Of a DNA stretch of 64,000 nt, positions 1-64,000 are shown piece by piece. Source of the stretch: Clostridiales bacterium. GTDB taxonomy: Bacteria; Bacillota; Clostridia; Lachnospirales; Lachnospiraceae. Position 1 is the stretch's first letter. Each line of letters opens with the position of its first letter. The stretch is taken from contig JAGZDD010000001.1 in assembly GCA_018369015.1 (NCBI GenBank), positions 21,370 to 85,369 of the forward strand, given 5' to 3'. The notes under the pieces were generated by a model. That model was given only the letters and a program-made list of their open reading frames with translations, was not told the origin of the DNA and made no database searches. The position numbers and the translations under genes were made by a program.

Positions 1-753
1 CCGGAATACCGGTTCGGACAATATGGAAATTCCAGCTCCGGTGAGAACCTTTAGAAACAAATCTTCGGTGCTGCTGGCTTCAATACATGGATTGTATACG
101 GCGTTGTATTTTGAAAAAAGCTTTTCAAAATATGGGATAGAGCACAGATTTTCTTTCATACTCAGATAAACCATAGGAAGGCCGGACAATTCTTCAATAG
201 AAACTTCGGCTTTTGAAGCCAGCGGATGTTTTTCCTCGGCAAAAACATAAAAATTATTTTTAAAAAATGTTTTGTAGCCAATATTGGGAGAAGTATTTTC
301 TGTCCAGTCGAGCATAATTGTAATATCTGTTTTATTTTCCTCAATAAACTTTTTCGTCTGGGGGCCAGGCTCTTCAATGTTCATATGAACCTTTATATCC
401 GGGTATTTTTTATTAAATTCCGGCAGAAAGTCATAAATAAACAGAGAGCTTAATGTATAAGAGGCTGTAATTTCAATTTCCCCCAGTGCGCCATCCTTTG
501 ACATTTGTACATGTTTCATGGCTTTCTGATATTGAAGGACAACCTTCTCCACATCTTCTGAAAAAATTTTCCCGATCGGCGTCAGCGCCACAGAGTGTTT
601 GCTCCGGGTAAACAGCGCTACGCCAAGCTGGCTTTCAAGATTTTGAATATGACGGCTTAAAACAGACTGGGATATATAGAGCTGATCCGCCGCCTTGCTG
701 TAATTCAGGCATTTTGAAAGTATGATAAATTCATTAAGCAAATCGATATCCAT
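1..753 (-). CDS. LysR-family transcriptional regulator (3' end beyond window start)
   Basis: Not in the ORF track. Manual translation from ATG at 753 gives MDIDLLNEFIILSKCLNYSKAADQLYISQSVLSRHIQNLESQLGVALFTRSKHSVALTPIG, a LysR HTH; AGAGGGGG SD upstream. Confidence 0.9.
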   Translation of the reverse strand, partial: MDIDLLNEFIILSKCLNYSKAADQLYISQSVLSRHIQNLESQLGVALFTRSKHSVALTPIGKIFSEDVEKVVLQYQKAMKHVQMSKDGALGEIEITASYTLSSLFIYDFLPEFNKKYPDIKVHMNIEEPGPQTKKFIEENKTDITIMLDWTENTSPNIGYKTFFKNNFYVFAEEKHPLASKAEVSIEELSGLPMVYLSMKENLCSIPYFEKLFSKYNAVYNPCIEASSTEDLFLKVLTGAGISILSEPVFR

Positions 754-780
754 TATGTAAATCCCCCTCTAATACAGCTT

Positions 781-2043
781 TTATTTTGGATTACGGTCAA
801 TAAAACGCGTCTGATATTTAGAATAGACAATTTTTTGTTCCTTGTAAAGCCCGTGATAACCAGACATCATATAGCTGACAGATACGGCCACGAGATAGTA
901 GGGCATACCCTGGAAGCCAAACAGCTCAAAGCCGATGAACAGCGATGTTATGGGGCAGTTTGTGACGCCGCAGAATACGCCGAGCATACCGCAGGCTGCG
1001 CTTAAGGAAAGGGGCAGGCCAATGAAGGGGCCTGCAAGGCTTCCAAAAGTCGCCCCGATAAAAAAGGAGGGAACAATCTCTCCGCCTTTAAAGCCAGCGC
1101 CCAGGGCCAGGCTTGTAAAAACCATTTTTAACAAAAAGGCCTCGGGCCGCGCGCCATCGTGGAAAGATTTTTCTATAACATCCATACCAGCGCCCATATA
1201 ATCCGTTGTCTGAAAAATGAATGTCAGTAATATAATCAGCCCGCTGGACACAAGGATTCGGATAAATGGGTTGGAAAAATGCTTTTTAAACAGCTTTCCA
1301 AAGCCACGGAGCATAAGGCAGAAGGCGGCGCTTAAAATACCGAAAAAAATGGACAGAAAGATCATTTTTATAAAATGCTCCACATTAAAATCCGGAATAA
1401 TTGATACATAAAAGGATTCGGATATAACGCCTAAGCTTTTGGAAAATATGCTTGCAATGAGCGACGCAAAAACGCAGGGAACAAGCGCTGAGTAATGCAT
1501 AATACCAATGCTTATGACTTCCATGGCAAAGATCGCAGAAGCCAGGGGAGTTCCGAAAATCGCGGAAAAACCGGCGCTCATACCGCACATAATAACGATA
1601 TGGCGGTCCTCCGGATTGACTCTTAAAAGCTTTCCAAGCTGGGCGGATATACTGCCGCCCAGCTGGAGCGCCGCGCCCTCCCGGCCTGCGGAAGCGCCGA
1701 AAAAGTGGGTCAGAAAGGTGGCAATAAAAATCATAGGGGCCATACGTCCGGGAATTTTTTCATCCTTGTGGATCGCAGCCAGGACAACATTTGTACCAAG
1801 ATCATTTTTCATAAAATGGTAAAGCGCCACAATAAGCAGGCCTCCAATAGGAAGCCCTAAAATCACCTGTGGATGGGCGGTTCTGAAATTTGTGGCAAAG
1901 CTCAGGGCATAATAAAAAGCCGTGGCTGCGGCGCCTACAACGATGCCTGTGAGCGTTCCGAATAAAATCCATTTAAAAAGTATTCTAAGCCCGAAAATGG
2001 ATGTATAAGTAAGATGACGAATCCGCCGAAGTATCTGGCGCAC
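781..2043 (-). CDS. ClC-family chloride channel/antiporter
   Basis: 420 aa, multi-TM; GREGAA, FGTPLA and GFKGGEIVP ClC motifs. Confidence 0.9.
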   Translation of the reverse strand: MRQILRRIRHLTYTSIFGLRILFKWILFGTLTGIVVGAAATAFYYALSFATNFRTAHPQVILGLPIGGLLIVALYHFMKNDLGTNVVLAAIHKDEKIPGRMAPMIFIATFLTHFFGASAGREGAALQLGGSISAQLGKLLRVNPEDRHIVIMCGMSAGFSAIFGTPLASAIFAMEVISIGIMHYSALVPCVFASLIASIFSKSLGVISESFYVSIIPDFNVEHFIKMIFLSIFFGILSAAFCLMLRGFGKLFKKHFSNPFIRILVSSGLIILLTFIFQTTDYMGAGMDVIEKSFHDGARPEAFLLKMVFTSLALGAGFKGGEIVPSFFIGATFGSLAGPFIGLPLSLSAACGMLGVFCGVTNCPITSLFIGFELFGFQGMPYYLVAVSVSYMMSGYHGLYKEQKIVYSKYQTRFIDRNPK

Positions 2044-2374
2044 TTAGGTTCTCCTCCCTTATATTCCGGCATTACGTCCGCAGGAAACTTTCATGCCGCG
2101 TACAGCGCGGCTCCGTTTTGCAGGAAAGCCGGATGACAATATGCTTAAGCTTGTGAATAAAATAAGTCATTATAAATATATAATAGCATAGAAGAACTTT
2201 TCCGTCACATCTTTTTAAAAGTAAAACTTCATACTGCGCTGTGAGCAGATCTACCACGGAAAAAGCCAGATAACTCCTTGCCTGTGCCAGTCATCCAGGA
2301 TTTTATAGAAAAATTGTTGATGACTGCAAAAGAATATATAATATAAAAAGTTTTTGTTCTATGGCTGCAAAAAC

Positions 2375-2403
2375 TTGAAAAAAATCGTAGATTATTGTAT
2401 AAT
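2375..2403 (+). promoter_or_regulatory. sigma70/sigmaA promoter of the AAA ATPase gene
   Basis: TTGAAA-N17-TATAAT. Confidence 0.6.
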
Positions 2404-2425
2404 GACTGCAAACAGAGGTGATATT

Positions 2426-3625
2426 GTGATTCAAAGAAATGAATATTTAGAAAATCTGATAAGCTTTAAGGATAAGCAGCTTATAAAGGTCGTTACGGGA
2501 ATCCGGCGCTGCGGAAAATCGACTCTTTTTGAACTTTATCAGGATTATTTACGTGCTCATGGAATAGGGAATGATCAAATCAGCGCTTATAATTTAGAGG
2601 CCGGCGAATACGTGGATGTTACAGACAGTAAAGCATTATTTCAACTGGTGAGCAGTCATCTTGTACAAGATAAAATGAATTATATTTTTCTTGATGAAGT
2701 GCAGCGCGTTGAGGACTTTCAGAAAGCTGTGGATGCCCTGTTTATTAAAAAAAACTGCGACATATACATTACCGGCTCTAATGCCTACTTGCTTTCCGGG
2801 GAATTAGCAACCTTATTATCAGGAAGATACGTGGCGATAAAAATGCTTCCACTTTCATTTAGTGAATACGTTTCGGCTCGGGAAGACGGTGCTGCCCGTG
2901 AGATTATGTACCAGGATTATATTCATAACAGTTCCTTTCCATATACTCTGGCACTGCAAAAGGTGAAAGATATTCGTCAATATCTGGAAGGGATTTATGA
3001 TTCTATCGTATTAAAGGATATTATTGCGCGCAAACGTATTTATGACACGGACATGCTTAAAAGCGTGGTTCGTTTTCTGTTTGATAATATCGGAAACTTA
3101 TGCTCTACAAAAAAAATTGCCGATACGATGACATCGGCAGGAAGAAAAATTACGGTTCACACCGTTGAAAATTATCTCGAGGCATTGACTGAAAGCTTTG
3201 TTTTTTATAAAGTCGGGAGATATGACATTAAAAGAAAGCAATATTTAAAAACCGGCGATAAGTATTATGCCGCTGATATAGGACTTAGATATAGTGTCCT
3301 CGGAAGTAAAAAAGCCGATGACGGACACATTTTGGAAAATATTGTCTATCTGGAGCTTTGCCGCCGGGGATATGAAGTCTATATCGGCAAAGTGGGAAGT
3401 GCTGAGGTTGATTTTATCGCCATCAATGAAGAGGGAGAGGAATATTACCAAGTGGCTTATACAGTAAGGGATGCGGATGGAAAAACTTTAGACCGCGAGC
3501 TTGAACCTCTGGATGCCATTAAAGATCATAATCCCAAGTATTTGCTCACTATGGATTATGGGCCGATAATATCTCACAATGGAATTAAACAGATTTATGT
3601 CCTGGATTGGCTGTTGAAATCATAA
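2426..3625 (+). CDS. AAA+ ATP-binding protein (AAA_14 + DUF4143 type)
   Basis: Walker A GIRRCGKST, Walker B IFLDEVQ, TGSNA, C-terminal ENIVYLEL..EVDF; start moved to GTG 2426 after SD GAGGTG. Confidence 0.85.
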   Translation: MIQRNEYLENLISFKDKQLIKVVTGIRRCGKSTLFELYQDYLRAHGIGNDQISAYNLEAGEYVDVTDSKALFQLVSSHLVQDKMNYIFLDEVQRVEDFQKAVDALFIKKNCDIYITGSNAYLLSGELATLLSGRYVAIKMLPLSFSEYVSAREDGAAREIMYQDYIHNSSFPYTLALQKVKDIRQYLEGIYDSIVLKDIIARKRIYDTDMLKSVVRFLFDNIGNLCSTKKIADTMTSAGRKITVHTVENYLEALTESFVFYKVGRYDIKRKQYLKTGDKYYAADIGLRYSVLGSKKADDGHILENIVYLELCRRGYEVYIGKVGSAEVDFIAINEEGEEYYQVAYTVRDADGKTLDRELEPLDAIKDHNPKYLLTMDYGPIISHNGIKQIYVLDWLLKS

Positions 3626-3634
3626 CTCGAAAAA

Positions 3635-3660
3635 TGCCCCGCCGGGTCAAAGGCGGGGCA
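3635..3660. terminator. hairpin between convergent genes
   Basis: TGCCCCGCC-N8-GGCGGGGCA with an adjacent A run (U tract on the minus strand). Confidence 0.6.
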
Positions 3661-3667
3661 AATACGG

Positions 3668-3755
3668 CTGCTACATCGGGCGAATATGCCTGCTACATCG
3701 GGCAAATATGCCTGCTACATCGGGCGAATATGTCTGTTACATCGAGCTAATATGG
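3668..3755. repeat. 22-bp tandem repeat, 4 copies plus a partial copy
   Basis: Unit CTGCTACATCGGGC(G/A)AATATGC at 3668, 3690, 3712 and (degenerate) 3734; no spacers. Confidence 0.9.
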
Positions 3756-3792
3756 CGTTTGCAGCGTGTTTACAGAGGAATAAATCCTGCAT

Positions 3793-4650
3793 TTACAGCG
3801 AATGAGAATCCTCCCAGAACTTTTTTTCCAGAATCTCATCATTAGTATATTCTTCTAGCATATGGGTCATGCAGCATTTTGCAATGTTTAAGGCGCGCTT
3901 CGGCTCAGGAATGGTGTAGAGATACCTGCCGTTTTCGACACCGATACCGTACCATAAGCGGATGCGCATTTCCCGGCCATATTCTGTTTTCCTGTGATAA
4001 AACACAATCGTGTTGCGCTCAAGACGGTCAGGGAAGGGGCTGTCCAGGTTGTAGCCGATTGCAGTTGTTCCGTTAATCTGTATGCAGTCTGGGTCATTTT
4101 TTTCAATATCTTCAAAGCTCATGCCAAGATCTTCTACCTGAACCTGTCCGGCAAACTTCATATTCATTCTTCCAAAACCGAAGTCTTCCATACAGCCATT
4201 TTCATAGGCAAAATAGTGAGCCTTCGGATGCCAGATTTTATAAAACAGGTTGTCACAGTCGGCGAAATGCTTATTGTAATAATCCACCATGTCATCGGTG
4301 CGCCCTTCCTGGCGGATGAGCGCCGCAGCGTAGGTGACGCCGCTTGGCAGGACGCAGTAGCCGTTTTCGATGTCACAGTGTCCGGTATTATTCATAAATT
4401 TTCCGTAATCCTTCATTTCAAAGGCTTTGGATGCATCCATAGGGCCGCTTTGAACCGTTTTTTTCAATGCTTCCGGCAATGGCCGTACCTCCGGCTGATA
4501 ATACCGGGCATGGGGATGTGCCTTTTCATGTTCTGTCAGTTGGGTGGTCAGTTCCCGCAACTGTTCATTACTGAGCGCGCCAAAAGGCACTCCGCAGTCC
4601 TTTGGAAATAACATAGGATGATTTTTTGTGTAAAACATAATTGTATTCAT
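3793..4650 (-). CDS. DAPG hydrolase (PhlG)/phloretin hydrolase-like C-C hydrolase
   Basis: 285 aa; ENGYCVLPSG, YKIWHPKAH, EDFG and C-terminal HMLEE (HxxxE) fit the PhlG/Phy family pattern. Confidence 0.75.
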   Translation of the reverse strand: MNTIMFYTKNHPMLFPKDCGVPFGALSNEQLRELTTQLTEHEKAHPHARYYQPEVRPLPEALKKTVQSGPMDASKAFEMKDYGKFMNNTGHCDIENGYCVLPSGVTYAAALIRQEGRTDDMVDYYNKHFADCDNLFYKIWHPKAHYFAYENGCMEDFGFGRMNMKFAGQVQVEDLGMSFEDIEKNDPDCIQINGTTAIGYNLDSPFPDRLERNTIVFYHRKTEYGREMRIRLWYGIGVENGRYLYTIPEPKRALNIAKCCMTHMLEEYTNDEILEKKFWEDSHSL

Positions 4651-5969
4651 TTCCTTTCTTCAAGAATTTTCCGGTTTTTTTCAGCTTCTTTGTTGGTCAT
4701 GTCAATCAGCCCAACGCACAGGGCGGCGAGGGCGACAAAGACAATGGGCGCCAGGTTTGTTAAAATGTTAAGCCCCTTTAATGTGGACGCGCTCTGAGTC
4801 ACATTGGGAATGTAGCCGATGACGCCAAGCAGGGCGGTAGAAATAGCGCCGCCGACAGCGATTCCGATTTTTGTTCCAAGGCCGAGCATGGAGTACATAA
4901 TGCCGTCGGAGCGCGTTCCTGTATGAACCTCCTCACGGTCGGCCAGCTCTCCGTTAATACTGTAAAGAACTGCCGGCGCAAAGTTGGAAATCCCCATTAA
5001 AATACTTCCTATGTAAGTCATAGCAATGCCATGAGGCCCCGCAAAAAATACGATTAAAAGGGAAATGGTCTGAAGCGCATAGGACATCAGGCAAACGACC
5101 TTTTTATCCCAACGTTTTGTAAGGAAAGGAACAATAAATTGTACCAATATCGTAAATAAATTATAGCACATTAAAACAGAGGCCATCATTTCAGCATTTC
5201 CGACATAGTAGATGAAATAATAAGATAAAACGCCCATGCGCCCGAGAATGGAGCCTGCAGTGAAAATGCCGTTGATCGTCAGCAGCAGGACATTTTTATT
5301 TTTTATGACATACAAAAAGCTTTCCCGCAGCGTGGGCGTACTGGCTGTTTTTTGTACACGGACACGTTCCTTGCAGACAAGGCCGCCAAATAAAATGCAG
5401 GCCATGCCAATGAACGCGAAAATGATGTTTGTGTATAAATAACCGCTGGCAGAGGATGTACTTCCGTGGCCAAAATAAAGAATCATCGGCATGGCGATAG
5501 CTCCGAGGATTAATCCGGTAATACCGCTCCCCATTTGCCTGAGCGCATTAAGCTGAACTCTTGTCTGGGAATCCCGGGTCATTACATTGACAATGGAACC
5601 TTCACTGATACTGACAGCGGTATAGGACATGCCGCAGAGAATATAAGTTACAGCGGTATAGGCAATGGCCGTGCCGCCGGATGCCCCGGTTTTTGAAAGT
5701 GTTAATATACTTGTCAGGGCAAGCACAGGTGCGGCAAAAATCAGATAAGGCCGGTATTTTCCAAAATGCGTGTTTGTTTTTTCTGCAATCACTCCCATCA
5801 TCGGATCGTTGACGCCGTCCCATATTCTGGCGACAAGCATGATTGCGCTGGCAACGAAGGGAGTAAGGCCCACAACATCTGTATAAAATACTGCAAGATA
5901 AGTGCTGATCATTGTCCATACAAACTGCAGGCCGACTTCAAGGGAACAGTAACCTGCTCTGCGTATTAT
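4647..5969 (-). CDS. MFS glycoside-pentoside-hexuronide (GPH) symporter
   Basis: ARIWDGVNDPMMG...T.FGKYRPYL GPH motif. First in-frame ATG is 5912, but similarity to the 8646 paralog extends to an ATA at 5969. Confidence 0.85.
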   Translation of the reverse strand: MIRRAGYCSLEVGLQFVWTMISTYLAVFYTDVVGLTPFVASAIMLVARIWDGVNDPMMGVIAEKTNTHFGKYRPYLIFAAPVLALTSILTLSKTGASGGTAIAYTAVTYILCGMSYTAVSISEGSIVNVMTRDSQTRVQLNALRQMGSGITGLILGAIAMPMILYFGHGSTSSASGYLYTNIIFAFIGMACILFGGLVCKERVRVQKTASTPTLRESFLYVIKNKNVLLLTINGIFTAGSILGRMGVLSYYFIYYVGNAEMMASVLMCYNLFTILVQFIVPFLTKRWDKKVVCLMSYALQTISLLIVFFAGPHGIAMTYIGSILMGISNFAPAVLYSINGELADREEVHTGTRSDGIMYSMLGLGTKIGIAVGGAISTALLGVIGYIPNVTQSASTLKGLNILTNLAPIVFVALAALCVGLIDMTNKEAEKNRKILEERK

Positions 5970-8361
5970 GGCTGTGACCTTTCCCGGGAAACATGAATGA
6001 GACGGATTTCGTTTGGCTCCATATCAAAATCCAGATGCAGCGTATGTGAAACAACATGTTCCACAGTTGTCGTAAGCTTTGGAATACAGCGTTTTTGCAA
6101 ATAATTAACATCGTTGAAGGTTAATTCATTGGGATAGCCCATTTCCTTCCAGAGCCCGATTAAATTTCCGAAATGCTCATTAATGATACGGTGTTTTTGC
6201 GTATACCTGCCATTTGTCAGATCGTTAAGCCTTATATTTATGGAACGCTTTTCCATATCCTCCATGTAGTCCATATAATTTTGCGCTGTGATTTTTTCCT
6301 CGGGTGTATGAAAATATTGCGGCCCTGGTTTTTTATAGTTATGGCAGAGAATCCAGAAATCGTTTTCTGCATCGGCAGTGATTAACGTATTTTCTGTACG
6401 TGCCAAAAGCTCACTACCCATATGGTTTAAAAAATTAAAAGCGTAATAACTGGGCTTTAAAAGCATGTGGCGGGTTAAAAGCCCGGTGCCGCCGAATAAT
6501 ATATTTTTTGTGTCATTATATTCCGCAAACAGGTCAGTTCCGTTCCAGTAGGCTAAAAGATCGGCCTGGCCAATAATATTGATACAGTTTTTGACAATGT
6601 AGGCGGCCTTAAAAATACTGTCATTGAGCATATTGCGGTTCGATACGGAAAATCCCCATTCTGAAATATGGCGTTCGACATTTTCACCGGATTCCTTGCG
6701 GATATGGGAAAGCCGGATATGATTCTGCATTTTATTAAGCTGCCCGCATTGGTATTCAAGATAATCATCCCGGGAAAAGCACTGGCCTTCCGGTATGTCC
6801 AGTGCTTTTGCAGCTTTTTGCGGATAGTCATTGGGATAACTGTAAATGCTTATAAAATCCAGACGGCGTAAAACCTCCGGCATCTGGTAAAGAGGCTCGG
6901 CCATATCTCCAATACCGCCGATTTTAGCCTTTGGGGCATATTTTTTTATGACATCATAAAGCATACAAAACCAGTCTTCATATTGTTTCTTTGCATTTTT
7001 AGCCGGGGCCTCATAATCATACCAACATTCAAAATACCACTGATTCACTTCATCCTTCCCATATCTTCGGCTAAAGTGGTCGATAAAATGAAGGATAAAG
7101 TTTTGATAGTCACTATTTTGTACTAGGAGCTTCGGGTAACGCTCCTCTGTAAGAATGTTATTTGTTCCCCTTAAAATCCGGGCTGGCTTATTCCCAAGAT
7201 CCAGATAAATGTGCAGGCCATTTTCAATGAGAAAATCAAAAATACGATCCAGCCTGGAAAAATCGAAGGTGAGCTGATGTTCCTGATATTTAATCATTTG
7301 CAGATCCGGCGCATCAATATTCCATAGACGGGTGTATAAAAAGCCAAGCTCCTTCTTTAAAAAAAGGACATGTTTTTGAAAATCGGACCGGGCAAGCAAA
7401 GCGATCGCCCCCACGTTAATGACCTTGCTCCAGCATTTATTATATTTTTGCGACTTGCCGGCGGCAGAGCACACGACCGGTACATATCCATCCGCTTCTT
7501 CGTCTTTTGTAACATCCAGCTTTAAATATTTGCGCAGGGAGATTTTAGCATTTTGCAGGGAGGAATGACTTTGGTGAACCATATATTTCATTTCGTTCCG
7601 GTATTTGGACGGCGATGTTCCCATAACCTGGTTAAAGCTTTTATAAAATGCTGTGAGATTTGGAAAACCGCAGTCCATGGCAATCTGGGCGACACTTTGG
7701 CTCATATTTTGCACAAGCATGTCCTTGGCGCGCTTTAAGCGGAACTGATTGAGATAATCTAAAAAATTAACGCCAAATAATTTTTTGAAATACCTGGACA
7801 TGTAAACTGTGGAAAATGCATAGCCTGAGCTAAGTCCTGAAGCTTTACCGGATAGAAATAATTTTCTTCGATAAATTTCAAAATCCGGTTCCTGCGCCGC
7901 TGTTCCTCAGAACAAAGAGCTGTGTCTTTTTCTGTGTAAAAATAGGCGAGATGATAGAATAGCTCATAATAAGCCGATTGGAGTAAAAGCTCGTCCATTT
8001 TATCTTCTGAAAGATAGAGATTCATTATTTTCCGAAGCAGTCGCCGTGTTTTTTGATTTTCCGAAGTTTCTTTTCTGGACATCTGTGCGGTGCAGCAAAT
8101 CAGCTCCGGCTCGGAATACATACCTGCAATGGCGTGATTGACATGGATTGTCATATAAAGGACTTTTTCTGATGCGGTGAAGGTGTGGCTCTGATTTTTT
8201 TGCACAACAAAGAAATCGTCTTTAAATACCGCAAAGGTCTGATTTGCAGACGTACATTGCATTTTCCCTTCAATTACATAAAAAAATTCCATAAATGCAT
8301 GTTCATGGGGAAGTATCTGCCTTTCTTGTCCAATTTTAAGCTCCATTAATGATTCATTCAT
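5966..8361 (-). pseudogene. AraC-GH39-like fusion regulator, split by a 1-nt frameshift at about 7813-7816
   Basis: ORFs 7759..8418 and 5966..7801 join inside the AraC HTH (AQAMHF|STVYMSRYFKK) if one T is added to a T4 run; intact paralogs at 54756 and 59700. May be a sequencing error. Confidence 0.75.
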
Positions 8362-8507
8362 AGTATATCCTTCCAGGTCACAGGTTTTGTGCCTTACGCC
8401 GCGAATTAACGGGGACAATTCAGCATAGCTGTTACAATTAGCCCGGCTGTTCCATTTAGCACGGCAGCGGCGGCCGTATGCCGGGAACGCAAGGCGCTTT
8501 TGGTTTT

Positions 8508-8574
8508 ATTATAAGGGAAGGGGAGATGTTTGTAAACGGATATGACCTATAAGGAACGGGGGGATATTTGTAAG
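8508..8574 (-). promoter_or_regulatory. sigmaA promoter with a degenerate tandem duplicate
   Basis: Minus strand TTTACA-N17-TATAAT (8536-8508) and a copy CTTACA-N17-TATAGG (8574-8546) with similar spacers. Confidence 0.6.
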
Positions 8575-8594
8575 GGAAAGATTTTGTCATTGCT

Positions 8595-8638
8595 ATAAAA
8601 AGCTGCGGCTTCCCTGATTGGAGAACCACAGCTTTTAT
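8595..8638 (-). terminator. intrinsic terminator after the GPH transporter
   Basis: ATAAAAAGCTGCGG...CCACAGCTTTTAT inverted repeat. Confidence 0.55.
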
Positions 8639-8645
8639 CTAAAAG

Positions 8646-10007
8646 TTACTGTTTTCTGGCCTTAATCTGTTCACGTATATGATCTGCCTCTTTATCAGTC
8701 ATTCGCCAGAGAAGACATGCGGCAGCAGCAAGGAAACATATAATCGCTGGGATTAAATTAACTGTGATATTGATTCCGCGAAGTGTTTCTGCCGTTTGCT
8801 GGGCATTAGCAACATAACCCATAGCTCCAAGAATAACTACGCCGACAGCGCCGCCGATAGCATTTCCGAGCTTTGTTGCAAGTCCGTAGGTTGCGTAGGC
8901 TGTTCCGTCTGTGCGTACGCCGGTTTTTAATTCCATATAATCAATGGAGTCGGCAACCATGGACAGTGACAGCGGCATAGACATACTGAAAATACCAAAA
9001 ATAAAGCATCCTGCGATGACCATGGGTATATTATCAAATGGCGCCATATAAATAATTAAGAGAGATATACCCTGTACGGCCATAGAAAGCATCAGCAAAT
9101 TTCTTTTGCCTGTAATTTTTACAAGTGAGGGAATAAAGAAGGACACAATAATTCCCATGACTGAGGGAATCGTGGTGATTACAGCCATTAACCCCATATC
9201 GCCAAGACAGTAAGTAACATAAAATGAGAGGACAGACATTCTTCCCATAAAAAATGTCATACTTAAAACGGTAATTAAGGTAACAATCATTAAATATTTA
9301 TTTTTTACAAGGTTAAGAAATGTTTCTTTAAACGAAAATTTGTGAATTTCCTCCCGAGCGGACATGATGTTTTCTTTGGATGTAAAAAATACGGCAAGGA
9401 ACATCGGGATAGAAATAATCGCGTAAATCAATGCTGTTATAAAATAGCCTGTGCTGTCGGCAGCGGCGGCGTTTTCTGCAGAAAATTTTAAAAGGATGGC
9501 CGCGGAAAATGCGTTGACAACAAGCCTTCCGATTTGCATGCCAATATTTCGGGAAGAATTAATCTGATTTCTCTGATTGGAGTCTTCGGTCATAACGGAA
9601 ACCAGAGCGCCATAAGGAATATTGACCAATGTAAATAACATTCCGGCAATGATATAGGTGACGGTAGCCCAAATAACACCCGCTGCAGAATCGCCGCTGA
9701 AAGGATGTGTAAAAGTAAGTACGGAAAAAACGGCAAGAGGCACGCAGCCGAAAGCGATATATGGCCTGAAACGTCCAAATTTTGAACGTGTTCTTTCGGC
9801 AATGGCTCCCATAATAGGATCGTTGACGGCATCCCAAATACGTGCTCCCATCATAATTGCGGATATGACAACAGGAGCCAGGCCAACAACGTCCATGTAA
9901 AAAATAGTCAGATACGAGCCGACAAAGGACCATACAAACTGAGACGCTAAATCTCCAAGCCCGTAGCATATCACTGCGGTACGTGTCGCAACTTTTGCAT
10001 TTTTCAT
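8646..10007 (-). CDS. MFS GPH-family sugar/glycoside:cation symporter
   Basis: 453 aa; ARIWDAVNDPIMG..RTRSKFGRFRPY, multi-TM. Confidence 0.92.
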   Translation of the reverse strand: MKNAKVATRTAVICYGLGDLASQFVWSFVGSYLTIFYMDVVGLAPVVISAIMMGARIWDAVNDPIMGAIAERTRSKFGRFRPYIAFGCVPLAVFSVLTFTHPFSGDSAAGVIWATVTYIIAGMLFTLVNIPYGALVSVMTEDSNQRNQINSSRNIGMQIGRLVVNAFSAAILLKFSAENAAAADSTGYFITALIYAIISIPMFLAVFFTSKENIMSAREEIHKFSFKETFLNLVKNKYLMIVTLITVLSMTFFMGRMSVLSFYVTYCLGDMGLMAVITTIPSVMGIIVSFFIPSLVKITGKRNLLMLSMAVQGISLLIIYMAPFDNIPMVIAGCFIFGIFSMSMPLSLSMVADSIDYMELKTGVRTDGTAYATYGLATKLGNAIGGAVGVVILGAMGYVANAQQTAETLRGINITVNLIPAIICFLAAAACLLWRMTDKEADHIREQIKARKQ

Positions 10008-10178
10008 CAGATAATACCCCCTTGTTTAGACAATTAGATTATTTTTGTGCTTCATTATGAGTAAATATTTTGATAAATTAATTATAGATACAATTATTGT
10101 AATTACAATGTATGATATAAACTAATTTATGGACAACAGTCACTTAAGAAATGGTGAAGGGATAGGGGGAAAGGTTTT

Positions 10179-10982
10179 ATGGAGGTCGTAGGAGTTGGAA
10201 AAACATCCAGGTATTATAAATTTTTCCCTGAACATCAGCACAAATATTGGGAAATTATGTTGAATACGGAAGGTTCAGGGATTGTAACAATAGAGAAAAA
10301 GAGATATAGATTTGAACCGGGAAGTATTGTTGTGATTCCTCCATATACGCCGCATTTTAAAGCGTCGCTCAATGGCTTTCAAAATATATGTATGTTTGTT
10401 AAGGATATGGAGTTCAAGGATGGTATATATTTTAAAAATTTAGATAAAGATCAATATATAAATGGCCGCCACATTTTGGAAATGGCTTTGTTTTATTACA
10501 CCCAGAGTCCTGAACGGTTTTACAATCAGCGTATTGTAGCCTCTTTGGGAGATACTCTATATTGGTTCCTTTTAAATTTATATGATGAGATCCTGGATTG
10601 GGATACCCGGGTAAAACGCGTTGTGAAACAAATGTATAAAAATATTTCTAATCCGGAATTTGATCTTAAAGAAGTTCTGGATAAAACAGGGTATAATAGA
10701 AATTATTTTCGCAGGCTTTTTAAAGATCAGACAGGAGATTCGCCGCTGTCCTATTTTAATATGCTGAAAATTAATTATGCAAAGTTTTTGATGAATCAGG
10801 ACAGAGCGTGTCCGATTAATGAAATCAGCAGGAACAGCGGCTTTAAAGACCCTTTATATTTTAGCAGAATTTTTAAGAAAATTGAGGGAGTAAGCCCAAG
10901 TGAATACTTTTATAGGAGAGAATGTACAGCTACTATGCCTGTTTACTTAGATACACAAAGGCCTCTTTGCGGAAACAGGTGA
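10179..10982 (+). CDS. AraC-family transcriptional regulator
   Basis: Cupin-like N-terminus (HQHKYWEI); C-terminal GFKDPLYFSRIFKKIEGVSPSEY. Confidence 0.92.
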   Translation: MEVVGVGKTSRYYKFFPEHQHKYWEIMLNTEGSGIVTIEKKRYRFEPGSIVVIPPYTPHFKASLNGFQNICMFVKDMEFKDGIYFKNLDKDQYINGRHILEMALFYYTQSPERFYNQRIVASLGDTLYWFLLNLYDEILDWDTRVKRVVKQMYKNISNPEFDLKEVLDKTGYNRNYFRRLFKDQTGDSPLSYFNMLKINYAKFLMNQDRACPINEISRNSGFKDPLYFSRIFKKIEGVSPSEYFYRRECTATMPVYLDTQRPLCGNR

Positions 10983-11052
10983 ACCAGGCCGTAGCCTGCT
11001 GAGGGATATTCGTTCCCTGCGGCAGTTTTGTAAACGAAATGCATTAATTTAT

Positions 11053-11092
11053 AAATGCCGCCTGAACCAATGATTCAAGGCGGCATTTTTTA
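11053..11092 (+). terminator. intrinsic terminator
   Basis: AAATGCCGCC...GGCGGCATTTTTT. Confidence 0.75.
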
Positions 11093-11421
11093 TTTCTAAA
11101 AGGAGGGAGAGGGGATGTTTGACACATCCCCCGGTTATGAAAATGAAAAGATTTATATAAAAGTTAATAACAATAGAGGGAGGATGTTTATTAACTATGG
11201 CTTTATTATAAAAGGATTTTGTGTTCAATTTGTGGCTATCCTATAAAACAACGGTGAATAAAATCTGAAGAAAATTTAAAAAATGTTTATAAATTGTAAA
11301 ATATGGCATGGAATGTTTCCTAGCGGAAGATTTCGTTCTTAGTAAAACGAATACATCATATTTGGCTGGATCGTTGATTGAAGAAATTTTCATCGCAACT
11401 ATTTAGCTATCATCCCGGATT

Positions 11422-11450
11422 TTGACAGACTGTTAAAATTCATGTATGAT
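11422..11450 (+). promoter_or_regulatory. sigmaA promoter upstream of acylphosphatase
   Basis: TTGACA-N17-TATGAT. Confidence 0.7.
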
Positions 11451-11494
11451 TAGAACAAAAAGAGTTTTGATGCTGGGGTTAGGAGGCGTAAAGA

Positions 11495-11770
11495 GTGGCC
11501 TATGTGAGAAAAAGAGTGATTGTGTACGGTTATGTCCAGGGTGTGGGGTTTCGGTATTTTGCAAAAATGAACGCTCAGAGGTTTAATGTGACCGGATATG
11601 CACAAAATCTTTATGACGGAACAGTTTTGATGGAGGTCGAGGGCAAGGATTATGTTGTTGACGCCTACTTAAAAACCGTTGCCAAAGGAAACCAGTATAT
11701 TGATGTGGAGCGTATGGAAGTCCAGACAATACCGCTTCAGGAGGACCGTAGCTTTCAGATTAAATATTAG
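11495..11770 (+). CDS. acyP: acylphosphatase
   Basis: 91 aa; GYVQGVGFR and G.AQN..DGTV signatures. Confidence 0.92.
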   Translation: MAYVRKRVIVYGYVQGVGFRYFAKMNAQRFNVTGYAQNLYDGTVLMEVEGKDYVVDAYLKTVAKGNQYIDVERMEVQTIPLQEDRSFQIKY

Positions 11771-11834
11771 TAGGAAAATACGCTAGGAGATACAATTATG
11801 GCCCAAAAGGATGGCCGGTTAGGAGGAAAATACC

Positions 11835-12188
11835 ATGATAAAAAGAAAAGAAGAAATTCAGATTCGTACAGTGAAGGAAGCTCAGGGCGGCAAGGGAGAA
11901 GTTTATTTCCACGACTGGCTTACAAAGGAAGATGCCTATGGCCATGGCCGGGTATTTGCAAAGCTTGTACTTCCTTCGGGAAGTTCCATCGGCGTTCATC
12001 AGCATATCGGAGAATTTGAAGCCTTTTATGTATTATCCGGTCAGGCAACGGTGACAGATGGGGATCAGGTTGTTGTTCTAAATCCCGGTGACATGAATCT
12101 TTGCCGCGAGGGGGATTTTCATGGCGTGGAAAATTGCGGCGCAAAGGATTTGGTACTGATGGCGCTGATTATGAATGTAGAGGGATAA
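11835..12188 (+). CDS. cupin domain protein
   Basis: SIGVHQHIGEFEAFYVLSG...LNPGD...HGVEN cupin motifs. Confidence 0.88.
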   Translation: MIKRKEEIQIRTVKEAQGGKGEVYFHDWLTKEDAYGHGRVFAKLVLPSGSSIGVHQHIGEFEAFYVLSGQATVTDGDQVVVLNPGDMNLCREGDFHGVENCGAKDLVLMALIMNVEG

Positions 12189-12212
12189 AAGTTCAATTAG
12201 GCGGGGGTTTAT

Positions 12213-13904
12213 TTGGAAAAAAAGATTTTTAAATCATTGGTTAAAAGGATAACCTGGTGGCCTCTTTTTATTTTAGTTTCTATTATGACAGTAATGATTA
12301 TTTCGTGTGTCATTAGTTTTCAGAAAATGCAGAAAGAGCTGATTGCAGGGAATCTAAACTCGATCAGAGTTACTATGGCACAGTTGTCTAATGTAATGGC
12401 CAGAATTGATAACGAATTTCTAAATTATATTTCTCAGGAAGACAGTTATAAATACATGAGTCTAATGGATAAGGCTACCCCTTATAGTGAATATTTGCAA
12501 TACGAATCGCAGACACGTTTCTGGCTGGAGAAACAAAGGAGCAGCATGGATGCTTACATTGACGGCTTTTTTGCATATTATGAAAATTTAGATTCTATGG
12601 TATTTCGAAGCGATAAAAACAGAGCCGTTCATTCATATATTCAGGAGAAATTATTGGAAGATGATCAGCGTTATAATCAATGGCAAATTGTAGAAATATC
12701 AGATAGTACATATTTGTTATGCATGAATAAGTATAATGAATTTTATTATGGATGCTGGGTAAAATTATCGCGTATATGTACCCAATTAGGCTTTGAAAGC
12801 TCCAATTATCTTGGAATCGTATATTTAGCGGATCAATCCAACAGCCATATATTTTGCAAGGATTATATAGAAATAGTAAATACATTGCCAATGAATAAAA
12901 ACAGTATTACTTTAGATGGAATAAAATATCGCAATTATAATATTAGTATTGATAATTATGAGCATATAAAAGCGGGAATTTTAATTCCTCAGTCGGAAAT
13001 TATTAATAATATCCCTGTGTTGAATAAGTTTATTTTGGGGGTTGCTATTGGTTCTTTGGCACTGATACCGATAATTATACGATGGATGAGAAGAAAGATT
13101 GCTGATCCTATTACAGAGTTGAGCAGCGCGATGGAGAGATTTGGAAAAGGAGACATGGATTTTAGGATTCCTGAAACAAAAGACAGGTGCATTGATGAGT
13201 TGGATTTGTTAAAATACAGTATGAACCAAATGATGGATGCGATGAACGATCTTCAGATAAGATTGTATAAAACTAAAATGAAAGAGCAGGAAACTCAATT
13301 AAAATATATTAGCCAGCAGATACGTCCCCATTTTATATTAAATGCGTTAAATTCTATTTATACATGCAGAAAAGATGAAATGGATAACGTGAAAAAAATG
13401 ATCCTGTATTTGACAAATTACTTCCGGTATATTGTTAATCTTAATGTTGACTATGTAGAATTAGAAAAAGAATTAAATCATATAAGAAATTATCTAAAAA
13501 TACAAAAGGAGCGCTATGGAGAACGTTTTAGCTTCATTGTAGAATGGGAGCAGGACGTCAGTCAGTGTTCTGTTCCTCCGCTTATCGTTCAGACATTTGT
13601 CGAAAATTGTGTGAAGTATGGATTTTATGAAGGCAAAATTTTTATTTTTGTGTTGGCAAGTATCGACCAAGGTGAGTTAAAAATAGTGATTGCAGATAAT
13701 GGTCACGGATTTGAAGCGCATGTTTTAGAAAAATTACAGCTTTTTTCTGCTAAAAGAGAGTTTCAGGAAGAACTGGGTATAGGGATTCAAAATGCTGTTG
13801 AAAGGCTGGATATACTTTATGGTGGAAAAGAAAAAATAATATTTAGAAATGCGCTTAGCGGAGGAGCTGTTGTAGAAATTTATTTGCCTGCGGCAGTTCT
13901 ATAA
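12213..13904 (+). CDS. YesM-type sensor histidine kinase
   Basis: Two TM segments, HAMP, QIRPHFILNALN, QTFVENCVKYG, DNGHG, GIGIQN. Confidence 0.92.
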   Translation: MEKKIFKSLVKRITWWPLFILVSIMTVMIISCVISFQKMQKELIAGNLNSIRVTMAQLSNVMARIDNEFLNYISQEDSYKYMSLMDKATPYSEYLQYESQTRFWLEKQRSSMDAYIDGFFAYYENLDSMVFRSDKNRAVHSYIQEKLLEDDQRYNQWQIVEISDSTYLLCMNKYNEFYYGCWVKLSRICTQLGFESSNYLGIVYLADQSNSHIFCKDYIEIVNTLPMNKNSITLDGIKYRNYNISIDNYEHIKAGILIPQSEIINNIPVLNKFILGVAIGSLALIPIIIRWMRRKIADPITELSSAMERFGKGDMDFRIPETKDRCIDELDLLKYSMNQMMDAMNDLQIRLYKTKMKEQETQLKYISQQIRPHFILNALNSIYTCRKDEMDNVKKMILYLTNYFRYIVNLNVDYVELEKELNHIRNYLKIQKERYGERFSFIVEWEQDVSQCSVPPLIVQTFVENCVKYGFYEGKIFIFVLASIDQGELKIVIADNGHGFEAHVLEKLQLFSAKREFQEELGIGIQNAVERLDILYGGKEKIIFRNALSGGAVVEIYLPAAVL

Positions 13905-13922
13905 ATAACAGGGGGGATAGTT

Positions 13923-14711
13923 TTGTATAACGCGCTTATTGTAGATGATGAGATTCGTATGATCGAAGCTTTAGAGGATGAGGTTGACTGGAAGCGATGC
14001 GGTATACGAAATCTGTTTAAAGCTATTCAAATAAATGAGGCGATCGCAGTTATTCAAAACAACAAAATTGATATTCTGATTTGTGATATTGAAATGCCGG
14101 AAGGATCAGGATTAAAATTGGTGGAATGGCTTCAGGAGCATGGATATAAATTAAGTTGCATTTTTGTGACCTGCCATCCAGAGTTTGGGTATATGCGCAG
14201 GGCAATACAGCTTAAATGCTATGATTATATCCTCAAACCTGTAGATTATGAGGAATTTAGCAGGGTTCTGGCAGAGCTTGTATCAAATATGGAAGAAAAA
14301 CTATCAGATACGCTGTCGGACGGGCTTTGCAATCCTTCGGGGATGACGAACCTGCATTTAAAAACACTGGAGCAGGAAAAAAATGACCGGAATATTGAAC
14401 TTGAAGTGAAAAAATATATACGGGATCATATGTTGGACGATATAAGCGTTGGCATGATTGCAGAGGAACTCCACTTTAATCCTCAGCATTTGACACGGAT
14501 GTTTAAAAATAAAACGGGGTATGGGATTACGGAATATGTTACAGTTGTCCGTATGGAAATGGCTAAAAAAATTTTAAAGGACACAAGTATTCCTATTAAA
14601 GAGGTTGCCGGGATGGTAGGTTATAAAGATTATGCTTACTTTACACGGGTGTTTAAAAAGGAATTTAGTATTGCTCCGAAAGAATATAGAGAAAAACAAA
14701 GAAAAGATTGA
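13923..14711 (+). CDS. YesN-type response regulator (REC + AraC HTH)
   Basis: LIVDDE, ICDIEMP, YILKP; GYKDYAYFTRVFKK. Confidence 0.93.
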   Translation: MYNALIVDDEIRMIEALEDEVDWKRCGIRNLFKAIQINEAIAVIQNNKIDILICDIEMPEGSGLKLVEWLQEHGYKLSCIFVTCHPEFGYMRRAIQLKCYDYILKPVDYEEFSRVLAELVSNMEEKLSDTLSDGLCNPSGMTNLHLKTLEQEKNDRNIELEVKKYIRDHMLDDISVGMIAEELHFNPQHLTRMFKNKTGYGITEYVTVVRMEMAKKILKDTSIPIKEVAGMVGYKDYAYFTRVFKKEFSIAPKEYREKQRKD

Positions 14712-14762
14712 AAAAAACTGGCGTATTAGTGATAGAAGTTCATTTGTACGCCAGATTTTTTT
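14711..14762 (+). terminator. probable terminator after the two-component system
   Basis: CTGGCGTA...TACGCCAG followed by a T run. Confidence 0.5.
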
Positions 14763-14879
14763 GTCTTATTTGTCCAACTGTATCGCAAAAATATCCTATT
14801 TATCATGCAAAAATATTGATAATATAAAGATACCAAACGGAACCTGATCAGGAAAACAAAATACGAGGAGGAAAAGGGT

Positions 14880-16460
14880 ATGAAGCGAAAAACTTTATCT
14901 GTATTGATGACGGGTGCGATGGCTATATCTATGCTGGCAGGCTGCCAGCCTTCGTCGGGCGAAAATTCAGGGAATACGTCGGGCAGTGAGTTTCAAAAAA
15001 CAGAAAGCGGTACGGCCGGGGAGGTAACTTCTTCTGAGAACAGTGGGGGAGAAAGCAGTGACGGGGATATTTATAATATGGTCATGGAAGTTATTACCTA
15101 TGGTTTTGATGACCCGGATCTTCAACTGGTCGAAGATGCGGTAAATAAGATAACAGAAGCTTCAATCGGGGTTCATGTGACATTTATGACAGTGCCAAGT
15201 TCGGATATGGTGACGAAGCTTAGCCTGTTATCTGCCAGTGGCGAGAAGATTGATTTAGTTCAGGCAGGGCTTGAAGCGAATCTGAGCGATCTGGCAAAAC
15301 AAGGCCTGATTATACCAATGACGGACTATTTGTCTGGAACTATGGTTGATAAAGCAGGAGCGCTTTTAGAAGCCTGCTATGTTGACGGAGAGGTCTATGC
15401 CTACCCTGGTTCTTATTATCCGGGACTGTTCTGCGCATATATTTATGATAAAGATTTAGCTGAACAATACAATATTGATATGCCAGATGTGATAGAATCC
15501 GAGGAAGACTGGGAGCATATTTTCAGCCAGGTAAAAGAAAGCGGTATGAGCCAGTATGCGATTTCTTTAGGCGATGGCTTTAGCTCAGAAAGAGATTACG
15601 GTATCGTTTTTGATGCTCTTGGGGAAGAAAATTATCAGGCCTACGGCGTGGTCCTGGACATTGAAAACGGCGATACGGTTGTGAACTGGTACGCGACAGA
15701 CGAATACAAGCAGCAGTGCGAGCTTCATCGATCTTGGTATGAAAAGGGATATGCGCTTCCGGATTCTGTAAGTAATGGTTATACTGTAGGCGATTCCATG
15801 ATGCAGGATCAAATCTTTGGCTTTGCGGGAACTGTAGGTGTAGGAACAAGTATTGCGTCTTATTCCCAGATGACAAAGAAAAATCTGGATTATGTTCCGA
15901 TCGGCAGTGAGACGCCGATAATTAAAAAGGCTGATGCGGTAAATACAGCCTGGGCAATATCTTCAAGTTGTGAAAATCCGCAGAAAGTATGCGATTTTCT
16001 GGAATTAATGTATACGAGTGCGGAGCTGGGAAATCTTCTGACTTATGGTATTGAAGGACAGCATTATGTTGTTAATGGCGAGAGCCGGATCATTTCTTAT
16101 CCTGAGGGCATTGACGCCGGAAGTGTCGGCTATGGCGCATTTATCGGAAGATACGGCGATGATGAGCTTTTATACTTTAGAGAGCCGACGACCGAAGAAT
16201 TTGTCGGGAGTATTAGCAGTTATGGAGCTGGTGAAGCTACTTGCTCAAGATTTTTAGGATATACCTTTGATACGACCAATGTTCAGTCAGAGCTTACCGC
16301 AGTAACGGCGGCGGTTGGGCAGTATGCCCCGGCATTGATTTGTGGAACCGTTGACCCGGAGACTGTGATCCCGGAATTTTTATCGGCACTTGAATCTGCG
16401 GGGATCAATAAGATCATTGAGGAGAATCAAAAGCAACTGACAGCCTGGTTAGAACAGTAG
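14880..16460 (+). CDS. carbohydrate ABC transporter substrate-binding lipoprotein (DUF3502 type)
   Basis: Lipobox LAGC, Ser/Gly linker, YGIEGQHY, C-terminal AGINKIIEENQKQL. Confidence 0.9.
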   Translation: MKRKTLSVLMTGAMAISMLAGCQPSSGENSGNTSGSEFQKTESGTAGEVTSSENSGGESSDGDIYNMVMEVITYGFDDPDLQLVEDAVNKITEASIGVHVTFMTVPSSDMVTKLSLLSASGEKIDLVQAGLEANLSDLAKQGLIIPMTDYLSGTMVDKAGALLEACYVDGEVYAYPGSYYPGLFCAYIYDKDLAEQYNIDMPDVIESEEDWEHIFSQVKESGMSQYAISLGDGFSSERDYGIVFDALGEENYQAYGVVLDIENGDTVVNWYATDEYKQQCELHRSWYEKGYALPDSVSNGYTVGDSMMQDQIFGFAGTVGVGTSIASYSQMTKKNLDYVPIGSETPIIKKADAVNTAWAISSSCENPQKVCDFLELMYTSAELGNLLTYGIEGQHYVVNGESRIISYPEGIDAGSVGYGAFIGRYGDDELLYFREPTTEEFVGSISSYGAGEATCSRFLGYTFDTTNVQSELTAVTAAVGQYAPALICGTVDPETVIPEFLSALESAGINKIIEENQKQLTAWLEQ

Positions 16461-16476
16461 TAGGAGGCACAGAAGT

Positions 16477-17412
16477 ATGGAGGGAGTTCCTGTTAAGAAA
16501 ATTAAGAAAAAGACAAAATGGAAACGGTGGCTTCCTATATTTATCATGGGCCTTCCGGGGATGGTCTATCTATTTATTAATAACTACATGCCTTTGTACG
16601 GGCTGCTCATTGCATTTAAAAATTACAACTATATCCAGGGAATATGGGGAAGCGAATGGGCCGGACTAAAAAATTTTGAGTATTTATTTAAAACAGATGA
16701 TGCGTGGATCATTACGAGGAATACCTTACTTTATAATTTTGCTTTTATCCTGTTAAATATGGTATTTGGCGTTGCCATGGGAATTTTTTTAAATGAGATC
16801 CGAAAGAGATCAACTAAAAAAATTTATCAGACAGTGATACTGCTTCCATATCTGATGTCAATGGTTATTGTTTCATATTTAACTTACGCATTTTTAGGGG
16901 AACGTACGGGCCTTATTAATAGCTTTCTCCAGATGCTTGGTATGCCCCCGGTACAGTTTTATATGCAGAAGCAATACTGGCCATGGATATTAACCTTTGT
17001 TTATATATGGAGAAATATCGGCTATGGCAGTATTATCTATCTGGCCAGTATTGTTTCAATTGATAACGGATATTATGAAGCGGCAGAACTGGACGGGGCA
17101 ACGAAATGGCAGCAGATCCGCTATATTACCCTGCCGCTTCTTAAGCCAACGATCATTATGCTGGTCACGATGGGTATGGGAAATATTTTCAGGTCAGATT
17201 TTGGACTATTTTACCAGGTTCCAAGAAACCAGGGGCTTTTGTATTCTGCGACAGATACGATTGATACTTATGTATTCCGGGCATTGCTGGAAAACGGAAA
17301 TATCGGCCTGTCATCGGCGGCCGCATTTTATCAGTCTGTCGTGTGTTTTATAACAATCGTATCATTTAATGCGATTATACGCAGGATCAGTAAGGACAAC
17401 GCTATTTTTTAG
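16477..17412 (+). CDS. carbohydrate ABC permease (LplB-like)
   Basis: EAAELDGATKWQQIRYITLP EAA loop. Confidence 0.92.
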   Translation: MEGVPVKKIKKKTKWKRWLPIFIMGLPGMVYLFINNYMPLYGLLIAFKNYNYIQGIWGSEWAGLKNFEYLFKTDDAWIITRNTLLYNFAFILLNMVFGVAMGIFLNEIRKRSTKKIYQTVILLPYLMSMVIVSYLTYAFLGERTGLINSFLQMLGMPPVQFYMQKQYWPWILTFVYIWRNIGYGSIIYLASIVSIDNGYYEAAELDGATKWQQIRYITLPLLKPTIIMLVTMGMGNIFRSDFGLFYQVPRNQGLLYSATDTIDTYVFRALLENGNIGLSSAAAFYQSVVCFITIVSFNAIIRRISKDNAIF

Positions 17413-17451
17413 CGCGGGCTTTAACGGTTTAAGGAAGGAGTGAATTAAAAA

Positions 17452-18315
17452 ATGAGAGGGCACAAAAAATTCCTTTTTTTATCCCACGCAGTTTTGATTT
17501 TTGTTTCAATATGCGCCCTGATCCCTTTTTATTTGCTGATTTTAGCTTCATTTACAGAGGAAAGCTATGCGGCTCAAAATGGTTATTCCCTGATCCCATC
17601 GCATTTAAGCCTGGACGCTTATAAGTATTTGCTGTCAAAGGCCGTGTTGTTCGGCCGGGGCTATTTGATTACAATTATTGTTACGGTTACAGGCGTATTA
17701 CTGTGTGTGCTAATAACATTAATGTTTAGTTATATGCTTTCCCGGCCAGGACTTCCCTTTCGGCGGGGGTTCAGCTTTTATGTGATTTTTACGATGCTGT
17801 TTAATGGCGGACTTGTGGCGACCTATATTATGTATTCTCAGACTTTTCATATTAAAGATACAATGTTTGCTTTAATTATCCCGAATTTGCTGACAAACGC
17901 TTTCTTTATCATTATGGTTAAAAATTATTTTACCTACAATATCCCGGAAGCTTTGATGGATGCCGCAAGGATTGATGGATGTTCAGAATTTGGCATATTT
18001 TTTAAAATTGCGTTTCCACTGTCAAAGCCTATTATTGCTACATTGGCTTTACTTGTAGGCGTGAATTATTGGAATGACTGGCAGAATGGCCTGTATTATT
18101 TAGATGATCAAAAGCTCTACGGTATACAAAATATATTAAATGCCATTAATAGCAATGCACAGTATCTGATGCAAGGCGGGGGGTCTGCTTCGATACCAAC
18201 AGAGGCGGTTCGTATGGCGGCGGCAGTCGTAGGGATTATCCCGATACTCATTGTATATCCGTTGTTTCAGGATTATTTTGTAAAAGGTATCACAATGGGC
18301 GCGGTTAAAGGCTGA
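17452..18315 (+). CDS. carbohydrate ABC permease (LplC-like)
   Basis: DAARIDGCSEF loop, FNGGLV, C-terminal GAVKG. Confidence 0.92.
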   Translation: MRGHKKFLFLSHAVLIFVSICALIPFYLLILASFTEESYAAQNGYSLIPSHLSLDAYKYLLSKAVLFGRGYLITIIVTVTGVLLCVLITLMFSYMLSRPGLPFRRGFSFYVIFTMLFNGGLVATYIMYSQTFHIKDTMFALIIPNLLTNAFFIIMVKNYFTYNIPEALMDAARIDGCSEFGIFFKIAFPLSKPIIATLALLVGVNYWNDWQNGLYYLDDQKLYGIQNILNAINSNAQYLMQGGGSASIPTEAVRMAAAVVGIIPILIVYPLFQDYFVKGITMGAVKG

Positions 18316-18340
18316 CCAGGTAATAGATGAGGAGGCTTTT

Positions 18341-19999
18341 ATGGACAAAAAGATGGAGAAAGGTATTTTTAAAGGTATATTATATGAAGATAAGGAGGCT
18401 GGACAGACGCCAGAATGGCTTGGAAGTGCGCCGGATAATCTGGAATCTATCGTAGATGAAGTCAGGGAAACAGATGTTGTTGTTTGCGGCGCAGGGATTG
18501 CCGGGGTCTGTGCCGCACGGGCGGCAGCAGAAGCAGGGGCGGAGGTTATTTTACTGGAAAAAAGCCAAAGGGTTTCCTTCCGCTCAGGACAGTTTGCTGT
18601 GATCGGCGGACAGTTTTTGAAAAAGTGGAAGATTGAAAATGAAGATTTAAGATGCGAAATTGTTAATCATTTAATGCGTGATACAAGCTACCGAGCAGAT
18701 CAGAGAATCTTAAAGTATTTTTCGGAAAATATAGGCAGTGATTTTGACTGGTATTTAGGCGCTTTAAAGGAGGAACTTTACTGCCAGATTGGCGCGGACA
18801 CACCCGTACCTGAGGATGTAAAACAGTTTGCGACGGTAATGCAGTACCCACCCCAGCCGAAATATCATTTAGAGGAAGAACGCTACCCCTGCTATCCGTA
18901 TACGGTTCAGATCCGCCCATCCCATGGTTTTGTCTTAAAAGCAAACCTGGAAAAAGGGCTTGAAACGAATCGGTTGAAGGTGCTGTATTCAATGCCTGCA
19001 AGAAAATTGTTAGTCAATGACAGAAACAGAGTAATCGGAGTGATCGCGCAAGGCTACGATAGTAAGGTAATAAAAATAATAGCAAAGAGGGGAGTCATCC
19101 TTGCGACAGGGGATTATTCGGGAAATCGTCAAATGCTTAAATTTTATTGCCCGTGGCTGTTATCGAACCGTGTTATACCGTATGGCTTTGACCAAAATAA
19201 CCAGCCGTTAAATTATGGGGACGGACATAAAATGGGGATGTGGGCCGGGGCAAAGATGGAGGAAGGCCCTCATGGAGGAATGGCTCATAGCATGGGGGCT
19301 GCGATGGGAATGGCTCCTTTTTTGCTACTGGACTGTGACGGCAAAAGATTTATTAATGAAGATTGTCCAGGGCAGCAGTTAGAAAACCGGCTGGAACGGA
19401 TAAAAAATCATAGCGCATGGCAGATTTTTGACAGCCATTGGCCGGAACAGATCGAATATATGCCTTTTGGCCACAGCAGCCCAAGCAGAGTCGCAGATAT
19501 GGAAAAGCTTAAAAAAGGCGAAGCCTTTTTTGACCTGACCCCGATGGATGGTTTTGCTTCCCAGTGGTTTTTGGAGGCTTCGATAAAATCCGGTCAGACA
19601 GTTACTTCAAATTCGCTTCGGGAGCTGTGTACAAAAGCGGGTATACCGCAAAAAAATACATTGGAAAGTATCCGAAGATATAATCAGTTGGCGCATAAGA
19701 AATGTGATAGGGATTTTGGTAAAAATCCTCAGCGGATGTTCCCACTGGAAGCGCCGCCATATTATGCATCGAAGGTTTCACCAGCAATATTGCTCGGAAC
19801 GGTCAGCGGTCTTGAAAGTGATGATTATAGCCATGTATTGAATGGACGGCTGGAGATTATCCCTGGGCTGTATGCGGCTGGAAATGTTCAGGGAAATCGT
19901 ATGGGATGTGAATATCCGACAACAATTCCCGGCCTGAGCCATTCAATGGCGTTGACGTTTGGGAGAGCAGCCGGAAGAAATGCAGCGATAGGCAGGTGA
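18341..19999 (+). CDS. FAD-dependent oxidoreductase, fumarate reductase flavoprotein/3-ketosteroid dehydrogenase-like family
   Basis: VVVCGAGIAG, ILATGDY, GDGHKMG, GKRFINE, IPGLYAAGN, ALTFGRAAG; no signal peptide seen. Confidence 0.85.
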   Translation: MDKKMEKGIFKGILYEDKEAGQTPEWLGSAPDNLESIVDEVRETDVVVCGAGIAGVCAARAAAEAGAEVILLEKSQRVSFRSGQFAVIGGQFLKKWKIENEDLRCEIVNHLMRDTSYRADQRILKYFSENIGSDFDWYLGALKEELYCQIGADTPVPEDVKQFATVMQYPPQPKYHLEEERYPCYPYTVQIRPSHGFVLKANLEKGLETNRLKVLYSMPARKLLVNDRNRVIGVIAQGYDSKVIKIIAKRGVILATGDYSGNRQMLKFYCPWLLSNRVIPYGFDQNNQPLNYGDGHKMGMWAGAKMEEGPHGGMAHSMGAAMGMAPFLLLDCDGKRFINEDCPGQQLENRLERIKNHSAWQIFDSHWPEQIEYMPFGHSSPSRVADMEKLKKGEAFFDLTPMDGFASQWFLEASIKSGQTVTSNSLRELCTKAGIPQKNTLESIRRYNQLAHKKCDRDFGKNPQRMFPLEAPPYYASKVSPAILLGTVSGLESDDYSHVLNGRLEIIPGLYAAGNVQGNRMGCEYPTTIPGLSHSMALTFGRAAGRNAAIGR

Positions 20000-20008
20000 T
20001 AAAAAACA

Positions 20009-22006
20009 ATGAAAAAAACTGTGAATAATAAATATGCCCCGCTTTTTGAACCTCTGATCTTAAGAGGAAAATTGATTAAAAACCGTTTTGAAGCTGCACC
20101 GGTCAGTATGGGGCCTGTGAAGAAGGGCGAGCTTCCATGTGAGCAGGTTTTATCAGAGCTTGAGTGCTGCAGCTCAGGAAATTTTGGAATTTATGTGATC
20201 GGCGAGGTTTTTGTCGATGATTGGGGGAACCGTAGGGTTCCTCTGGATTCTTATGATTTTAGTGACCTGTCCGAAGCGAATCTTCTTCCGTATAAGGCTG
20301 CGGCAGACATTTTGAAAAAGAACGGCTGCGTACCGGTAATTGAATTAAGTCATTGCGGGGCGCACAGAGAGGGAGAAGCTTACGGTCCGGATGCATTTGT
20401 GGCAGAAGACGGAACAAAAGTCCATGCAATGGATGAAGCGATGATCGAAAATGTATGCCGGAATTTTGCCAATGCGGCTGTATTTATGAAAAAAGCAGGC
20501 TTTGACGGGGTTATGGCGCATTTTGGACATGGATGGCTTGTCCATCAGTTTTTGTCGCCGATGACAAACCATAGGAATGACAAATTTGGAGGTACTTTGG
20601 AAAACCGTACCCGGCTGGCTTTGATGATCGTCCAGACGATACGGAAGGCTGTAGGCGAGGATTTTATTATTGAAGTGCGTATGAGCGGGGATGAATTAAT
20701 GCCCGGAGGCTATGATTTCCATGAATTTGTAAAAATTGCAGAAATTTTAGATGAATATGTGGATATAATCCATGTTTCTATGGGCGTTTATGGAAACCCG
20801 GTAAAAACGCGGGAATTTTCAAGTATTTACCATGAGAAAGGATGTAATGCCTATATTTCCCAGGCATTAAAGGCCAGCCTTAACCATGCCCTTGTGTCGG
20901 TAGTGGGAGGCATTAATGATCCGGAGGTTGCCCTTGAAATTATTCAATCAAAAAAAGCAGATTTTGTGGCACTTGGACGGCAAAAATATGCGGATTTCCA
21001 GTTTATTACTAAATTAATGTCCGGACACCCTGAAAAAATCTATCCATGTATTCGGTGTTTTTGCTGTTTTAGCGGGCCAAATACGTCTCCGTCACAAAGA
21101 GAATGGAAGCCCGGATGCTCCGTCAATCCGATGCATATGAGCTATGAATATATGAATATGCCGCTTCCGGAAAGAAAATTGAGAATACTTGTCGCCGGAG
21201 GCGGTGTTGCGGGATTATATTTTTCTATAATAGCTGCGCAAAGGGGCCATACCGTACAGATTGTCGAAAAAAATGGCCGACTTGGAGGAATCCTTCATAC
21301 GGTTTCAAAGGATGTCCATAAAGAAGCATTGATACGTTTTATTTCTGCATTAGTTCAAAATGTAGAGCAATCAAATATTAAAATATTAATGAATACAGAT
21401 GTTGATGCTTCGGTTATCCGGGATTTTTCACCAGACGTTTTTGTGGCAGCAATAGGGGGAAAGCCTAGAAATTTAAAAATGCAGGGATGTAGTAATAAAA
21501 AGTTGTTATCTGCAATAAACGTTATGGAAAAAGCGGATCAGCTTGGACAAAGGATTGTGATTCTCGGCGGCGGCCTTATTGGCAGCGAGCTGGCAGTTTT
21601 TCTGAATAAAATGGGAAAAGAGGTTATTTTGACATCAAGGGGTAAGATTTTGCAAAATGTCTATCCTCTGCATAAAATAGCCGTCCAGGGGGAGTTGGAT
21701 AAAGGCGTTGTCTGCATGGAGGATGTCGACTATGGAGAAATTACGGAGAATGGGATTTATGTCACAACGCAAGATGAAAAAGAACAGTTTCTTTCTGCGG
21801 ATCATATCATCCAGGCTTCTGGCTTACAGGTGGATTGTGAGGAATTAAATCGGCTGGAAACAATGACACAGGGGATTCCTTTTTATAAAATCGGGGATTG
21901 CCATGGCATAGGAAAGATACGTCAGGCAACCAGCGACGCTTTTTTACTGGCAATGCAGCTTGGCTGTGATTACCGTCCTAAACCGCAAAAAAGCCTTTGG
22001 CTGTAA
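20009..22006 (+). CDS. OYE-family NADH:flavin oxidoreductase with Fe-S and FAD domains (enoate/dienoyl-CoA reductase type)
   Basis: HFGHGWL.HQFLSP.TN.RND.FGG..ENR.R, CIRCFCC...C, GGGVAG and GGGLIG. Confidence 0.9.
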   Translation: MKKTVNNKYAPLFEPLILRGKLIKNRFEAAPVSMGPVKKGELPCEQVLSELECCSSGNFGIYVIGEVFVDDWGNRRVPLDSYDFSDLSEANLLPYKAAADILKKNGCVPVIELSHCGAHREGEAYGPDAFVAEDGTKVHAMDEAMIENVCRNFANAAVFMKKAGFDGVMAHFGHGWLVHQFLSPMTNHRNDKFGGTLENRTRLALMIVQTIRKAVGEDFIIEVRMSGDELMPGGYDFHEFVKIAEILDEYVDIIHVSMGVYGNPVKTREFSSIYHEKGCNAYISQALKASLNHALVSVVGGINDPEVALEIIQSKKADFVALGRQKYADFQFITKLMSGHPEKIYPCIRCFCCFSGPNTSPSQREWKPGCSVNPMHMSYEYMNMPLPERKLRILVAGGGVAGLYFSIIAAQRGHTVQIVEKNGRLGGILHTVSKDVHKEALIRFISALVQNVEQSNIKILMNTDVDASVIRDFSPDVFVAAIGGKPRNLKMQGCSNKKLLSAINVMEKADQLGQRIVILGGGLIGSELAVFLNKMGKEVILTSRGKILQNVYPLHKIAVQGELDKGVVCMEDVDYGEITENGIYVTTQDEKEQFLSADHIIQASGLQVDCEELNRLETMTQGIPFYKIGDCHGIGKIRQATSDAFLLAMQLGCDYRPKPQKSLWL

Positions 22007-22068
22007 GGCATTTAAGTTGGAGTGTAAAGTATTTAATGTTAAGACAGAAGGGCAGGGATAGAAAAATC

Positions 22069-24984
22069 ATGTTGGAACAAACAAAATTTCCCAATATTTT
22101 TACACGGGAAGCTTTGAAATATGAGGCTGAACAAATAATAGAAAATAAATGCGAAGCTTTGGTAAATGCAATGACAATACAGGAAAAGATGGACCTGCTT
22201 TATGGGTGGAGTAATCCGGTGGATATAGGACAGTTAGCAAATGGCGGATATAATCCAGGGGTACCAAGACTTGGAATACCTGAAATCCGTATGTATGACG
22301 GCCCTGGAGGTCCGACATGTGTTGTAGAAACGACCGGTTTTCCGCAGATGACTGTCCTTGGCTGTACCTGGGATGAAGAGCTGGCCTATCTTTACGGTAA
22401 AGCGTGCGGCAGGGAAAATTCGATGATTTCCGGGAACAGGCAGCTTGGCTCACAGATGGATGTCCGGCGCTCGCCGCAGTTTGGCAGGAATATGAAAAGT
22501 GAAGATCCGCTGCTTTGCGCCAAGCTTGGAACTGCGGAAGCAAAAGGTATCCAGGAGAATGGCGTTGCGGCAACCTTAAAGCACTTTGTTGCGGCTAACG
22601 TATTTGCAGTCGGAGAATTGGCGGATATTATTGTTGACGAGCAAACTTTACATGAAATGTACCTGCGGCCGTTTGAGGAGGCGATTGTCCATGGCGGCGG
22701 ATGTTCTGTTATGGCAGCATACAATATCATTAACGGCTCTCATTGCAGCGATAACCATTATTTATTAAAAACTGTTCTCAGGGATATGTGGAATTATAAA
22801 GGCGAGGTCATGTCGGACTGGGGGGCTAACCATAAAATGTCGATCCCCTTCGGACTGGATGTGGAAATGCCAAGGGCGGCATTTAATGACAGCTATAGAA
22901 TACTGCGTGGAATCGAACATGGAGATCTTGATTGGGAAGACATTAAAAATGCGGCAAAGCATGTCCTGTTTGCCATGGGGAAAGCCGGACTTTTAGGAAT
23001 GACTTGCTGGGATGATAAAGGACGGCCGATGGAAGAACATGGCCGCACAAAACCTATCAGGATGAAATGGTATTATGATGAAGAAAAAGCCTCTGTTTTT
23101 GAAAATAGTTCCAAAGTCGCGCAGCGTATTTTGGAAGAAGGCATTGTTCTTGCGAAAAACGAAGATCAATCATTACCGTTAACCGAAGATGATATAAAAA
23201 GCGATGATGGCATAGCTTTGATTGGCCTGGGCGCATTTTATCCGATTTGCGGTGAATTGTCGGAGCGGTCTTTTGGACGGCTTTCACGGATGCGGGCTCC
23301 AAAAGACGTATTATCGGAGCTTACAGGTCATGCAATTCGTGCAGAAATTGCGATTGATTTTCCAGGGGAGACAATCCCGGGCGAATTTTTATTCCAGGAT
23401 GCACAGGGAAAAAAACACGGGCTGGTACGAAGCTACGGAATCACTAAAGAGGATACCGATCTGGCGGCTCCTGAGTTTTTTATCGGCGGCGCCGGCGCAG
23501 AGTTTCATGGTTTTAGCGGAACGCTGGATGAGTACGGGGAACTTGTTCATAACAATGTCCAGGATAGCTGGGAAACGGTGGAAACCTATGGGAGCGTGCC
23601 TGGGAAAGCTGATGGAACATTTGCATCCACAGATCTGACACTGGATCTAACCTGCGGCAAAAATCTGGACGGTTCTATTGTTACAGATTACCATAATGGC
23701 GTTGGCGGAAATGCTGTTGAAGAACCTATGATACGGTATACATGGCGGGGGTATCTGAAAGCCCCGGAAGATGGAATCTATCAATTAAATATGGAGGAGA
23801 TCGGCGGGCCGTGTGCATTTAAGATTTGTATCAATGGAAAGTGGATCGTTGTTTCCGATATGATTATGAGAGAAGGCGCGCATTGGCCTTGGGAATCTAT
23901 GGTGAATACTTATGAAGGTATGGGGATTGGACCGGCCTGCGTAACTCTGGAAAAAGATAAAATGTACCCGGTACTTATTTATGCAGCACATATTGATAAA
24001 AGGAAGGATATGCAGCTTAGGCTTTCATGGCTCACTCCGTCAAGACGGAAAAACGACTATGAACATGCGCTGAAATTGGCGGAAAACTCAAAGAAAGTCA
24101 TTTTGTTTGTCAACAACCTGAATGAAACTGCAAAAATTTTTGAAAAGCTTGGTGGTTGGCCGGATTTACAACTGCCACAAAATCAGGTAAAGCTAATAAA
24201 GGACATATCCAGAGCGGTCCACGGCCATGGTGGGAAATTGATCGTTGTACTACAGAGCAGTGCCGCTCACGCTTTAGGAGCCTGGGCTGATGACTGCGAC
24301 GCCCTTTTAATCACACATCTTACAGGACAGGAAGGGAGTATTCCTTTATGTAGGATTTTGCTGGGGCAGGTAAATCCTTCGGGAAAATTAGCACAGACAT
24401 GGCCAAGAAATAACGAAGATACGCCGATCAGCGATAGCCCTGAGCATCGTCAATTAAGATATGACGGCGTTACGTTTAACGGGCGGAAAACCGTTTTTTA
24501 TGACGAAGGTATTTTCTTTGGCTACCGCTGGTACGAAACGGAACATATTGTTCCTCAGTTTCCTTTTGGCCACGGGCTAAGTTATACGACCTTTGAATAT
24601 AAAAATATGGAGGTATTTCAGGATATAGATGGGCTCCATGTCCATCTTGAAATAACAAATACGGGCAGTTGTGCGGGAGATGAGATTATCCAGATTTATC
24701 TTGGCGCTGCAAAGGTTCCTCGGTATATACAGATGGCGGAGAAAAAGCTGGCAGCGTTTCAGCGGGTGCGCAATATTTTGCCTGGGGAAACTGTTCCTGT
24801 GGTTTTAAATATTGCCTGCCAGGAGCTTTGCTATTGGAATCCCGCGCTGGAATTGATTTCCCGTGAGGATGGAACAAAGGATAAGTGGATGCTTGCCTGT
24901 GGCAAACGTAAGATTTATGCCGGGGCATCTATTGCGGATCTTCGGCTGGAAGTAGAATTTGATGTAAAAGCATTGGATAGCTGA
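22069..24984 (+). CDS. GH3 beta-glucosidase with PA14-like insert
   Basis: RLGIP..RMYDGP, KHF, MSDW nucleophile, SGKLAQTWP, FPFGHGLSYT, Fn3 tail; start moved to ATG 22069. Confidence 0.9.
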   Translation: MLEQTKFPNIFTREALKYEAEQIIENKCEALVNAMTIQEKMDLLYGWSNPVDIGQLANGGYNPGVPRLGIPEIRMYDGPGGPTCVVETTGFPQMTVLGCTWDEELAYLYGKACGRENSMISGNRQLGSQMDVRRSPQFGRNMKSEDPLLCAKLGTAEAKGIQENGVAATLKHFVAANVFAVGELADIIVDEQTLHEMYLRPFEEAIVHGGGCSVMAAYNIINGSHCSDNHYLLKTVLRDMWNYKGEVMSDWGANHKMSIPFGLDVEMPRAAFNDSYRILRGIEHGDLDWEDIKNAAKHVLFAMGKAGLLGMTCWDDKGRPMEEHGRTKPIRMKWYYDEEKASVFENSSKVAQRILEEGIVLAKNEDQSLPLTEDDIKSDDGIALIGLGAFYPICGELSERSFGRLSRMRAPKDVLSELTGHAIRAEIAIDFPGETIPGEFLFQDAQGKKHGLVRSYGITKEDTDLAAPEFFIGGAGAEFHGFSGTLDEYGELVHNNVQDSWETVETYGSVPGKADGTFASTDLTLDLTCGKNLDGSIVTDYHNGVGGNAVEEPMIRYTWRGYLKAPEDGIYQLNMEEIGGPCAFKICINGKWIVVSDMIMREGAHWPWESMVNTYEGMGIGPACVTLEKDKMYPVLIYAAHIDKRKDMQLRLSWLTPSRRKNDYEHALKLAENSKKVILFVNNLNETAKIFEKLGGWPDLQLPQNQVKLIKDISRAVHGHGGKLIVVLQSSAAHALGAWADDCDALLITHLTGQEGSIPLCRILLGQVNPSGKLAQTWPRNNEDTPISDSPEHRQLRYDGVTFNGRKTVFYDEGIFFGYRWYETEHIVPQFPFGHGLSYTTFEYKNMEVFQDIDGLHVHLEITNTGSCAGDEIIQIYLGAAKVPRYIQMAEKKLAAFQRVRNILPGETVPVVLNIACQELCYWNPALELISREDGTKDKWMLACGKRKIYAGASIADLRLEVEFDVKALDS

Positions 24985-25042
24985 CGGGAACGTTTTATCC
25001 AATAAATATATTTTAAATAATATTGAAATGGAGGCAAAAAAT

Positions 25043-26137
25043 ATGGAGAAAGTAAAAGTTGGTATTGTGGGATGCGGAGGGATTGCCAATAGTAAACATT
25101 TACCTGCCTTGAAAAAGAACAAGGATTTGAATGATATTGTGGCATTTTGCGATATTATTCCAGAAAGGGCTGAAAAAGCGGCAAAAGAATATGGTACTTC
25201 AAAAGCAAGGATTTATACGGACTATAAAGAGCTTATGGCAGACCCAGAGGTTGAGGTTGTTCATGTATGCACGCCTAATGTTTCTCACTGCCCAATTACT
25301 GTGGCAGCTTTTGAGAGCGGCAAGCATGTTTTATGTGAAAAGCCAATGGCGGCCAACTCGGCGGATGCCGGATTAATGATAGAAGCCTGGAAAAAGTCCG
25401 GGAAAAAATTTACTATCGGGTATCAAAATAGATTTCGGGAAGATGTCCAAATATTAAAAAAGGCGTGTGAAAATGGTGAATTGGGTGATATTTATGTTGG
25501 CAAAGCTCATGCTGTGCGCCGACGCGCTGTTCCTACATGGGGCGTATTCCCAAACAAAGCTCTGCAAGGCGGAGGGCCTCTGATTGATATAGGAACACAT
25601 GCATTGGATATTACTTTATGGGTTATGGATAATTATGATGTTGAAAGTGTTTCAGGAGCCGTTTTTTATAAAATGAGGAACCATCCGGAAGGCAATATTT
25701 TTGGTCCGTGGAACCCGGAAACATTTGAGGTTGAAGATTCAGCTTTTGGCTTTGTTAAAATGAAGAACGGAGCCGTGGTATATATCGAGGCAGCCTGGGC
25801 TTTAAACACGTTAGAATCAAAAGAGGCTTCGACAACCGTATGTGGTACACTGGCCGGAGCCGAAATTCATCACGGGCCAAGTTATCCTAATGATGAGTTG
25901 ATTTTTAACCGTGTAAGAAATGAATCTTTTATGGAAGAAAGACTTTCACCGAAAGGTGGCATTGATTATTTTGAGGGGATACAGTCGGCTGAGGGTATTG
26001 CAGAAAACCGCTATTGGCTTAATGCGATTCTTAATGATACGCAGCCGCTTGTGAAGCCTGAGGAAGCCTTTGTTGTTACACAAATTTTAGAAGCAATTTA
26101 TCAGGCAGCGGACCAAAAGACTACGATTATGTTTTAA
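25043..26137 (+). CDS. Gfo/Idh/MocA oxidoreductase (candidate glycoside 3-dehydrogenase, DgpA-like role)
   Basis: GIVGCGGIA, CEKPM, GGGPLIDIGTH; SD GGAGG before 25043. Confidence 0.9.
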   Translation: MEKVKVGIVGCGGIANSKHLPALKKNKDLNDIVAFCDIIPERAEKAAKEYGTSKARIYTDYKELMADPEVEVVHVCTPNVSHCPITVAAFESGKHVLCEKPMAANSADAGLMIEAWKKSGKKFTIGYQNRFREDVQILKKACENGELGDIYVGKAHAVRRRAVPTWGVFPNKALQGGGPLIDIGTHALDITLWVMDNYDVESVSGAVFYKMRNHPEGNIFGPWNPETFEVEDSAFGFVKMKNGAVVYIEAAWALNTLESKEASTTVCGTLAGAEIHHGPSYPNDELIFNRVRNESFMEERLSPKGGIDYFEGIQSAEGIAENRYWLNAILNDTQPLVKPEEAFVVTQILEAIYQAADQKTTIMF

Positions 26138-26168
26138 TAATCATCTGAAATATAAGGGAGGAAAAGGT

Positions 26169-27047
26169 ATGCAGACAAAGAAAGGCCCTAAAAGGGGGGT
26201 ATCCGCATTTAGTTATACGGAATTACTTTTTAAAACAATGACATTGGAAGATGTGTTTGAAGAAATGAAGGATCTCGGGGCAACAGGCATTGAAATTTTG
26301 GGCAACGGGCATATTCCAGGATATCCGTATCCTAGCGATGAGTGGGTCGAGCATTGGCATTATTTATGTAATAAATATGACGTAGAACCGGCGGAGTACG
26401 GACATTGGGTCGATTCCCGGCTTTTTAAGGGAAGGCTTCTGGATGCAAAGGAAGCCACGGAGATGATTAAAAGAGATATTCGTTTGGCACATCGTTTAGG
26501 ATTTAAAGTTATGCGTACAAAACTGGGAGTGACGGACGATACACTGTCTCCGGTGCAAAATTGGCGGGAGTTTATTAAAATGGCTTTGCCTTATGCGGAA
26601 GAATATAATGTGCGTATGTGCCCGGAAATCCATATTCCAACGGCGTTAAAATCGAAAATGGTTGACGACTATGTGGAATTTATCGAACAGACTGGAACAA
26701 AGTATTTTGGGTTAAATATTGATTTTGGAACCTTCAGAAATGTTTTTGACCCGAATGAATTTCGGATGCCTGGTCTGCCGGAGGATGGAAGCCCATGTAG
26801 CTATCCTGAAGATTTAATACCTCTGCTTCCATATCTTTATGCGTGCCATGCAAAATTTAATTATATGAATGAAAATTTTGAGGAAACAACGATTCCTTAT
26901 GAAGAGATTCTTAAAATTTTAAAAGATCATCAATGGGATGGGTATATGCTTAGTGAATATGAAGGGCCTCGTATGAATGAACCAGGTTTTGTATCTGAGC
27001 AGATACGGCGGCAGCATGTTATGATGAAACGGATTCTGGGAGAATAG
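26169..27047 (+). CDS. C-glycoside deglycosidase alpha subunit-like TIM barrel (DgpC/DfgA-like)
   Basis: KRGVS, PEIH, NIDFG, HAKF, SEYEG, EQIRRQH; adjacent to a DUF6379 gene. Confidence 0.8.
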   Translation: MQTKKGPKRGVSAFSYTELLFKTMTLEDVFEEMKDLGATGIEILGNGHIPGYPYPSDEWVEHWHYLCNKYDVEPAEYGHWVDSRLFKGRLLDAKEATEMIKRDIRLAHRLGFKVMRTKLGVTDDTLSPVQNWREFIKMALPYAEEYNVRMCPEIHIPTALKSKMVDDYVEFIEQTGTKYFGLNIDFGTFRNVFDPNEFRMPGLPEDGSPCSYPEDLIPLLPYLYACHAKFNYMNENFEETTIPYEEILKILKDHQWDGYMLSEYEGPRMNEPGFVSEQIRRQHVMMKRILGE

Positions 27048-27062
27048 TTGGAGGGAACGGAT

Positions 27063-27482
27063 ATGTTAGAAATGGATGTTATACAGGTAAGAGGGTTTCG
27101 TAATATCGTACAAAACGGGAAGATCACAGGCTTTCAATTCAGAGTGAGGTCAACCTACTATCGGGGGATATGGCTGTCACTGTTAAGGCCGGGAGATATT
27201 ATCGTAGATAATGAAAGATTTCCAAGGGATTCTGTCTTATGGGAAATTGGTGGGCTTGAGTATACACCCGAAGAAATGCTAAAGACAGGAGATGTGCAAT
27301 GGCCAAACAGCGAGGCAGCGGTAATTAAGGTTAAAAAACCGGGAGGACTGGAAAGCGGATATCACGACGTAAGTATTGGATACCGCTATATTATGTCATA
27401 TATTCCTCCAGTCGTATGCAGTGATGAGGCTTTTGAACATATCCCTATGGATATATTTTCAAAACGAATGATTTTAGTATAA
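27063..27482 (+). CDS. C-glycoside deglycosidase beta subunit-like (DUF6379, DgpB/DfgB-like)
   Basis: GFQFRVRSTYYRGIWLS, W..., KKPGGL.SG.H.V; about 140 aa. Confidence 0.8.
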   Translation: MLEMDVIQVRGFRNIVQNGKITGFQFRVRSTYYRGIWLSLLRPGDIIVDNERFPRDSVLWEIGGLEYTPEEMLKTGDVQWPNSEAAVIKVKKPGGLESGYHDVSIGYRYIMSYIPPVVCSDEAFEHIPMDIFSKRMILV

Positions 27483-27495
27483 TTAAGGGAAGAAA

Positions 27496-27531
27496 ATGGG
27501 GCTGTGAAGGAAATGATTAAAACAGCCCCAT
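27496..27531. terminator. hairpin between convergent genes
   Basis: ATGGGGCTGT...ACAGCCCCAT. Confidence 0.6.
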
Positions 27532-27540
27532 CCTTATATA

Positions 27541-28914
27541 TTACATATGATATATAATCATCTTATTATAAAGCATTGTCCGCGATATGCCTAAAAGCTT
27601 TGCGGCCGATGCTTTATTATTTCCCGTATGAAGGAGGGCTTCGGCAATCAGCTTCTTTTCAAGCTGCTGTTTGGCCTGGGCCAGATTGAAGGCGCCTGTC
27701 TGAGAAAAGTGAGCGCTTCCTGAAGAAGATACAAGGCTGTGTTTAAGATTATAAAAATCGGGAACATCTAAAATAGAGTCATTGCATATATTCATTGCGC
27801 TTTCAACAGCATTTTGAAGCTCACGGATGTTTCCAGGCCAATGATAGCCCATAAGCATGGAAAGCGCTTTGGGAGAAATGCCGCTGACTGCCATACCTAA
27901 CTGACGGTTAAATTTTTGAATAAAATAGTCCACAAGAAGGGGAATATCTGTGATTCGTTCACGCAGGGGCGGAGCGATAATTCTTATGACATTCAGGCGA
28001 TAATAAAGGTCCTGTCGGAATGTTCCTTCCTTTACATCAATATCCAGAGGGCGGTTCGTCGCGGCAATGATACGTACATCAATAGAAATATTTTTATCAC
28101 TTCCTACCGGCTCAATTTCTCGTTCCTGGAGAACACGCAGGAACTTGGGCTGCATAGCCTTTGGCAGAAGATTAATTTCATCGAGAAAAATTGAGCCGTG
28201 ATCGGCAAATTCAAACTTTCCTACTTTGCCATGACGGCTTGCCCCTGTGAACGCCCCGGAGGCGTAGCCAAAAAACTCAGATTCCATAAGTTCCTGGGGA
28301 ATAGCTGAACAATTGACACGGACAAAATGGTGCCCATTGCGGGAGCTTAAGGTATGTATGGAGTGAGCAATTAATTCCTTTCCTGTTCCTGTTTCACCTT
28401 CAATGAGCACCGTAGAATTGGAACGGGCGGCCTGGCGTATTTCTTCCTTTAGCTTTTGTACGCTTGGGCTGTTCCCTATGATATTTTCAAGGCCGTATTT
28501 GGCAGAACGTTCCTTGATAAGCTCCGATTTGTAATAGGAAAGCTCATTCGCAAGGACATTGATCCGCTGGCTGAGATTCATTAAATTGTGCGCGCCCTGG
28601 ACAATAATATATAAATAGATTTTTTCTACGCTGCCTTCCGAATTTAAAATTGGATAATAGGTCGTCAGCGCCGGATTGCCGTTAAAATTAACGGATTTTG
28701 CGAAAACCATCTTCTTGGTTGCATAAACCTCTTTTGCATGAGTATCTGGGAATAAATCCCATACCTTTTTGTGGATAATATCTTCATAGCAGTGTCCTGA
28801 ATATTTAATCCATCCCGGACTTACATAAACATACCTGCCTAAAGAATCAAGGACTGCAACTGCGTCAAGTAAATTAATAAATTCTTCCATTTCATTTTTT
28901 GATAGTTCTTTCAA
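27541..28914 (-). CDS. sigma54-dependent enhancer-binding activator (PAS-AAA+-Fis HTH)
   Basis: GETGTGKE, GAFTGA, FLDEI, FRQDLYYRLNV, WPGNIREL, AAKLLGISR; probable TTG start at 28914. Confidence 0.93.
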   Translation of the reverse strand: MKELSKNEMEEFINLLDAVAVLDSLGRYVYVSPGWIKYSGHCYEDIIHKKVWDLFPDTHAKEVYATKKMVFAKSVNFNGNPALTTYYPILNSEGSVEKIYLYIIVQGAHNLMNLSQRINVLANELSYYKSELIKERSAKYGLENIIGNSPSVQKLKEEIRQAARSNSTVLIEGETGTGKELIAHSIHTLSSRNGHHFVRVNCSAIPQELMESEFFGYASGAFTGASRHGKVGKFEFADHGSIFLDEINLLPKAMQPKFLRVLQEREIEPVGSDKNISIDVRIIAATNRPLDIDVKEGTFRQDLYYRLNVIRIIAPPLRERITDIPLLVDYFIQKFNRQLGMAVSGISPKALSMLMGYHWPGNIRELQNAVESAMNICNDSILDVPDFYNLKHSLVSSSGSAHFSQTGAFNLAQAKQQLEKKLIAEALLHTGNNKASAAKLLGISRTMLYNKMIIYHM

Positions 28915-28941
28915 AATAATTTCCCCCAATGACAAAAAAAG

Positions 28942-29078
28942 TGTCAATAATAATAGACATGTCAATATTTATGTACAGTTTAAGCATTGTTTTATAAATG
29001 TATTATATCCGGGGTTTATACGCAAATGCAATATAATTATGCTGAAAATATTTTTTCGAGTGTCAATAATTATGAACA
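28942..29078. promoter_or_regulatory. three putative enhancer sites TGT-N12-ACA
   Basis: TGTCAATAATAATAGACA (28942), TGTCAATATTTATGTACA (28960), TGTCAATAATTATGAACA (29061). Confidence 0.7.
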
Positions 29079-29139
29079 CATTCATAATCGCTTATTTTAG
29101 AAAGCCTTGAAAAAGCGGCGTTTAAGGGGGATAAATTTT

Positions 29140-29155
29140 TGGCACGGCAATTGCT
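29140..29155 (+). promoter_or_regulatory. sigma54 -24/-12 promoter
   Basis: TGGCAC-GGCAA-TTGCT matches TGGCAC-N5-TTGC(A/T), about 95 bp upstream of 29251. Confidence 0.9.
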
Positions 29156-29250
29156 TTTATTAAAGATATAAAATAAATGAAATTTGGGCACTGGTGCTGA
29201 TAAGCTAAGCAGCTATTAACTATAAACTTAATATACAAGGAGGAGGGCCT

Positions 29251-30033
29251 ATGAAAATTGTAGACTTATCAATTGCTGTGGAGGATGGATTGCCAAGCGA
29301 TCCGCCGGAGCAGATTCCCAAAATACGTTATTGCAGACATAAGGACACGGCTGAAATGATGGTGAATTATTTTCACGGAGCGATTTCAAAAGGGGATCTG
29401 CCGGAGGAAAATGGCTGGGCCATAGAATTTCTTCATTTATCCACACATTCAGGAACTCATGTGGACGCGCCATATCATTACTATCCAACCCAGAATGGCG
29501 GTGAAGCGGCCTGGAAAATTGATGAAATACCATTGGAATGGTTTATTGGAAATGGGGTGAAAATGGATTTTTCGGATAAGCCGGACGGATATAAGATTAC
29601 GGCCGATGACCTGGAGCAGTATTTCCATAAAATTTCTTATATGCCTAAGGCTGGAGATATTGTTTTATTGTATACCGGAGCCGATAAATTTTGGGGAACA
29701 GGCAGGTATCTTCTTGCAGGAGCCGGCATGGGGGAGGAATCCACCATGTGGCTTATTAACCGGGGCGTGCGGGTCATGGGAACAGACGGCTGGAGCTGGG
29801 ATGTGCCGTTAGCTTATGAATGTGAAGCCTTTCAAAAGAGCAGGGATGCATCGATCATATGGGAGGCTCACAGAGTTGGACGAAAGAAGGCGTACTGCCA
29901 TATCGAAAAGCTTACAAATCTTAATCTTCTTCCGGCTTATGGCTTTAAAGTATCCTGCCTGCCTGTAAAAATTAAGGGGGCGAGCGCCGGGTGGTGCCGG
30001 GCGATAGCGATGCTGGATGACGTTGAAGAATAA
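29251..30033 (+). CDS. cyclase-family metal-dependent hydrolase (kynurenine formamidase-like)
   Basis: HSGTHVDAPYH motif, GTDGWSWD, HIEKLTNL. Confidence 0.88.
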   Translation: MKIVDLSIAVEDGLPSDPPEQIPKIRYCRHKDTAEMMVNYFHGAISKGDLPEENGWAIEFLHLSTHSGTHVDAPYHYYPTQNGGEAAWKIDEIPLEWFIGNGVKMDFSDKPDGYKITADDLEQYFHKISYMPKAGDIVLLYTGADKFWGTGRYLLAGAGMGEESTMWLINRGVRVMGTDGWSWDVPLAYECEAFQKSRDASIIWEAHRVGRKKAYCHIEKLTNLNLLPAYGFKVSCLPVKIKGASAGWCRAIAMLDDVEE

Positions 30034-30052
30034 TGAGAAATGGGGTGTAAAA

Positions 30053-30439
30053 ATGTTTGAAAAGTATATTATTAACGATACACATTTCAGAAATTATTAT
30101 AAGGGCGGGAAAGCCAGAGGATTTATTCTCTGCCTTCGTATTCATTACTACCGCGGGATTCCTCTGTCAATGATTCATAATATTAAGGTGGACATTGACG
30201 GGGAGGTGTTTGGCACAAAAGATATGCGGGTAATCCTTGGAGGAAAGGCTTATACCTTTGAGGAAATGAAGGAGATTTCAGACATAAACTGGCCGTTCGA
30301 ACAGGATCTCAGGCTGGAAATAAAGAAAGAGGGCGGCCTTATTCCCGGACGAAAGACTGTGAAGGCTGAATTAACATGCCGTAATGCCTATTTTGGCATT
30401 TTTACAGGAAAGTGCGAACGGATTATGACGTTTGGATAA
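30053..30439 (+). CDS. C-glycoside deglycosidase beta subunit-like (DUF6379)
   Basis: RIHYYRGIPLSMI, WPF, KEGGLIPG. Confidence 0.8.
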   Translation: MFEKYIINDTHFRNYYKGGKARGFILCLRIHYYRGIPLSMIHNIKVDIDGEVFGTKDMRVILGGKAYTFEEMKEISDINWPFEQDLRLEIKKEGGLIPGRKTVKAELTCRNAYFGIFTGKCERIMTFG

Positions 30440-30454
30440 TTGGAGGAGGTACGT

Positions 30455-31465
30455 ATGAGAACATCAAATGCAATAAAGCGTGGGGCAACCTTATATTGCT
30501 TTCAGGAGCAATACTTTTTTGGAAAATATGATTTAGAGGACTGCATTGCGGCTGTGGCGGATATGGGCGGTGAAGGCGTTGAGCTCATCCCGGATCAGAT
30601 GATTGCAGAGTTTCCCAAAGTCAGCGACCATTTTATCGGGCAATGGAAGGAATGGATGGATCAATATGGCGTAGTTCCTACCTGCATGGACGATTTCGTG
30701 GAATCTGCCCTGTATGCCCACCGGGAGGTGTCGGAGGATGAGCTTGTTGAACGGTTTAAAAAAGCCGTACAACTGGCTAAACGTATGGGCTTTACTGTGA
30801 TACGGGAACAGTTTGCATTAAGCGAGGATTCAAAGCTGATGAGTCTGCCATTATTGGAGCGGTGCTTCCCTTACGCGCAGGAGGCCGGTATATCCATTGG
30901 GCTGGAGGTCCATGCGCCCAACTACATACAAAACCCTCAGATTGACGGTTATCTGGAAATGATTTTAAAGAAGAACTCTCCTTACCTGGGGCTGATTCCG
31001 GACTTTAGTATTTTTTGTACGGACATTTATAAAAGGTTTGATGAATATTACAGGCGTCACGGCGTCCGTGAACAGGTGATTGAGATAACACACGACAGTT
31101 ACCGGAATGATTTTGGAAAAGAAGGAAATTTAAAACGTTTGTCCGGCAGCCATTTATCTGAAATTGAATACGAGTATGCGTCGACAATGTTTAATTGGCA
31201 TAAAAAGACTGAGCCGGAAACGATGTTAGAATTTTCTGAATATATTCATCATTGCCATGCGAAATTTCAGTGCATGACTAAAGATTACCGGGATGAAGCT
31301 CTGGACATGGCCCATATTGTGGATGTGCTTCGGAAGATGAATTATCATGGCTGTATTAGCAGCGAATATGAGGGAAACCGGTGGGTCCATGACGATCATG
31401 TGGATGACTGTGTGGAGCAGGTAAGACGACATCAAATATTGCTTAAAAACGTTTTGGGGTATTAA
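30455..31465 (+). CDS. C-glycoside deglycosidase alpha subunit-like TIM barrel (DgpC-like)
   Basis: IKRGATLY, LEVHAP, IPDFS, HAKF, SEYEG, EQVRRHQ. Confidence 0.82.
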   Translation: MRTSNAIKRGATLYCFQEQYFFGKYDLEDCIAAVADMGGEGVELIPDQMIAEFPKVSDHFIGQWKEWMDQYGVVPTCMDDFVESALYAHREVSEDELVERFKKAVQLAKRMGFTVIREQFALSEDSKLMSLPLLERCFPYAQEAGISIGLEVHAPNYIQNPQIDGYLEMILKKNSPYLGLIPDFSIFCTDIYKRFDEYYRRHGVREQVIEITHDSYRNDFGKEGNLKRLSGSHLSEIEYEYASTMFNWHKKTEPETMLEFSEYIHHCHAKFQCMTKDYRDEALDMAHIVDVLRKMNYHGCISSEYEGNRWVHDDHVDDCVEQVRRHQILLKNVLGY

Positions 31466-31555
31466 AAGGGATAGCACCGGGGCATTTGGCCCGGCTGACG
31501 ACAAGCAGAAATAAAAATGTAAAAAAGAACCATAATAATATTGAGGAGGTATTTT

Positions 31556-33136
31556 ATGATGATGAAACGATGGATCGCACTAATGTGTACATTAGTAATG
31601 ATGTTATCAATGCTGGCTTCCTGCGGGCAGAAGGAGAGCGAGCTTGTTTTAGATACAGACGGCAGCAAAGATGAGAGTGCGCAGACTGGCGGCGAAATTG
31701 TTGAATTAAATATGTATTATCCAGCTTATTATGGAGTTCCAAGAGATCTCCAAATGGTTGAGGACGCGGTGAATGAGCTGGTTGAGGAAGAATTAGGAAT
31801 AAGAATACATCTTCACACACCGGAGGTCGGCAATTATGAGCAGCAGATGAATTTAGCCCTGTCCTCTGGGGAGCAGGTAGACTTAATGCTGACCTATGCT
31901 TACGGCGCCGTGGGGTTTACAAACCTGAAATCTTTAAACCTGCTCAGTGATATTACAGATGAAATGAACACCTATGGCCAGGATATTCAAGCTCTCCTTG
32001 GGGATGTCCTTAACGCGACAACTGATAACGGCGTGATTTACGGAATGTGCGGCAACCGCCCGATTAAGTCCGATTTATATATTATCATGCGTACAGATGT
32101 CCTCGAAGACCTGGGCCTTTTAGAAAAAGCAGAAAATATGACGGTCTTCAAGGAATACGAGGAGATTCTCGAAGCTGTTAAAAATAGTGAAAAATGGAAT
32201 TATCTTGCCGGGATTGTTCCAATGGATACGATGGGAACCGTCATTTCCCTGACGGGCAATTATGTCACAGGCGACAATTTTGAAGATACATCCGTTTATG
32301 ATTCTCTTGGCTATTCGACAATTTTAATCGGCTCCGATCCTGTCAGCGGCGAGGGAAATGTCTATAACAACTATGCTTCTGAACAATTCCATGAAATGTT
32401 TTTAAGAGTCAGGGATTGGAATGAAAAAGGCTATATTTATAAGGACGCAACAGCGCAGACAGAATTAGCCGAATCGATGATTAAGCAAAATGCTGCATTT
32501 TCAGCATTTATTCAGACAGAAGGCGGGCAAAAAGCCTGCGAGGCAGCAAAAGCAATGGCCTGCGGTATGCCTATGACTTGTGTTAAGGTCAAGGAAATGC
32601 CGGTATTAACGAGTAATGCGACAAAATTTGACTGGGTTGTTCCTGTGAATACTATTGATGCGGAGGCGGCGGTCCGTTTCCTGAATTTTATGTATACAAG
32701 CCCTGAGCTTAATAACCTTTTGGCCTGGGGGATTGAGGGTGTCCATTATGAAGTTAAAGACGGCGTTGCCTGTTTTATGGAGGGAGAAGACACATCATCC
32801 GCAGGGTATCATTCCATGGAATACTTTTTTGGAAACCAGTATTTAGTGACGCCCTGGGAAGGAAATGCCCCTGATATTAGGGAAAGCCAGAAGGCGGATA
32901 TGGAAAATGCCGAGGTGTCAAAGTACCTTGGCTTTGTGGCAGACCTTTCCGAAGTGGAATCTGCCGTAACCGCCGTCCAAAATGTGACTATGGAGTGCCT
33001 TCCGGCAATTGCGTCCGGTTTTGCCTCTGAGGAAGATTATGAGAACTTCCTTACAAAGCTGGAGTCGGCAGGTGCACAGAAGATTATCGATACTTATCAG
33101 GCTCAACTGAGCCAGTGGATGGAGAAGAATCAATAA
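31556..33136 (+). CDS. carbohydrate ABC substrate-binding lipoprotein (DUF3502 type)
   Basis: Lipobox LASC, WGIEGVHY, AGAQKIIDTYQAQL; paralog of 14880 and 62225. Confidence 0.9.
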   Translation: MMMKRWIALMCTLVMMLSMLASCGQKESELVLDTDGSKDESAQTGGEIVELNMYYPAYYGVPRDLQMVEDAVNELVEEELGIRIHLHTPEVGNYEQQMNLALSSGEQVDLMLTYAYGAVGFTNLKSLNLLSDITDEMNTYGQDIQALLGDVLNATTDNGVIYGMCGNRPIKSDLYIIMRTDVLEDLGLLEKAENMTVFKEYEEILEAVKNSEKWNYLAGIVPMDTMGTVISLTGNYVTGDNFEDTSVYDSLGYSTILIGSDPVSGEGNVYNNYASEQFHEMFLRVRDWNEKGYIYKDATAQTELAESMIKQNAAFSAFIQTEGGQKACEAAKAMACGMPMTCVKVKEMPVLTSNATKFDWVVPVNTIDAEAAVRFLNFMYTSPELNNLLAWGIEGVHYEVKDGVACFMEGEDTSSAGYHSMEYFFGNQYLVTPWEGNAPDIRESQKADMENAEVSKYLGFVADLSEVESAVTAVQNVTMECLPAIASGFASEEDYENFLTKLESAGAQKIIDTYQAQLSQWMEKNQ

Positions 33137-33164
33137 GGCTTATAAGTGAAAGTGTGGGGTGGAC

Positions 33165-34514
33165 ATGAAAAAGAGAAGGTATGGGTTATTGTGTACAAAG
33201 GGCCGGATTCTGTGGGATGTCATCCTTATGGGGCTGATCGCTGTATTGTCCTGTTTGCTGCCGTTTTCCAGCTATGTTTATAAAAATATACGTCTGTCCA
33301 TTGGTGGTTTTGATTATCTTACAGGAATACAGATTGCCGGGGGAAAGGTTACAATTTCCCCCACTTTATGGATTTTGGCCATTCTTATATTAATGGCAGC
33401 AGTAGTTATGCTTGCGCTCCTTTTTCCTAAAATAAAAAAGGTACAATACAGTGGATTTCTTTTGTTAATTCTTTCGTGCCTGGCCTTAGTCTTTTGCGGA
33501 ATTTTTCTGTCCGGGATTAAGGAGGCGCTAAAGCGGGCAGGAAGCCCCAAAATCGAATATGGAATTTTTATACTTACAGGAATCATTCTACTGATGATTT
33601 TGCGTTCTTTCCATATCCTATATAGAGAAAAAGTCATCTCCGTTTTACATTTCATGGTCATTCCTGGAATGATCTATTTTCTTGTTAATAACTATTTTCC
33701 AATGCTCGGTATGTTTATTGCATTTAAGGACATTGATTTTTCAAAGGGGATATGGGCCAGCGACTGGGTTGGATTTAAAAATTTTGAATATCTTTTTGCT
33801 ACCGGCGACGCCTGGATTATGATAAGGAATACAGTTTCATATAACTTGTGTTTCATCGTGCTCGGTACAATGATGGGTGTTACCTCAGGTATTATGCTCA
33901 ATGAAGTTATTTTCAAAAAAATGAAAAAATTCTATCAGACAAGCATTTTATTGCCGCAGCTTATTTCAATTATTATTATCGCCTACATTGTATATGCATT
34001 TTTGAGCAATGAATCCGGATTAATTAATGGGCTGCTTGGAGAAGGGAACGAAATTAATTTTTATAATACACGTATTTATTGGCCTTTTATTCTTGTATTT
34101 GTTTATATATGGAAAAGTGTTGGGTACTCGTCGATTATTTATTTATCTTCTATTGTAGGAATTGACAACAGCCTTTTTGAAGCCGCACGGGTGGACGGCG
34201 CTAATAAAATGAAGCAGATTTTTCTTATAACAATCCCGTTAATCCGTCCCACAATTATTACAATGGTGCTGTTAAATGTGGGAAAAATTTTTTACTCGGA
34301 TTTTGGGTTGTTTTTACAAGTACCCATGAACTCGGGCAGTTTGTTTCCTGTAACACAGACGATTGATACGTATGTTTATCGAAGCCTGCTGACACTTAAT
34401 GATATTGCTTTATCATCAGCGGCCAGTGTGTTCCAGTCGATTGTTGGATTTGCGGTTGTCCTTCTGGCCAATGGTATTGTAAGAAAGATCGACCGGGAAA
34501 ATGCGCTGTTTTAA
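33165..34514 (+). CDS. carbohydrate ABC permease with extra N-terminal membrane domain
   Basis: EAARVDGANKMKQIFLITIP; about 140 extra hydrophobic residues relative to the 16477 paralog. Confidence 0.88.
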   Translation: MKKRRYGLLCTKGRILWDVILMGLIAVLSCLLPFSSYVYKNIRLSIGGFDYLTGIQIAGGKVTISPTLWILAILILMAAVVMLALLFPKIKKVQYSGFLLLILSCLALVFCGIFLSGIKEALKRAGSPKIEYGIFILTGIILLMILRSFHILYREKVISVLHFMVIPGMIYFLVNNYFPMLGMFIAFKDIDFSKGIWASDWVGFKNFEYLFATGDAWIMIRNTVSYNLCFIVLGTMMGVTSGIMLNEVIFKKMKKFYQTSILLPQLISIIIIAYIVYAFLSNESGLINGLLGEGNEINFYNTRIYWPFILVFVYIWKSVGYSSIIYLSSIVGIDNSLFEAARVDGANKMKQIFLITIPLIRPTIITMVLLNVGKIFYSDFGLFLQVPMNSGSLFPVTQTIDTYVYRSLLTLNDIALSSAASVFQSIVGFAVVLLANGIVRKIDRENALF

Positions 34515-34583
34515 ATATGGCAGAAGGCTGCTGTTTTTCCTATATAAAAGATTTATGCCAAAATCGTTCAGGGAGGGATTTAT

Positions 34584-35483
34584 ATGGAATCCGGTATTAT
34601 GAGCAGGGGAGATAAAGTCTTTCAGATGATAATCAATGTTATACTTATGCTGATGTCCTTAGCAGCAATTCTGCCGTTTATTTTATTAATAATGGCATCG
34701 ATAACGGACGAGAGCGTTCTTTTATCCGAAGGGTATTCGTTTTTTCCAAGCGTTTTCAGCAGCTATGCTTATACGTATTTGTTTGAAACGAATGGTTTGA
34801 GCGTTTTAAAAAGCTACGGGATTACATTTTTTGTTACCGCAGCAGGTACGGGGCTGAGCCTGCTTATCGGGCCAATGCTTGCTTATCCATTATCAAGGGC
34901 AGATTTCAAAGGAAGAAAAGGGATCAGCTTCTACGTGTTTTTTACAATGCTTTTTAATGGCGGCCTTGTACCTTCGTATATTATGTGGACTCAGATTTTC
35001 CATATCAAAAATACAATTTTTGCTCTTATTTTTCCGACGCTTTTGCTGACAGGCTTTAATATTATGCTTCTTCGCAGTAATTTTAAGTCTAATATTCATC
35101 CAGCTCTTTTAGAAGCGGCGAAAATCGATGGAGCCGGAGAACTGCGCATTTATTTTAAAATTGTTCTGCCCCTGTCGCTTCCGATTATGGCGACCATTGG
35201 GCTTATGGTTGGAATTGCTTATTGGAACGACTGGATCAATGGGCTTTATTATGTCAGCGATGCCAAGCTTTACAGCTTGCAGCAGCTATTAAATAATATT
35301 TTGAGAAATATACAGGCATTAGGCTCTCTTGGGTCTGCGTCAGGCGTAGATGCCTCGTCCATCCCGGGGCAAAGTATACGAATGGCCATGGCGGTCATCG
35401 GCGTTGTTCCAATACTGCTTGTTTATCCGTTTTTTCAGAAATGGTTTATTAAAGGGATTTCTTTGGGCGGGGTGAAGGAATAG
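34584..35483 (+). CDS. carbohydrate ABC permease
   Basis: EAAKIDGAGE, FNGGLVP, GGVKE. Confidence 0.92.
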   Translation: MESGIMSRGDKVFQMIINVILMLMSLAAILPFILLIMASITDESVLLSEGYSFFPSVFSSYAYTYLFETNGLSVLKSYGITFFVTAAGTGLSLLIGPMLAYPLSRADFKGRKGISFYVFFTMLFNGGLVPSYIMWTQIFHIKNTIFALIFPTLLLTGFNIMLLRSNFKSNIHPALLEAAKIDGAGELRIYFKIVLPLSLPIMATIGLMVGIAYWNDWINGLYYVSDAKLYSLQQLLNNILRNIQALGSLGSASGVDASSIPGQSIRMAMAVIGVVPILLVYPFFQKWFIKGISLGGVKE

Positions 35484-35519
35484 AATAACATGGTACGGAT
35501 GTGAGCAAATTATAATAAC

Positions 35520-35550
35520 GGCGGCAGGAACAAATCCCAGCCGCCTTTTT
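35520..35550 (+). terminator. intrinsic terminator
   Basis: GGCGGC...GCCGCCTTTTT. Confidence 0.65.
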
Positions 35551-35561
35551 ATGGCATCCGC

Positions 35562-36233
35562 TTATTCTTCCCCAATCATCGTCAGCCCCCAGCTTTGCCA
35601 ATCCCAATAGGTTTCCCTTCCGGAAACCTCCGTAATATGCAGGCGCTTTGTTTCGTCAAAATCAAAGGCGGCAGCGTCCATGCCAATATCTGACGCCATC
35701 CAGAGCGGATGGATTTCACCGTCGCGCCATTCATAAATATAAATATGCTGGCTCCATTTCTTTTCATCCTTTTCCACCCAGAATGGCCGGGCATTGCCGT
35801 AGCGGCCAATGCGCCAGCACAAAAGAAGCAATTCATTTTTTCTGTCGTGATTAATGTCGCACCACAAAAAATCCTGGACTAAAATATCGCCGGGGCTTTC
35901 CCAGGCATCAGAGCCGTCCTTTTGCACTTCCAGCCGCCTGTTTTTTAAAACAATAGCTTCCGGTTCCGCGCCGCGGCTACCGTCTGAAATATCAGCGCTG
36001 CCGTCACTGCTGCCGCGGGCATGATCCGTATTACCTGCGGCAGCGTTCTGTGTATGTTTGAGATTCAGCGTTTTTTCCTCCCACACAATCCATTTTGGGA
36101 GAAATGCGCCTTTGCTCCATGCGAAGAAAACAACGGCGGCAGCCAGGGCTGCCGCCGCTATTAATACGAATATCCACCACAGCTTTCGCAATTTGCGGCG
36201 CGAAGGCTTACTATGCTTAATAACGGTATTCAT
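35562..36233 (-). CDS. hypothetical membrane-anchored protein
   Basis: Basic N-terminus, one TM, Trp-rich C-terminal domain (DINHDRKNELLLLCW); overlaps the end of the upstream gene. Confidence 0.7.
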   Translation of the reverse strand: MNTVIKHSKPSRRKLRKLWWIFVLIAAAALAAAVVFFAWSKGAFLPKWIVWEEKTLNLKHTQNAAAGNTDHARGSSDGSADISDGSRGAEPEAIVLKNRRLEVQKDGSDAWESPGDILVQDFLWCDINHDRKNELLLLCWRIGRYGNARPFWVEKDEKKWSQHIYIYEWRDGEIHPLWMASDIGMDAAAFDFDETKRLHITEVSGRETYWDWQSWGLTMIGEE

Positions 36234-38916
36234 AGCGGTAGGATTGTGTCCATTCCGGCTGGTCAACGGCTGTATCGTAGCTGTAGGTGCCATCGTCAGT
36301 CACGGAAATACCCATCATTTGGCGCCATGTATCATCAGTCATACGTTCGGAAATTGGCTGCTCAAACTGATAGAAGGAGTAAACAGCGCCGACACAAATA
36401 TGAAGCTCGCCGTCGATAGGTACAACGACATAAATCGTTGAAGGATTTCCGGTGCCAACCTCAAGGCAGGTGCCGTTGGGATCTGTTGCAATATCGGTGA
36501 CAATTGCGGCCGGGAAGTCGCCGGAGGTGATATTTTCGCCTTCATCCTTAAACGCTTCCAGCCAGAAATGCTCAAGGTTTCCACCATAATTACGGATCAG
36601 GTCGTATTCCTCGTCGGTCAGCAATGTATTTGATAATTCCTTTTCAGACATTGTCAGGAATTGGCTGGCCATTTCACCGAGGCGGCTGAGGTTTGTTTCG
36701 TCCTCGGTGCTTAAAAGACCGTAAGCCTTTAATCCCTCCGCTGTTTTTTGGGCAAGGTCGGCAAATCTTTTCCATACCTGAACCTCCGGTTCAACATATC
36801 CCCGGTCATCCCACTGGGGAAGCTCGCCGCCGCCCATTTCGGCCATAACCTGTTTTGCATAAAGAACCGTGTCGTGCTTTAATTCCGTGTAGCTTCCGGC
36901 AAAGGTTTCCAGATTCTTTTTGGACCATTCTGTGCTGCGCATAAAGCTCGGATAGCCTTCGCCCTTTTCTTCCAGAAGTGGCGTCAGCGTGTACAGCCAG
37001 CTTGAGTACAGGCTTGAATCCCAAAGCGTATCCGGTGCGCTGCTTAAGCCGCTGCGCAGCTTTTCCATATTTTCAGAATAATTTTGATAATTTGTTTCTT
37101 CCTGGCTTTCAAGAATCGAATAGGCTGTATCTGAGCCAAGGGCGGCGGCTACGTCCAAAGTATCCGGAAGCATACGTTTATTTCCGCTGCTGTCGGGCTG
37201 CACATTTTCATAAATGAGCTGCTGGAAAATCGCAGCGTCGATTGTGAAGCGCTGGCCCATAAAACGGAAGCCCTTATTTTCTTCAGTAGAAGACGTTGTA
37301 GGGTCATTGTCATCCATTGTCGGAATTGAGTTGATGGCCGGTGGGTTCATGGCTGCGGTTAATGACCGGAATTTGTTCCAGGCCTCCGTATTCCCTATAA
37401 GGACGGAAATGTCTGAAACAGAGCCATAGGCCGCTTCAATAGCAGGGAGATATTCATAGTAGCTTAAATCATCGCTTGCCCCGGCAAAGAAGGAAGTTAC
37501 CGTGTAAATCGATTCCCAGCTGCTTAAAGTATCGCCATTCATGGCAAGGGTCATAAGTACGGCGCACCGTTCTAATTCTTCGCTGGACTGGACAAAACCG
37601 ATCTGCCCGTACCACATCATTGCCCGGAAATAACTTTCCAACTGCTCATCTCCGGAGTAGTAGCCTCTTGGAGTAAACTGGGAATAGTCAATCATTGTTC
37701 CTGTAAGTACAGATTCAGTAATGCCAGAAGCGCTCATAATATTGGAAAGCTCTGACGAAACAATATCCGCCACTTCACCGGGAGGTGTGATACTGGAATC
37801 CTGAAGGCTGGCGCCAATGGCAAAAAAGGCCATATTTTTTAGCGCGGCGCTTTCCCATTCAGAACCTTGTAAAGCACGATATTGCTGTCCGCTTTGATCG
37901 AGCATTGCCATACTCAGATTTGAAAGTTCACTGGCAATATAATTTTTTTCAGTATTTTTCATTAAATAACTGAAATATAAATGATAGGTGTGCATCATGG
38001 AATCCACGGTGACAAAATTAGGGGTCAGGCTGTACCTGTTTTGCTCATATGTTTCAAAAAACTCTTTATTGTAACCGGAAGTTACATAAAATAAATTTTC
38101 TGAAAGCAGCCGGGCCTGTTCGCTTCCGGGTTCAAGATAAAATTGATCCCGGTTGTATACATTGCTCAGATCGGATTCAACGGTATAATCTCCGACAGAT
38201 GGAGTAACAGAAGCGCTCTCATTGCCTTCGGTATTTCCGGTGTCTGAGGTTCCAGTGGCGTCTGCGCTGCCGTCAGTGCCTCCGAAAAACGGACGGGTCA
38301 GAGGTGTGACGGCTGTATTGCCGGAGCCATCGCCGGACGAACTGTTGCCCGATGAATTGCTGCTGTCAGAGCCGTCGCCTGCAGGGGTATTCCCGCCATT
38401 TGTACCGGAACCATCGGCCTGTACATCAGAACTGCCGCCCAAAGCTGCGATTTGCTGAGAAATTTCTTCTTTTTCCGTATCATCCATGTCTGCTTTGTCC
38501 ATGGCTTTTTGAAGAATATTAGCTGCGCTTGTTTTATCGCCCATTTTTTCATAAACATCAGCGAGTTTGACATAGGCTTCTTTGTTCTTTGGCGCAGCGT
38601 CAATAGCATTTAAAAATGCCTCCTCGGCCTGTCCGTAATCAAGTTCGTTTAAAAATGCCTGCCCTTCTTCCATAAATTTGGCATACTTTTCAGAATTATT
38701 GCTGCCGCCAAGACCGACGACAATGATGACTACAGCAATAGCGATTGCAGCGACCAAACATCCGGCGGCTATTCCTATAGCCATAATTCCTTTCTTTTTC
38801 TTTTCTGGTTCCCGGTTAGAAGAGCCGTTCGGGGCTTGCTGCTCTACCGGATAACCGCAGGCTGGACAAAATTTTTCATCGTCATTTAATTTGTTTCCAC
38901 AGTTAACGCAAAAAAT
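36217..38916 (-). CDS. zinc-ribbon/TPR membrane protein with DUF3160-like domain
   Basis: FCVNCG..FCPACG, TM, TPR, Ser/Gly linker, then DYSQFTPRGYY, YFRAMMWYG, FRFMGQRF, TELKHDT.LYAKQ, GYVEP. Start is ATT 38916 after the SD or ATG 38982. Confidence 0.8.
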   Translation of the reverse strand: MFCVNCGNKLNDDEKFCPACGYPVEQQAPNGSSNREPEKKKKGIMAIGIAAGCLVAAIAIAVVIIVVGLGGSNNSEKYAKFMEEGQAFLNELDYGQAEEAFLNAIDAAPKNKEAYVKLADVYEKMGDKTSAANILQKAMDKADMDDTEKEEISQQIAALGGSSDVQADGSGTNGGNTPAGDGSDSSNSSGNSSSGDGSGNTAVTPLTRPFFGGTDGSADATGTSDTGNTEGNESASVTPSVGDYTVESDLSNVYNRDQFYLEPGSEQARLLSENLFYVTSGYNKEFFETYEQNRYSLTPNFVTVDSMMHTYHLYFSYLMKNTEKNYIASELSNLSMAMLDQSGQQYRALQGSEWESAALKNMAFFAIGASLQDSSITPPGEVADIVSSELSNIMSASGITESVLTGTMIDYSQFTPRGYYSGDEQLESYFRAMMWYGQIGFVQSSEELERCAVLMTLAMNGDTLSSWESIYTVTSFFAGASDDLSYYEYLPAIEAAYGSVSDISVLIGNTEAWNKFRSLTAAMNPPAINSIPTMDDNDPTTSSTEENKGFRFMGQRFTIDAAIFQQLIYENVQPDSSGNKRMLPDTLDVAAALGSDTAYSILESQEETNYQNYSENMEKLRSGLSSAPDTLWDSSLYSSWLYTLTPLLEEKGEGYPSFMRSTEWSKKNLETFAGSYTELKHDTVLYAKQVMAEMGGGELPQWDDRGYVEPEVQVWKRFADLAQKTAEGLKAYGLLSTEDETNLSRLGEMASQFLTMSEKELSNTLLTDEEYDLIRNYGGNLEHFWLEAFKDEGENITSGDFPAAIVTDIATDPNGTCLEVGTGNPSTIYVVVPIDGELHICVGAVYSFYQFEQPISERMTDDTWRQMMGISVTDDGTYSYDTAVDQPEWTQSYRYEYRY

Positions 38917-39586
38917 GGTTTCCCTCTCCCTTCGTATTTGCTTGATGCCCCGTATATCGTAACGATTGTAACAGTTCAGCATGGCTGAATCGTTACTGCA
39001 TATCTGATCGGGGTATTTAATTTATTTTATCAAAAAGCAATTTCTATGTCAAAAAAATCCTAAAGGGCTGCCGTCCATATGTAACAGTTCAGCTGGTGCC
39101 ATTCGCCAAGCTGTGGATCGTAACGAAATGTTACTTATAACCTCCAGGATTTGACTCTTGTACCAATCACCTGGACAGGCATAGGCAAGGCGGTGACAGT
39201 GCTGTTGCCGCAAGTTTTGTAGTAATATTCTCCATTATATGAAAGGCAGTAATGAGGACGCCGTTCCCAATTGTCCGTCTTTGTCTGAAATGATCCAGTG
39301 CAGAGGAGCTATGGATTTTGTAATAGAATCTGAGACGCCAATCATCGTTATGGCTTTTAGAAGCGCGGCTGACTGTGGAACGCAGGCGCACTGCCCGAGT
39401 AAAAAATTAACAAGCTTGAGTGCGGCGATTGGAAATTTTCCTTCGCTTTTTTCGGGTATGGGGTCATAAACTGCATATCCGGGAAAATACAGCGCAGCGG
39501 CGCAAAAACCTCTGTCATTAACGCCGCCGGCCAAAATAACAATCCCCATGGGGAGCTTGAAAATAAAGCGCGGTATATAAAGTGAT

Positions 39587-40513
39587 TCAGCAATAGATTT
39601 TATAAAGCTCCTGTTTGACATAGTAGCTGGATAATGCCATAGAAGCAAGCAGATCCGGTGTGCCGTCATCCTCAATAGATACCCAGCCTTTAAAACCGTA
39701 TTTTTTCACAAGCTGCCACAGGCCTTTGAGATCAAGGACGCCTTCGCCCGGCTCCCAGAACCAGCGCCAGCCATCATCGCGGATTTCAACATCTTTATCG
39801 TAGCGGATTTCATCAGGAACCGCAATGGATGCTGTATCTTTTAGATGAAAAGTGCAGATCCGGTCGTGGTAGGTTTCGTAAAATTTCAGCAGATCATCCC
39901 CCATAATAGCAATCTGAGCTGTGTCCAGACAGTAAAATACATAGTTTGGATCCGTAAGTTCAAGAAAATGATGATGATTTTCTTTATTTACCGCACAGAA
40001 AAATTCATTATGGATTCCAACCTTAATGCCCTTGGAAACGGCATAGCGCCCAATATCTGTAAGGACTTTTGCCGCGTTCTTTAACGCCTGTTCATCAAGC
40101 GGCCCCACGCCATAGTAGTTATTGGCAGGGCAAGTGTTTAAGTGCTGGCCGCCAAAGGCCGCGCACAAATCAACGGCGGCTTTTCCTGCCTCAAGCACTT
40201 CGTCGTATTTATCGGCCATGAAGGAATTGTCCGCGCCGTGGAACATTCCGCTGACAGTGATTCCATGGTCCGCAGCAAAATCTGTAAAATCCTTTGGAGT
40301 ACCAAAAAGCTTTAAAATGTCCGCCACATCCCAGGGGGCGATTTCGATTCCGTCATAGCCGGCCGCCTTGTGATAGCGAAGTATCCGGTCCCAGTCGGAA
40401 TAATAGGCAATGTTACTTTTATCTTCGTAATAAAAATCCCTGAAATTATCGATTTGTTTATAGGGAATAGTTTTCCAGTGATTCATATGGGAAAGCTTTA
40501 TGTTTTCGCACAT
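39587..40513 (-). CDS. IolE-like sugar phosphate isomerase/epimerase (TIM barrel)
   Basis: GYDGIE, IHNE, LDTAQ, FHLKD, EPGEGVLD, GWVSIEDD; SD AAGGAGG before 40513. Confidence 0.85.
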   Translation of the reverse strand: MCENIKLSHMNHWKTIPYKQIDNFRDFYYEDKSNIAYYSDWDRILRYHKAAGYDGIEIAPWDVADILKLFGTPKDFTDFAADHGITVSGMFHGADNSFMADKYDEVLEAGKAAVDLCAAFGGQHLNTCPANNYYGVGPLDEQALKNAAKVLTDIGRYAVSKGIKVGIHNEFFCAVNKENHHHFLELTDPNYVFYCLDTAQIAIMGDDLLKFYETYHDRICTFHLKDTASIAVPDEIRYDKDVEIRDDGWRWFWEPGEGVLDLKGLWQLVKKYGFKGWVSIEDDGTPDLLASMALSSYYVKQELYKIYC

Positions 40514-40538
40514 AGTTGACCTCCTTTTGGCTAAAGCC

Positions 40539-41513
40539 TTATTTTGTATGCAGTGTGTGACCGATATAGTATCTGGCCCGTAAAAGGGAGCGGGGAAAAT
40601 CCCGTGTCTGTTTCGCATTGACGATGACAGGCCCATGAAAGCCGGATTTTAAAAGCTGTTGATAAATTTCAGGAAATGCAACATTTCCCTGACCAAGATC
40701 TTTAAAAATCTGAGTAGCCTGGACGCATGGAAATTCTGGTGAAGGGCTGGCATAAACATTGTCATTATCAATAAATGCTGTATCGGAAAAATGGACGGTT
40801 CCAATGAGAGATCGATTATTTTTAATAAATTCAGAGGGATTTTCACCGGCAATTTGCAGCTGGGCGGTATCGGCATCTATGAGAACCGGGATGCCATTTA
40901 AATCCGACTGTATTTGTCTGACATAATCTATGATTTTACTGCCGCGCAGCAGCCCCCAATATTCATTTTTAAGACATAAAGTGACATCGTTTTTTGCTGC
41001 GTCAGATGCAAGGCGGGCAATGACCTGTTTATTTTTCTCAAGGAAGCGGTCAGCCCATGATTCGCTTTCACCGGACATGTTTTCCAGAGCCTTGATTGCT
41101 GCAATGGGCGGCGTTGCTGTTAAAATGAAAAATTTTGTTCCTGCCTGCCTGCAAAAATCAATGGCTTCGGCGGCAAAATGTTCCATGGCGCCAAAGTACA
41201 TATCGGCATTTCCGGAGCAGAACATGGATGGATCCAGGTGAACGCTGGAAATCCCCTGTATACCTATATCTTTCAGCATATTCATATAATTTTTTACAGT
41301 TTTGAATTTTGTTGTAATAGAACGCAGCGTTCGTGGAATACCGGAACGTCCGCCAAAATCCCATTTAGGTTCATAAGGAATTTCAATATCTGTAAAGCCA
41401 GCCCCACAGATCAGTGTGTAGGCCTCGTCCCAATAGAATTTACATTCCCGCTGATTCCGGTTGGGGGCCTGGTTGTGCAGATCAATCATTTCCGTACTCA
41501 GGCAAAAGTTCAT
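40539..41513 (-). CDS. divergent sugar phosphate isomerase/epimerase-family TIM barrel
   Basis: GFTDIE, LKNE, DTAQL, VHFSD, DLGQGNV.F. Confidence 0.75.
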   Translation of the reverse strand: MNFCLSTEMIDLHNQAPNRNQRECKFYWDEAYTLICGAGFTDIEIPYEPKWDFGGRSGIPRTLRSITTKFKTVKNYMNMLKDIGIQGISSVHLDPSMFCSGNADMYFGAMEHFAAEAIDFCRQAGTKFFILTATPPIAAIKALENMSGESESWADRFLEKNKQVIARLASDAAKNDVTLCLKNEYWGLLRGSKIIDYVRQIQSDLNGIPVLIDADTAQLQIAGENPSEFIKNNRSLIGTVHFSDTAFIDNDNVYASPSPEFPCVQATQIFKDLGQGNVAFPEIYQQLLKSGFHGPVIVNAKQTRDFPRSLLRARYYIGHTLHTK

Positions 41514-41649
41514 AAGAAAACCTCCTCGTATAAATGATAGTACCCTTAACTTAGAAGGGGGTTAGTACAGTATGTTTTAAGAATAAGCGTTCAAACAGAC
41601 AATGTCAACACTTTTTGATAAATATTTTATAAAAGTTATATTAAAAAGA

Positions 41650-41678
41650 TTGACATTGGAAAAAATATTGTGTATTTT
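41650..41678 (+). promoter_or_regulatory. sigmaA promoter of the 41898 oxidoreductase
   Basis: TTGACA-N17-TATTTT with TG extension. Confidence 0.6.
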
Positions 41679-41695
41679 GTTAGTAACCGTTCAGC

Positions 41696-41757
41696 CAGCC
41701 GGGAATGATGGGCTAAAAATCGTGTAAACACGATTTTTAGCCTATTGCTCCCGGCTG
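41696..41757 (+). repeat. long inverted repeat (about 30-bp stem) in the 5' leader
   Basis: CAGCCGGGA..GGCTAAAAATCGTGT-AA-ACACGATTTTTAGCC..TCCCGGCTG. Confidence 0.85.
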
Positions 41758-41897
41758 AGGGAGAGCTAGATTATGAGCAAAGGCAGCCGCGAAGCGGCGG
41801 AAAGCACGTTAGCTGCGCAAATCCGATATGCATGACTGGATAGCTGCTATTTGCCCGCTGTATGGCGAAAGCTTTATTACGTAAAGGAGTTAGAATT

Positions 41898-43079
41898 ATG
41901 GAAAAAAAGAATTATGTTGGTATTGGAATTATTGGGTGCGGAACGATCAGCGATGTATATTTGACAAATATCACAAAGCATTACAACAATGTGAAAATTA
42001 TTGCGTGTGCGGATATGTTTTTAGAAAAGGCAAAGGCTGCAAAGGAGAAGTACGGATTGCCAAAGGCATGTACCGTTGAGGAGCTTTTGGCAGACCCTGA
42101 AGTAGAGCTTGTTGTTAATCTTACAATTCCAGCGGCCCATTATGAAATTAACATGAAAGCATTGAACAGCGGAAAGCATGTGTACTGTGAAAAGCCGTTA
42201 GCGTTAAGTACAAAAGAGGCCAAAGCAACCGTGCTGCTGGCGAAAGAAAAAGGGCTTCTGGCATGCAGCGCACCAGATACATTCCTGGGGGCCGGTATAC
42301 AGACCTGCCGCAAGCTGTTAGATGAAGGACGGGTCGGGAAGCCTATTGGATTTACTGCGAATATGGTTGCCCCGGGGCATGAATTGTGGCACCCGGCGCC
42401 GGAGTTTTATTATAAAAAGGGCGGCGGGCCAATGATGGATATGGGGCCATATTATATTACGGCTCTTGTGTCTCTTTTGGGGCCGGTAAAGCGCGTATCT
42501 TGTATGGCTAAAATTTCCAGAGCAAAGCGAGAGATTCACGGTACAATGATGGACGTTGAGGTTCCCACACATTATGCGGGAATCATGGAGTTTTCCAGCG
42601 GTGTTATTGGAAATATAAATATGAGCTTTGACGTATGGGATTCCCAGCTTCCCGGCATTGAAATATATGGTACAAAAGGAATGATTACGGTTCCTGACCC
42701 GAACCTTTTTGGCGGCTCTGTGAAGGTTTTTGATGGAATGAAGCTGGCAGAGCTTGTAAAAGAAACCCAAGGCCCATCTTTTGCCAGGCTGGTAAAGATG
42801 ATAACAAGTACCCCGCAGTGTCGGGGGGATGTTCCCCTGGCTTTTCCGGCAGATGAGGACCCAAGGTGCAACATGCGCGGGCTTGGCGTGTCGGACATGG
42901 CCCAGTCTTTGCTTACAGGACGTAAAAGCCGCCTAAGCGGGGAGCTTTCCAGTCATGTTGCCGAGGTGCTTACAGCATTTGATAAAGCCGCCCAGGAAGG
43001 CAGGACCTTAACAATGGAAACCTCCTGCGAGCGCCCGGCGCCTATGGCCGGGGGCCTTGAACTTTGGCAGGTGGACTGA
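41898..43079 (+). CDS. Gfo/Idh/MocA oxidoreductase
   Basis: GIIGCGTIS, YCEKPL, SAPDTFLG, WHPAPEFYY..GGGPMMDMGPYY. Confidence 0.92.
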   Translation: MEKKNYVGIGIIGCGTISDVYLTNITKHYNNVKIIACADMFLEKAKAAKEKYGLPKACTVEELLADPEVELVVNLTIPAAHYEINMKALNSGKHVYCEKPLALSTKEAKATVLLAKEKGLLACSAPDTFLGAGIQTCRKLLDEGRVGKPIGFTANMVAPGHELWHPAPEFYYKKGGGPMMDMGPYYITALVSLLGPVKRVSCMAKISRAKREIHGTMMDVEVPTHYAGIMEFSSGVIGNINMSFDVWDSQLPGIEIYGTKGMITVPDPNLFGGSVKVFDGMKLAELVKETQGPSFARLVKMITSTPQCRGDVPLAFPADEDPRCNMRGLGVSDMAQSLLTGRKSRLSGELSSHVAEVLTAFDKAAQEGRTLTMETSCERPAPMAGGLELWQVD

Positions 43080-43131
43080 AAGCAGGCAGCTGTGACTATA
43101 AGCGTCTGAAAAGAGCTCTCCTATAAACGTC

Positions 43132-43160
43132 TTGAGAAATCCCGGAGAATCATTTATACT
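43132..43160 (+). promoter_or_regulatory. sigmaA promoter of the ROK regulator
   Basis: TTGAGA-N17-TATACT. Confidence 0.55.
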
Positions 43161-43196
43161 AAACTTATAAAAAAGTATTTAAAGGAGAGTCCGGCC

Positions 43197-44312
43197 ATGG
43201 TTACTGGGATCAGCAATATTGAGGTGCGTCAGGCGAACCGGCAGAACATTCTTCAAATTATAAGAGAAAATGGGATGCTGACGAAAAAAGATATATCGAA
43301 CCGCTTAAATTTAAGTCTTGCCACAGTGACAACTCTGCTTCGGGAATTAATTGATGAAGGGGTCGTGGAGCCTGGGGAGGCTTCGGATTCTACGGGAGGA
43401 CGAAAGCCGATATTGTACCGGGCTGTGGCCAATGCAAGAGTGGCGCTTGGGGTATCCTTAAGCCGCCGTCATATCCGCATGGTGCTTGCAACGTGGAACC
43501 AGGAGATATTAAAGACAGGCAGTGAGCAGGTACTTTATGAAAATACAGACGCCTATTGGGAAAAGCTTAAGAATATCATCCATAATTTCCTGGAAGTTGA
43601 TTATGTAGAAGGCGGCTGTTTTAAAGGGATTGGTATTTGTATACAGGCGATTATCATTCCCGGAACAAATATGGAAGGGATCATCCCAGTGGAAATATTT
43701 GAAGGGATTGATTTTGAGAAAATTAAGGCATTATTTCCTTGCCCGGTATTTTTCTATGAAAATATGAAATCGGCGGCATTTTCCCAAATCGGCGCTCCGG
43801 GAAAGCGCAGGCAGACTGTATATCTTATGCTTGACCGTCTTGTGGGCGGCGCTGTTGTGGCGGGCGGAACCTTCTGGGGCTTGTCAGACCGGGCGGGAGA
43901 GTTCGGACACATGGTTGTAGGCGATGGAGAGGATATTTGCTGCTGCGGCAGGCGCGGCTGTCTTCAGACCTGTTGTGGGAGCGATGTCATTCGCAGTAAA
44001 AGCGGCAAGGAGCTTGCTGAATTTTTTGAGGCTTTGGAAAAGGATGACCTGGCATGTATGGAGATTTGGGAGAATTACATGAAGTATCTTGCCAGAGCCA
44101 TTCATAATCTCAGGATTATCTTTGATGTTGACATTACTATCGGCGGCGAGATGGTTCCATATATACGCCGGTACGAAAAAACATTGCTGGCAATGCTGGC
44201 TCAGACGGATCTTTATATGGAGCCTGTGAATTATCTGCATTTTAGCGATGGCGGCGAAATGGATAGCGCCGTGGGGGCCGCCTATATTACTCTGGAAAAG
44301 ATTGCACAATAA
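43197..44312 (+). CDS. ROK-family transcriptional regulator
   Basis: N-terminal wHTH, STGGRKP, AGEFGHM, CCCGRRGCL. Confidence 0.92.
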   Translation: MVTGISNIEVRQANRQNILQIIRENGMLTKKDISNRLNLSLATVTTLLRELIDEGVVEPGEASDSTGGRKPILYRAVANARVALGVSLSRRHIRMVLATWNQEILKTGSEQVLYENTDAYWEKLKNIIHNFLEVDYVEGGCFKGIGICIQAIIIPGTNMEGIIPVEIFEGIDFEKIKALFPCPVFFYENMKSAAFSQIGAPGKRRQTVYLMLDRLVGGAVVAGGTFWGLSDRAGEFGHMVVGDGEDICCCGRRGCLQTCCGSDVIRSKSGKELAEFFEALEKDDLACMEIWENYMKYLARAIHNLRIIFDVDITIGGEMVPYIRRYEKTLLAMLAQTDLYMEPVNYLHFSDGGEMDSAVGAAYITLEKIAQ

Positions 44313-44553
44313 TGGGAATTACATTTTCTCGTCTGAATAAAGGCGTTTAGTAGAATGTGACAATGGCACTGCCTGGGGGGAGATTTGACGGCAGGAAGTC
44401 ATTTGAAGCCCTGAGTTTGGTTAATGGATATCGACCGTTTATTTACTAATAAGTAAGTTGATAAGTAAGATAGTAAGCTCTTGTGCCGCGCACCGCGCGG
44501 CACAGCTATGCGTTCATACAGATGGAGCCGGACCCAAAGAGATATACGTATAT

Positions 44554-44607
44554 AAGAAGGGTATGGCAAGAATCATCATATGATTCTTGCCATACCCTTC
44601 TTTTTTT
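44554..44607 (+). terminator. perfect 23-bp hairpin plus T tract upstream of the third deglycosidase operon
   Basis: AAGAAGGGTATGGCAAGAATCAT-CAT-ATGATTCTTGCCATACCCTTCTT-TTTTT. Confidence 0.75.
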
Positions 44608-44741
44608 CACAATAAATACGCAAAACTTGGCAGAAAATGCCGAAGGTTCGACCGAAAATCCAAAGGAAGCGGGCAGACGGAAAATTTATAATGTAGGAGA
44701 AATGAGGAACTGATAAAACGAACGTATATAAAGGAGGAGCC

Positions 44742-45200
44742 ATGTTTGATAATTTTTTAATCCGAAAGGACAGCCTTAAAAATGAAATTGATGGCAACGG
44801 CAACGTCACCGGCTTTATGTTTGCTGCGAGAAATGCCAATTACAGGGGAGTTTATCTGTCGCTTCACAATGGCTATTACATTAAAGTTGACGGCGTTCTT
44901 TATAAAAGAGATGTACAGTCCTTTGAAATTAACGGACAGAAACCAAGGACCTTTGAAGAAATAAAAAACGCTGTGTGGGAACACTGGGATTTTGATGACG
45001 AAGGGATTATTCATGTAAAGAAGCCCGGCGGCCTGGCTCCGGGAAAGCATATCATTGAATTTCAGCAGTCCGTGCTGGCTGCCTATGGTTATCTTCCCAC
45101 AGATGAGGAATGGGTAAAAAATCCTCCTGAGCCGGGAACCGGGGCCGGATCAGATAAAACAAAAAATATTGTCACATATGAGCTTATGCTTCAGGAATAG
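44742..45200 (+). CDS. C-glycoside deglycosidase beta subunit-like (DUF6379)
   Basis: GF.FAARNANYRGVYLS, HWDF, KKPGGLAPGKH. Confidence 0.8.
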   Translation: MFDNFLIRKDSLKNEIDGNGNVTGFMFAARNANYRGVYLSLHNGYYIKVDGVLYKRDVQSFEINGQKPRTFEEIKNAVWEHWDFDDEGIIHVKKPGGLAPGKHIIEFQQSVLAAYGYLPTDEEWVKNPPEPGTGAGSDKTKNIVTYELMLQE

Positions 45201-45215
45201 GGGGGAACAGAAATT

Positions 45216-46349
45216 ATGGGAAAAATCAAAAGAGGCGTTTCATTATACAGCTACCAGCAGGCGCAGTTTTTCAAAGAGCTTGACTTAGAAGGACAGATCC
45301 GGGAGGTTGGAACAAATCTTTTTGGCGCGGACGGCATTGAGCTGCTCGATGAGCAGGCCCTTCGCAAATATCCAAACCCGCCGGAAGAGTTTTTTATCCA
45401 ATGGCACGGATGGATGGAAAAATATCATACAACTCCGGTGACAATGGATGTTTTTTGTGATGTGCTCCAATTCAGGAATCACGTGATGAGCTATCACGAA
45501 TGTGCCGACCGCCTGAAAAGCGATATACGCCTGGCTAAAAAGCTGGGATTTAAAAACGTTAGGGTGCTTGCCACAACGGAGATTGAAATTCTTACGGAAG
45601 CCCTCCCTGTGGCTGAGGAATGTGACATACGTATTGGAAAGGAAATTCACGCGCCGATTCCATTAAACGGACAGTTTGTCAATGAGATTGCCGATTATGT
45701 GGAACGCACAGGAACGAAACATCTTGGAATCGTTCCGGACTGGGGGATTTTTGCTTTCCGGCCGTCCGAGGTTACTTTAGATTGGTATAGACGCCAAGGG
45801 GCAAAGCGTGAAAGCTGCGAGCTTGTAACGCAGCTTTGTATGGATAACTACAATGGAAAAAGTACAGAATTAAACGACATTGACCTTTCCCTATATTCTG
45901 CGGGAAATGTGGAATCCTTCTTTCATCGTTATTTAAAGCATGGCGATGCTCCGAAGGACTTGATCCCGGCGTTTGAAAAAATGGAAAAAATGATTAAGGA
46001 AAATGTTCCCGGATATACAGACATAGATTTTGAGGTTATGGGCCAGGCCCTTTTACTTTCAAGAATTAAGCCGGAGGATTTAAAGCCGCTCATGCCCTAC
46101 ATTGTAAGTATTCACGGAAAGTTCTACAACATGACTGAAATTCCGGGAAAGCCAGGCCAGTACCAGGACGTTTCCATGGATTATGAAGGGCCGATTAAGG
46201 TACTAAAGGAAATGGGCTATGAAGGCTATATTAATTCGGAGTATGAGGGGCAGCGCCGCTTCCAGGACAGGGGCATTGAGGATCTCATCAGCGAGGTTGA
46301 CCAGGTAAGAAAGCATCAGGAAATGCTTAAGCGGCTTTTAGATGATTAA
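45216..46349 (+). CDS. C-glycoside deglycosidase alpha subunit-like TIM barrel (DgpC-like)
   Basis: IKRGVSLYSYQ, KEIHAP, VPDWG, HGKF, SEYEG, DQVRKHQ. Confidence 0.82.
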   Translation: MGKIKRGVSLYSYQQAQFFKELDLEGQIREVGTNLFGADGIELLDEQALRKYPNPPEEFFIQWHGWMEKYHTTPVTMDVFCDVLQFRNHVMSYHECADRLKSDIRLAKKLGFKNVRVLATTEIEILTEALPVAEECDIRIGKEIHAPIPLNGQFVNEIADYVERTGTKHLGIVPDWGIFAFRPSEVTLDWYRRQGAKRESCELVTQLCMDNYNGKSTELNDIDLSLYSAGNVESFFHRYLKHGDAPKDLIPAFEKMEKMIKENVPGYTDIDFEVMGQALLLSRIKPEDLKPLMPYIVSIHGKFYNMTEIPGKPGQYQDVSMDYEGPIKVLKEMGYEGYINSEYEGQRRFQDRGIEDLISEVDQVRKHQEMLKRLLDD

Positions 46350-46370
46350 GAAAATACGGAGGAAAATTGA

Positions 46371-47474
46371 ATGAGGAAATTAAAATTAGGAATTATTGGA
46401 ACCGGCGGGATTTGCAATAATAAGCACCTGCCATCTCTCGCAAAGGTAACAGACAAGGCGGAGGTTGTCGCCCTTTGCGACCTTATTGAAGAAAAGGCTG
46501 TTGAAACAGCAAAGCGCCACGGGCTTGAAAATGTGAAAATATATACGGACTATAAAGAGCTTTTAAGCGACCCATCCATTGATGTCGTGCATGTCTGCAC
46601 ACCGAACGTTTCTCACTGCCAGATTACTGTCGACGCGTTTGCGGCGGGAAAACATGTTCTTTGCGAGAAGCCTATGGCGGCAACGGCAGAGGATGCCGGG
46701 AAAATGCTGGAGGCATGGAAAAAATCGGAAAAAAAATTCACGATTGGTTATCAGAACCGCTTCCGCTATGATGTTCAGGTGTTAAAAAAAGCCTGCGACG
46801 CTGGAGAGCTTGGGGAGATTTACTATGGGGAGGCCAATGCGATCCGCAGAAAGGCTGTTCCTACATGGGGCGTATTTCCAAACAAAGCCCTTCAGGGCGG
46901 CGGCCCATTAATCGACATCGGAACCCATGCTCTGGATATTACGCTTTGGTGTATGAACAATTATGATGTAGACAGTGTAAGCGGGCAGGTATTTTATAAA
47001 CTGGGAAACATTCCTGAGGCCGCCGAAGGAAATACCTATGGCCCATGGGATACAAATACCTTTGAGGTTGAGGATTCTGCCATGGGCTTTATCAAAATGA
47101 AGAACGGCGCTTTGATTAATCTGCGCGCGGCCTGGGCGATTAATATGCTGGATGCAAGAGAGGCGTCGACGACACTTTGCGGAACAAAGGAAGGCGCGGA
47201 AATTAAGCATGGCGGCAGTTATCCAAAATCTGAGCTGTGGTTTAACCATACGCGGCATGGAAAAATGTGCCATGAAACATTATCCGGCGAAGCCTTAGTT
47301 GATTATTTTGACGGTGTCAATGAAGCCCCGGGAGTCGTTGAGGCAAAGCAGTGGATTGAGGCTATACTTAGCGACACACAGCCTTGCGTAAAACCGGAGG
47401 AGGCATTTAGAGTAACACAGATTCTTGATGCGATTTATAAAGCGTCTGAAAGGAATGAAACAATAAAATTTTAA
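46371..47474 (+). CDS. Gfo/Idh/MocA oxidoreductase (close paralog of 25043)
   Basis: GIIGTGGIC, CEKPM, GGGPLIDIGTH. Confidence 0.92.
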   Translation: MRKLKLGIIGTGGICNNKHLPSLAKVTDKAEVVALCDLIEEKAVETAKRHGLENVKIYTDYKELLSDPSIDVVHVCTPNVSHCQITVDAFAAGKHVLCEKPMAATAEDAGKMLEAWKKSEKKFTIGYQNRFRYDVQVLKKACDAGELGEIYYGEANAIRRKAVPTWGVFPNKALQGGGPLIDIGTHALDITLWCMNNYDVDSVSGQVFYKLGNIPEAAEGNTYGPWDTNTFEVEDSAMGFIKMKNGALINLRAAWAINMLDAREASTTLCGTKEGAEIKHGGSYPKSELWFNHTRHGKMCHETLSGEALVDYFDGVNEAPGVVEAKQWIEAILSDTQPCVKPEEAFRVTQILDAIYKASERNETIKF

Positions 47475-47497
47475 AAACTACAGGGGAGGTAAATTCA

Positions 47498-49186
47498 ATG
47501 AAATTTAAGAGATTAGCAGCATTGATGCTGGCAGGACTTATGGCATTTTCAGCGGCAGGATGCGGGGGATCAGGAGCCTCGAACGGTTCATCGGACGCCG
47601 CAGACGGAACAAATTCCGCAACGGAGAGCGGCGCGCAAAGCAGCGCAAGTACGGCCCAGGCCTCAGAGGGAATGGTGGACAAGGTAGTGTTTGCCCTGAC
47701 TGCCAGTGACTTTGATATGTCGCCGTTTGCCACAGGAAGCACACCCCGCAACTGGATGGTGCAGAACGTTTACGCAGCCCTGTACTGTATGCCTTATTAC
47801 GGCGCCAGCCTGGAGGAAATGGAGCCGTGGCTTGCGAAAAGCTGTGAAAAAGTGGACGATTTAACCTATAAAGTGACATTGTATGACTATATTCACGACA
47901 GCAAGGGAAATGCTATTACGTCTGAAGACATTGTATTCAGCTATGATATGTGCTACGAAAAAGGCGGCGATGTGCGTATTGGCTCATATCTGGACAACAT
48001 TGAAATTGTTGACGATTACACAATGCTGTTTCATCTCAAAAAGAGCGGCCCGGGTGTCATGGAATATCTTATGGGGAACTACACATTAAGCGTCTGTGAC
48101 AAGGAATGGTATGAAAGCGCTACGGACGAGGAGAAAAACAATGACCCGGCGGCTACAGGAGCGTATAAGATTGTCGATTACGCCCAGGGCGCCAGCATTA
48201 CCTTAGAAGCAGTTGAGGGTTATTGGCAGACCGATGACAGCCTCCGCTGCAGCGCAGATACGCAGAATGTAAAGACGATCGAATACAAGGTAATTACAGA
48301 GGCTTCCATGAGAAGTATTGCGCTGGAAAACGGTGAAATTGATGCGACCGTTATCGACGCCAGCGAGTTAAAACGCTATTACAGCGACGGCCAGCCTCTT
48401 GACGGCTATACGGTCAACATTGCGGACGGTACATTCTGCTATACGGCCTTTGTAAATATGGAACCTGGCCAGGGCTCCCTGGCGGAGGATGAAAATCTCC
48501 GAAAGGCGGCGCTGTACGCATTAGATTCCGAAAGCATCCTTTACGGCGGCAACTTTGACGAGGATACCGGAGAGGTATGCTACAGCCTTGGAACTCCGGT
48601 AATGGCGGGCTACAATGACAGTTGGTCCGAGGATTACTTTAATTACGACCCGGACAAGGCTAAGGAATTTTATGAGGCTTCCGGACATAAAGAGGGTGAA
48701 GTGACCATCCGTCTTTTAAGCAGAACAAGCATCCCTGACGGTATTCATTCGGTTATGGTGGCAAACCTTGAGGCCGCAGGCTTTAAGGTAGAGCTGCTGA
48801 CCTACGATCAGGCATTGTTCAGCACCTATAACCTTGACCCGTCACAGTGGGATATTATGCTCGATAATAAGGGCGCGACAGGAAATATTGTGACCTGCTG
48901 GGATAATAACTTCAATCCTGAAAACCGTAAAGGAAACACCGTATGCTTTACTCAGGACGATACATTAATTGACGACCTTAATGCGGCGACAGCTACGGGC
49001 AGCGAAGAAGATATTGAAGCCTTCCACCAGCATCTTAAAGATCTGGCGTGCTGCAAGGGCCTGTTTACAAGCAAGACAATTATTGTCGGCCAGGATGGAA
49101 TCATCGACCTTGCGCTGACAGGCAACATGGAACCGAGAGTCAACGCGTTTACATTTGCGTCGGACTATCAGTCCGTTGCGCAATAA
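47498..49186 (+). CDS. ABC substrate-binding lipoprotein, peptide/nickel (family 5) type
   Basis: Lipobox AAGC; PWLAKS, ITSEDIVFS, TGAYKI, ALENGEID. Confidence 0.85.
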   Translation: MKFKRLAALMLAGLMAFSAAGCGGSGASNGSSDAADGTNSATESGAQSSASTAQASEGMVDKVVFALTASDFDMSPFATGSTPRNWMVQNVYAALYCMPYYGASLEEMEPWLAKSCEKVDDLTYKVTLYDYIHDSKGNAITSEDIVFSYDMCYEKGGDVRIGSYLDNIEIVDDYTMLFHLKKSGPGVMEYLMGNYTLSVCDKEWYESATDEEKNNDPAATGAYKIVDYAQGASITLEAVEGYWQTDDSLRCSADTQNVKTIEYKVITEASMRSIALENGEIDATVIDASELKRYYSDGQPLDGYTVNIADGTFCYTAFVNMEPGQGSLAEDENLRKAALYALDSESILYGGNFDEDTGEVCYSLGTPVMAGYNDSWSEDYFNYDPDKAKEFYEASGHKEGEVTIRLLSRTSIPDGIHSVMVANLEAAGFKVELLTYDQALFSTYNLDPSQWDIMLDNKGATGNIVTCWDNNFNPENRKGNTVCFTQDDTLIDDLNAATATGSEEDIEAFHQHLKDLACCKGLFTSKTIIVGQDGIIDLALTGNMEPRVNAFTFASDYQSVAQ

Positions 49187-49188
49187 CA

Positions 49189-49219
49189 GTTATGCCGCCG
49201 CATAGCGCGGCGGCATAAC
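49189..49219 (+). other. stem-loop after the SBP gene (probable mRNA-stabilising/partial terminator)
   Basis: GTTATGCCGCCGC-ATAGC-GCGGCGGCATAAC, no U tract. Confidence 0.55.
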
Positions 49220-49251
49220 CTCTATATATGAAATAAACGAACAGGAGGAAT

Positions 49252-50223
49252 TTGATGTTACGTTATGTTGGCAAACGTCTGCTGCAAATGATTCCGATTT
49301 TAATTATTGTTGCAATTCTTATCTTCACGCTGATGTATTTTGTACCGGGCGACCCGGTTCAGATTATTCTGGGAGATAATGCATCTGAGGAACAGATCGC
49401 GGAAACAGAAGCAGCTCTAGGCTTAGATAAGCCGTATATTGTAAGACTTGGAAATTATCTTCTTGGAATCTGCCATCTTGATTTTGGCACTTCCTATATG
49501 AAGGGAACCGAAGTCGGTGCAGACCTTATGGAACGGTTTCCCAATACACTGATTCTGGCAACCTTAAGTATTTTGTTTACTATTGCTATCGGTATTCCCC
49601 TGGGGATTCAATGCGCCATGCGCGCCAATAAGGCGACGGATAAAATATTAATGTTTTTGACCATGCTTGGCAACTCTATGCCCGGCTTCTGGCTGGCCCT
49701 CCTGCTGGTTCTTCTGTTTTCGGTAAAATTGAACTGGCTGCCGTCCAATGGCGCGGACAGCCTTAAATATTTTATCCTCCCTGTAGTCGCGAACTCCATT
49801 GGCTCCCTGGCGGATATTACAAGACAGACCCGCTCGAGTATGCTTGAGGTCATACGTTCCGACTATGTTGTTACGGCACGCTCCAAAGGCCTTCCGGAAA
49901 ACGGCGTCATCTGGAAGCATGCCCTTCCCAATGCATTAATCCCTATCATTACACTTTGTGGGAGCCGGTTCGGATTTATGCTTGGAGGAACAGTTATTAT
50001 CGAAACCGTATTTTCTATTCCGGGAATCGGTACATATCTGGTCAATGGTATTAACAGCCGCGATTATCCGATTGTCCAGGGAAGTATTATTTATATCGCA
50101 TTTATATTTGCATTTATTATGCTGCTTACCGATTTGATTTATGCTTATGTGGACCCACGGATTAAAGCGCAGTATGTCAATGCGGCGGCAAAGAAAGGAA
50201 AGGTGAAGGTTAATGAAAACTAA
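49252..50223 (+). CDS. Dpp/Opp-type ABC permease (DppB-like)
   Basis: VPGDPV, TRSSMLEV..SDYVVTARSKGL, RDYPIVQG, DPRI. Confidence 0.92.
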   Translation: MMLRYVGKRLLQMIPILIIVAILIFTLMYFVPGDPVQIILGDNASEEQIAETEAALGLDKPYIVRLGNYLLGICHLDFGTSYMKGTEVGADLMERFPNTLILATLSILFTIAIGIPLGIQCAMRANKATDKILMFLTMLGNSMPGFWLALLLVLLFSVKLNWLPSNGADSLKYFILPVVANSIGSLADITRQTRSSMLEVIRSDYVVTARSKGLPENGVIWKHALPNALIPIITLCGSRFGFMLGGTVIIETVFSIPGIGTYLVNGINSRDYPIVQGSIIYIAFIFAFIMLLTDLIYAYVDPRIKAQYVNAAAKKGKVKVNEN

Positions 50224-51094
50224 AGCTTACAAGAAAGACGGAAAAAGCATGAAGCCCGGTTCCCTTCCCTATATTTGGGCGCAGCTTCGCAAAAGCCCGG
50301 GAGCGATGTTTGGCTTGTGTTTTATTCTCGCTCTTTTTGTACTTTCCTTTCTTTCGCCGTTCATATGCCCTCATGCCTATGACGAACTTGTAATGAAGGA
50401 ACGGTTTGCCCTTCCGTCTTTGAGCCACTGGCTCGGGTGTGATGAGGTTGGCCGCGACATTTTATCAAGAATCCTTTACGGCGCTAAATTTACTCTGAGT
50501 ATTGGTATTCTTTCCACAGCCTTCAGCGCTGTGTTCGGAATTATCCTGGGAGCTGTTTCCGGATATTTCGGCGGAAAGATCGACACTCTGATTATGCGAA
50601 TCCTTGATATTTTCCAGGCATTTCCAAACATTTTGCTGGCAATTGCCATTTCAACAGTTCTTGGCAAGGGCTTTGACAAAGTGATTTATGCCATTGGTAT
50701 CAGTGGAATCCCGGCCTTTGCCCGGATGATGCGCGCCAATATACTGACCGTGCGCAACTCGGAATTTATCGAGGCGGCTTCGTCTATTAACTGTACGACC
50801 TTCCGTATTATTTCAAAGCATGTCATTCCAAACGCCATTTCGCCGCTGATTGTCCAGATTGCCATGGGTATCGCAAGCTCGGCGCTGGCAGCGTCGGGGC
50901 TTAGCTTCCTTGGCTTTGGCGTTCAGGCTCCTACGCCGGAATGGGGGGCAATGCTGGCGTCGGCCAGAGGCTATATGCGGGATTATCCCCACATGGTGAT
51001 TATTCCCGGCCTGTTTATTATGCTGACGGTATTAAGCTTTAACCTTGTAGGCGATAAGATCCGCGACGCCTTAGATCCAAAACTTAGAGATTGA
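50213..51094 (+). CDS. Dpp/Opp-type ABC permease (DppC-like)
   Basis: HWLGCDEVGRDILSRILYG, LSFLGFG..PTPEWG, GDKIRDALDP. Confidence 0.92.
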   Translation: MKTKAYKKDGKSMKPGSLPYIWAQLRKSPGAMFGLCFILALFVLSFLSPFICPHAYDELVMKERFALPSLSHWLGCDEVGRDILSRILYGAKFTLSIGILSTAFSAVFGIILGAVSGYFGGKIDTLIMRILDIFQAFPNILLAIAISTVLGKGFDKVIYAIGISGIPAFARMMRANILTVRNSEFIEAASSINCTTFRIISKHVIPNAISPLIVQIAMGIASSALAASGLSFLGFGVQAPTPEWGAMLASARGYMRDYPHMVIIPGLFIMLTVLSFNLVGDKIRDALDPKLRD

Positions 51095-51108
51095 TCGGAG
51101 GGAATACC

Positions 51109-52107
51109 ATGGACAATATGACAAAAAATGATAAAAATTTCTTCTCTGTGGAAGATCTTAAAATTGAATACACCTCCGGCGGGGAAGCCATCCATGCGGT
51201 GAATGGCATATCCTTTGAGCTTGCTAAAGGGGCGACGATTGGCCTTGTAGGTGAAACAGGCGCCGGGAAAACATCGATTGCTAAAGCGATTATGAGGATT
51301 CTTCCCGATCACGCTACAAGAGCCGTCAGCGGCAAGGTGTTTTTTGAAGGCAAGGATTTATTAAGCCTACCGGAACACGACATGCGGGGCTACCGGGGCA
51401 AAAGTATTTCCATGATTTTCCAGGACCCTATGACCGCGCTGAATCCGGTAAAAACGGTTGTTGACCAGATTGCAGAAGGGCTTGTGCTCCACCAGAGGCT
51501 AAGCAAGCATGACGCCGAAAAAGAAGCTGTTAAAATGCTGGAAACCGTAGGTATTTCCGAAGATCGCGCCTATGAGTACCCACATCAGTTTTCCGGCGGC
51601 ATGAAGCAGCGCGTCGTTATTGCCATTGCCCTGGCCTGCAAGCCGGAGCTGCTCATTGCCGATGAACCGACGACTGCCCTGGATGTGACGATTCAGGCCC
51701 AGGTACTTGACCTGATGAAAAATCTCCAGAAGGAGCTGGGCACAGCAATGATACTCATTACCCACGACCTAGGCGTTGTTGCAGATGTCTGTGAAAGCGT
51801 TGCTGTTGTTTACGCCGGAAAGATTGTTGAGTATGGAAGCAAGGAGGATATTTTCGACCATGGCTCACATCCATATACGATCGGGCTGTTTGGGGCGCTG
51901 CCTGACCTTAGCAAGGATGTGCGCCGCCTCTCCCCGGTAGAAGGGCTGCCGCCGGACCCGACGAATCTGCCAGAGGGCTGCGCATTTGCGCCGCGTTGTC
52001 CTCATGCGACCGACGCCTGCCGGTCGGGCGCTGTAGAAATGACGGAAATCCGCCCGAAGCATTTTGTACGCTGTATTCGCTGCAAAGAAATAAGGAGGGA
52101 AAAGTAA
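51109..52107 (+). CDS. Dpp/Opp ABC ATPase (DppD-like)
   Basis: [25 protein letters not shown]-terminal Cys cluster. Confidence 0.93.
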
Positions 52108-52108
52108 T

Positions 52109-53059
52109 ATGGCACTTCTTGAAATTGAACACCTTAAAAAATATTTCCCCTCTCCGCGGGGAATGGTTCACGCAGTCGACGATGTGTCCTTTTCGATTCA
52201 GAAGGGGGAAACCATGGGCCTTGTCGGTGAATCCGGGTGCGGCAAATCAACGCTTGGGCGGACGATCATTCATCTGCTGGAAAGTACGGGCGGAAAGATT
52301 AAATTTGAAGGCCAGGATGTGACCCGCTTAAATAAAAAGGAGCTTATAAAGCTGCGCGAGGATATGCAAATTATTTTCCAGGACCCATATTCTTCGCTGA
52401 ATCCAAGGCTGACGCTTTTAGATACTGTTATGGAGCCGCTAAAGCTTTCCGGAAGGTTTAAAAAGGAAGAGCTGGAGGCAGAAACAACACGGCTGATGGA
52501 TTTAGTTGGCGTTGAAAAAAGGTTCCGTATGTCCTATCCCCATGAGCTGGACGGCGGACGGCGCCAGCGTGTGGGAATTGCCAGGGCTATTGCCCTGAAC
52601 CCGAAGTTTGTTGTATGTGACGAGCCGGTTTCCGCGCTGGATGTATCTATTCAGGCACAGATTTTAAATCTGCTTATGGACCTCCAGGACAAATACGGGC
52701 TGACTTATTTATTTGTGACCCATGACCTTTCGGTTGTGCGGCATATTTCCACAAATATCAGCGTTATGTACCTTGGGCAGATGGTGGAAACAGGGCCGAC
52801 AAAGGAGCTGTTTGAGCATCCGCTTCATCCTTATACAAAGGTGTTGCTTTCAGCAATCCCGACGGTAGATATACATCATAAAAAATCGCGGATACTTGTC
52901 AAGGGCGAGATTAATTCCCCGATCAACCCGAAGCCGGGCTGCCGGTTTGCCCTGCGCTGTCCGTATGCGACGGACCAGTGCCGCGAGCCTGTGGAGCTTA
53001 AGGAAATAAGCAAAGGACATTTCTGCGCGTGCTGCCGCGCTGCTGAATTGAACAACTAA
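52109..53059 (+). CDS. Dpp/Opp ABC ATPase (DppF-like)
   Basis: GESGCGKST, LDGGRRQR, DEPVSALD, GCRF..RCP. Confidence 0.93.
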   Translation: MALLEIEHLKKYFPSPRGMVHAVDDVSFSIQKGETMGLVGESGCGKSTLGRTIIHLLESTGGKIKFEGQDVTRLNKKELIKLREDMQIIFQDPYSSLNPRLTLLDTVMEPLKLSGRFKKEELEAETTRLMDLVGVEKRFRMSYPHELDGGRRQRVGIARAIALNPKFVVCDEPVSALDVSIQAQILNLLMDLQDKYGLTYLFVTHDLSVVRHISTNISVMYLGQMVETGPTKELFEHPLHPYTKVLLSAIPTVDIHHKKSRILVKGEINSPINPKPGCRFALRCPYATDQCREPVELKEISKGHFCACCRAAELNN

Positions 53060-53081
53060 GAAGATGAATGGGGGATTTGAT

Positions 53082-53657
53082 ATGAAATCGCTGCGGGAAC
53101 AATTTGAAATGGATTATGCTCCGGTTCCCTACACGGCAAAGCCCGGAGGAAAAGTAAAAATCCGCTATGCTTATGACGGGCCGTGGTATTTTTGGGAGCT
53201 TCCCAGGGAAGTCCTGAAAAAGAAAAAATGGACGCTTACATGTATGAGTATTGCTGTTTTTGTCCTTTTTATCATGTCGGCGCTCATACCCTGCGGGGTC
53301 AATGTATGGACGGTAACAGCGGTTGCCGGAGTCTGTGGCCTGGCTGCGCATGTTTTGGAGCTTTTTGGAATTATCCGGTTTCTGGCGGCCAAAGCATACA
53401 CGACCCGGATGAATTACAGCTATGTGAACGGCATTATGACTATTGTACCGTGGCTCCACGGAATATGCCTTTTGGGCGCCTTTCTTTCCGGCGTGGCATA
53501 TATGGTCAAAAATTCCGTAAATATGCCAAATATTGCGGCGTCCGCAGGCTATCTGGTATGCGCGGTTTTGTGCTTTATCATCGCGGCGTCCTATCAAAAA
53601 ATCCCCTTTGGAACATGTAAAAATCAGACTGTAACAGACAGAAAAAAGAAGGCGTAA
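53082..53657 (+). CDS. hypothetical membrane protein (about 4 TM)
   Basis: Hydrophobic segments; tightly packed in the operon; SD GGGGG before ATG 53082. Confidence 0.7.
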   Translation: MKSLREQFEMDYAPVPYTAKPGGKVKIRYAYDGPWYFWELPREVLKKKKWTLTCMSIAVFVLFIMSALIPCGVNVWTVTAVAGVCGLAAHVLELFGIIRFLAAKAYTTRMNYSYVNGIMTIVPWLHGICLLGAFLSGVAYMVKNSVNMPNIAASAGYLVCAVLCFIIAASYQKIPFGTCKNQTVTDRKKKA

Positions 53658-53658
53658 A

Positions 53659-54741
53659 ATGAACGGAAAGAGATTAAAATATGCGGTTATCGGTTATGGC
53701 TTTATTGGAAGAAGGCATGTTAATACACTGAAAAACTTTCCAGATGTGGATTGCGTCGCTGTATGTGACATCAATCCCCAAAGGTGTGAAGAAGTAAAGG
53801 CACTTTATCCCGAAATCCAGGTTTATGAAGCTTCCAAAGAAATGTTTGAGAAAGCGGACTTTGACGGCGTGATTATTGCAGCAAATAATAACCAGCACAA
53901 AAAGCTGGCTATACAGGCGGCAAAGGCGGGCAGGCATATTCTTGTTGAAAAGCCTGCGGCGCTGACCGTAGACGAGTTTGATGAAATGATCCGGGAAGCG
54001 CAGCAGGCCGGCGTGACCTTAACGGTTCACCAGCAAAGACGGTTTGACAAGGATTTTTGCAGTGTTAAGGAATGTTATGACCGCGGTCTTGTTGGGAGAA
54101 CCTATATGATTAAAAGCTCCCTTTACGGCTACAACGGAAATATGCATGACTGGCACGTATATAAATCCGAGGGCGGAGGAATGCTTTATGACTGGGGCGT
54201 ACACCTGATTGACCAGATTTTGTATATGATTGACAGCCGGATTGTTTCGGTTTATGCTGATGTAAGAAATGTAATTAATAAAGAGGTGGATGATTATTTT
54301 AATATCATCCTCCGCTTTGAAAATATGGTTACTGTGCAAATCGAATTGGGAACCTATGTCCTTTCAGACAAAAAGGATTGGTTTGAACGTCATTGGTATG
54401 TTGGCGGAGATAAAGGCAGTATGTATGCGGATAAATTTAATCCAGAAGGAAAAATCGTGCGTACCTCGAGGCTTCTTGAAAATGCTGCCATGGATCAGGA
54501 CAAATCATTAGCCTCCTATGGTCCGACCCGTTCCTTTGGCGTTCCCGCGCCTGGGCTAATCGTTACGGAAAATATTCCGGCAGTCAGCAGCGAGCAGATA
54601 CAATTTTTCTCAAATTATTTCCGGGCAGTCCGGGGAGAGGAGGCGTTTCTGGTAAAGCTTCCCGAGGTGCGCCGTGTACTTTCGGTGATGGAGGCGTGCC
54701 GGGAATCGGCCAGGACAATGCGCAGTATTGCTTTTGAATAG
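53659..54741 (+). CDS. Gfo/Idh/MocA oxidoreductase
   Basis: IGYGFIG, VEKP, HQQRRFD, GGGMLYDWGVHLID. Confidence 0.92.
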   Translation: MNGKRLKYAVIGYGFIGRRHVNTLKNFPDVDCVAVCDINPQRCEEVKALYPEIQVYEASKEMFEKADFDGVIIAANNNQHKKLAIQAAKAGRHILVEKPAALTVDEFDEMIREAQQAGVTLTVHQQRRFDKDFCSVKECYDRGLVGRTYMIKSSLYGYNGNMHDWHVYKSEGGGMLYDWGVHLIDQILYMIDSRIVSVYADVRNVINKEVDDYFNIILRFENMVTVQIELGTYVLSDKKDWFERHWYVGGDKGSMYADKFNPEGKIVRTSRLLENAAMDQDKSLASYGPTRSFGVPAPGLIVTENIPAVSSEQIQFFSNYFRAVRGEEAFLVKLPEVRRVLSVMEACRESARTMRSIAFE

Positions 54742-54755
54742 TCGGAGGTTCTTAC

Positions 54756-57218
54756 ATGGAGAGAAATTATCTGCGCCCGGACAGCTTTGTTGAGCTGGAT
54801 TTTACCGCAGAGGAGCATATGGGTATACATAGCCATTCAGATATGGAATTTTTGTTTATTATTAGCGGGAGAGTTGCGGTCCGTGTGGAGGAAAGCCTTT
54901 ATCAGCTCAACCAGGGTGATATGCTTTTAATTAATGTCAACAGGAACCACAGCTATTCCGGCAGCCCGGATCTTGTTATGGGGCGTTTTCTGATCTCCTA
55001 TAACAAGATCCGGGATTTCCTTAAAAAGAGCGAGGTTTTATTCTGGTGCAATTCGGCGGATGATGTGAACAGCGCCTATGATGAATTGAGAAAGCTGATC
55101 GGAAGGATATTAAATCAGTACGTCTATAAATCCGAAGCTAACAGTTTGTATTTAAACAGTCTTTATTATCAGATGCTCCATCTTATGGCAGAAAATTTTC
55201 TCCTGTCCGTAGATAATCACAATTATGACACAAAAAATGAGGCGGATAATGACCGGCTTAAACAAATTTTTTCATACATCCGTACCAATTACAGTAAAAA
55301 TATTACTCTGGATGATTTAGCCCGTGAGCTGTACCTTTCGCCGACCTATATTTCAAAATATATACGTAAAACCTGCGGTATGCGTTTTATGGAACTGCTG
55401 ACTACGGTGCGTTTAAGCCATGCTGTGGAGGACCTCCTATATTTTGACAGCTCAGTGATGAAGATTGCCCTAGACAATGGCTTTGCCAGTGTGGCGGCCT
55501 GCAATAAGGCGTTTAAAGAAGCCTACCAAATGACGCCGTCACAGTTTCGCAGGGAACGGCGCCAGGATAAGCGGGGATTATCGGCGGCAGAACAGGAGCG
55601 CACAAAAAGAATCGCCAGGAGCGTTGATGATTACCTGAATAAATATCCCCAAAAGACGGAACAAAACACGGTGACGGAAGGGCTTTCCCTGATGATCGAG
55701 GGGAACCGGGAGCCTTGCCTGCGCCGCAGTACATGCTGGCTGAAGCTGATTAATGCCGGGTCCGCTGAATCTTTAATGAACACAAAGCTTTGTTCCCAGA
55801 TTGAAAAGCATAAGGAGCTGATGGGCTTTGAATACGTGAGATTTTGGGATTTATATGCCCCGGGGATGCACTTGGATATTAACGCGCCCCATGACGTCCA
55901 AAATTACAGCAGGCTGGATATTGTCACGGATTTTCTTGTTGGCCATCACTTAAAGCCTTACATAGAGCTTGGGGCAAAGCCTCTGCGTATTTTTAGAAAT
56001 ACAAGAAAGACGGTTGTCGATATAAAGCGTGAACTGGATTTTGTATCAGAAGAGCAAATTTCGGATTTCTATGCCGGGCTGGCGCGGCATTTTGTAGGCC
56101 GGTACGGCGAGGAGGAGGTTAAAAGCTGGTACTTTGAAGTGTGGGAAAAAACACAGATTGGCTATGAAAGCCAGTTAAGCTATTCCAGCACCGAAATATC
56201 CGAAGAACATCACAAGGCGTATTTTAAGCAATTTAACCGTATTGCGGGAGCAATAAGAAAAATCATTCCAGACGCAAAGCTTGGCGGAGGCGGCTTTGTC
56301 GTGCGGGTATATAGTCAGGAAGGCTTTAAAAAGGTGCTTTCTTTGTGGAAGAAAGAGCAGGAGCAGCCGGATTTTATTTCGATCACTTGCTTTCCCTACA
56401 GTCTTGAAAAAATGGGAAACAGGTATTATGAGAAAAGGATTTCAGATATGGATTTTGTGAGCCAGAATATTCAACTGGCGCACAAGGCTATGGAAGAAAA
56501 TCATTGGGAAAATAAGGAGCTTCATGTTTCCGAATACAGCTTTAGCCTTTCAAACCGCAATGTGCTCAATGACAGTTGTATTAAAGGCGCTTTTCTTGTA
56601 TCGAATATGGTATCTCATTTTGATCCTGTGGACATGGCCGGACACTGGCTGCTTTGCGATGTGTATTCGGATGAGAAGGACAGCGGCACCGTTTTGTTCG
56701 GAGGCTGCGGCGTTTTGTCAAAGGACGGTATTCCAAAGCCGGGCTATTATGCCTTTGAATTTTGGAATAAGCTTTATGAGGATGTTATTTTTAAACACGA
56801 CAATATGGTTGTAACGCGGGGGCGCGCAGGATCATTCCGTATACTGTGTCACAATTTTAAGCGGCCCAATTATAATTACTATATTTCCGAGGAGGATGAG
56901 ATTCCGGTGAAAAATCTGTCCGGTATTTTGGATGACCGGGAGTTTTTAACGCTGAAAATGGAAATCAGCCGTCTTGATGAAGGTACATATATTATCCGAA
57001 AAAACCGTGTCAACCGGAAGCACGGAAGCGTCCAGGATAAATGGATGGGGCTGAATATGGAATCTGGCCTGACGATTAAAGAGCTGGAATATCTTGAAAA
57101 AAGCAGTATCAGTGAAATTACATTGACAGAGCAGACGACTTGCGGCGGCAGCCTGTGTTTTGAAATTGTTTTAGAACCTAATGAAATTCAACTGGTTGAT
57201 ATTCGTATAAAGAGATGA
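54756..57218 (+). CDS. AraC-family regulator fused to a GH39-like domain
   Basis: Cupin, AraC HTH (ALDNGF...AFK..YQMTPSQFR), then a GH39-like barrel (FEYVRFW, PYIELG, VSEYS, G..SKDGIPKP.YY). Confidence 0.85.
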   Translation: MERNYLRPDSFVELDFTAEEHMGIHSHSDMEFLFIISGRVAVRVEESLYQLNQGDMLLINVNRNHSYSGSPDLVMGRFLISYNKIRDFLKKSEVLFWCNSADDVNSAYDELRKLIGRILNQYVYKSEANSLYLNSLYYQMLHLMAENFLLSVDNHNYDTKNEADNDRLKQIFSYIRTNYSKNITLDDLARELYLSPTYISKYIRKTCGMRFMELLTTVRLSHAVEDLLYFDSSVMKIALDNGFASVAACNKAFKEAYQMTPSQFRRERRQDKRGLSAAEQERTKRIARSVDDYLNKYPQKTEQNTVTEGLSLMIEGNREPCLRRSTCWLKLINAGSAESLMNTKLCSQIEKHKELMGFEYVRFWDLYAPGMHLDINAPHDVQNYSRLDIVTDFLVGHHLKPYIELGAKPLRIFRNTRKTVVDIKRELDFVSEEQISDFYAGLARHFVGRYGEEEVKSWYFEVWEKTQIGYESQLSYSSTEISEEHHKAYFKQFNRIAGAIRKIIPDAKLGGGGFVVRVYSQEGFKKVLSLWKKEQEQPDFISITCFPYSLEKMGNRYYEKRISDMDFVSQNIQLAHKAMEENHWENKELHVSEYSFSLSNRNVLNDSCIKGAFLVSNMVSHFDPVDMAGHWLLCDVYSDEKDSGTVLFGGCGVLSKDGIPKPGYYAFEFWNKLYEDVIFKHDNMVVTRGRAGSFRILCHNFKRPNYNYYISEEDEIPVKNLSGILDDREFLTLKMEISRLDEGTYIIRKNRVNRKHGSVQDKWMGLNMESGLTIKELEYLEKSSISEITLTEQTTCGGSLCFEIVLEPNEIQLVDIRIKR

Positions 57219-57227
57219 AAAGAGAGA

Positions 57228-57866
57228 ATGATGACAAAGAAAAAGACTTATAATATGGCGGCACGGCTTGGCATTTATTTTGCAGGGCTTTGGATTGTTT
57301 CACTGGGGATTGTGCTGTGCAAAAAATGCGGCTTTGGCATTTCCCCTATAAGCTGCGTTCCCTTTGTCCTGGAATCAGTCGTTCCGCTAAGCTTTGGCAT
57401 GCTGACGATGATTTTTCATCTGGTCAATATTTTGATACAGGCGGTACTTAAGAAGGGGATTGATATTAAGCTGGTTTTGCAGGTTCCCGTAGCCGTCCTG
57501 TTCGGGTGGGGCATTGATTTGCTGCAAAAGCTGATTGTGATTACGCCAGATATGATAGCGCTGCGTGTGCTTGCCCTTGTGTTCAGCGTATTTTTTACCG
57601 CCCTTGGGATGCTGTTCATGGTCAGTATGAATCTTGTGCAAAATCCTCCGGACGGCACGGTAAAAATGCTGAGTATCCGGTGCCGGAGGGAGTTTGGCAC
57701 GGTGAAAATCGCCTACGATGTCGTTTGCGTTGCCGCGGCGGCGGCCCTGGGGCTTATTTTTCTTGGAAAGCTGTCGGGAATCGGCATAGCGACCATTGTT
57801 TCAGCCCTATTTGTAGGCCGGACGGTGAGCTGGCTGCGCGGCGGGATTAAGCTACAATGCTTTTGA
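57228..57866 (+). CDS. YczE/YyaS/YitT-family membrane protein
   Basis: GISPISCVP, P.DG, KIAYD, GIGIATIVSALFVG repeated-domain pattern. Confidence 0.8.
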   Translation: MMTKKKTYNMAARLGIYFAGLWIVSLGIVLCKKCGFGISPISCVPFVLESVVPLSFGMLTMIFHLVNILIQAVLKKGIDIKLVLQVPVAVLFGWGIDLLQKLIVITPDMIALRVLALVFSVFFTALGMLFMVSMNLVQNPPDGTVKMLSIRCRREFGTVKIAYDVVCVAAAAALGLIFLGKLSGIGIATIVSALFVGRTVSWLRGGIKLQCF

Positions 57867-58109
57867 CCTGGAGCGGCGCCGAAGGGGGAGAAATTTTTTG
57901 GAACAGCGAGAGGCGCTAAGTGCCGGTATTGCTAAGCGCCGGCCGAAGTAAAACTCAGATCAGATGAAAGCAGGGGAGTTAGCTTGGCGGGCATATCGTC
58001 TGTGAAAGAAGCCTTTTCGATCATATATTTTTCTGATGTATGTATCGAGTAGTTCAGTTGAATGATTAAATAAAGATTAGGCTAAAGGGAGAGCTGGTAA
58101 GTTTTGAAA

Positions 58110-59683
<1,574 letters not shown>

Positions 59684-59699
59684 CAGAAGAAGGGGGCGT

Positions 59700-62072
59700 G
59701 TGGGAAGTAAGATGGTACATCAGGGGTTTAGTCTTGAATTTCAAGAGGCGCAGCAGGAACCGGAAGTCATGGTATTTGATTTGCGGCTAATTTATATTTT
59801 GTCTGGGGAAATGTCGGTGCATATTGGATCGGAAAATTTTAAAGCCAGCTCCGGCGATTTTTTCGTAATTAATGCAGGCCAGGAATATGGCTGGAAAAGC
59901 GCCAAAACGTGTCTGTTTGCCCGGCTTGAAATGAACTATAAGCAATTTGCAGGTAGGCTAAAAACACCCTGGCTCTATTTGATCTGCAATAGCGCGAGGC
60001 GGGATTTTGACGCAGATGTATATAGGCGCCTTAGAATGATTTTGGCCCGGCTAGTCCGGGAATATACAATACCTGAATCCATAGGCTTTAAAAGAGAGTG
60101 TCTGTGGTATGGCCTTATGGATATGCTTGTACAAAACTTTATGTTTCATGTACCTGAGTCTTTTGGGGAAATGCCTGCCAGCGAGCGTATACTTTATGTA
60201 ATGCAGTATGTATGCGCCAATTATTGGGAGGAGCTTACAATGGATGCCGCTGCCAGGAAAATGCATTTATCAATGTCGGCATTTTCCAGATGGTTTAAAA
60301 AGCAGAGCGGCATGAATTATGGAGATTTTGTACAACAGGTAAGGATGTTTCATAGTGTGCAAAATTTACTTTATACGGATAAGTCCGTCACAGATACGGC
60401 GCTGGACAGTGGATTTTCCAGCGCCGCTGTATTCACAAAGCTGTTTCATAAAAAGTATGGGATGACGCCTACGGATTATCGTAAAAAATTTTATTTTCAG
60501 AAGCAGGAGAAATGTCTATTTGTCGAGCAAGTCCGATGTTCGCAGGAAATGGCGCTTTTAAATCAGTCGGAAGTGATGCAGGGTATAAATACGATTTTGG
60601 CTGATACACAACAGGGGAAAAAATGGGAAAATTGCTGGAATCAGGCCGTTAACATTGAGGAAGCTGTGGAGCTTATGTCGGCAAAAATGCAGCGGCAGAT
60701 TTCAAGGCTTCACGAACAGCTTGGCTTCAAATATATTCGCCTGGGAAATATTTTTTCTGAAAAAATGAAGCTTCGGAAAAATCATGGGCTCCATGGTTTT
60801 AACTATGACAGTTTGGATGCAATTATAGATTTTATCATATCTTTGGGAATGCATCCTTTTATTAACCTATGCGACCGGGAACGTAGTGTGCGTCTGGCTA
60901 TTAATGAAGCGCTATATACAGAAGGGCGGGAAGGAATTTTCGTGTGCTGGGAGGAAATGATTTCCGTTATTTCAGAAACTTTCCGGCATTTTGTGATGCG
61001 TTACGGACAGGAGGAAGTTTCTGACTGGCTGGTCGAGTGTTGGTATGATGACCGGGAACATAGATTTATGGGATTGGATGAAAACTATGTCAGAGGATTT
61101 CAGGAAATCGCCCGGGTTATTAAAAATATCGTTCCGGGAATCCAAATGGGCGGCTGTGGCCTGGCGCTGAATGTCAGTGAAGCCTATTTTAGAAATATTG
61201 TTAAGGAATGGCAGCAATGTCATTTCTCGCCAGATTTTATATCTATTTATATTTATCCTTATACAGATATTTACAGCCAGCTTTCAGATTTTGATTATAC
61301 CCGGAAAAGCCTGGAGCTATGCCAGAATATTTTAAAACAGTATGGAATGGATCAGGTCCATATTTTTGTCTCAGAGTGGAATTTAAGCGTTTCTGCCCGG
61401 AATTTTTATAATGACAGTTGTGCGAAAGCGTCAATGCTGCTTGGCCACGCAGCGTCTTCCATAGGAAAGGCTAAAATGTATATTTATAGTATGGCCAGCG
61501 ATCTGTCAGCAAATTATTATGATTCCTCCGCCCTGCTTTTTGGCGCGCCCGGGCTCTTAAGCAAAGACGGTTTACGAAAACCTGTTTTTTATGCGCTTTT
61601 GTTTATGAACCGGCTTTCGGGAAATTTGCTTTGTTCAGGGCCTTCATATATGATTACTGAGAAGGACCACGGCGAATACCAGTTGCTTTTGTTCCATGCG
61701 AAGTCCTTAGGCTATAAATACTATCTTAAAAAAGAGTATCATATTTTGCCGGAAGATTTGGAGGATGCCTTTGAAGATATGTCCGAAAAATGTATTGAGC
61801 TGGAAATCAGAGGCGCTGCGTATCGGGAATACTATGCAAAGTACGAGTTATTGGACACTGAAAATGGAAGTCTTTTGGACGCATGGTTAAACATGGGAGC
61901 AACGGAGGCTATGACCGTCAAAGATATTGACTATTTAGAAAGCATTACTTTACCAAGGGTAAAATTTAAGAAAATTTTTGCGGATGGGAATCTGCTGAGA
62001 TTCAGGGAAGCTTTAAAACCTCACGAAATTCAATATATTCATATTTATCCAAGAAACTCCTGGGAGAAATGA
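59700..62072 (+). CDS. AraC-family regulator fused to a GH39-like domain
   Basis: AraC HTH (ALDSGFSS...YGMTPTDYR) plus GH39-like barrel (FKYIRL, VSEWN, GLLSKDGLRKP). Confidence 0.85.
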   Translation: MGSKMVHQGFSLEFQEAQQEPEVMVFDLRLIYILSGEMSVHIGSENFKASSGDFFVINAGQEYGWKSAKTCLFARLEMNYKQFAGRLKTPWLYLICNSARRDFDADVYRRLRMILARLVREYTIPESIGFKRECLWYGLMDMLVQNFMFHVPESFGEMPASERILYVMQYVCANYWEELTMDAAARKMHLSMSAFSRWFKKQSGMNYGDFVQQVRMFHSVQNLLYTDKSVTDTALDSGFSSAAVFTKLFHKKYGMTPTDYRKKFYFQKQEKCLFVEQVRCSQEMALLNQSEVMQGINTILADTQQGKKWENCWNQAVNIEEAVELMSAKMQRQISRLHEQLGFKYIRLGNIFSEKMKLRKNHGLHGFNYDSLDAIIDFIISLGMHPFINLCDRERSVRLAINEALYTEGREGIFVCWEEMISVISETFRHFVMRYGQEEVSDWLVECWYDDREHRFMGLDENYVRGFQEIARVIKNIVPGIQMGGCGLALNVSEAYFRNIVKEWQQCHFSPDFISIYIYPYTDIYSQLSDFDYTRKSLELCQNILKQYGMDQVHIFVSEWNLSVSARNFYNDSCAKASMLLGHAASSIGKAKMYIYSMASDLSANYYDSSALLFGAPGLLSKDGLRKPVFYALLFMNRLSGNLLCSGPSYMITEKDHGEYQLLLFHAKSLGYKYYLKKEYHILPEDLEDAFEDMSEKCIELEIRGAAYREYYAKYELLDTENGSLLDAWLNMGATEAMTVKDIDYLESITLPRVKFKKIFADGNLLRFREALKPHEIQYIHIYPRNSWEK

Positions 62073-62110
62073 CAAATAAACATGTCATTTCTCCCGGGAA
62101 ATTTTTTTTT
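62062..62110 (+). terminator. intrinsic terminator overlapping the stop codon
   Basis: GGGAGAAATGACA...TGTCATTTCTCCC followed by a T9 run. Confidence 0.7.
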
Positions 62111-62224
62111 ACGCTAAAAACGCAAGGAAAATCAAATGAGTTGACGGTATTTGAGTGGAATAGAGTGAATTTCTTTTTGTACAATTAGTTTATCTTTTAA
62201 TAAAGTTATTTTGGAGGAAGAGGT

Positions 62225-63820
62225 ATGAAGTTAAAAAAATGTGTATCATTAATAACAGCTTTATTAACGGTTAGTTTAATAGCAGCTTGTGGCGTTTCTG
62301 AGGACAGGGGGAACAGAGGAGGTGATGAAAGTATAAAAGAGTCCATCAACGTTAATGATAAGGGAAATCAAACCGTGTCAGAGGAAGATGGAGATATGGC
62401 AGATATAGAGGTTATATTTTGGACATTAAATACAATACCTTCAGATCTTGACCTTGTGGAAGCTGCGATTAATGAGATCACCGAAGAAAAGATTAATACG
62501 ACAGTACATTTGAATATTACAGAGATGGGAAACTATGCACAACAGTTGAATCTTATGCTTGCAGGTAATGAAAAACTGGACTTAATGGTCACACTTCCTG
62601 GAGATTCTGTTCATTTCAATTCTATGACCAGTCAAAATCAGCTTACAGATCTTACAGAGCTTCTGCCGGAATATGCACCAGAACTGTTAGAAACAGTTCC
62701 TGAAAGTTGGATTGAAGGAACATCTATTGATGGCCATATTTATTCGGTTCCGTCTTTTGGAGACAAAGCAACGCCGTTGTGCTTTATCTGCCGTACAGAT
62801 GTGCTTAATGAAACTGGCATTAATGCTGATACAATAAAAACAGCCAGTGATCTTGATATGTTATTTGCTAAAGTGAAAGAAATTCATCCGGAAATAACAC
62901 CGGTAGCCATTGGAAATAAAAAAATATTTCCAGTTCCGTACACATTAGACAATGATGGAAATATTATAAAATTTGAAGGCTTAGGCGAAGGTGATAATTC
63001 AATTATCTGTATTCTTGGCGATGAAGGTGCAGAGATTCAAAATTATTATGAAACTGATGAATATAAAGCTACAATTAAAAAAATGAAAGAATGGTACGAC
63101 AAAGGGTATCTGTATAAAGATGGGGCGACTTACGAGGAAACGGGTGAAGCACTTGTTGCAACAGGAAATTATTTTGGAACATTTAGGATGCAGGCGACTG
63201 GCACAGAAGCTTCGATGAGTGCATTGTGTGGTTGCGATATATCTTTTATTCAGTTAGATGAAAATCCGATGATTGATACTGTTTCCTTAAGAAAGTTTAC
63301 ATGGGCAGTTCCTTCAACAGCAACAGAACCAGAAGCGGCAGTTAAGTTTATGAATCTTTTGTATACGGATGCCGAAGTACTTAATCTTCTGACATGGGGG
63401 ATTGAAGATGTGCATTATCAAACATTAGAAGATGGATCTATTGATTTTATAGAAGGGCAGGATTCATCAAATTGCGGATATTATATTGGTGACACGACAG
63501 CAATTATTGGAAATGGTTTTTTAGCAAAGGTTAGAGCTGGACAGGATATAGATTTGCGTGAAAAGGCAAAAAACCTTAATTTGTCTTCCAATGTATCCAG
63601 ATTTAACGGCTTTAGTTATGATATTTCAGGATTGGAAAATGAAGTTTCAGGACTGACAAATACAACAGAACAGTATCGTCCGGCATTAGCTTGTGGATTA
63701 TATACAGAAGAATATTACAATGAATTTATACAGAAATTAAAAGATAATGGTGCAGAAAAATATTTAGAAAATGTCCAGTCACAGTTAGATGAATGGAGAG
63801 GACAGAGTCAAGAAAAATAG
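62225..63820 (+). CDS. carbohydrate ABC substrate-binding lipoprotein (DUF3502 type)
   Basis: Lipobox IAAC, WGIEDVHY, NGAEKYLENVQSQL. Confidence 0.9.
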   Translation: MKLKKCVSLITALLTVSLIAACGVSEDRGNRGGDESIKESINVNDKGNQTVSEEDGDMADIEVIFWTLNTIPSDLDLVEAAINEITEEKINTTVHLNITEMGNYAQQLNLMLAGNEKLDLMVTLPGDSVHFNSMTSQNQLTDLTELLPEYAPELLETVPESWIEGTSIDGHIYSVPSFGDKATPLCFICRTDVLNETGINADTIKTASDLDMLFAKVKEIHPEITPVAIGNKKIFPVPYTLDNDGNIIKFEGLGEGDNSIICILGDEGAEIQNYYETDEYKATIKKMKEWYDKGYLYKDGATYEETGEALVATGNYFGTFRMQATGTEASMSALCGCDISFIQLDENPMIDTVSLRKFTWAVPSTATEPEAAVKFMNLLYTDAEVLNLLTWGIEDVHYQTLEDGSIDFIEGQDSSNCGYYIGDTTAIIGNGFLAKVRAGQDIDLREKAKNLNLSSNVSRFNGFSYDISGLENEVSGLTNTTEQYRPALACGLYTEEYYNEFIQKLKDNGAEKYLENVQSQLDEWRGQSQEK

Positions 63821-63836
63821 TTTGAGGAGGAATTTT

Positions 63837-64000
63837 ATGTTACACAGAAGAAAAAAACTGGGAACCCTGGCGGCAGCGTTGGCTATGGTTATGGCGGCAG
63901 CCGGAGGCTGTGGAAATGGCGAGGCTTCCGAGGGAAAGAGTCCGGCTTCGGAAGCGGGGGAAAGCAATGTCAGCGCGCAGGCTGAAAGTACCGAAGAAGC
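63837..64000 (+). CDS. lipoprotein, probably another ABC substrate-binding protein (truncated by window end)
   Basis: SD GAGGAGG; MLHRRKKLGTLAAALAMVMAAAGGCGNGEASEGKS lipobox plus linker. Confidence 0.7.
   Translation, partial: MLHRRKKLGTLAAALAMVMAAAGGCGNGEASEGKSPASEAGESNVSAQAESTEE

Follow-up and report, generated by a model that had tools for sequence, protein, structure and literature searches.

Why does one gut bacterium hold three divergent gene pairs for C-glycoside deglycosidases (CGDs) in a single stretch of DNA, and do these pairs act as one system? The stretch analysed here (the window) spans 64,000 nucleotides of the genome (G000) of a mouse-gut bacterium, likely of the genus Catenibacillus. 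A preliminary description had proposed a modular system of three pairs under two-component, sigma54 and ROK control, served by different ABC importers. The reading favoured here, to which as a whole we give a probability of about 0.7, is that the window combines, as a mosaic, three uptake-and-elimination units that were assembled independently and are induced separately, in a genome whose CGD family has grown to some 26 modules.

Three CGD pairs from different subfamilies

A profile search places three genes of the window in PF19906 (CGDB, that is, DUF6379), each above the curated cut-off of 27.6 bits: beta 1 (start at 27048 or 27063, end at 27482; E 1e-33, 115.9 bits), beta 2 (30017 or 30053 to 30439; E 3.8e-31, 107.7 bits) and beta 3 (44742-45200; E 4.8e-34, 117 bits). 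A control scan of 14 well-known genomes returned no PF19906 match, so the three matches in the window are not due to chance. Each beta gene directly adjoins an AP_endonuc_2 gene for the alpha subunit (26169-27047; 30440 or 30455 to 31465; 45216-46349), in the order alpha-beta, beta-alpha and beta-alpha. Here and below, features of the three units lie on the forward strand unless otherwise stated.

In AgCGD2, Mn is liganded by E147, D179, H269, K271 and E305, with H149 and E307 as catalytic residues (PMC8563793). All seven positions, mapped by alignment and motif spacing, are retained in the E-x-H, D, H-x-K and E-x-E motifs of alpha 1 (E153, H155, D185, H227, K229, E263, E265), alpha 2 (E151, H153, D183, H268, K270, E304, E306) and alpha 3 (E143, H145, D175, H300, K302, E342, E344), as they are in 25 of the 27 alphas of the genome and in 116 of 120 from nine genomes. 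The remaining two in this genome are one alpha cut by a contig end and one degenerate copy. Each window beta has the tyrosine before RG that aligns with DgpB residue 39. The preliminary description had noted the neighbouring genes, their order and these motifs, and had proposed searching with DUF6379 and AP_endonuc_2; all of this stands, as does its view that the pairs are divergent.

Pairwise identity within the window is 28-35% for the alphas and 28-34% for the betas. Distances among alphas correlate with those among betas (Mantel r 0.80, a value reached in 0 of 2000 permutations), and both this co-divergence and gene adjacency fit a predicted cognate, non-exchangeable alpha/beta heteromer. 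Alpha 1, of the short DfgA type, is assigned by sequence only, whereas alphas 2 and 3 are assigned via structure models. The closest fold to alpha 2 (pLDDT 95.8) is the Deinococcus aerius CGD 8qvc (TM 0.93, 35% identity), and those to alpha 3 (pLDDT 93.0), which has a long lid, are 8umc and 8qvc (TM 0.79-0.80, 32-33% identity). The top rows of both fold searches hold only CGDs, with E values of 1e-34 to 1e-18, the next fold following at 1e-13 or weaker. These data support the prediction that the three pairs of the window are CGDs of the DgpB/C, DfgA/B and CarB/C class, each from a subfamily of its own. Neither alpha 2 nor alpha 3 exceeds 35% identity to any solved enzyme, and pairs 2 and 3 belong to subfamilies without a characterised member. 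That of alpha 2 is rare (two relatives at 76-77% and four near 50%, the remaining matches listed being at most 39% identical), whereas that of alpha 3 is widespread among gut Lachnospiraceae. It is plausible that the three pairs have distinct substrate classes.

Organisation of the units and proposed chemistry

Unit 1 is headed by a sensor histidine kinase (12213-13904) and a YesN-type AraC response regulator (13923-14711). The two-component genes are thus present as first described; their control of unit 1 is a candidate assignment, drawn from the adjacency of 12213-14711. Next come an ABC importer comprising an SBP_bac_1/DUF3502 lipoprotein and two permeases (14880-18315), with no ATPase gene among them, and a FAD_binding_2 flavoprotein (18341-19999), an OYE/BaiCD-like Fe-S flavoenzyme (20009-22006) and a GH3 glycosidase (21997-24984), the enzymes of 18341-24984 being likely to reduce aglycones and trim O-linked sugars. 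Ahead of alpha 1 and beta 1, and preceded by a ribosome-binding site, lies an orthologue (25043-26137) of DgpA, the Gfo/Idh/MocA glycoside 3-oxidoreductase (phmmer against 7xr9, E 2.5e-173, residues 1-360), which shares a unit with the pair as in dgpABC-type operons.

Divergent from unit 2 lies a reverse-strand gene (27541-28965) for a PAS and sigma54 enhancer-binding protein with a GAFTGA motif. An exact match to the -24/-12 consensus, TGGCACGGCAATTGC (29140-29154), one of two zero-mismatch sites in the window, stands 97 bp before the start of a cyclase-family (kynurenine-formamidase-like) metal hydrolase (29251-30033), which is followed by beta 2, alpha 2 and an importer (31541-35483) again made up of an SBP_bac_1/DUF3502 lipoprotein and two permeases. 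The genome encodes rpoN, and activator, promoter and rpoN together support the predicted sigma54 control, as first claimed. In another genome (G314), an orthologue of the cyclase lies beside a sigma54 activator at a locus where CGD genes are absent. Unlike a dgpABC-type operon, unit 2 contains no oxidoreductase gene.

Unit 3 is preceded by a palindrome discussed below and has a -10 box, TATAAT (44687-44692), which lacks a consensus -35 and whose position is conserved in orthologues. Beta 3 and alpha 3 are followed by a second DgpA orthologue (46371-47474; 66% identical to 25043, E 3.4e-159 to 7xr9), again in a dgpABC-like arrangement, and by an Opp/Dpp-type importer (47498-53059) with an SBP_bac_5 protein, two permeases and two ATPases. 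A second Gfo/Idh/MocA gene, outside the DgpA clade (53659-54741), and a gene for an 820-residue protein with cupin, AraC HTH and GH39-like domains (54756-57218) follow; among 22 orthologous loci the importer SBP is kept in 8 and the second Gfo/Idh/MocA in 13. The first identification of 25043 and 46371 as DgpA-type oxidoreductases is upheld. Three importers are indeed present, although those of units 1 and 2 are of one class.

The host would on this basis be a Catenibacillus-like gut specialist with an expanded CGD lyase family of about 26 alpha/beta modules. The importer of each unit would bring in a plant glycoside, the sugar of which would be oxidised at C3 by a DgpA-type NAD-dependent enzyme encoded in units 1 and 3 and supplied in trans to unit 2. 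The cognate Mn-dependent alpha/beta lyase, its pocket setting aglycone specificity, would then act on the 3-keto C- or O-glycoside, eliminating its aglycone and yielding 2-hydroxy-3-keto-glucal, following the oxidation-elimination mechanism set out in PMC8563793 and PMC10628242. As to induction, the PAS-sigma54 activator would serve unit 2, and the 54756 pseudoenzyme regulator, acting at the 44565 palindrome, most likely unit 3; for unit 1 the upstream two-component genes are possible inducers.

ROK, the palindrome and the proposed AraC-GH39 regulators

The ROK gene (43197-44312), formerly assigned to pair 3, belongs to a separate sugar module (39587-44312) outside unit 3, together with a Gfo/Idh/MocA gene (41862-43079) and two reverse-strand IolE-like TIM barrels (40539-41513 and 39587-40636). 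In congeners (L175 and L177) ROK travels with this TIM-TIM-Gfo module away from any CGD, and it occurs at none of the 22 unit-3 orthologue loci, 19 of which include at least 2.4 kb of upstream sequence. A 20-bp hairpin with a T-run (44555-44601) lies 3' of ROK and may also end its transcript. The core of the hairpin is a conserved 27-bp palindrome, GGCAAGAAT-N9-ATTCTTGCC (44565-44591), a candidate operator of unit 3: it is recovered in 17 of 20 loci when the window sequence is left out, and the best match to the motif in the genome (G000) is the one in the window.

The product of 54756 is the proposed regulator of unit 3. Its HTH_18 domain scores 66.7 bits against a cut-off of 33.6, placing it among AraC/XylS proteins, and its C-terminal 520 residues align with GH39 (E 7.5e-35), with the acid/base motif WNEP reading WEKT. 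It accompanies unit-3 orthologue loci in 10 of 22 cases, as against none for ROK. In 400 genomes of the Lachnospiraceae family, scanned with this CGD-linked query and with two candidates scored per genome, a regulator match was found in 18 of 28 CGD-bearing genomes and in 8 of 372 others; in 15 of the 18, the match and a beta gene are no more than 5 kb apart. One genome (G781) has a single PF19906 gene and a single GH39-like gene, both in one unit. Many CGD pairs adjoin a regulator whose disabled GH39 domain seems to serve as a sensor. Within expanded genomes the link is loose: 11 of 29 such genes in G000 lie within 10 kb of an alpha, as do 6 of 28 in G004 and 6 of 24 in G007, where the association is not significant at 5 kb in either. 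The family, with about 30 copies in G000, probably also explains a puzzle in C. scindens, which has 21 'GH39' genes, taken as hydrolases, and no xylosidase activity (Goris & Braune, 2024; PMC11170127); in the supplement to that paper, 22 of the 23 GH39 rows examined are annotated as AraC/YesN regulators.

The pairs in their genomic context

The window pairs are three of about 26 in the genome, predicted to strip sugars from plant polyphenols, and so are not the whole system they were first taken for. The assembly (about 4 Mb) contains 26 PF19906 beta genes and 27 alpha homologues representing 18 CGD subfamilies, with 25 adjacent alpha/beta pairs or fusions and one more probably split across contigs. 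In congeners with 95-98% completeness the copies number 14, 16 and 25, and in the 400-genome sample 8 of the 28 carriers have at least three. Given 26 copies, their grouping in this region exceeds chance only slightly (P ~0.06 for any three within 17.7 kb; P ~0.01 for four within 48.8 kb, if another pair, immediately upstream of the window, is included). A contig from an independent sample (X5, study P3) covers 26400-38980 in one piece, which shows that pairs 1 and 2 are co-located there as well; no single piece among the independent-run contigs bridges these to pair 3. Units 1 and 2 have no orthologues in seven congeners, and unit 3 has orthologues in two of the seven.

Weighing the alternatives

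That the three modules form one coordinated island under two-component, sigma54 and ROK control, as first proposed, is now quite improbable: each regulator does lie upstream of its nearest pair and the sigma54 part is supported, but ROK has its own module, the three units never co-occur in any of the seven congeners, their GC contents are 0.42, 0.42 and 0.47, and unrelated genes separate units 2 and 3. An origin of the high copy number in faulty binning or decaying redundancy is already largely refuted, since, although the assembly is in 244 contigs and 78.6% complete, contamination is 0.75%, none of the 26 matches contains a stop codon, median identity among the alphas is 28%, the C. scindens type-strain genome (L069) has 14 PF19906 matches and the region is present in independent sequencing runs. 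A more serious competitor, albeit an unlikely one, holds that most paralogues are mainly eliminases of O-glycosides (or other aryl-glycosides), with C-C cleavage confined to a few subfamilies such as that of pair 1, and that the genus employs oxidation-elimination as a general substitute for glycoside hydrolases. PuCGE eliminates from both O- and C-glycosides, and in plants O-glycosides are far more diverse (PMC10628242); C. scindens removes O-glucosides although beta-glucosidase negative (PMC11170127); 18 subfamilies would, moreover, exceed the apparent need of the few common dietary C-glycoside classes. Yet beta Tyr39, required for C-C cleavage and hardly for O-cleavage, is kept in 25 of the 26 betas, and O-only eliminases (AtOGE) lack a beta subunit (PMC10628242).

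The mosaic reading has its own difficulties. A Gfo/Idh/MocA gene lies within 3 kb of only 5 of the 27 alphas, although many contigs are short, and C. decagia, despite its many pairs, failed on puerarin and aloin (PMC11170127), so that the number of copies cannot be equated with the range of known C-glycosides cleaved. Its regulatory part is weakened by the loose linkage in expanded genomes, by the 10 of 28 CGD-bearing genomes in which neither of the two candidates scored was a regulator match, and by a genome (G427) with 33 beta matches and 8 GH39-like ones. AraC sites are usually direct repeats closer to the promoter, whereas the palindrome precedes the -10 box by some 100 bp. The AraC-GH39 proteins might instead combine hydrolase activity with regulation, or be regulators of carbohydrate use in general that have no particular connection with CGD units. 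The nucleophile Glu (E593 in 54756) is indeed kept in 119 of 119 orthologues and in 20 of the 29 paralogues, four of which have Glu at both positions and one the Asn-Glu; 18 of the 29 genes are more than 10 kb from any alpha or on other contigs, and one (59700) adjoins a GH51 arabinofuranosidase. This we consider improbable, since the acid/base Glu occurs in only 7 of the 119 orthologues, Asn is absent from the six commonest residues listed at the preceding position, and all 18 genomes of the family with a match to 54756 at E <=1e-80 bear CGD genes. A bolder extension of the mosaic reading, entertained tentatively, is that such bacteria are combinatorial polyphenol-glycoside specialists, in which about 26 aglycone-specific lyases, most from uncharacterised subfamilies, share a few DgpA-type oxidoreductases and are governed by about 30 cupin-AraC regulators of an undescribed family with a dead GH39 barrel as sensor. 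If so, the barrel would sense glycosides that are either intact or in 3-keto form, and some lyases would act on classes of C-glycoside for which no cleavage in the gut is known so far.

Comparison with known systems

Pair 1 resembles DfgA/DfgB (EuCGD of Eubacterium cellulosolvens; PDB 7bvs, 7dre, 7exb), which acts on 6-C-glycosides (PMC8563793), in its short alpha, its alpha-beta order and all metal and catalytic residues. By this similarity its substrates are most likely 6-C-glucosides of the isovitexin, homoorientin and mangiferin kind. Alpha 1 is, however, only about 56% identical to DfgA (7bvs; E 3.5e-110; identity counted from the alignment), is one of four DfgA-group paralogues in the genome, and is accompanied by the DgpA orthologue, GH3, OYE and FAD enzymes instead of dfgCDE, no dfgC, dfgD or dfgE lying beside pair 1. 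The TIM-TIM-Gfo module was ruled out as dfgCDE by contig mapping in C. scindens, where it falls on contig 18, whereas DfgC/D and DfgE are placed on contigs 1 and 9, respectively (PMC11170127). With two orthologues of the DgpA of strain PUE (DgpA/DgpB/DgpC; PDB 7xr9, 7bvr/7exz) in the window, a two-step chemistry as in DgpABC would be expected. The alphas whose N-terminal motif is most like that of DgpC lie on other contigs (C170 and C175), and alphas 2 and 3 share 23-29% identity with DgpC, so puerarin specificity cannot be assumed for them. Their best structural match, the C-glucosyl deglycosidase of D. aerius TR0125 (8qvc, 8umc), is 32-35% identical, and alpha 3 exceeds the solved chain by about 50 residues.

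The C-terminus of 54756 can be aligned with GH39 beta-xylosidases (PDB 2bs9, 1px8), but has lost the acid/base motif and is fused to cupin and AraC HTH domains. Its top NCBIfam match is the Staphylococcus AraC regulator AryK (NF047455; E 1.7e-61), far below the AryK cut-off at 208 against 850 bits; unlike both, it is linked to CGD loci. The closest precedent for the whole is Catenibacillus itself, whose genomes were reported to hold 3-6 dgpBC clusters each at a 33% identity cut-off, with dgpA mostly elsewhere and a division of substrates proposed (PMC11170127). Known genomes can hence hold several pairs, the statement in the preliminary description that known clusters carry one is not supported, and its idea of divided substrates was likewise already in print. 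What is new is the scale: by the PF19906 profile the type genome of C. scindens has 14 copies and the present genome 26, several times the counts published for relatives.

Three deglycosidase pairs within an expanded family

Three short genes, at 27.0, 30.0 and 44.7 kb, which the preliminary description had likened to DUF6379, match PF19906 (CGDB, as DUF6379 is now named) with scores of 108–117 bits (cut-off 27.6). An AP_endonuc_2 TIM-barrel gene abuts each of them in the order claimed in that description, alpha–beta for pair 1 and beta–alpha for pairs 2 and 3. Orthologues of DgpA, the Gfo/Idh/MocA glycoside 3-oxidoreductase, are encoded at 25043 and 46371 (E 2.5e-173 and E 3.4e-159, respectively). 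Overall, the observation of three C-glycoside deglycosidase (CGD) pairs is confirmed and its interpretation, a modular system for several C-glycoside classes, is supported in part. All of the Mn ligands and the catalytic His and Glu defined for CGD alpha subunits (Mori et al., PMC8563793) are found in alphas 1, 2 and 3, and the Tyr preceding Arg-Gly that aligns with Tyr39 of DgpB is present in betas 1, 2 and 3. The alphas share 28–35% identity and fall in separate clades, alpha 1 being DfgA-like (E 3.5e-110). For alphas 2 and 3, AlphaFold models (pLDDT 95.8 and 93.0) rank solved CGDs first in a fold search, with the D. aerius enzyme as the best match (TM 0.93 and 0.80), although identity to this enzyme is only 32–35%. 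Ubiquitin matches in the beta-subunit search were repeat-summing artefacts.

These pairs belong to a much larger complement. The assembly of the window's genome (4.0 Mb in 244 contigs, completeness 78.6%, contamination 0.75%) holds 26 PF19906 matches by profile search, none with stops, and 27 alpha homologues, arranged as 25 adjacent pairs or fusions (17 beta–alpha, 5 alpha–beta and 3 fused); the remaining genes are one pair probably split across contigs C102 and C90, and one degenerate alpha. All seven catalytic and metal-binding residues are kept in 25 of the 27 alphas, which form 18 groups at 50% identity. Distances among the alphas correlate with those among the betas (Mantel r 0.80, reached in none of 2000 permutations), which fits pairs copied or acquired as units. 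Given 26 copies, the probability of finding three pairs within 17.7 kb by chance is about 0.06.

Several members of this complement are unusual in position or form. A fourth pair lies 2.5–4 kb upstream of the window start, in a region 1–5 kb upstream (C94:16275–20525; locus L162:5976–10226), with its beta at 17270–17800 and its alpha at 17808–18830, flanked by an Amidohydro_2 gene and a DUF3502 binding protein. Single-chain CGDs occur in both orders (C49:468–1949, C102:3105–4559 and C49:22115–23470), as two alpha–beta fusions of 493 and 484 aa and one beta–alpha fusion of 451 aa. The single-chain enzyme with a solved structure (8qrz) is beta–alpha; the alpha–beta fusion group has 11 members across five genomes. 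The degenerate alpha (C103:3301–4392) has lost most metal ligands and lies directly 5′ of an intact beta–alpha pair, where it is possibly a non-catalytic subunit. The sole beta without a Tyr39 equivalent (C35:7338–7742) has a Gfo gene between it and its alpha and is a candidate O-glycoside-only eliminase. Downstream of another pair (C55:964–6752; locus L165) are genes for a glycyl-radical enzyme and its activating enzyme.

The family is present in all seven congeneric genomes, at 25, 16, 14, 5, 3, 2 and 1 copies. Among 400 other Lachnospiraceae genomes, one per genus, there are 28 carriers, with one copy in 13, two in seven, three in five, and four, five and eight in one each. A sample of 400 genomes from across the order includes 15 with 1–9 copies, two of these counts being lower bounds from the best 11 candidates scored. 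The densest set seen is in G427, a 2.6-Mb Lachnospiraceae MAG (the source of loci L055, L057 and L219–L238), with 33 PF19906 matches and 29 intact alphas among 20 regions examined. Three copies per genome are thus ordinary among carriers, and 26 is near the top of the genomes surveyed.

A mosaic of three units

The three units of the window are a mosaic. GC content is 0.42 in units 1 and 2 and 0.47 in unit 3, against 0.45 for the genome, and pairs 1 and 2 lie together on one contig from an independent study. Unit 1 (about 11.8–27.5 kb) lies on one strand with short gaps and encodes a kinase, a response regulator, a DUF3502-type ABC importer, an FAD flavoprotein, an OYE/BaiCD-like enzyme, a GH3 protein, DgpA, alpha 1 and beta 1. 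Since neither this arrangement nor an orthologous locus was found among 38 metagenome loci and the seven congeneric genomes, the two-component control proposed for it rests on adjacency.

In unit 2, genes for a cyclase, the beta 2–alpha 2 pair and another importer of the DUF3502 type are divergent from a PAS-sigma54 activator gene, and an oxidoreductase is absent. The suggestion of sigma54 control is supported by an exact −24/−12 site (29140–29154), the GAFTGA motif of the activator and the presence of rpoN in the genome. Alpha 2 is rare, and metagenome contigs yielded no context for pair 2. As the activator–cyclase pair is present in genome G314 without a CGD, it looks like an aromatic-catabolism module that joined the lyase. 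A role of the cyclase as a conserved CGD partner was not supported: orthologues occur in three of the 400 family genomes, none with an adjacent CGD gene in the DNA examined, and the ESM Atlas returns ‘cyclase family’ and nothing further. The permease at 33159–34514 (about 450 aa) carries an extended N-terminus, a form that recurs in other CGD-linked importers. Contigs from RNA-library run X15 cover about 27.7–38 kb, but are short, of low depth and include both gene orientations, and cannot show transcription.

Unit 3 (44.7–57.9 kb) is conserved at 66–93% in 22 loci of gut genomes. The ROK repressor at 43197, which the preliminary description had placed in control of pair 3, occurs in none of them, 19 of which include at least 2.4 kb of upstream sequence; its orthologues (64–67%) instead accompany a module of two IolE-like TIM barrels and a Gfo/Idh/MocA protein (39.6–43 kb in the window) at loci L175 and L177, with no CGD downstream, and ROK was rejected as the unit-3 regulator. 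Comparison with the C. scindens dfg genes likewise rejected this module as dfgCDE. Partners kept with unit 3 among the 22 loci are the DgpA gene (18), a second Gfo gene (13), an Opp binding protein (8) and the 820-aa regulator 54756 (10, many loci ending early).

A 27-bp palindrome 5′ of beta 3, found from random seeds with the window excluded, scores above 12 in 17 of 20 loci (mean 19.1, against 10.5–11.3 in shuffles), and lies 159–245 bp before the start in the scoring loci, except for L038 (98 bp). The top match of the model in the whole genome is the window site itself (44565–44591); the next matches are unconnected with CGD loci, and no genome-wide regulon was found. Downstream is a −10 box, with no consensus −35. 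In the window's genome the palindrome forms the core of a longer, 20-bp hairpin followed by a T-run, and may therefore be both a candidate operator and a terminator; a reading of the hairpin (44555–44601) as a terminator only was revised, its core being the palindrome conserved in other genera.

The DNA before unit 3 has further features. A choloylglycine hydrolase/penicillin V amidase fragment (39235–39675; profile positions 66–150 of 316) is probably a remnant. Contigs from independent runs break at both ends of 38979–41825, one record from run X11 joins 41825 to 38979, and a short repeat near 41.7–41.8 kb has raised depth; strain variation of the two TIM-barrel genes is possible. The segment 35562–38982 encodes a DUF3160 protein that has a zinc ribbon and TPR, and an unannotated neighbour; their orthologues adjoin a paralogous TIM–TIM module at locus L179.

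A family of AraC-GH39 proteins as likely regulators

Protein 54756 combines a cupin, an AraC helix-turn-helix (HTH) and a GH39-like domain. Relative to GH39 xylosidases the nucleophile Glu is kept and the acid/base motif WNEP is replaced by WEKT; all 119 orthologues have the nucleophile, and seven retain the acid/base Glu. The window's genome encodes 33 GH39-like proteins, 30 of them with an HTH, and the 29 long ones include four with both Glu and one with Asn-Glu. GH39-like and CGD counts correlate across eight genomes of the genus (rho 0.87), which as kin are non-independent. In the 400-genome family sample, scoring the best two candidates per genome with a query that is itself CGD-linked, 18 of 28 CGD carriers match 54756 at E ≤1e-60, against 8 of 372 others, with no match in the other 10 carriers. 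At E ≤1e-80 all 18 matching genomes are CGD carriers, and in 15 a beta gene lies no more than 5 kb from the regulator; G781 has a single beta gene and a single GH39-like gene, both in one unit. Against such a tie, only 11 of 29, 6 of 28 and 6 of 24 AraC-GH39 genes in the window's genome, G004 and G007, respectively, have a CGD gene less than 10 kb away, and G427 has 33 betas against eight GH39-like matches.

The family offers an explanation for a puzzle in C. scindens, which has 21 GH39 genes yet no xylosidase or beta-glucosidase activity (Goris & Braune, PMC11170127). In the GH39 rows retrieved from the supplement to that paper, 22 of 23 proteins are annotated as AraC/YesN-type regulators, mostly of about 800 aa with GH39 starting at about residue 300. 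One, HNP82_001251, adjoins dgpBC and has BBG22497.1 as its best CAZy match; because this accession is two past the dgpABC series of strain PUE, the founding dgp cluster would also have a regulator of this type.

Two further family members flank the units. At 3793–10007, a DAPG/phloretin-hydrolase-like gene (PF18089) and two MFS_2 transporter genes accompany an AraC-GH39 gene apparently split in two frames (5966–7801 and 7759–8418), a segment likely to serve aglycone catabolism. At 58175–63820, an AraC-GH39 gene (59700–62072) lies beside genes for a GH51 arabinofuranosidase (above the NCBIfam cut-off) and a binding protein, which indicates that the family also serves non-CGD units.

Proposed mechanism and significance

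CGDs act after oxidation at C3, by metal- and His-assisted elimination of the aglycone, and both subunits contribute to specificity and are non-exchangeable (PMC8563793; PMC10628242). Each unit would import and cleave its own glycoside class, pair 1 most likely handling 6-C-glucosides. A few DgpA-type enzymes would serve many lyases, since a Gfo gene lies within 3 kb of only 5 of the 27 alphas, and AraC-GH39 proteins would sense glycosides through a dead hydrolase barrel. The main rival explanation is that many paralogues act chiefly on O-glycosides. In its favour is the dual O/C activity described in this enzyme class (PMC10628242); against it is the retention, in 25 of the 26 betas, of the Tyr39 equivalent, which is essential for C–C but not for C–O cleavage (Bitter et al., PMC10628242).

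Gut cleavage of C-glycosides governs release of the active aglycone from dietary and medicinal vitexin, orientin, mangiferin and puerarin. Only a handful of C-glycoside lyases are characterised, and 26 intact, co-diverged pairs from 18 subfamilies in one genome form a ready panel for the question of specificity, useful also for biocatalytic C-glycosylation in the reverse direction. With the AraC-GH39 family and the 27-bp palindrome, regulation is directly testable.

Comparison with known systems

The best unit-3 orthologue, also in the beta-3 cluster, is from Ca. Scybalocola faecigallinarum (91%), moved into Catenibacillus by GTDB (Goris & Braune, PMC11170127). As, in addition, 8 of 10 proteins encoded at locus L069 of the C. 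scindens type strain have matches in the window's genome at 75–97% and window DNA is found in mouse-gut sequencing runs of several studies, the genome is taken to be from a Catenibacillus-like Lachnospiraceae.

The premise of the preliminary description that known clusters carry one pair is out of date, as 3–6 dgpBC clusters per genome, with a suggested division of substrates, were already reported (Goris & Braune, 2024, PMC11170127). That study used a 33% identity cut-off for dgpBC; for C. scindens its text gives four DgpBC, and the supplement rows retrieved give three DgpBC and two DfgA. The PF19906 profile finds 14 in the type genome, against the 4–6 annotated, so that, on the part of the study available, the cut-off misses most copies and identity-threshold screens undercount CGDs. 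PDB titles for strains W974-1 and P581a likewise include second copies, given as numbered enzymes. A literature search, mostly outside subscription journals and with supplements that may hold some, found no counts above these and no description of CGD gene regulation. The enzymes and multi-copy genomes are thus known already, and, as far as that search reaches, what is new is how far the family has expanded, how many of its subfamilies are uncharacterised, and a likely regulator family with its candidate operator.
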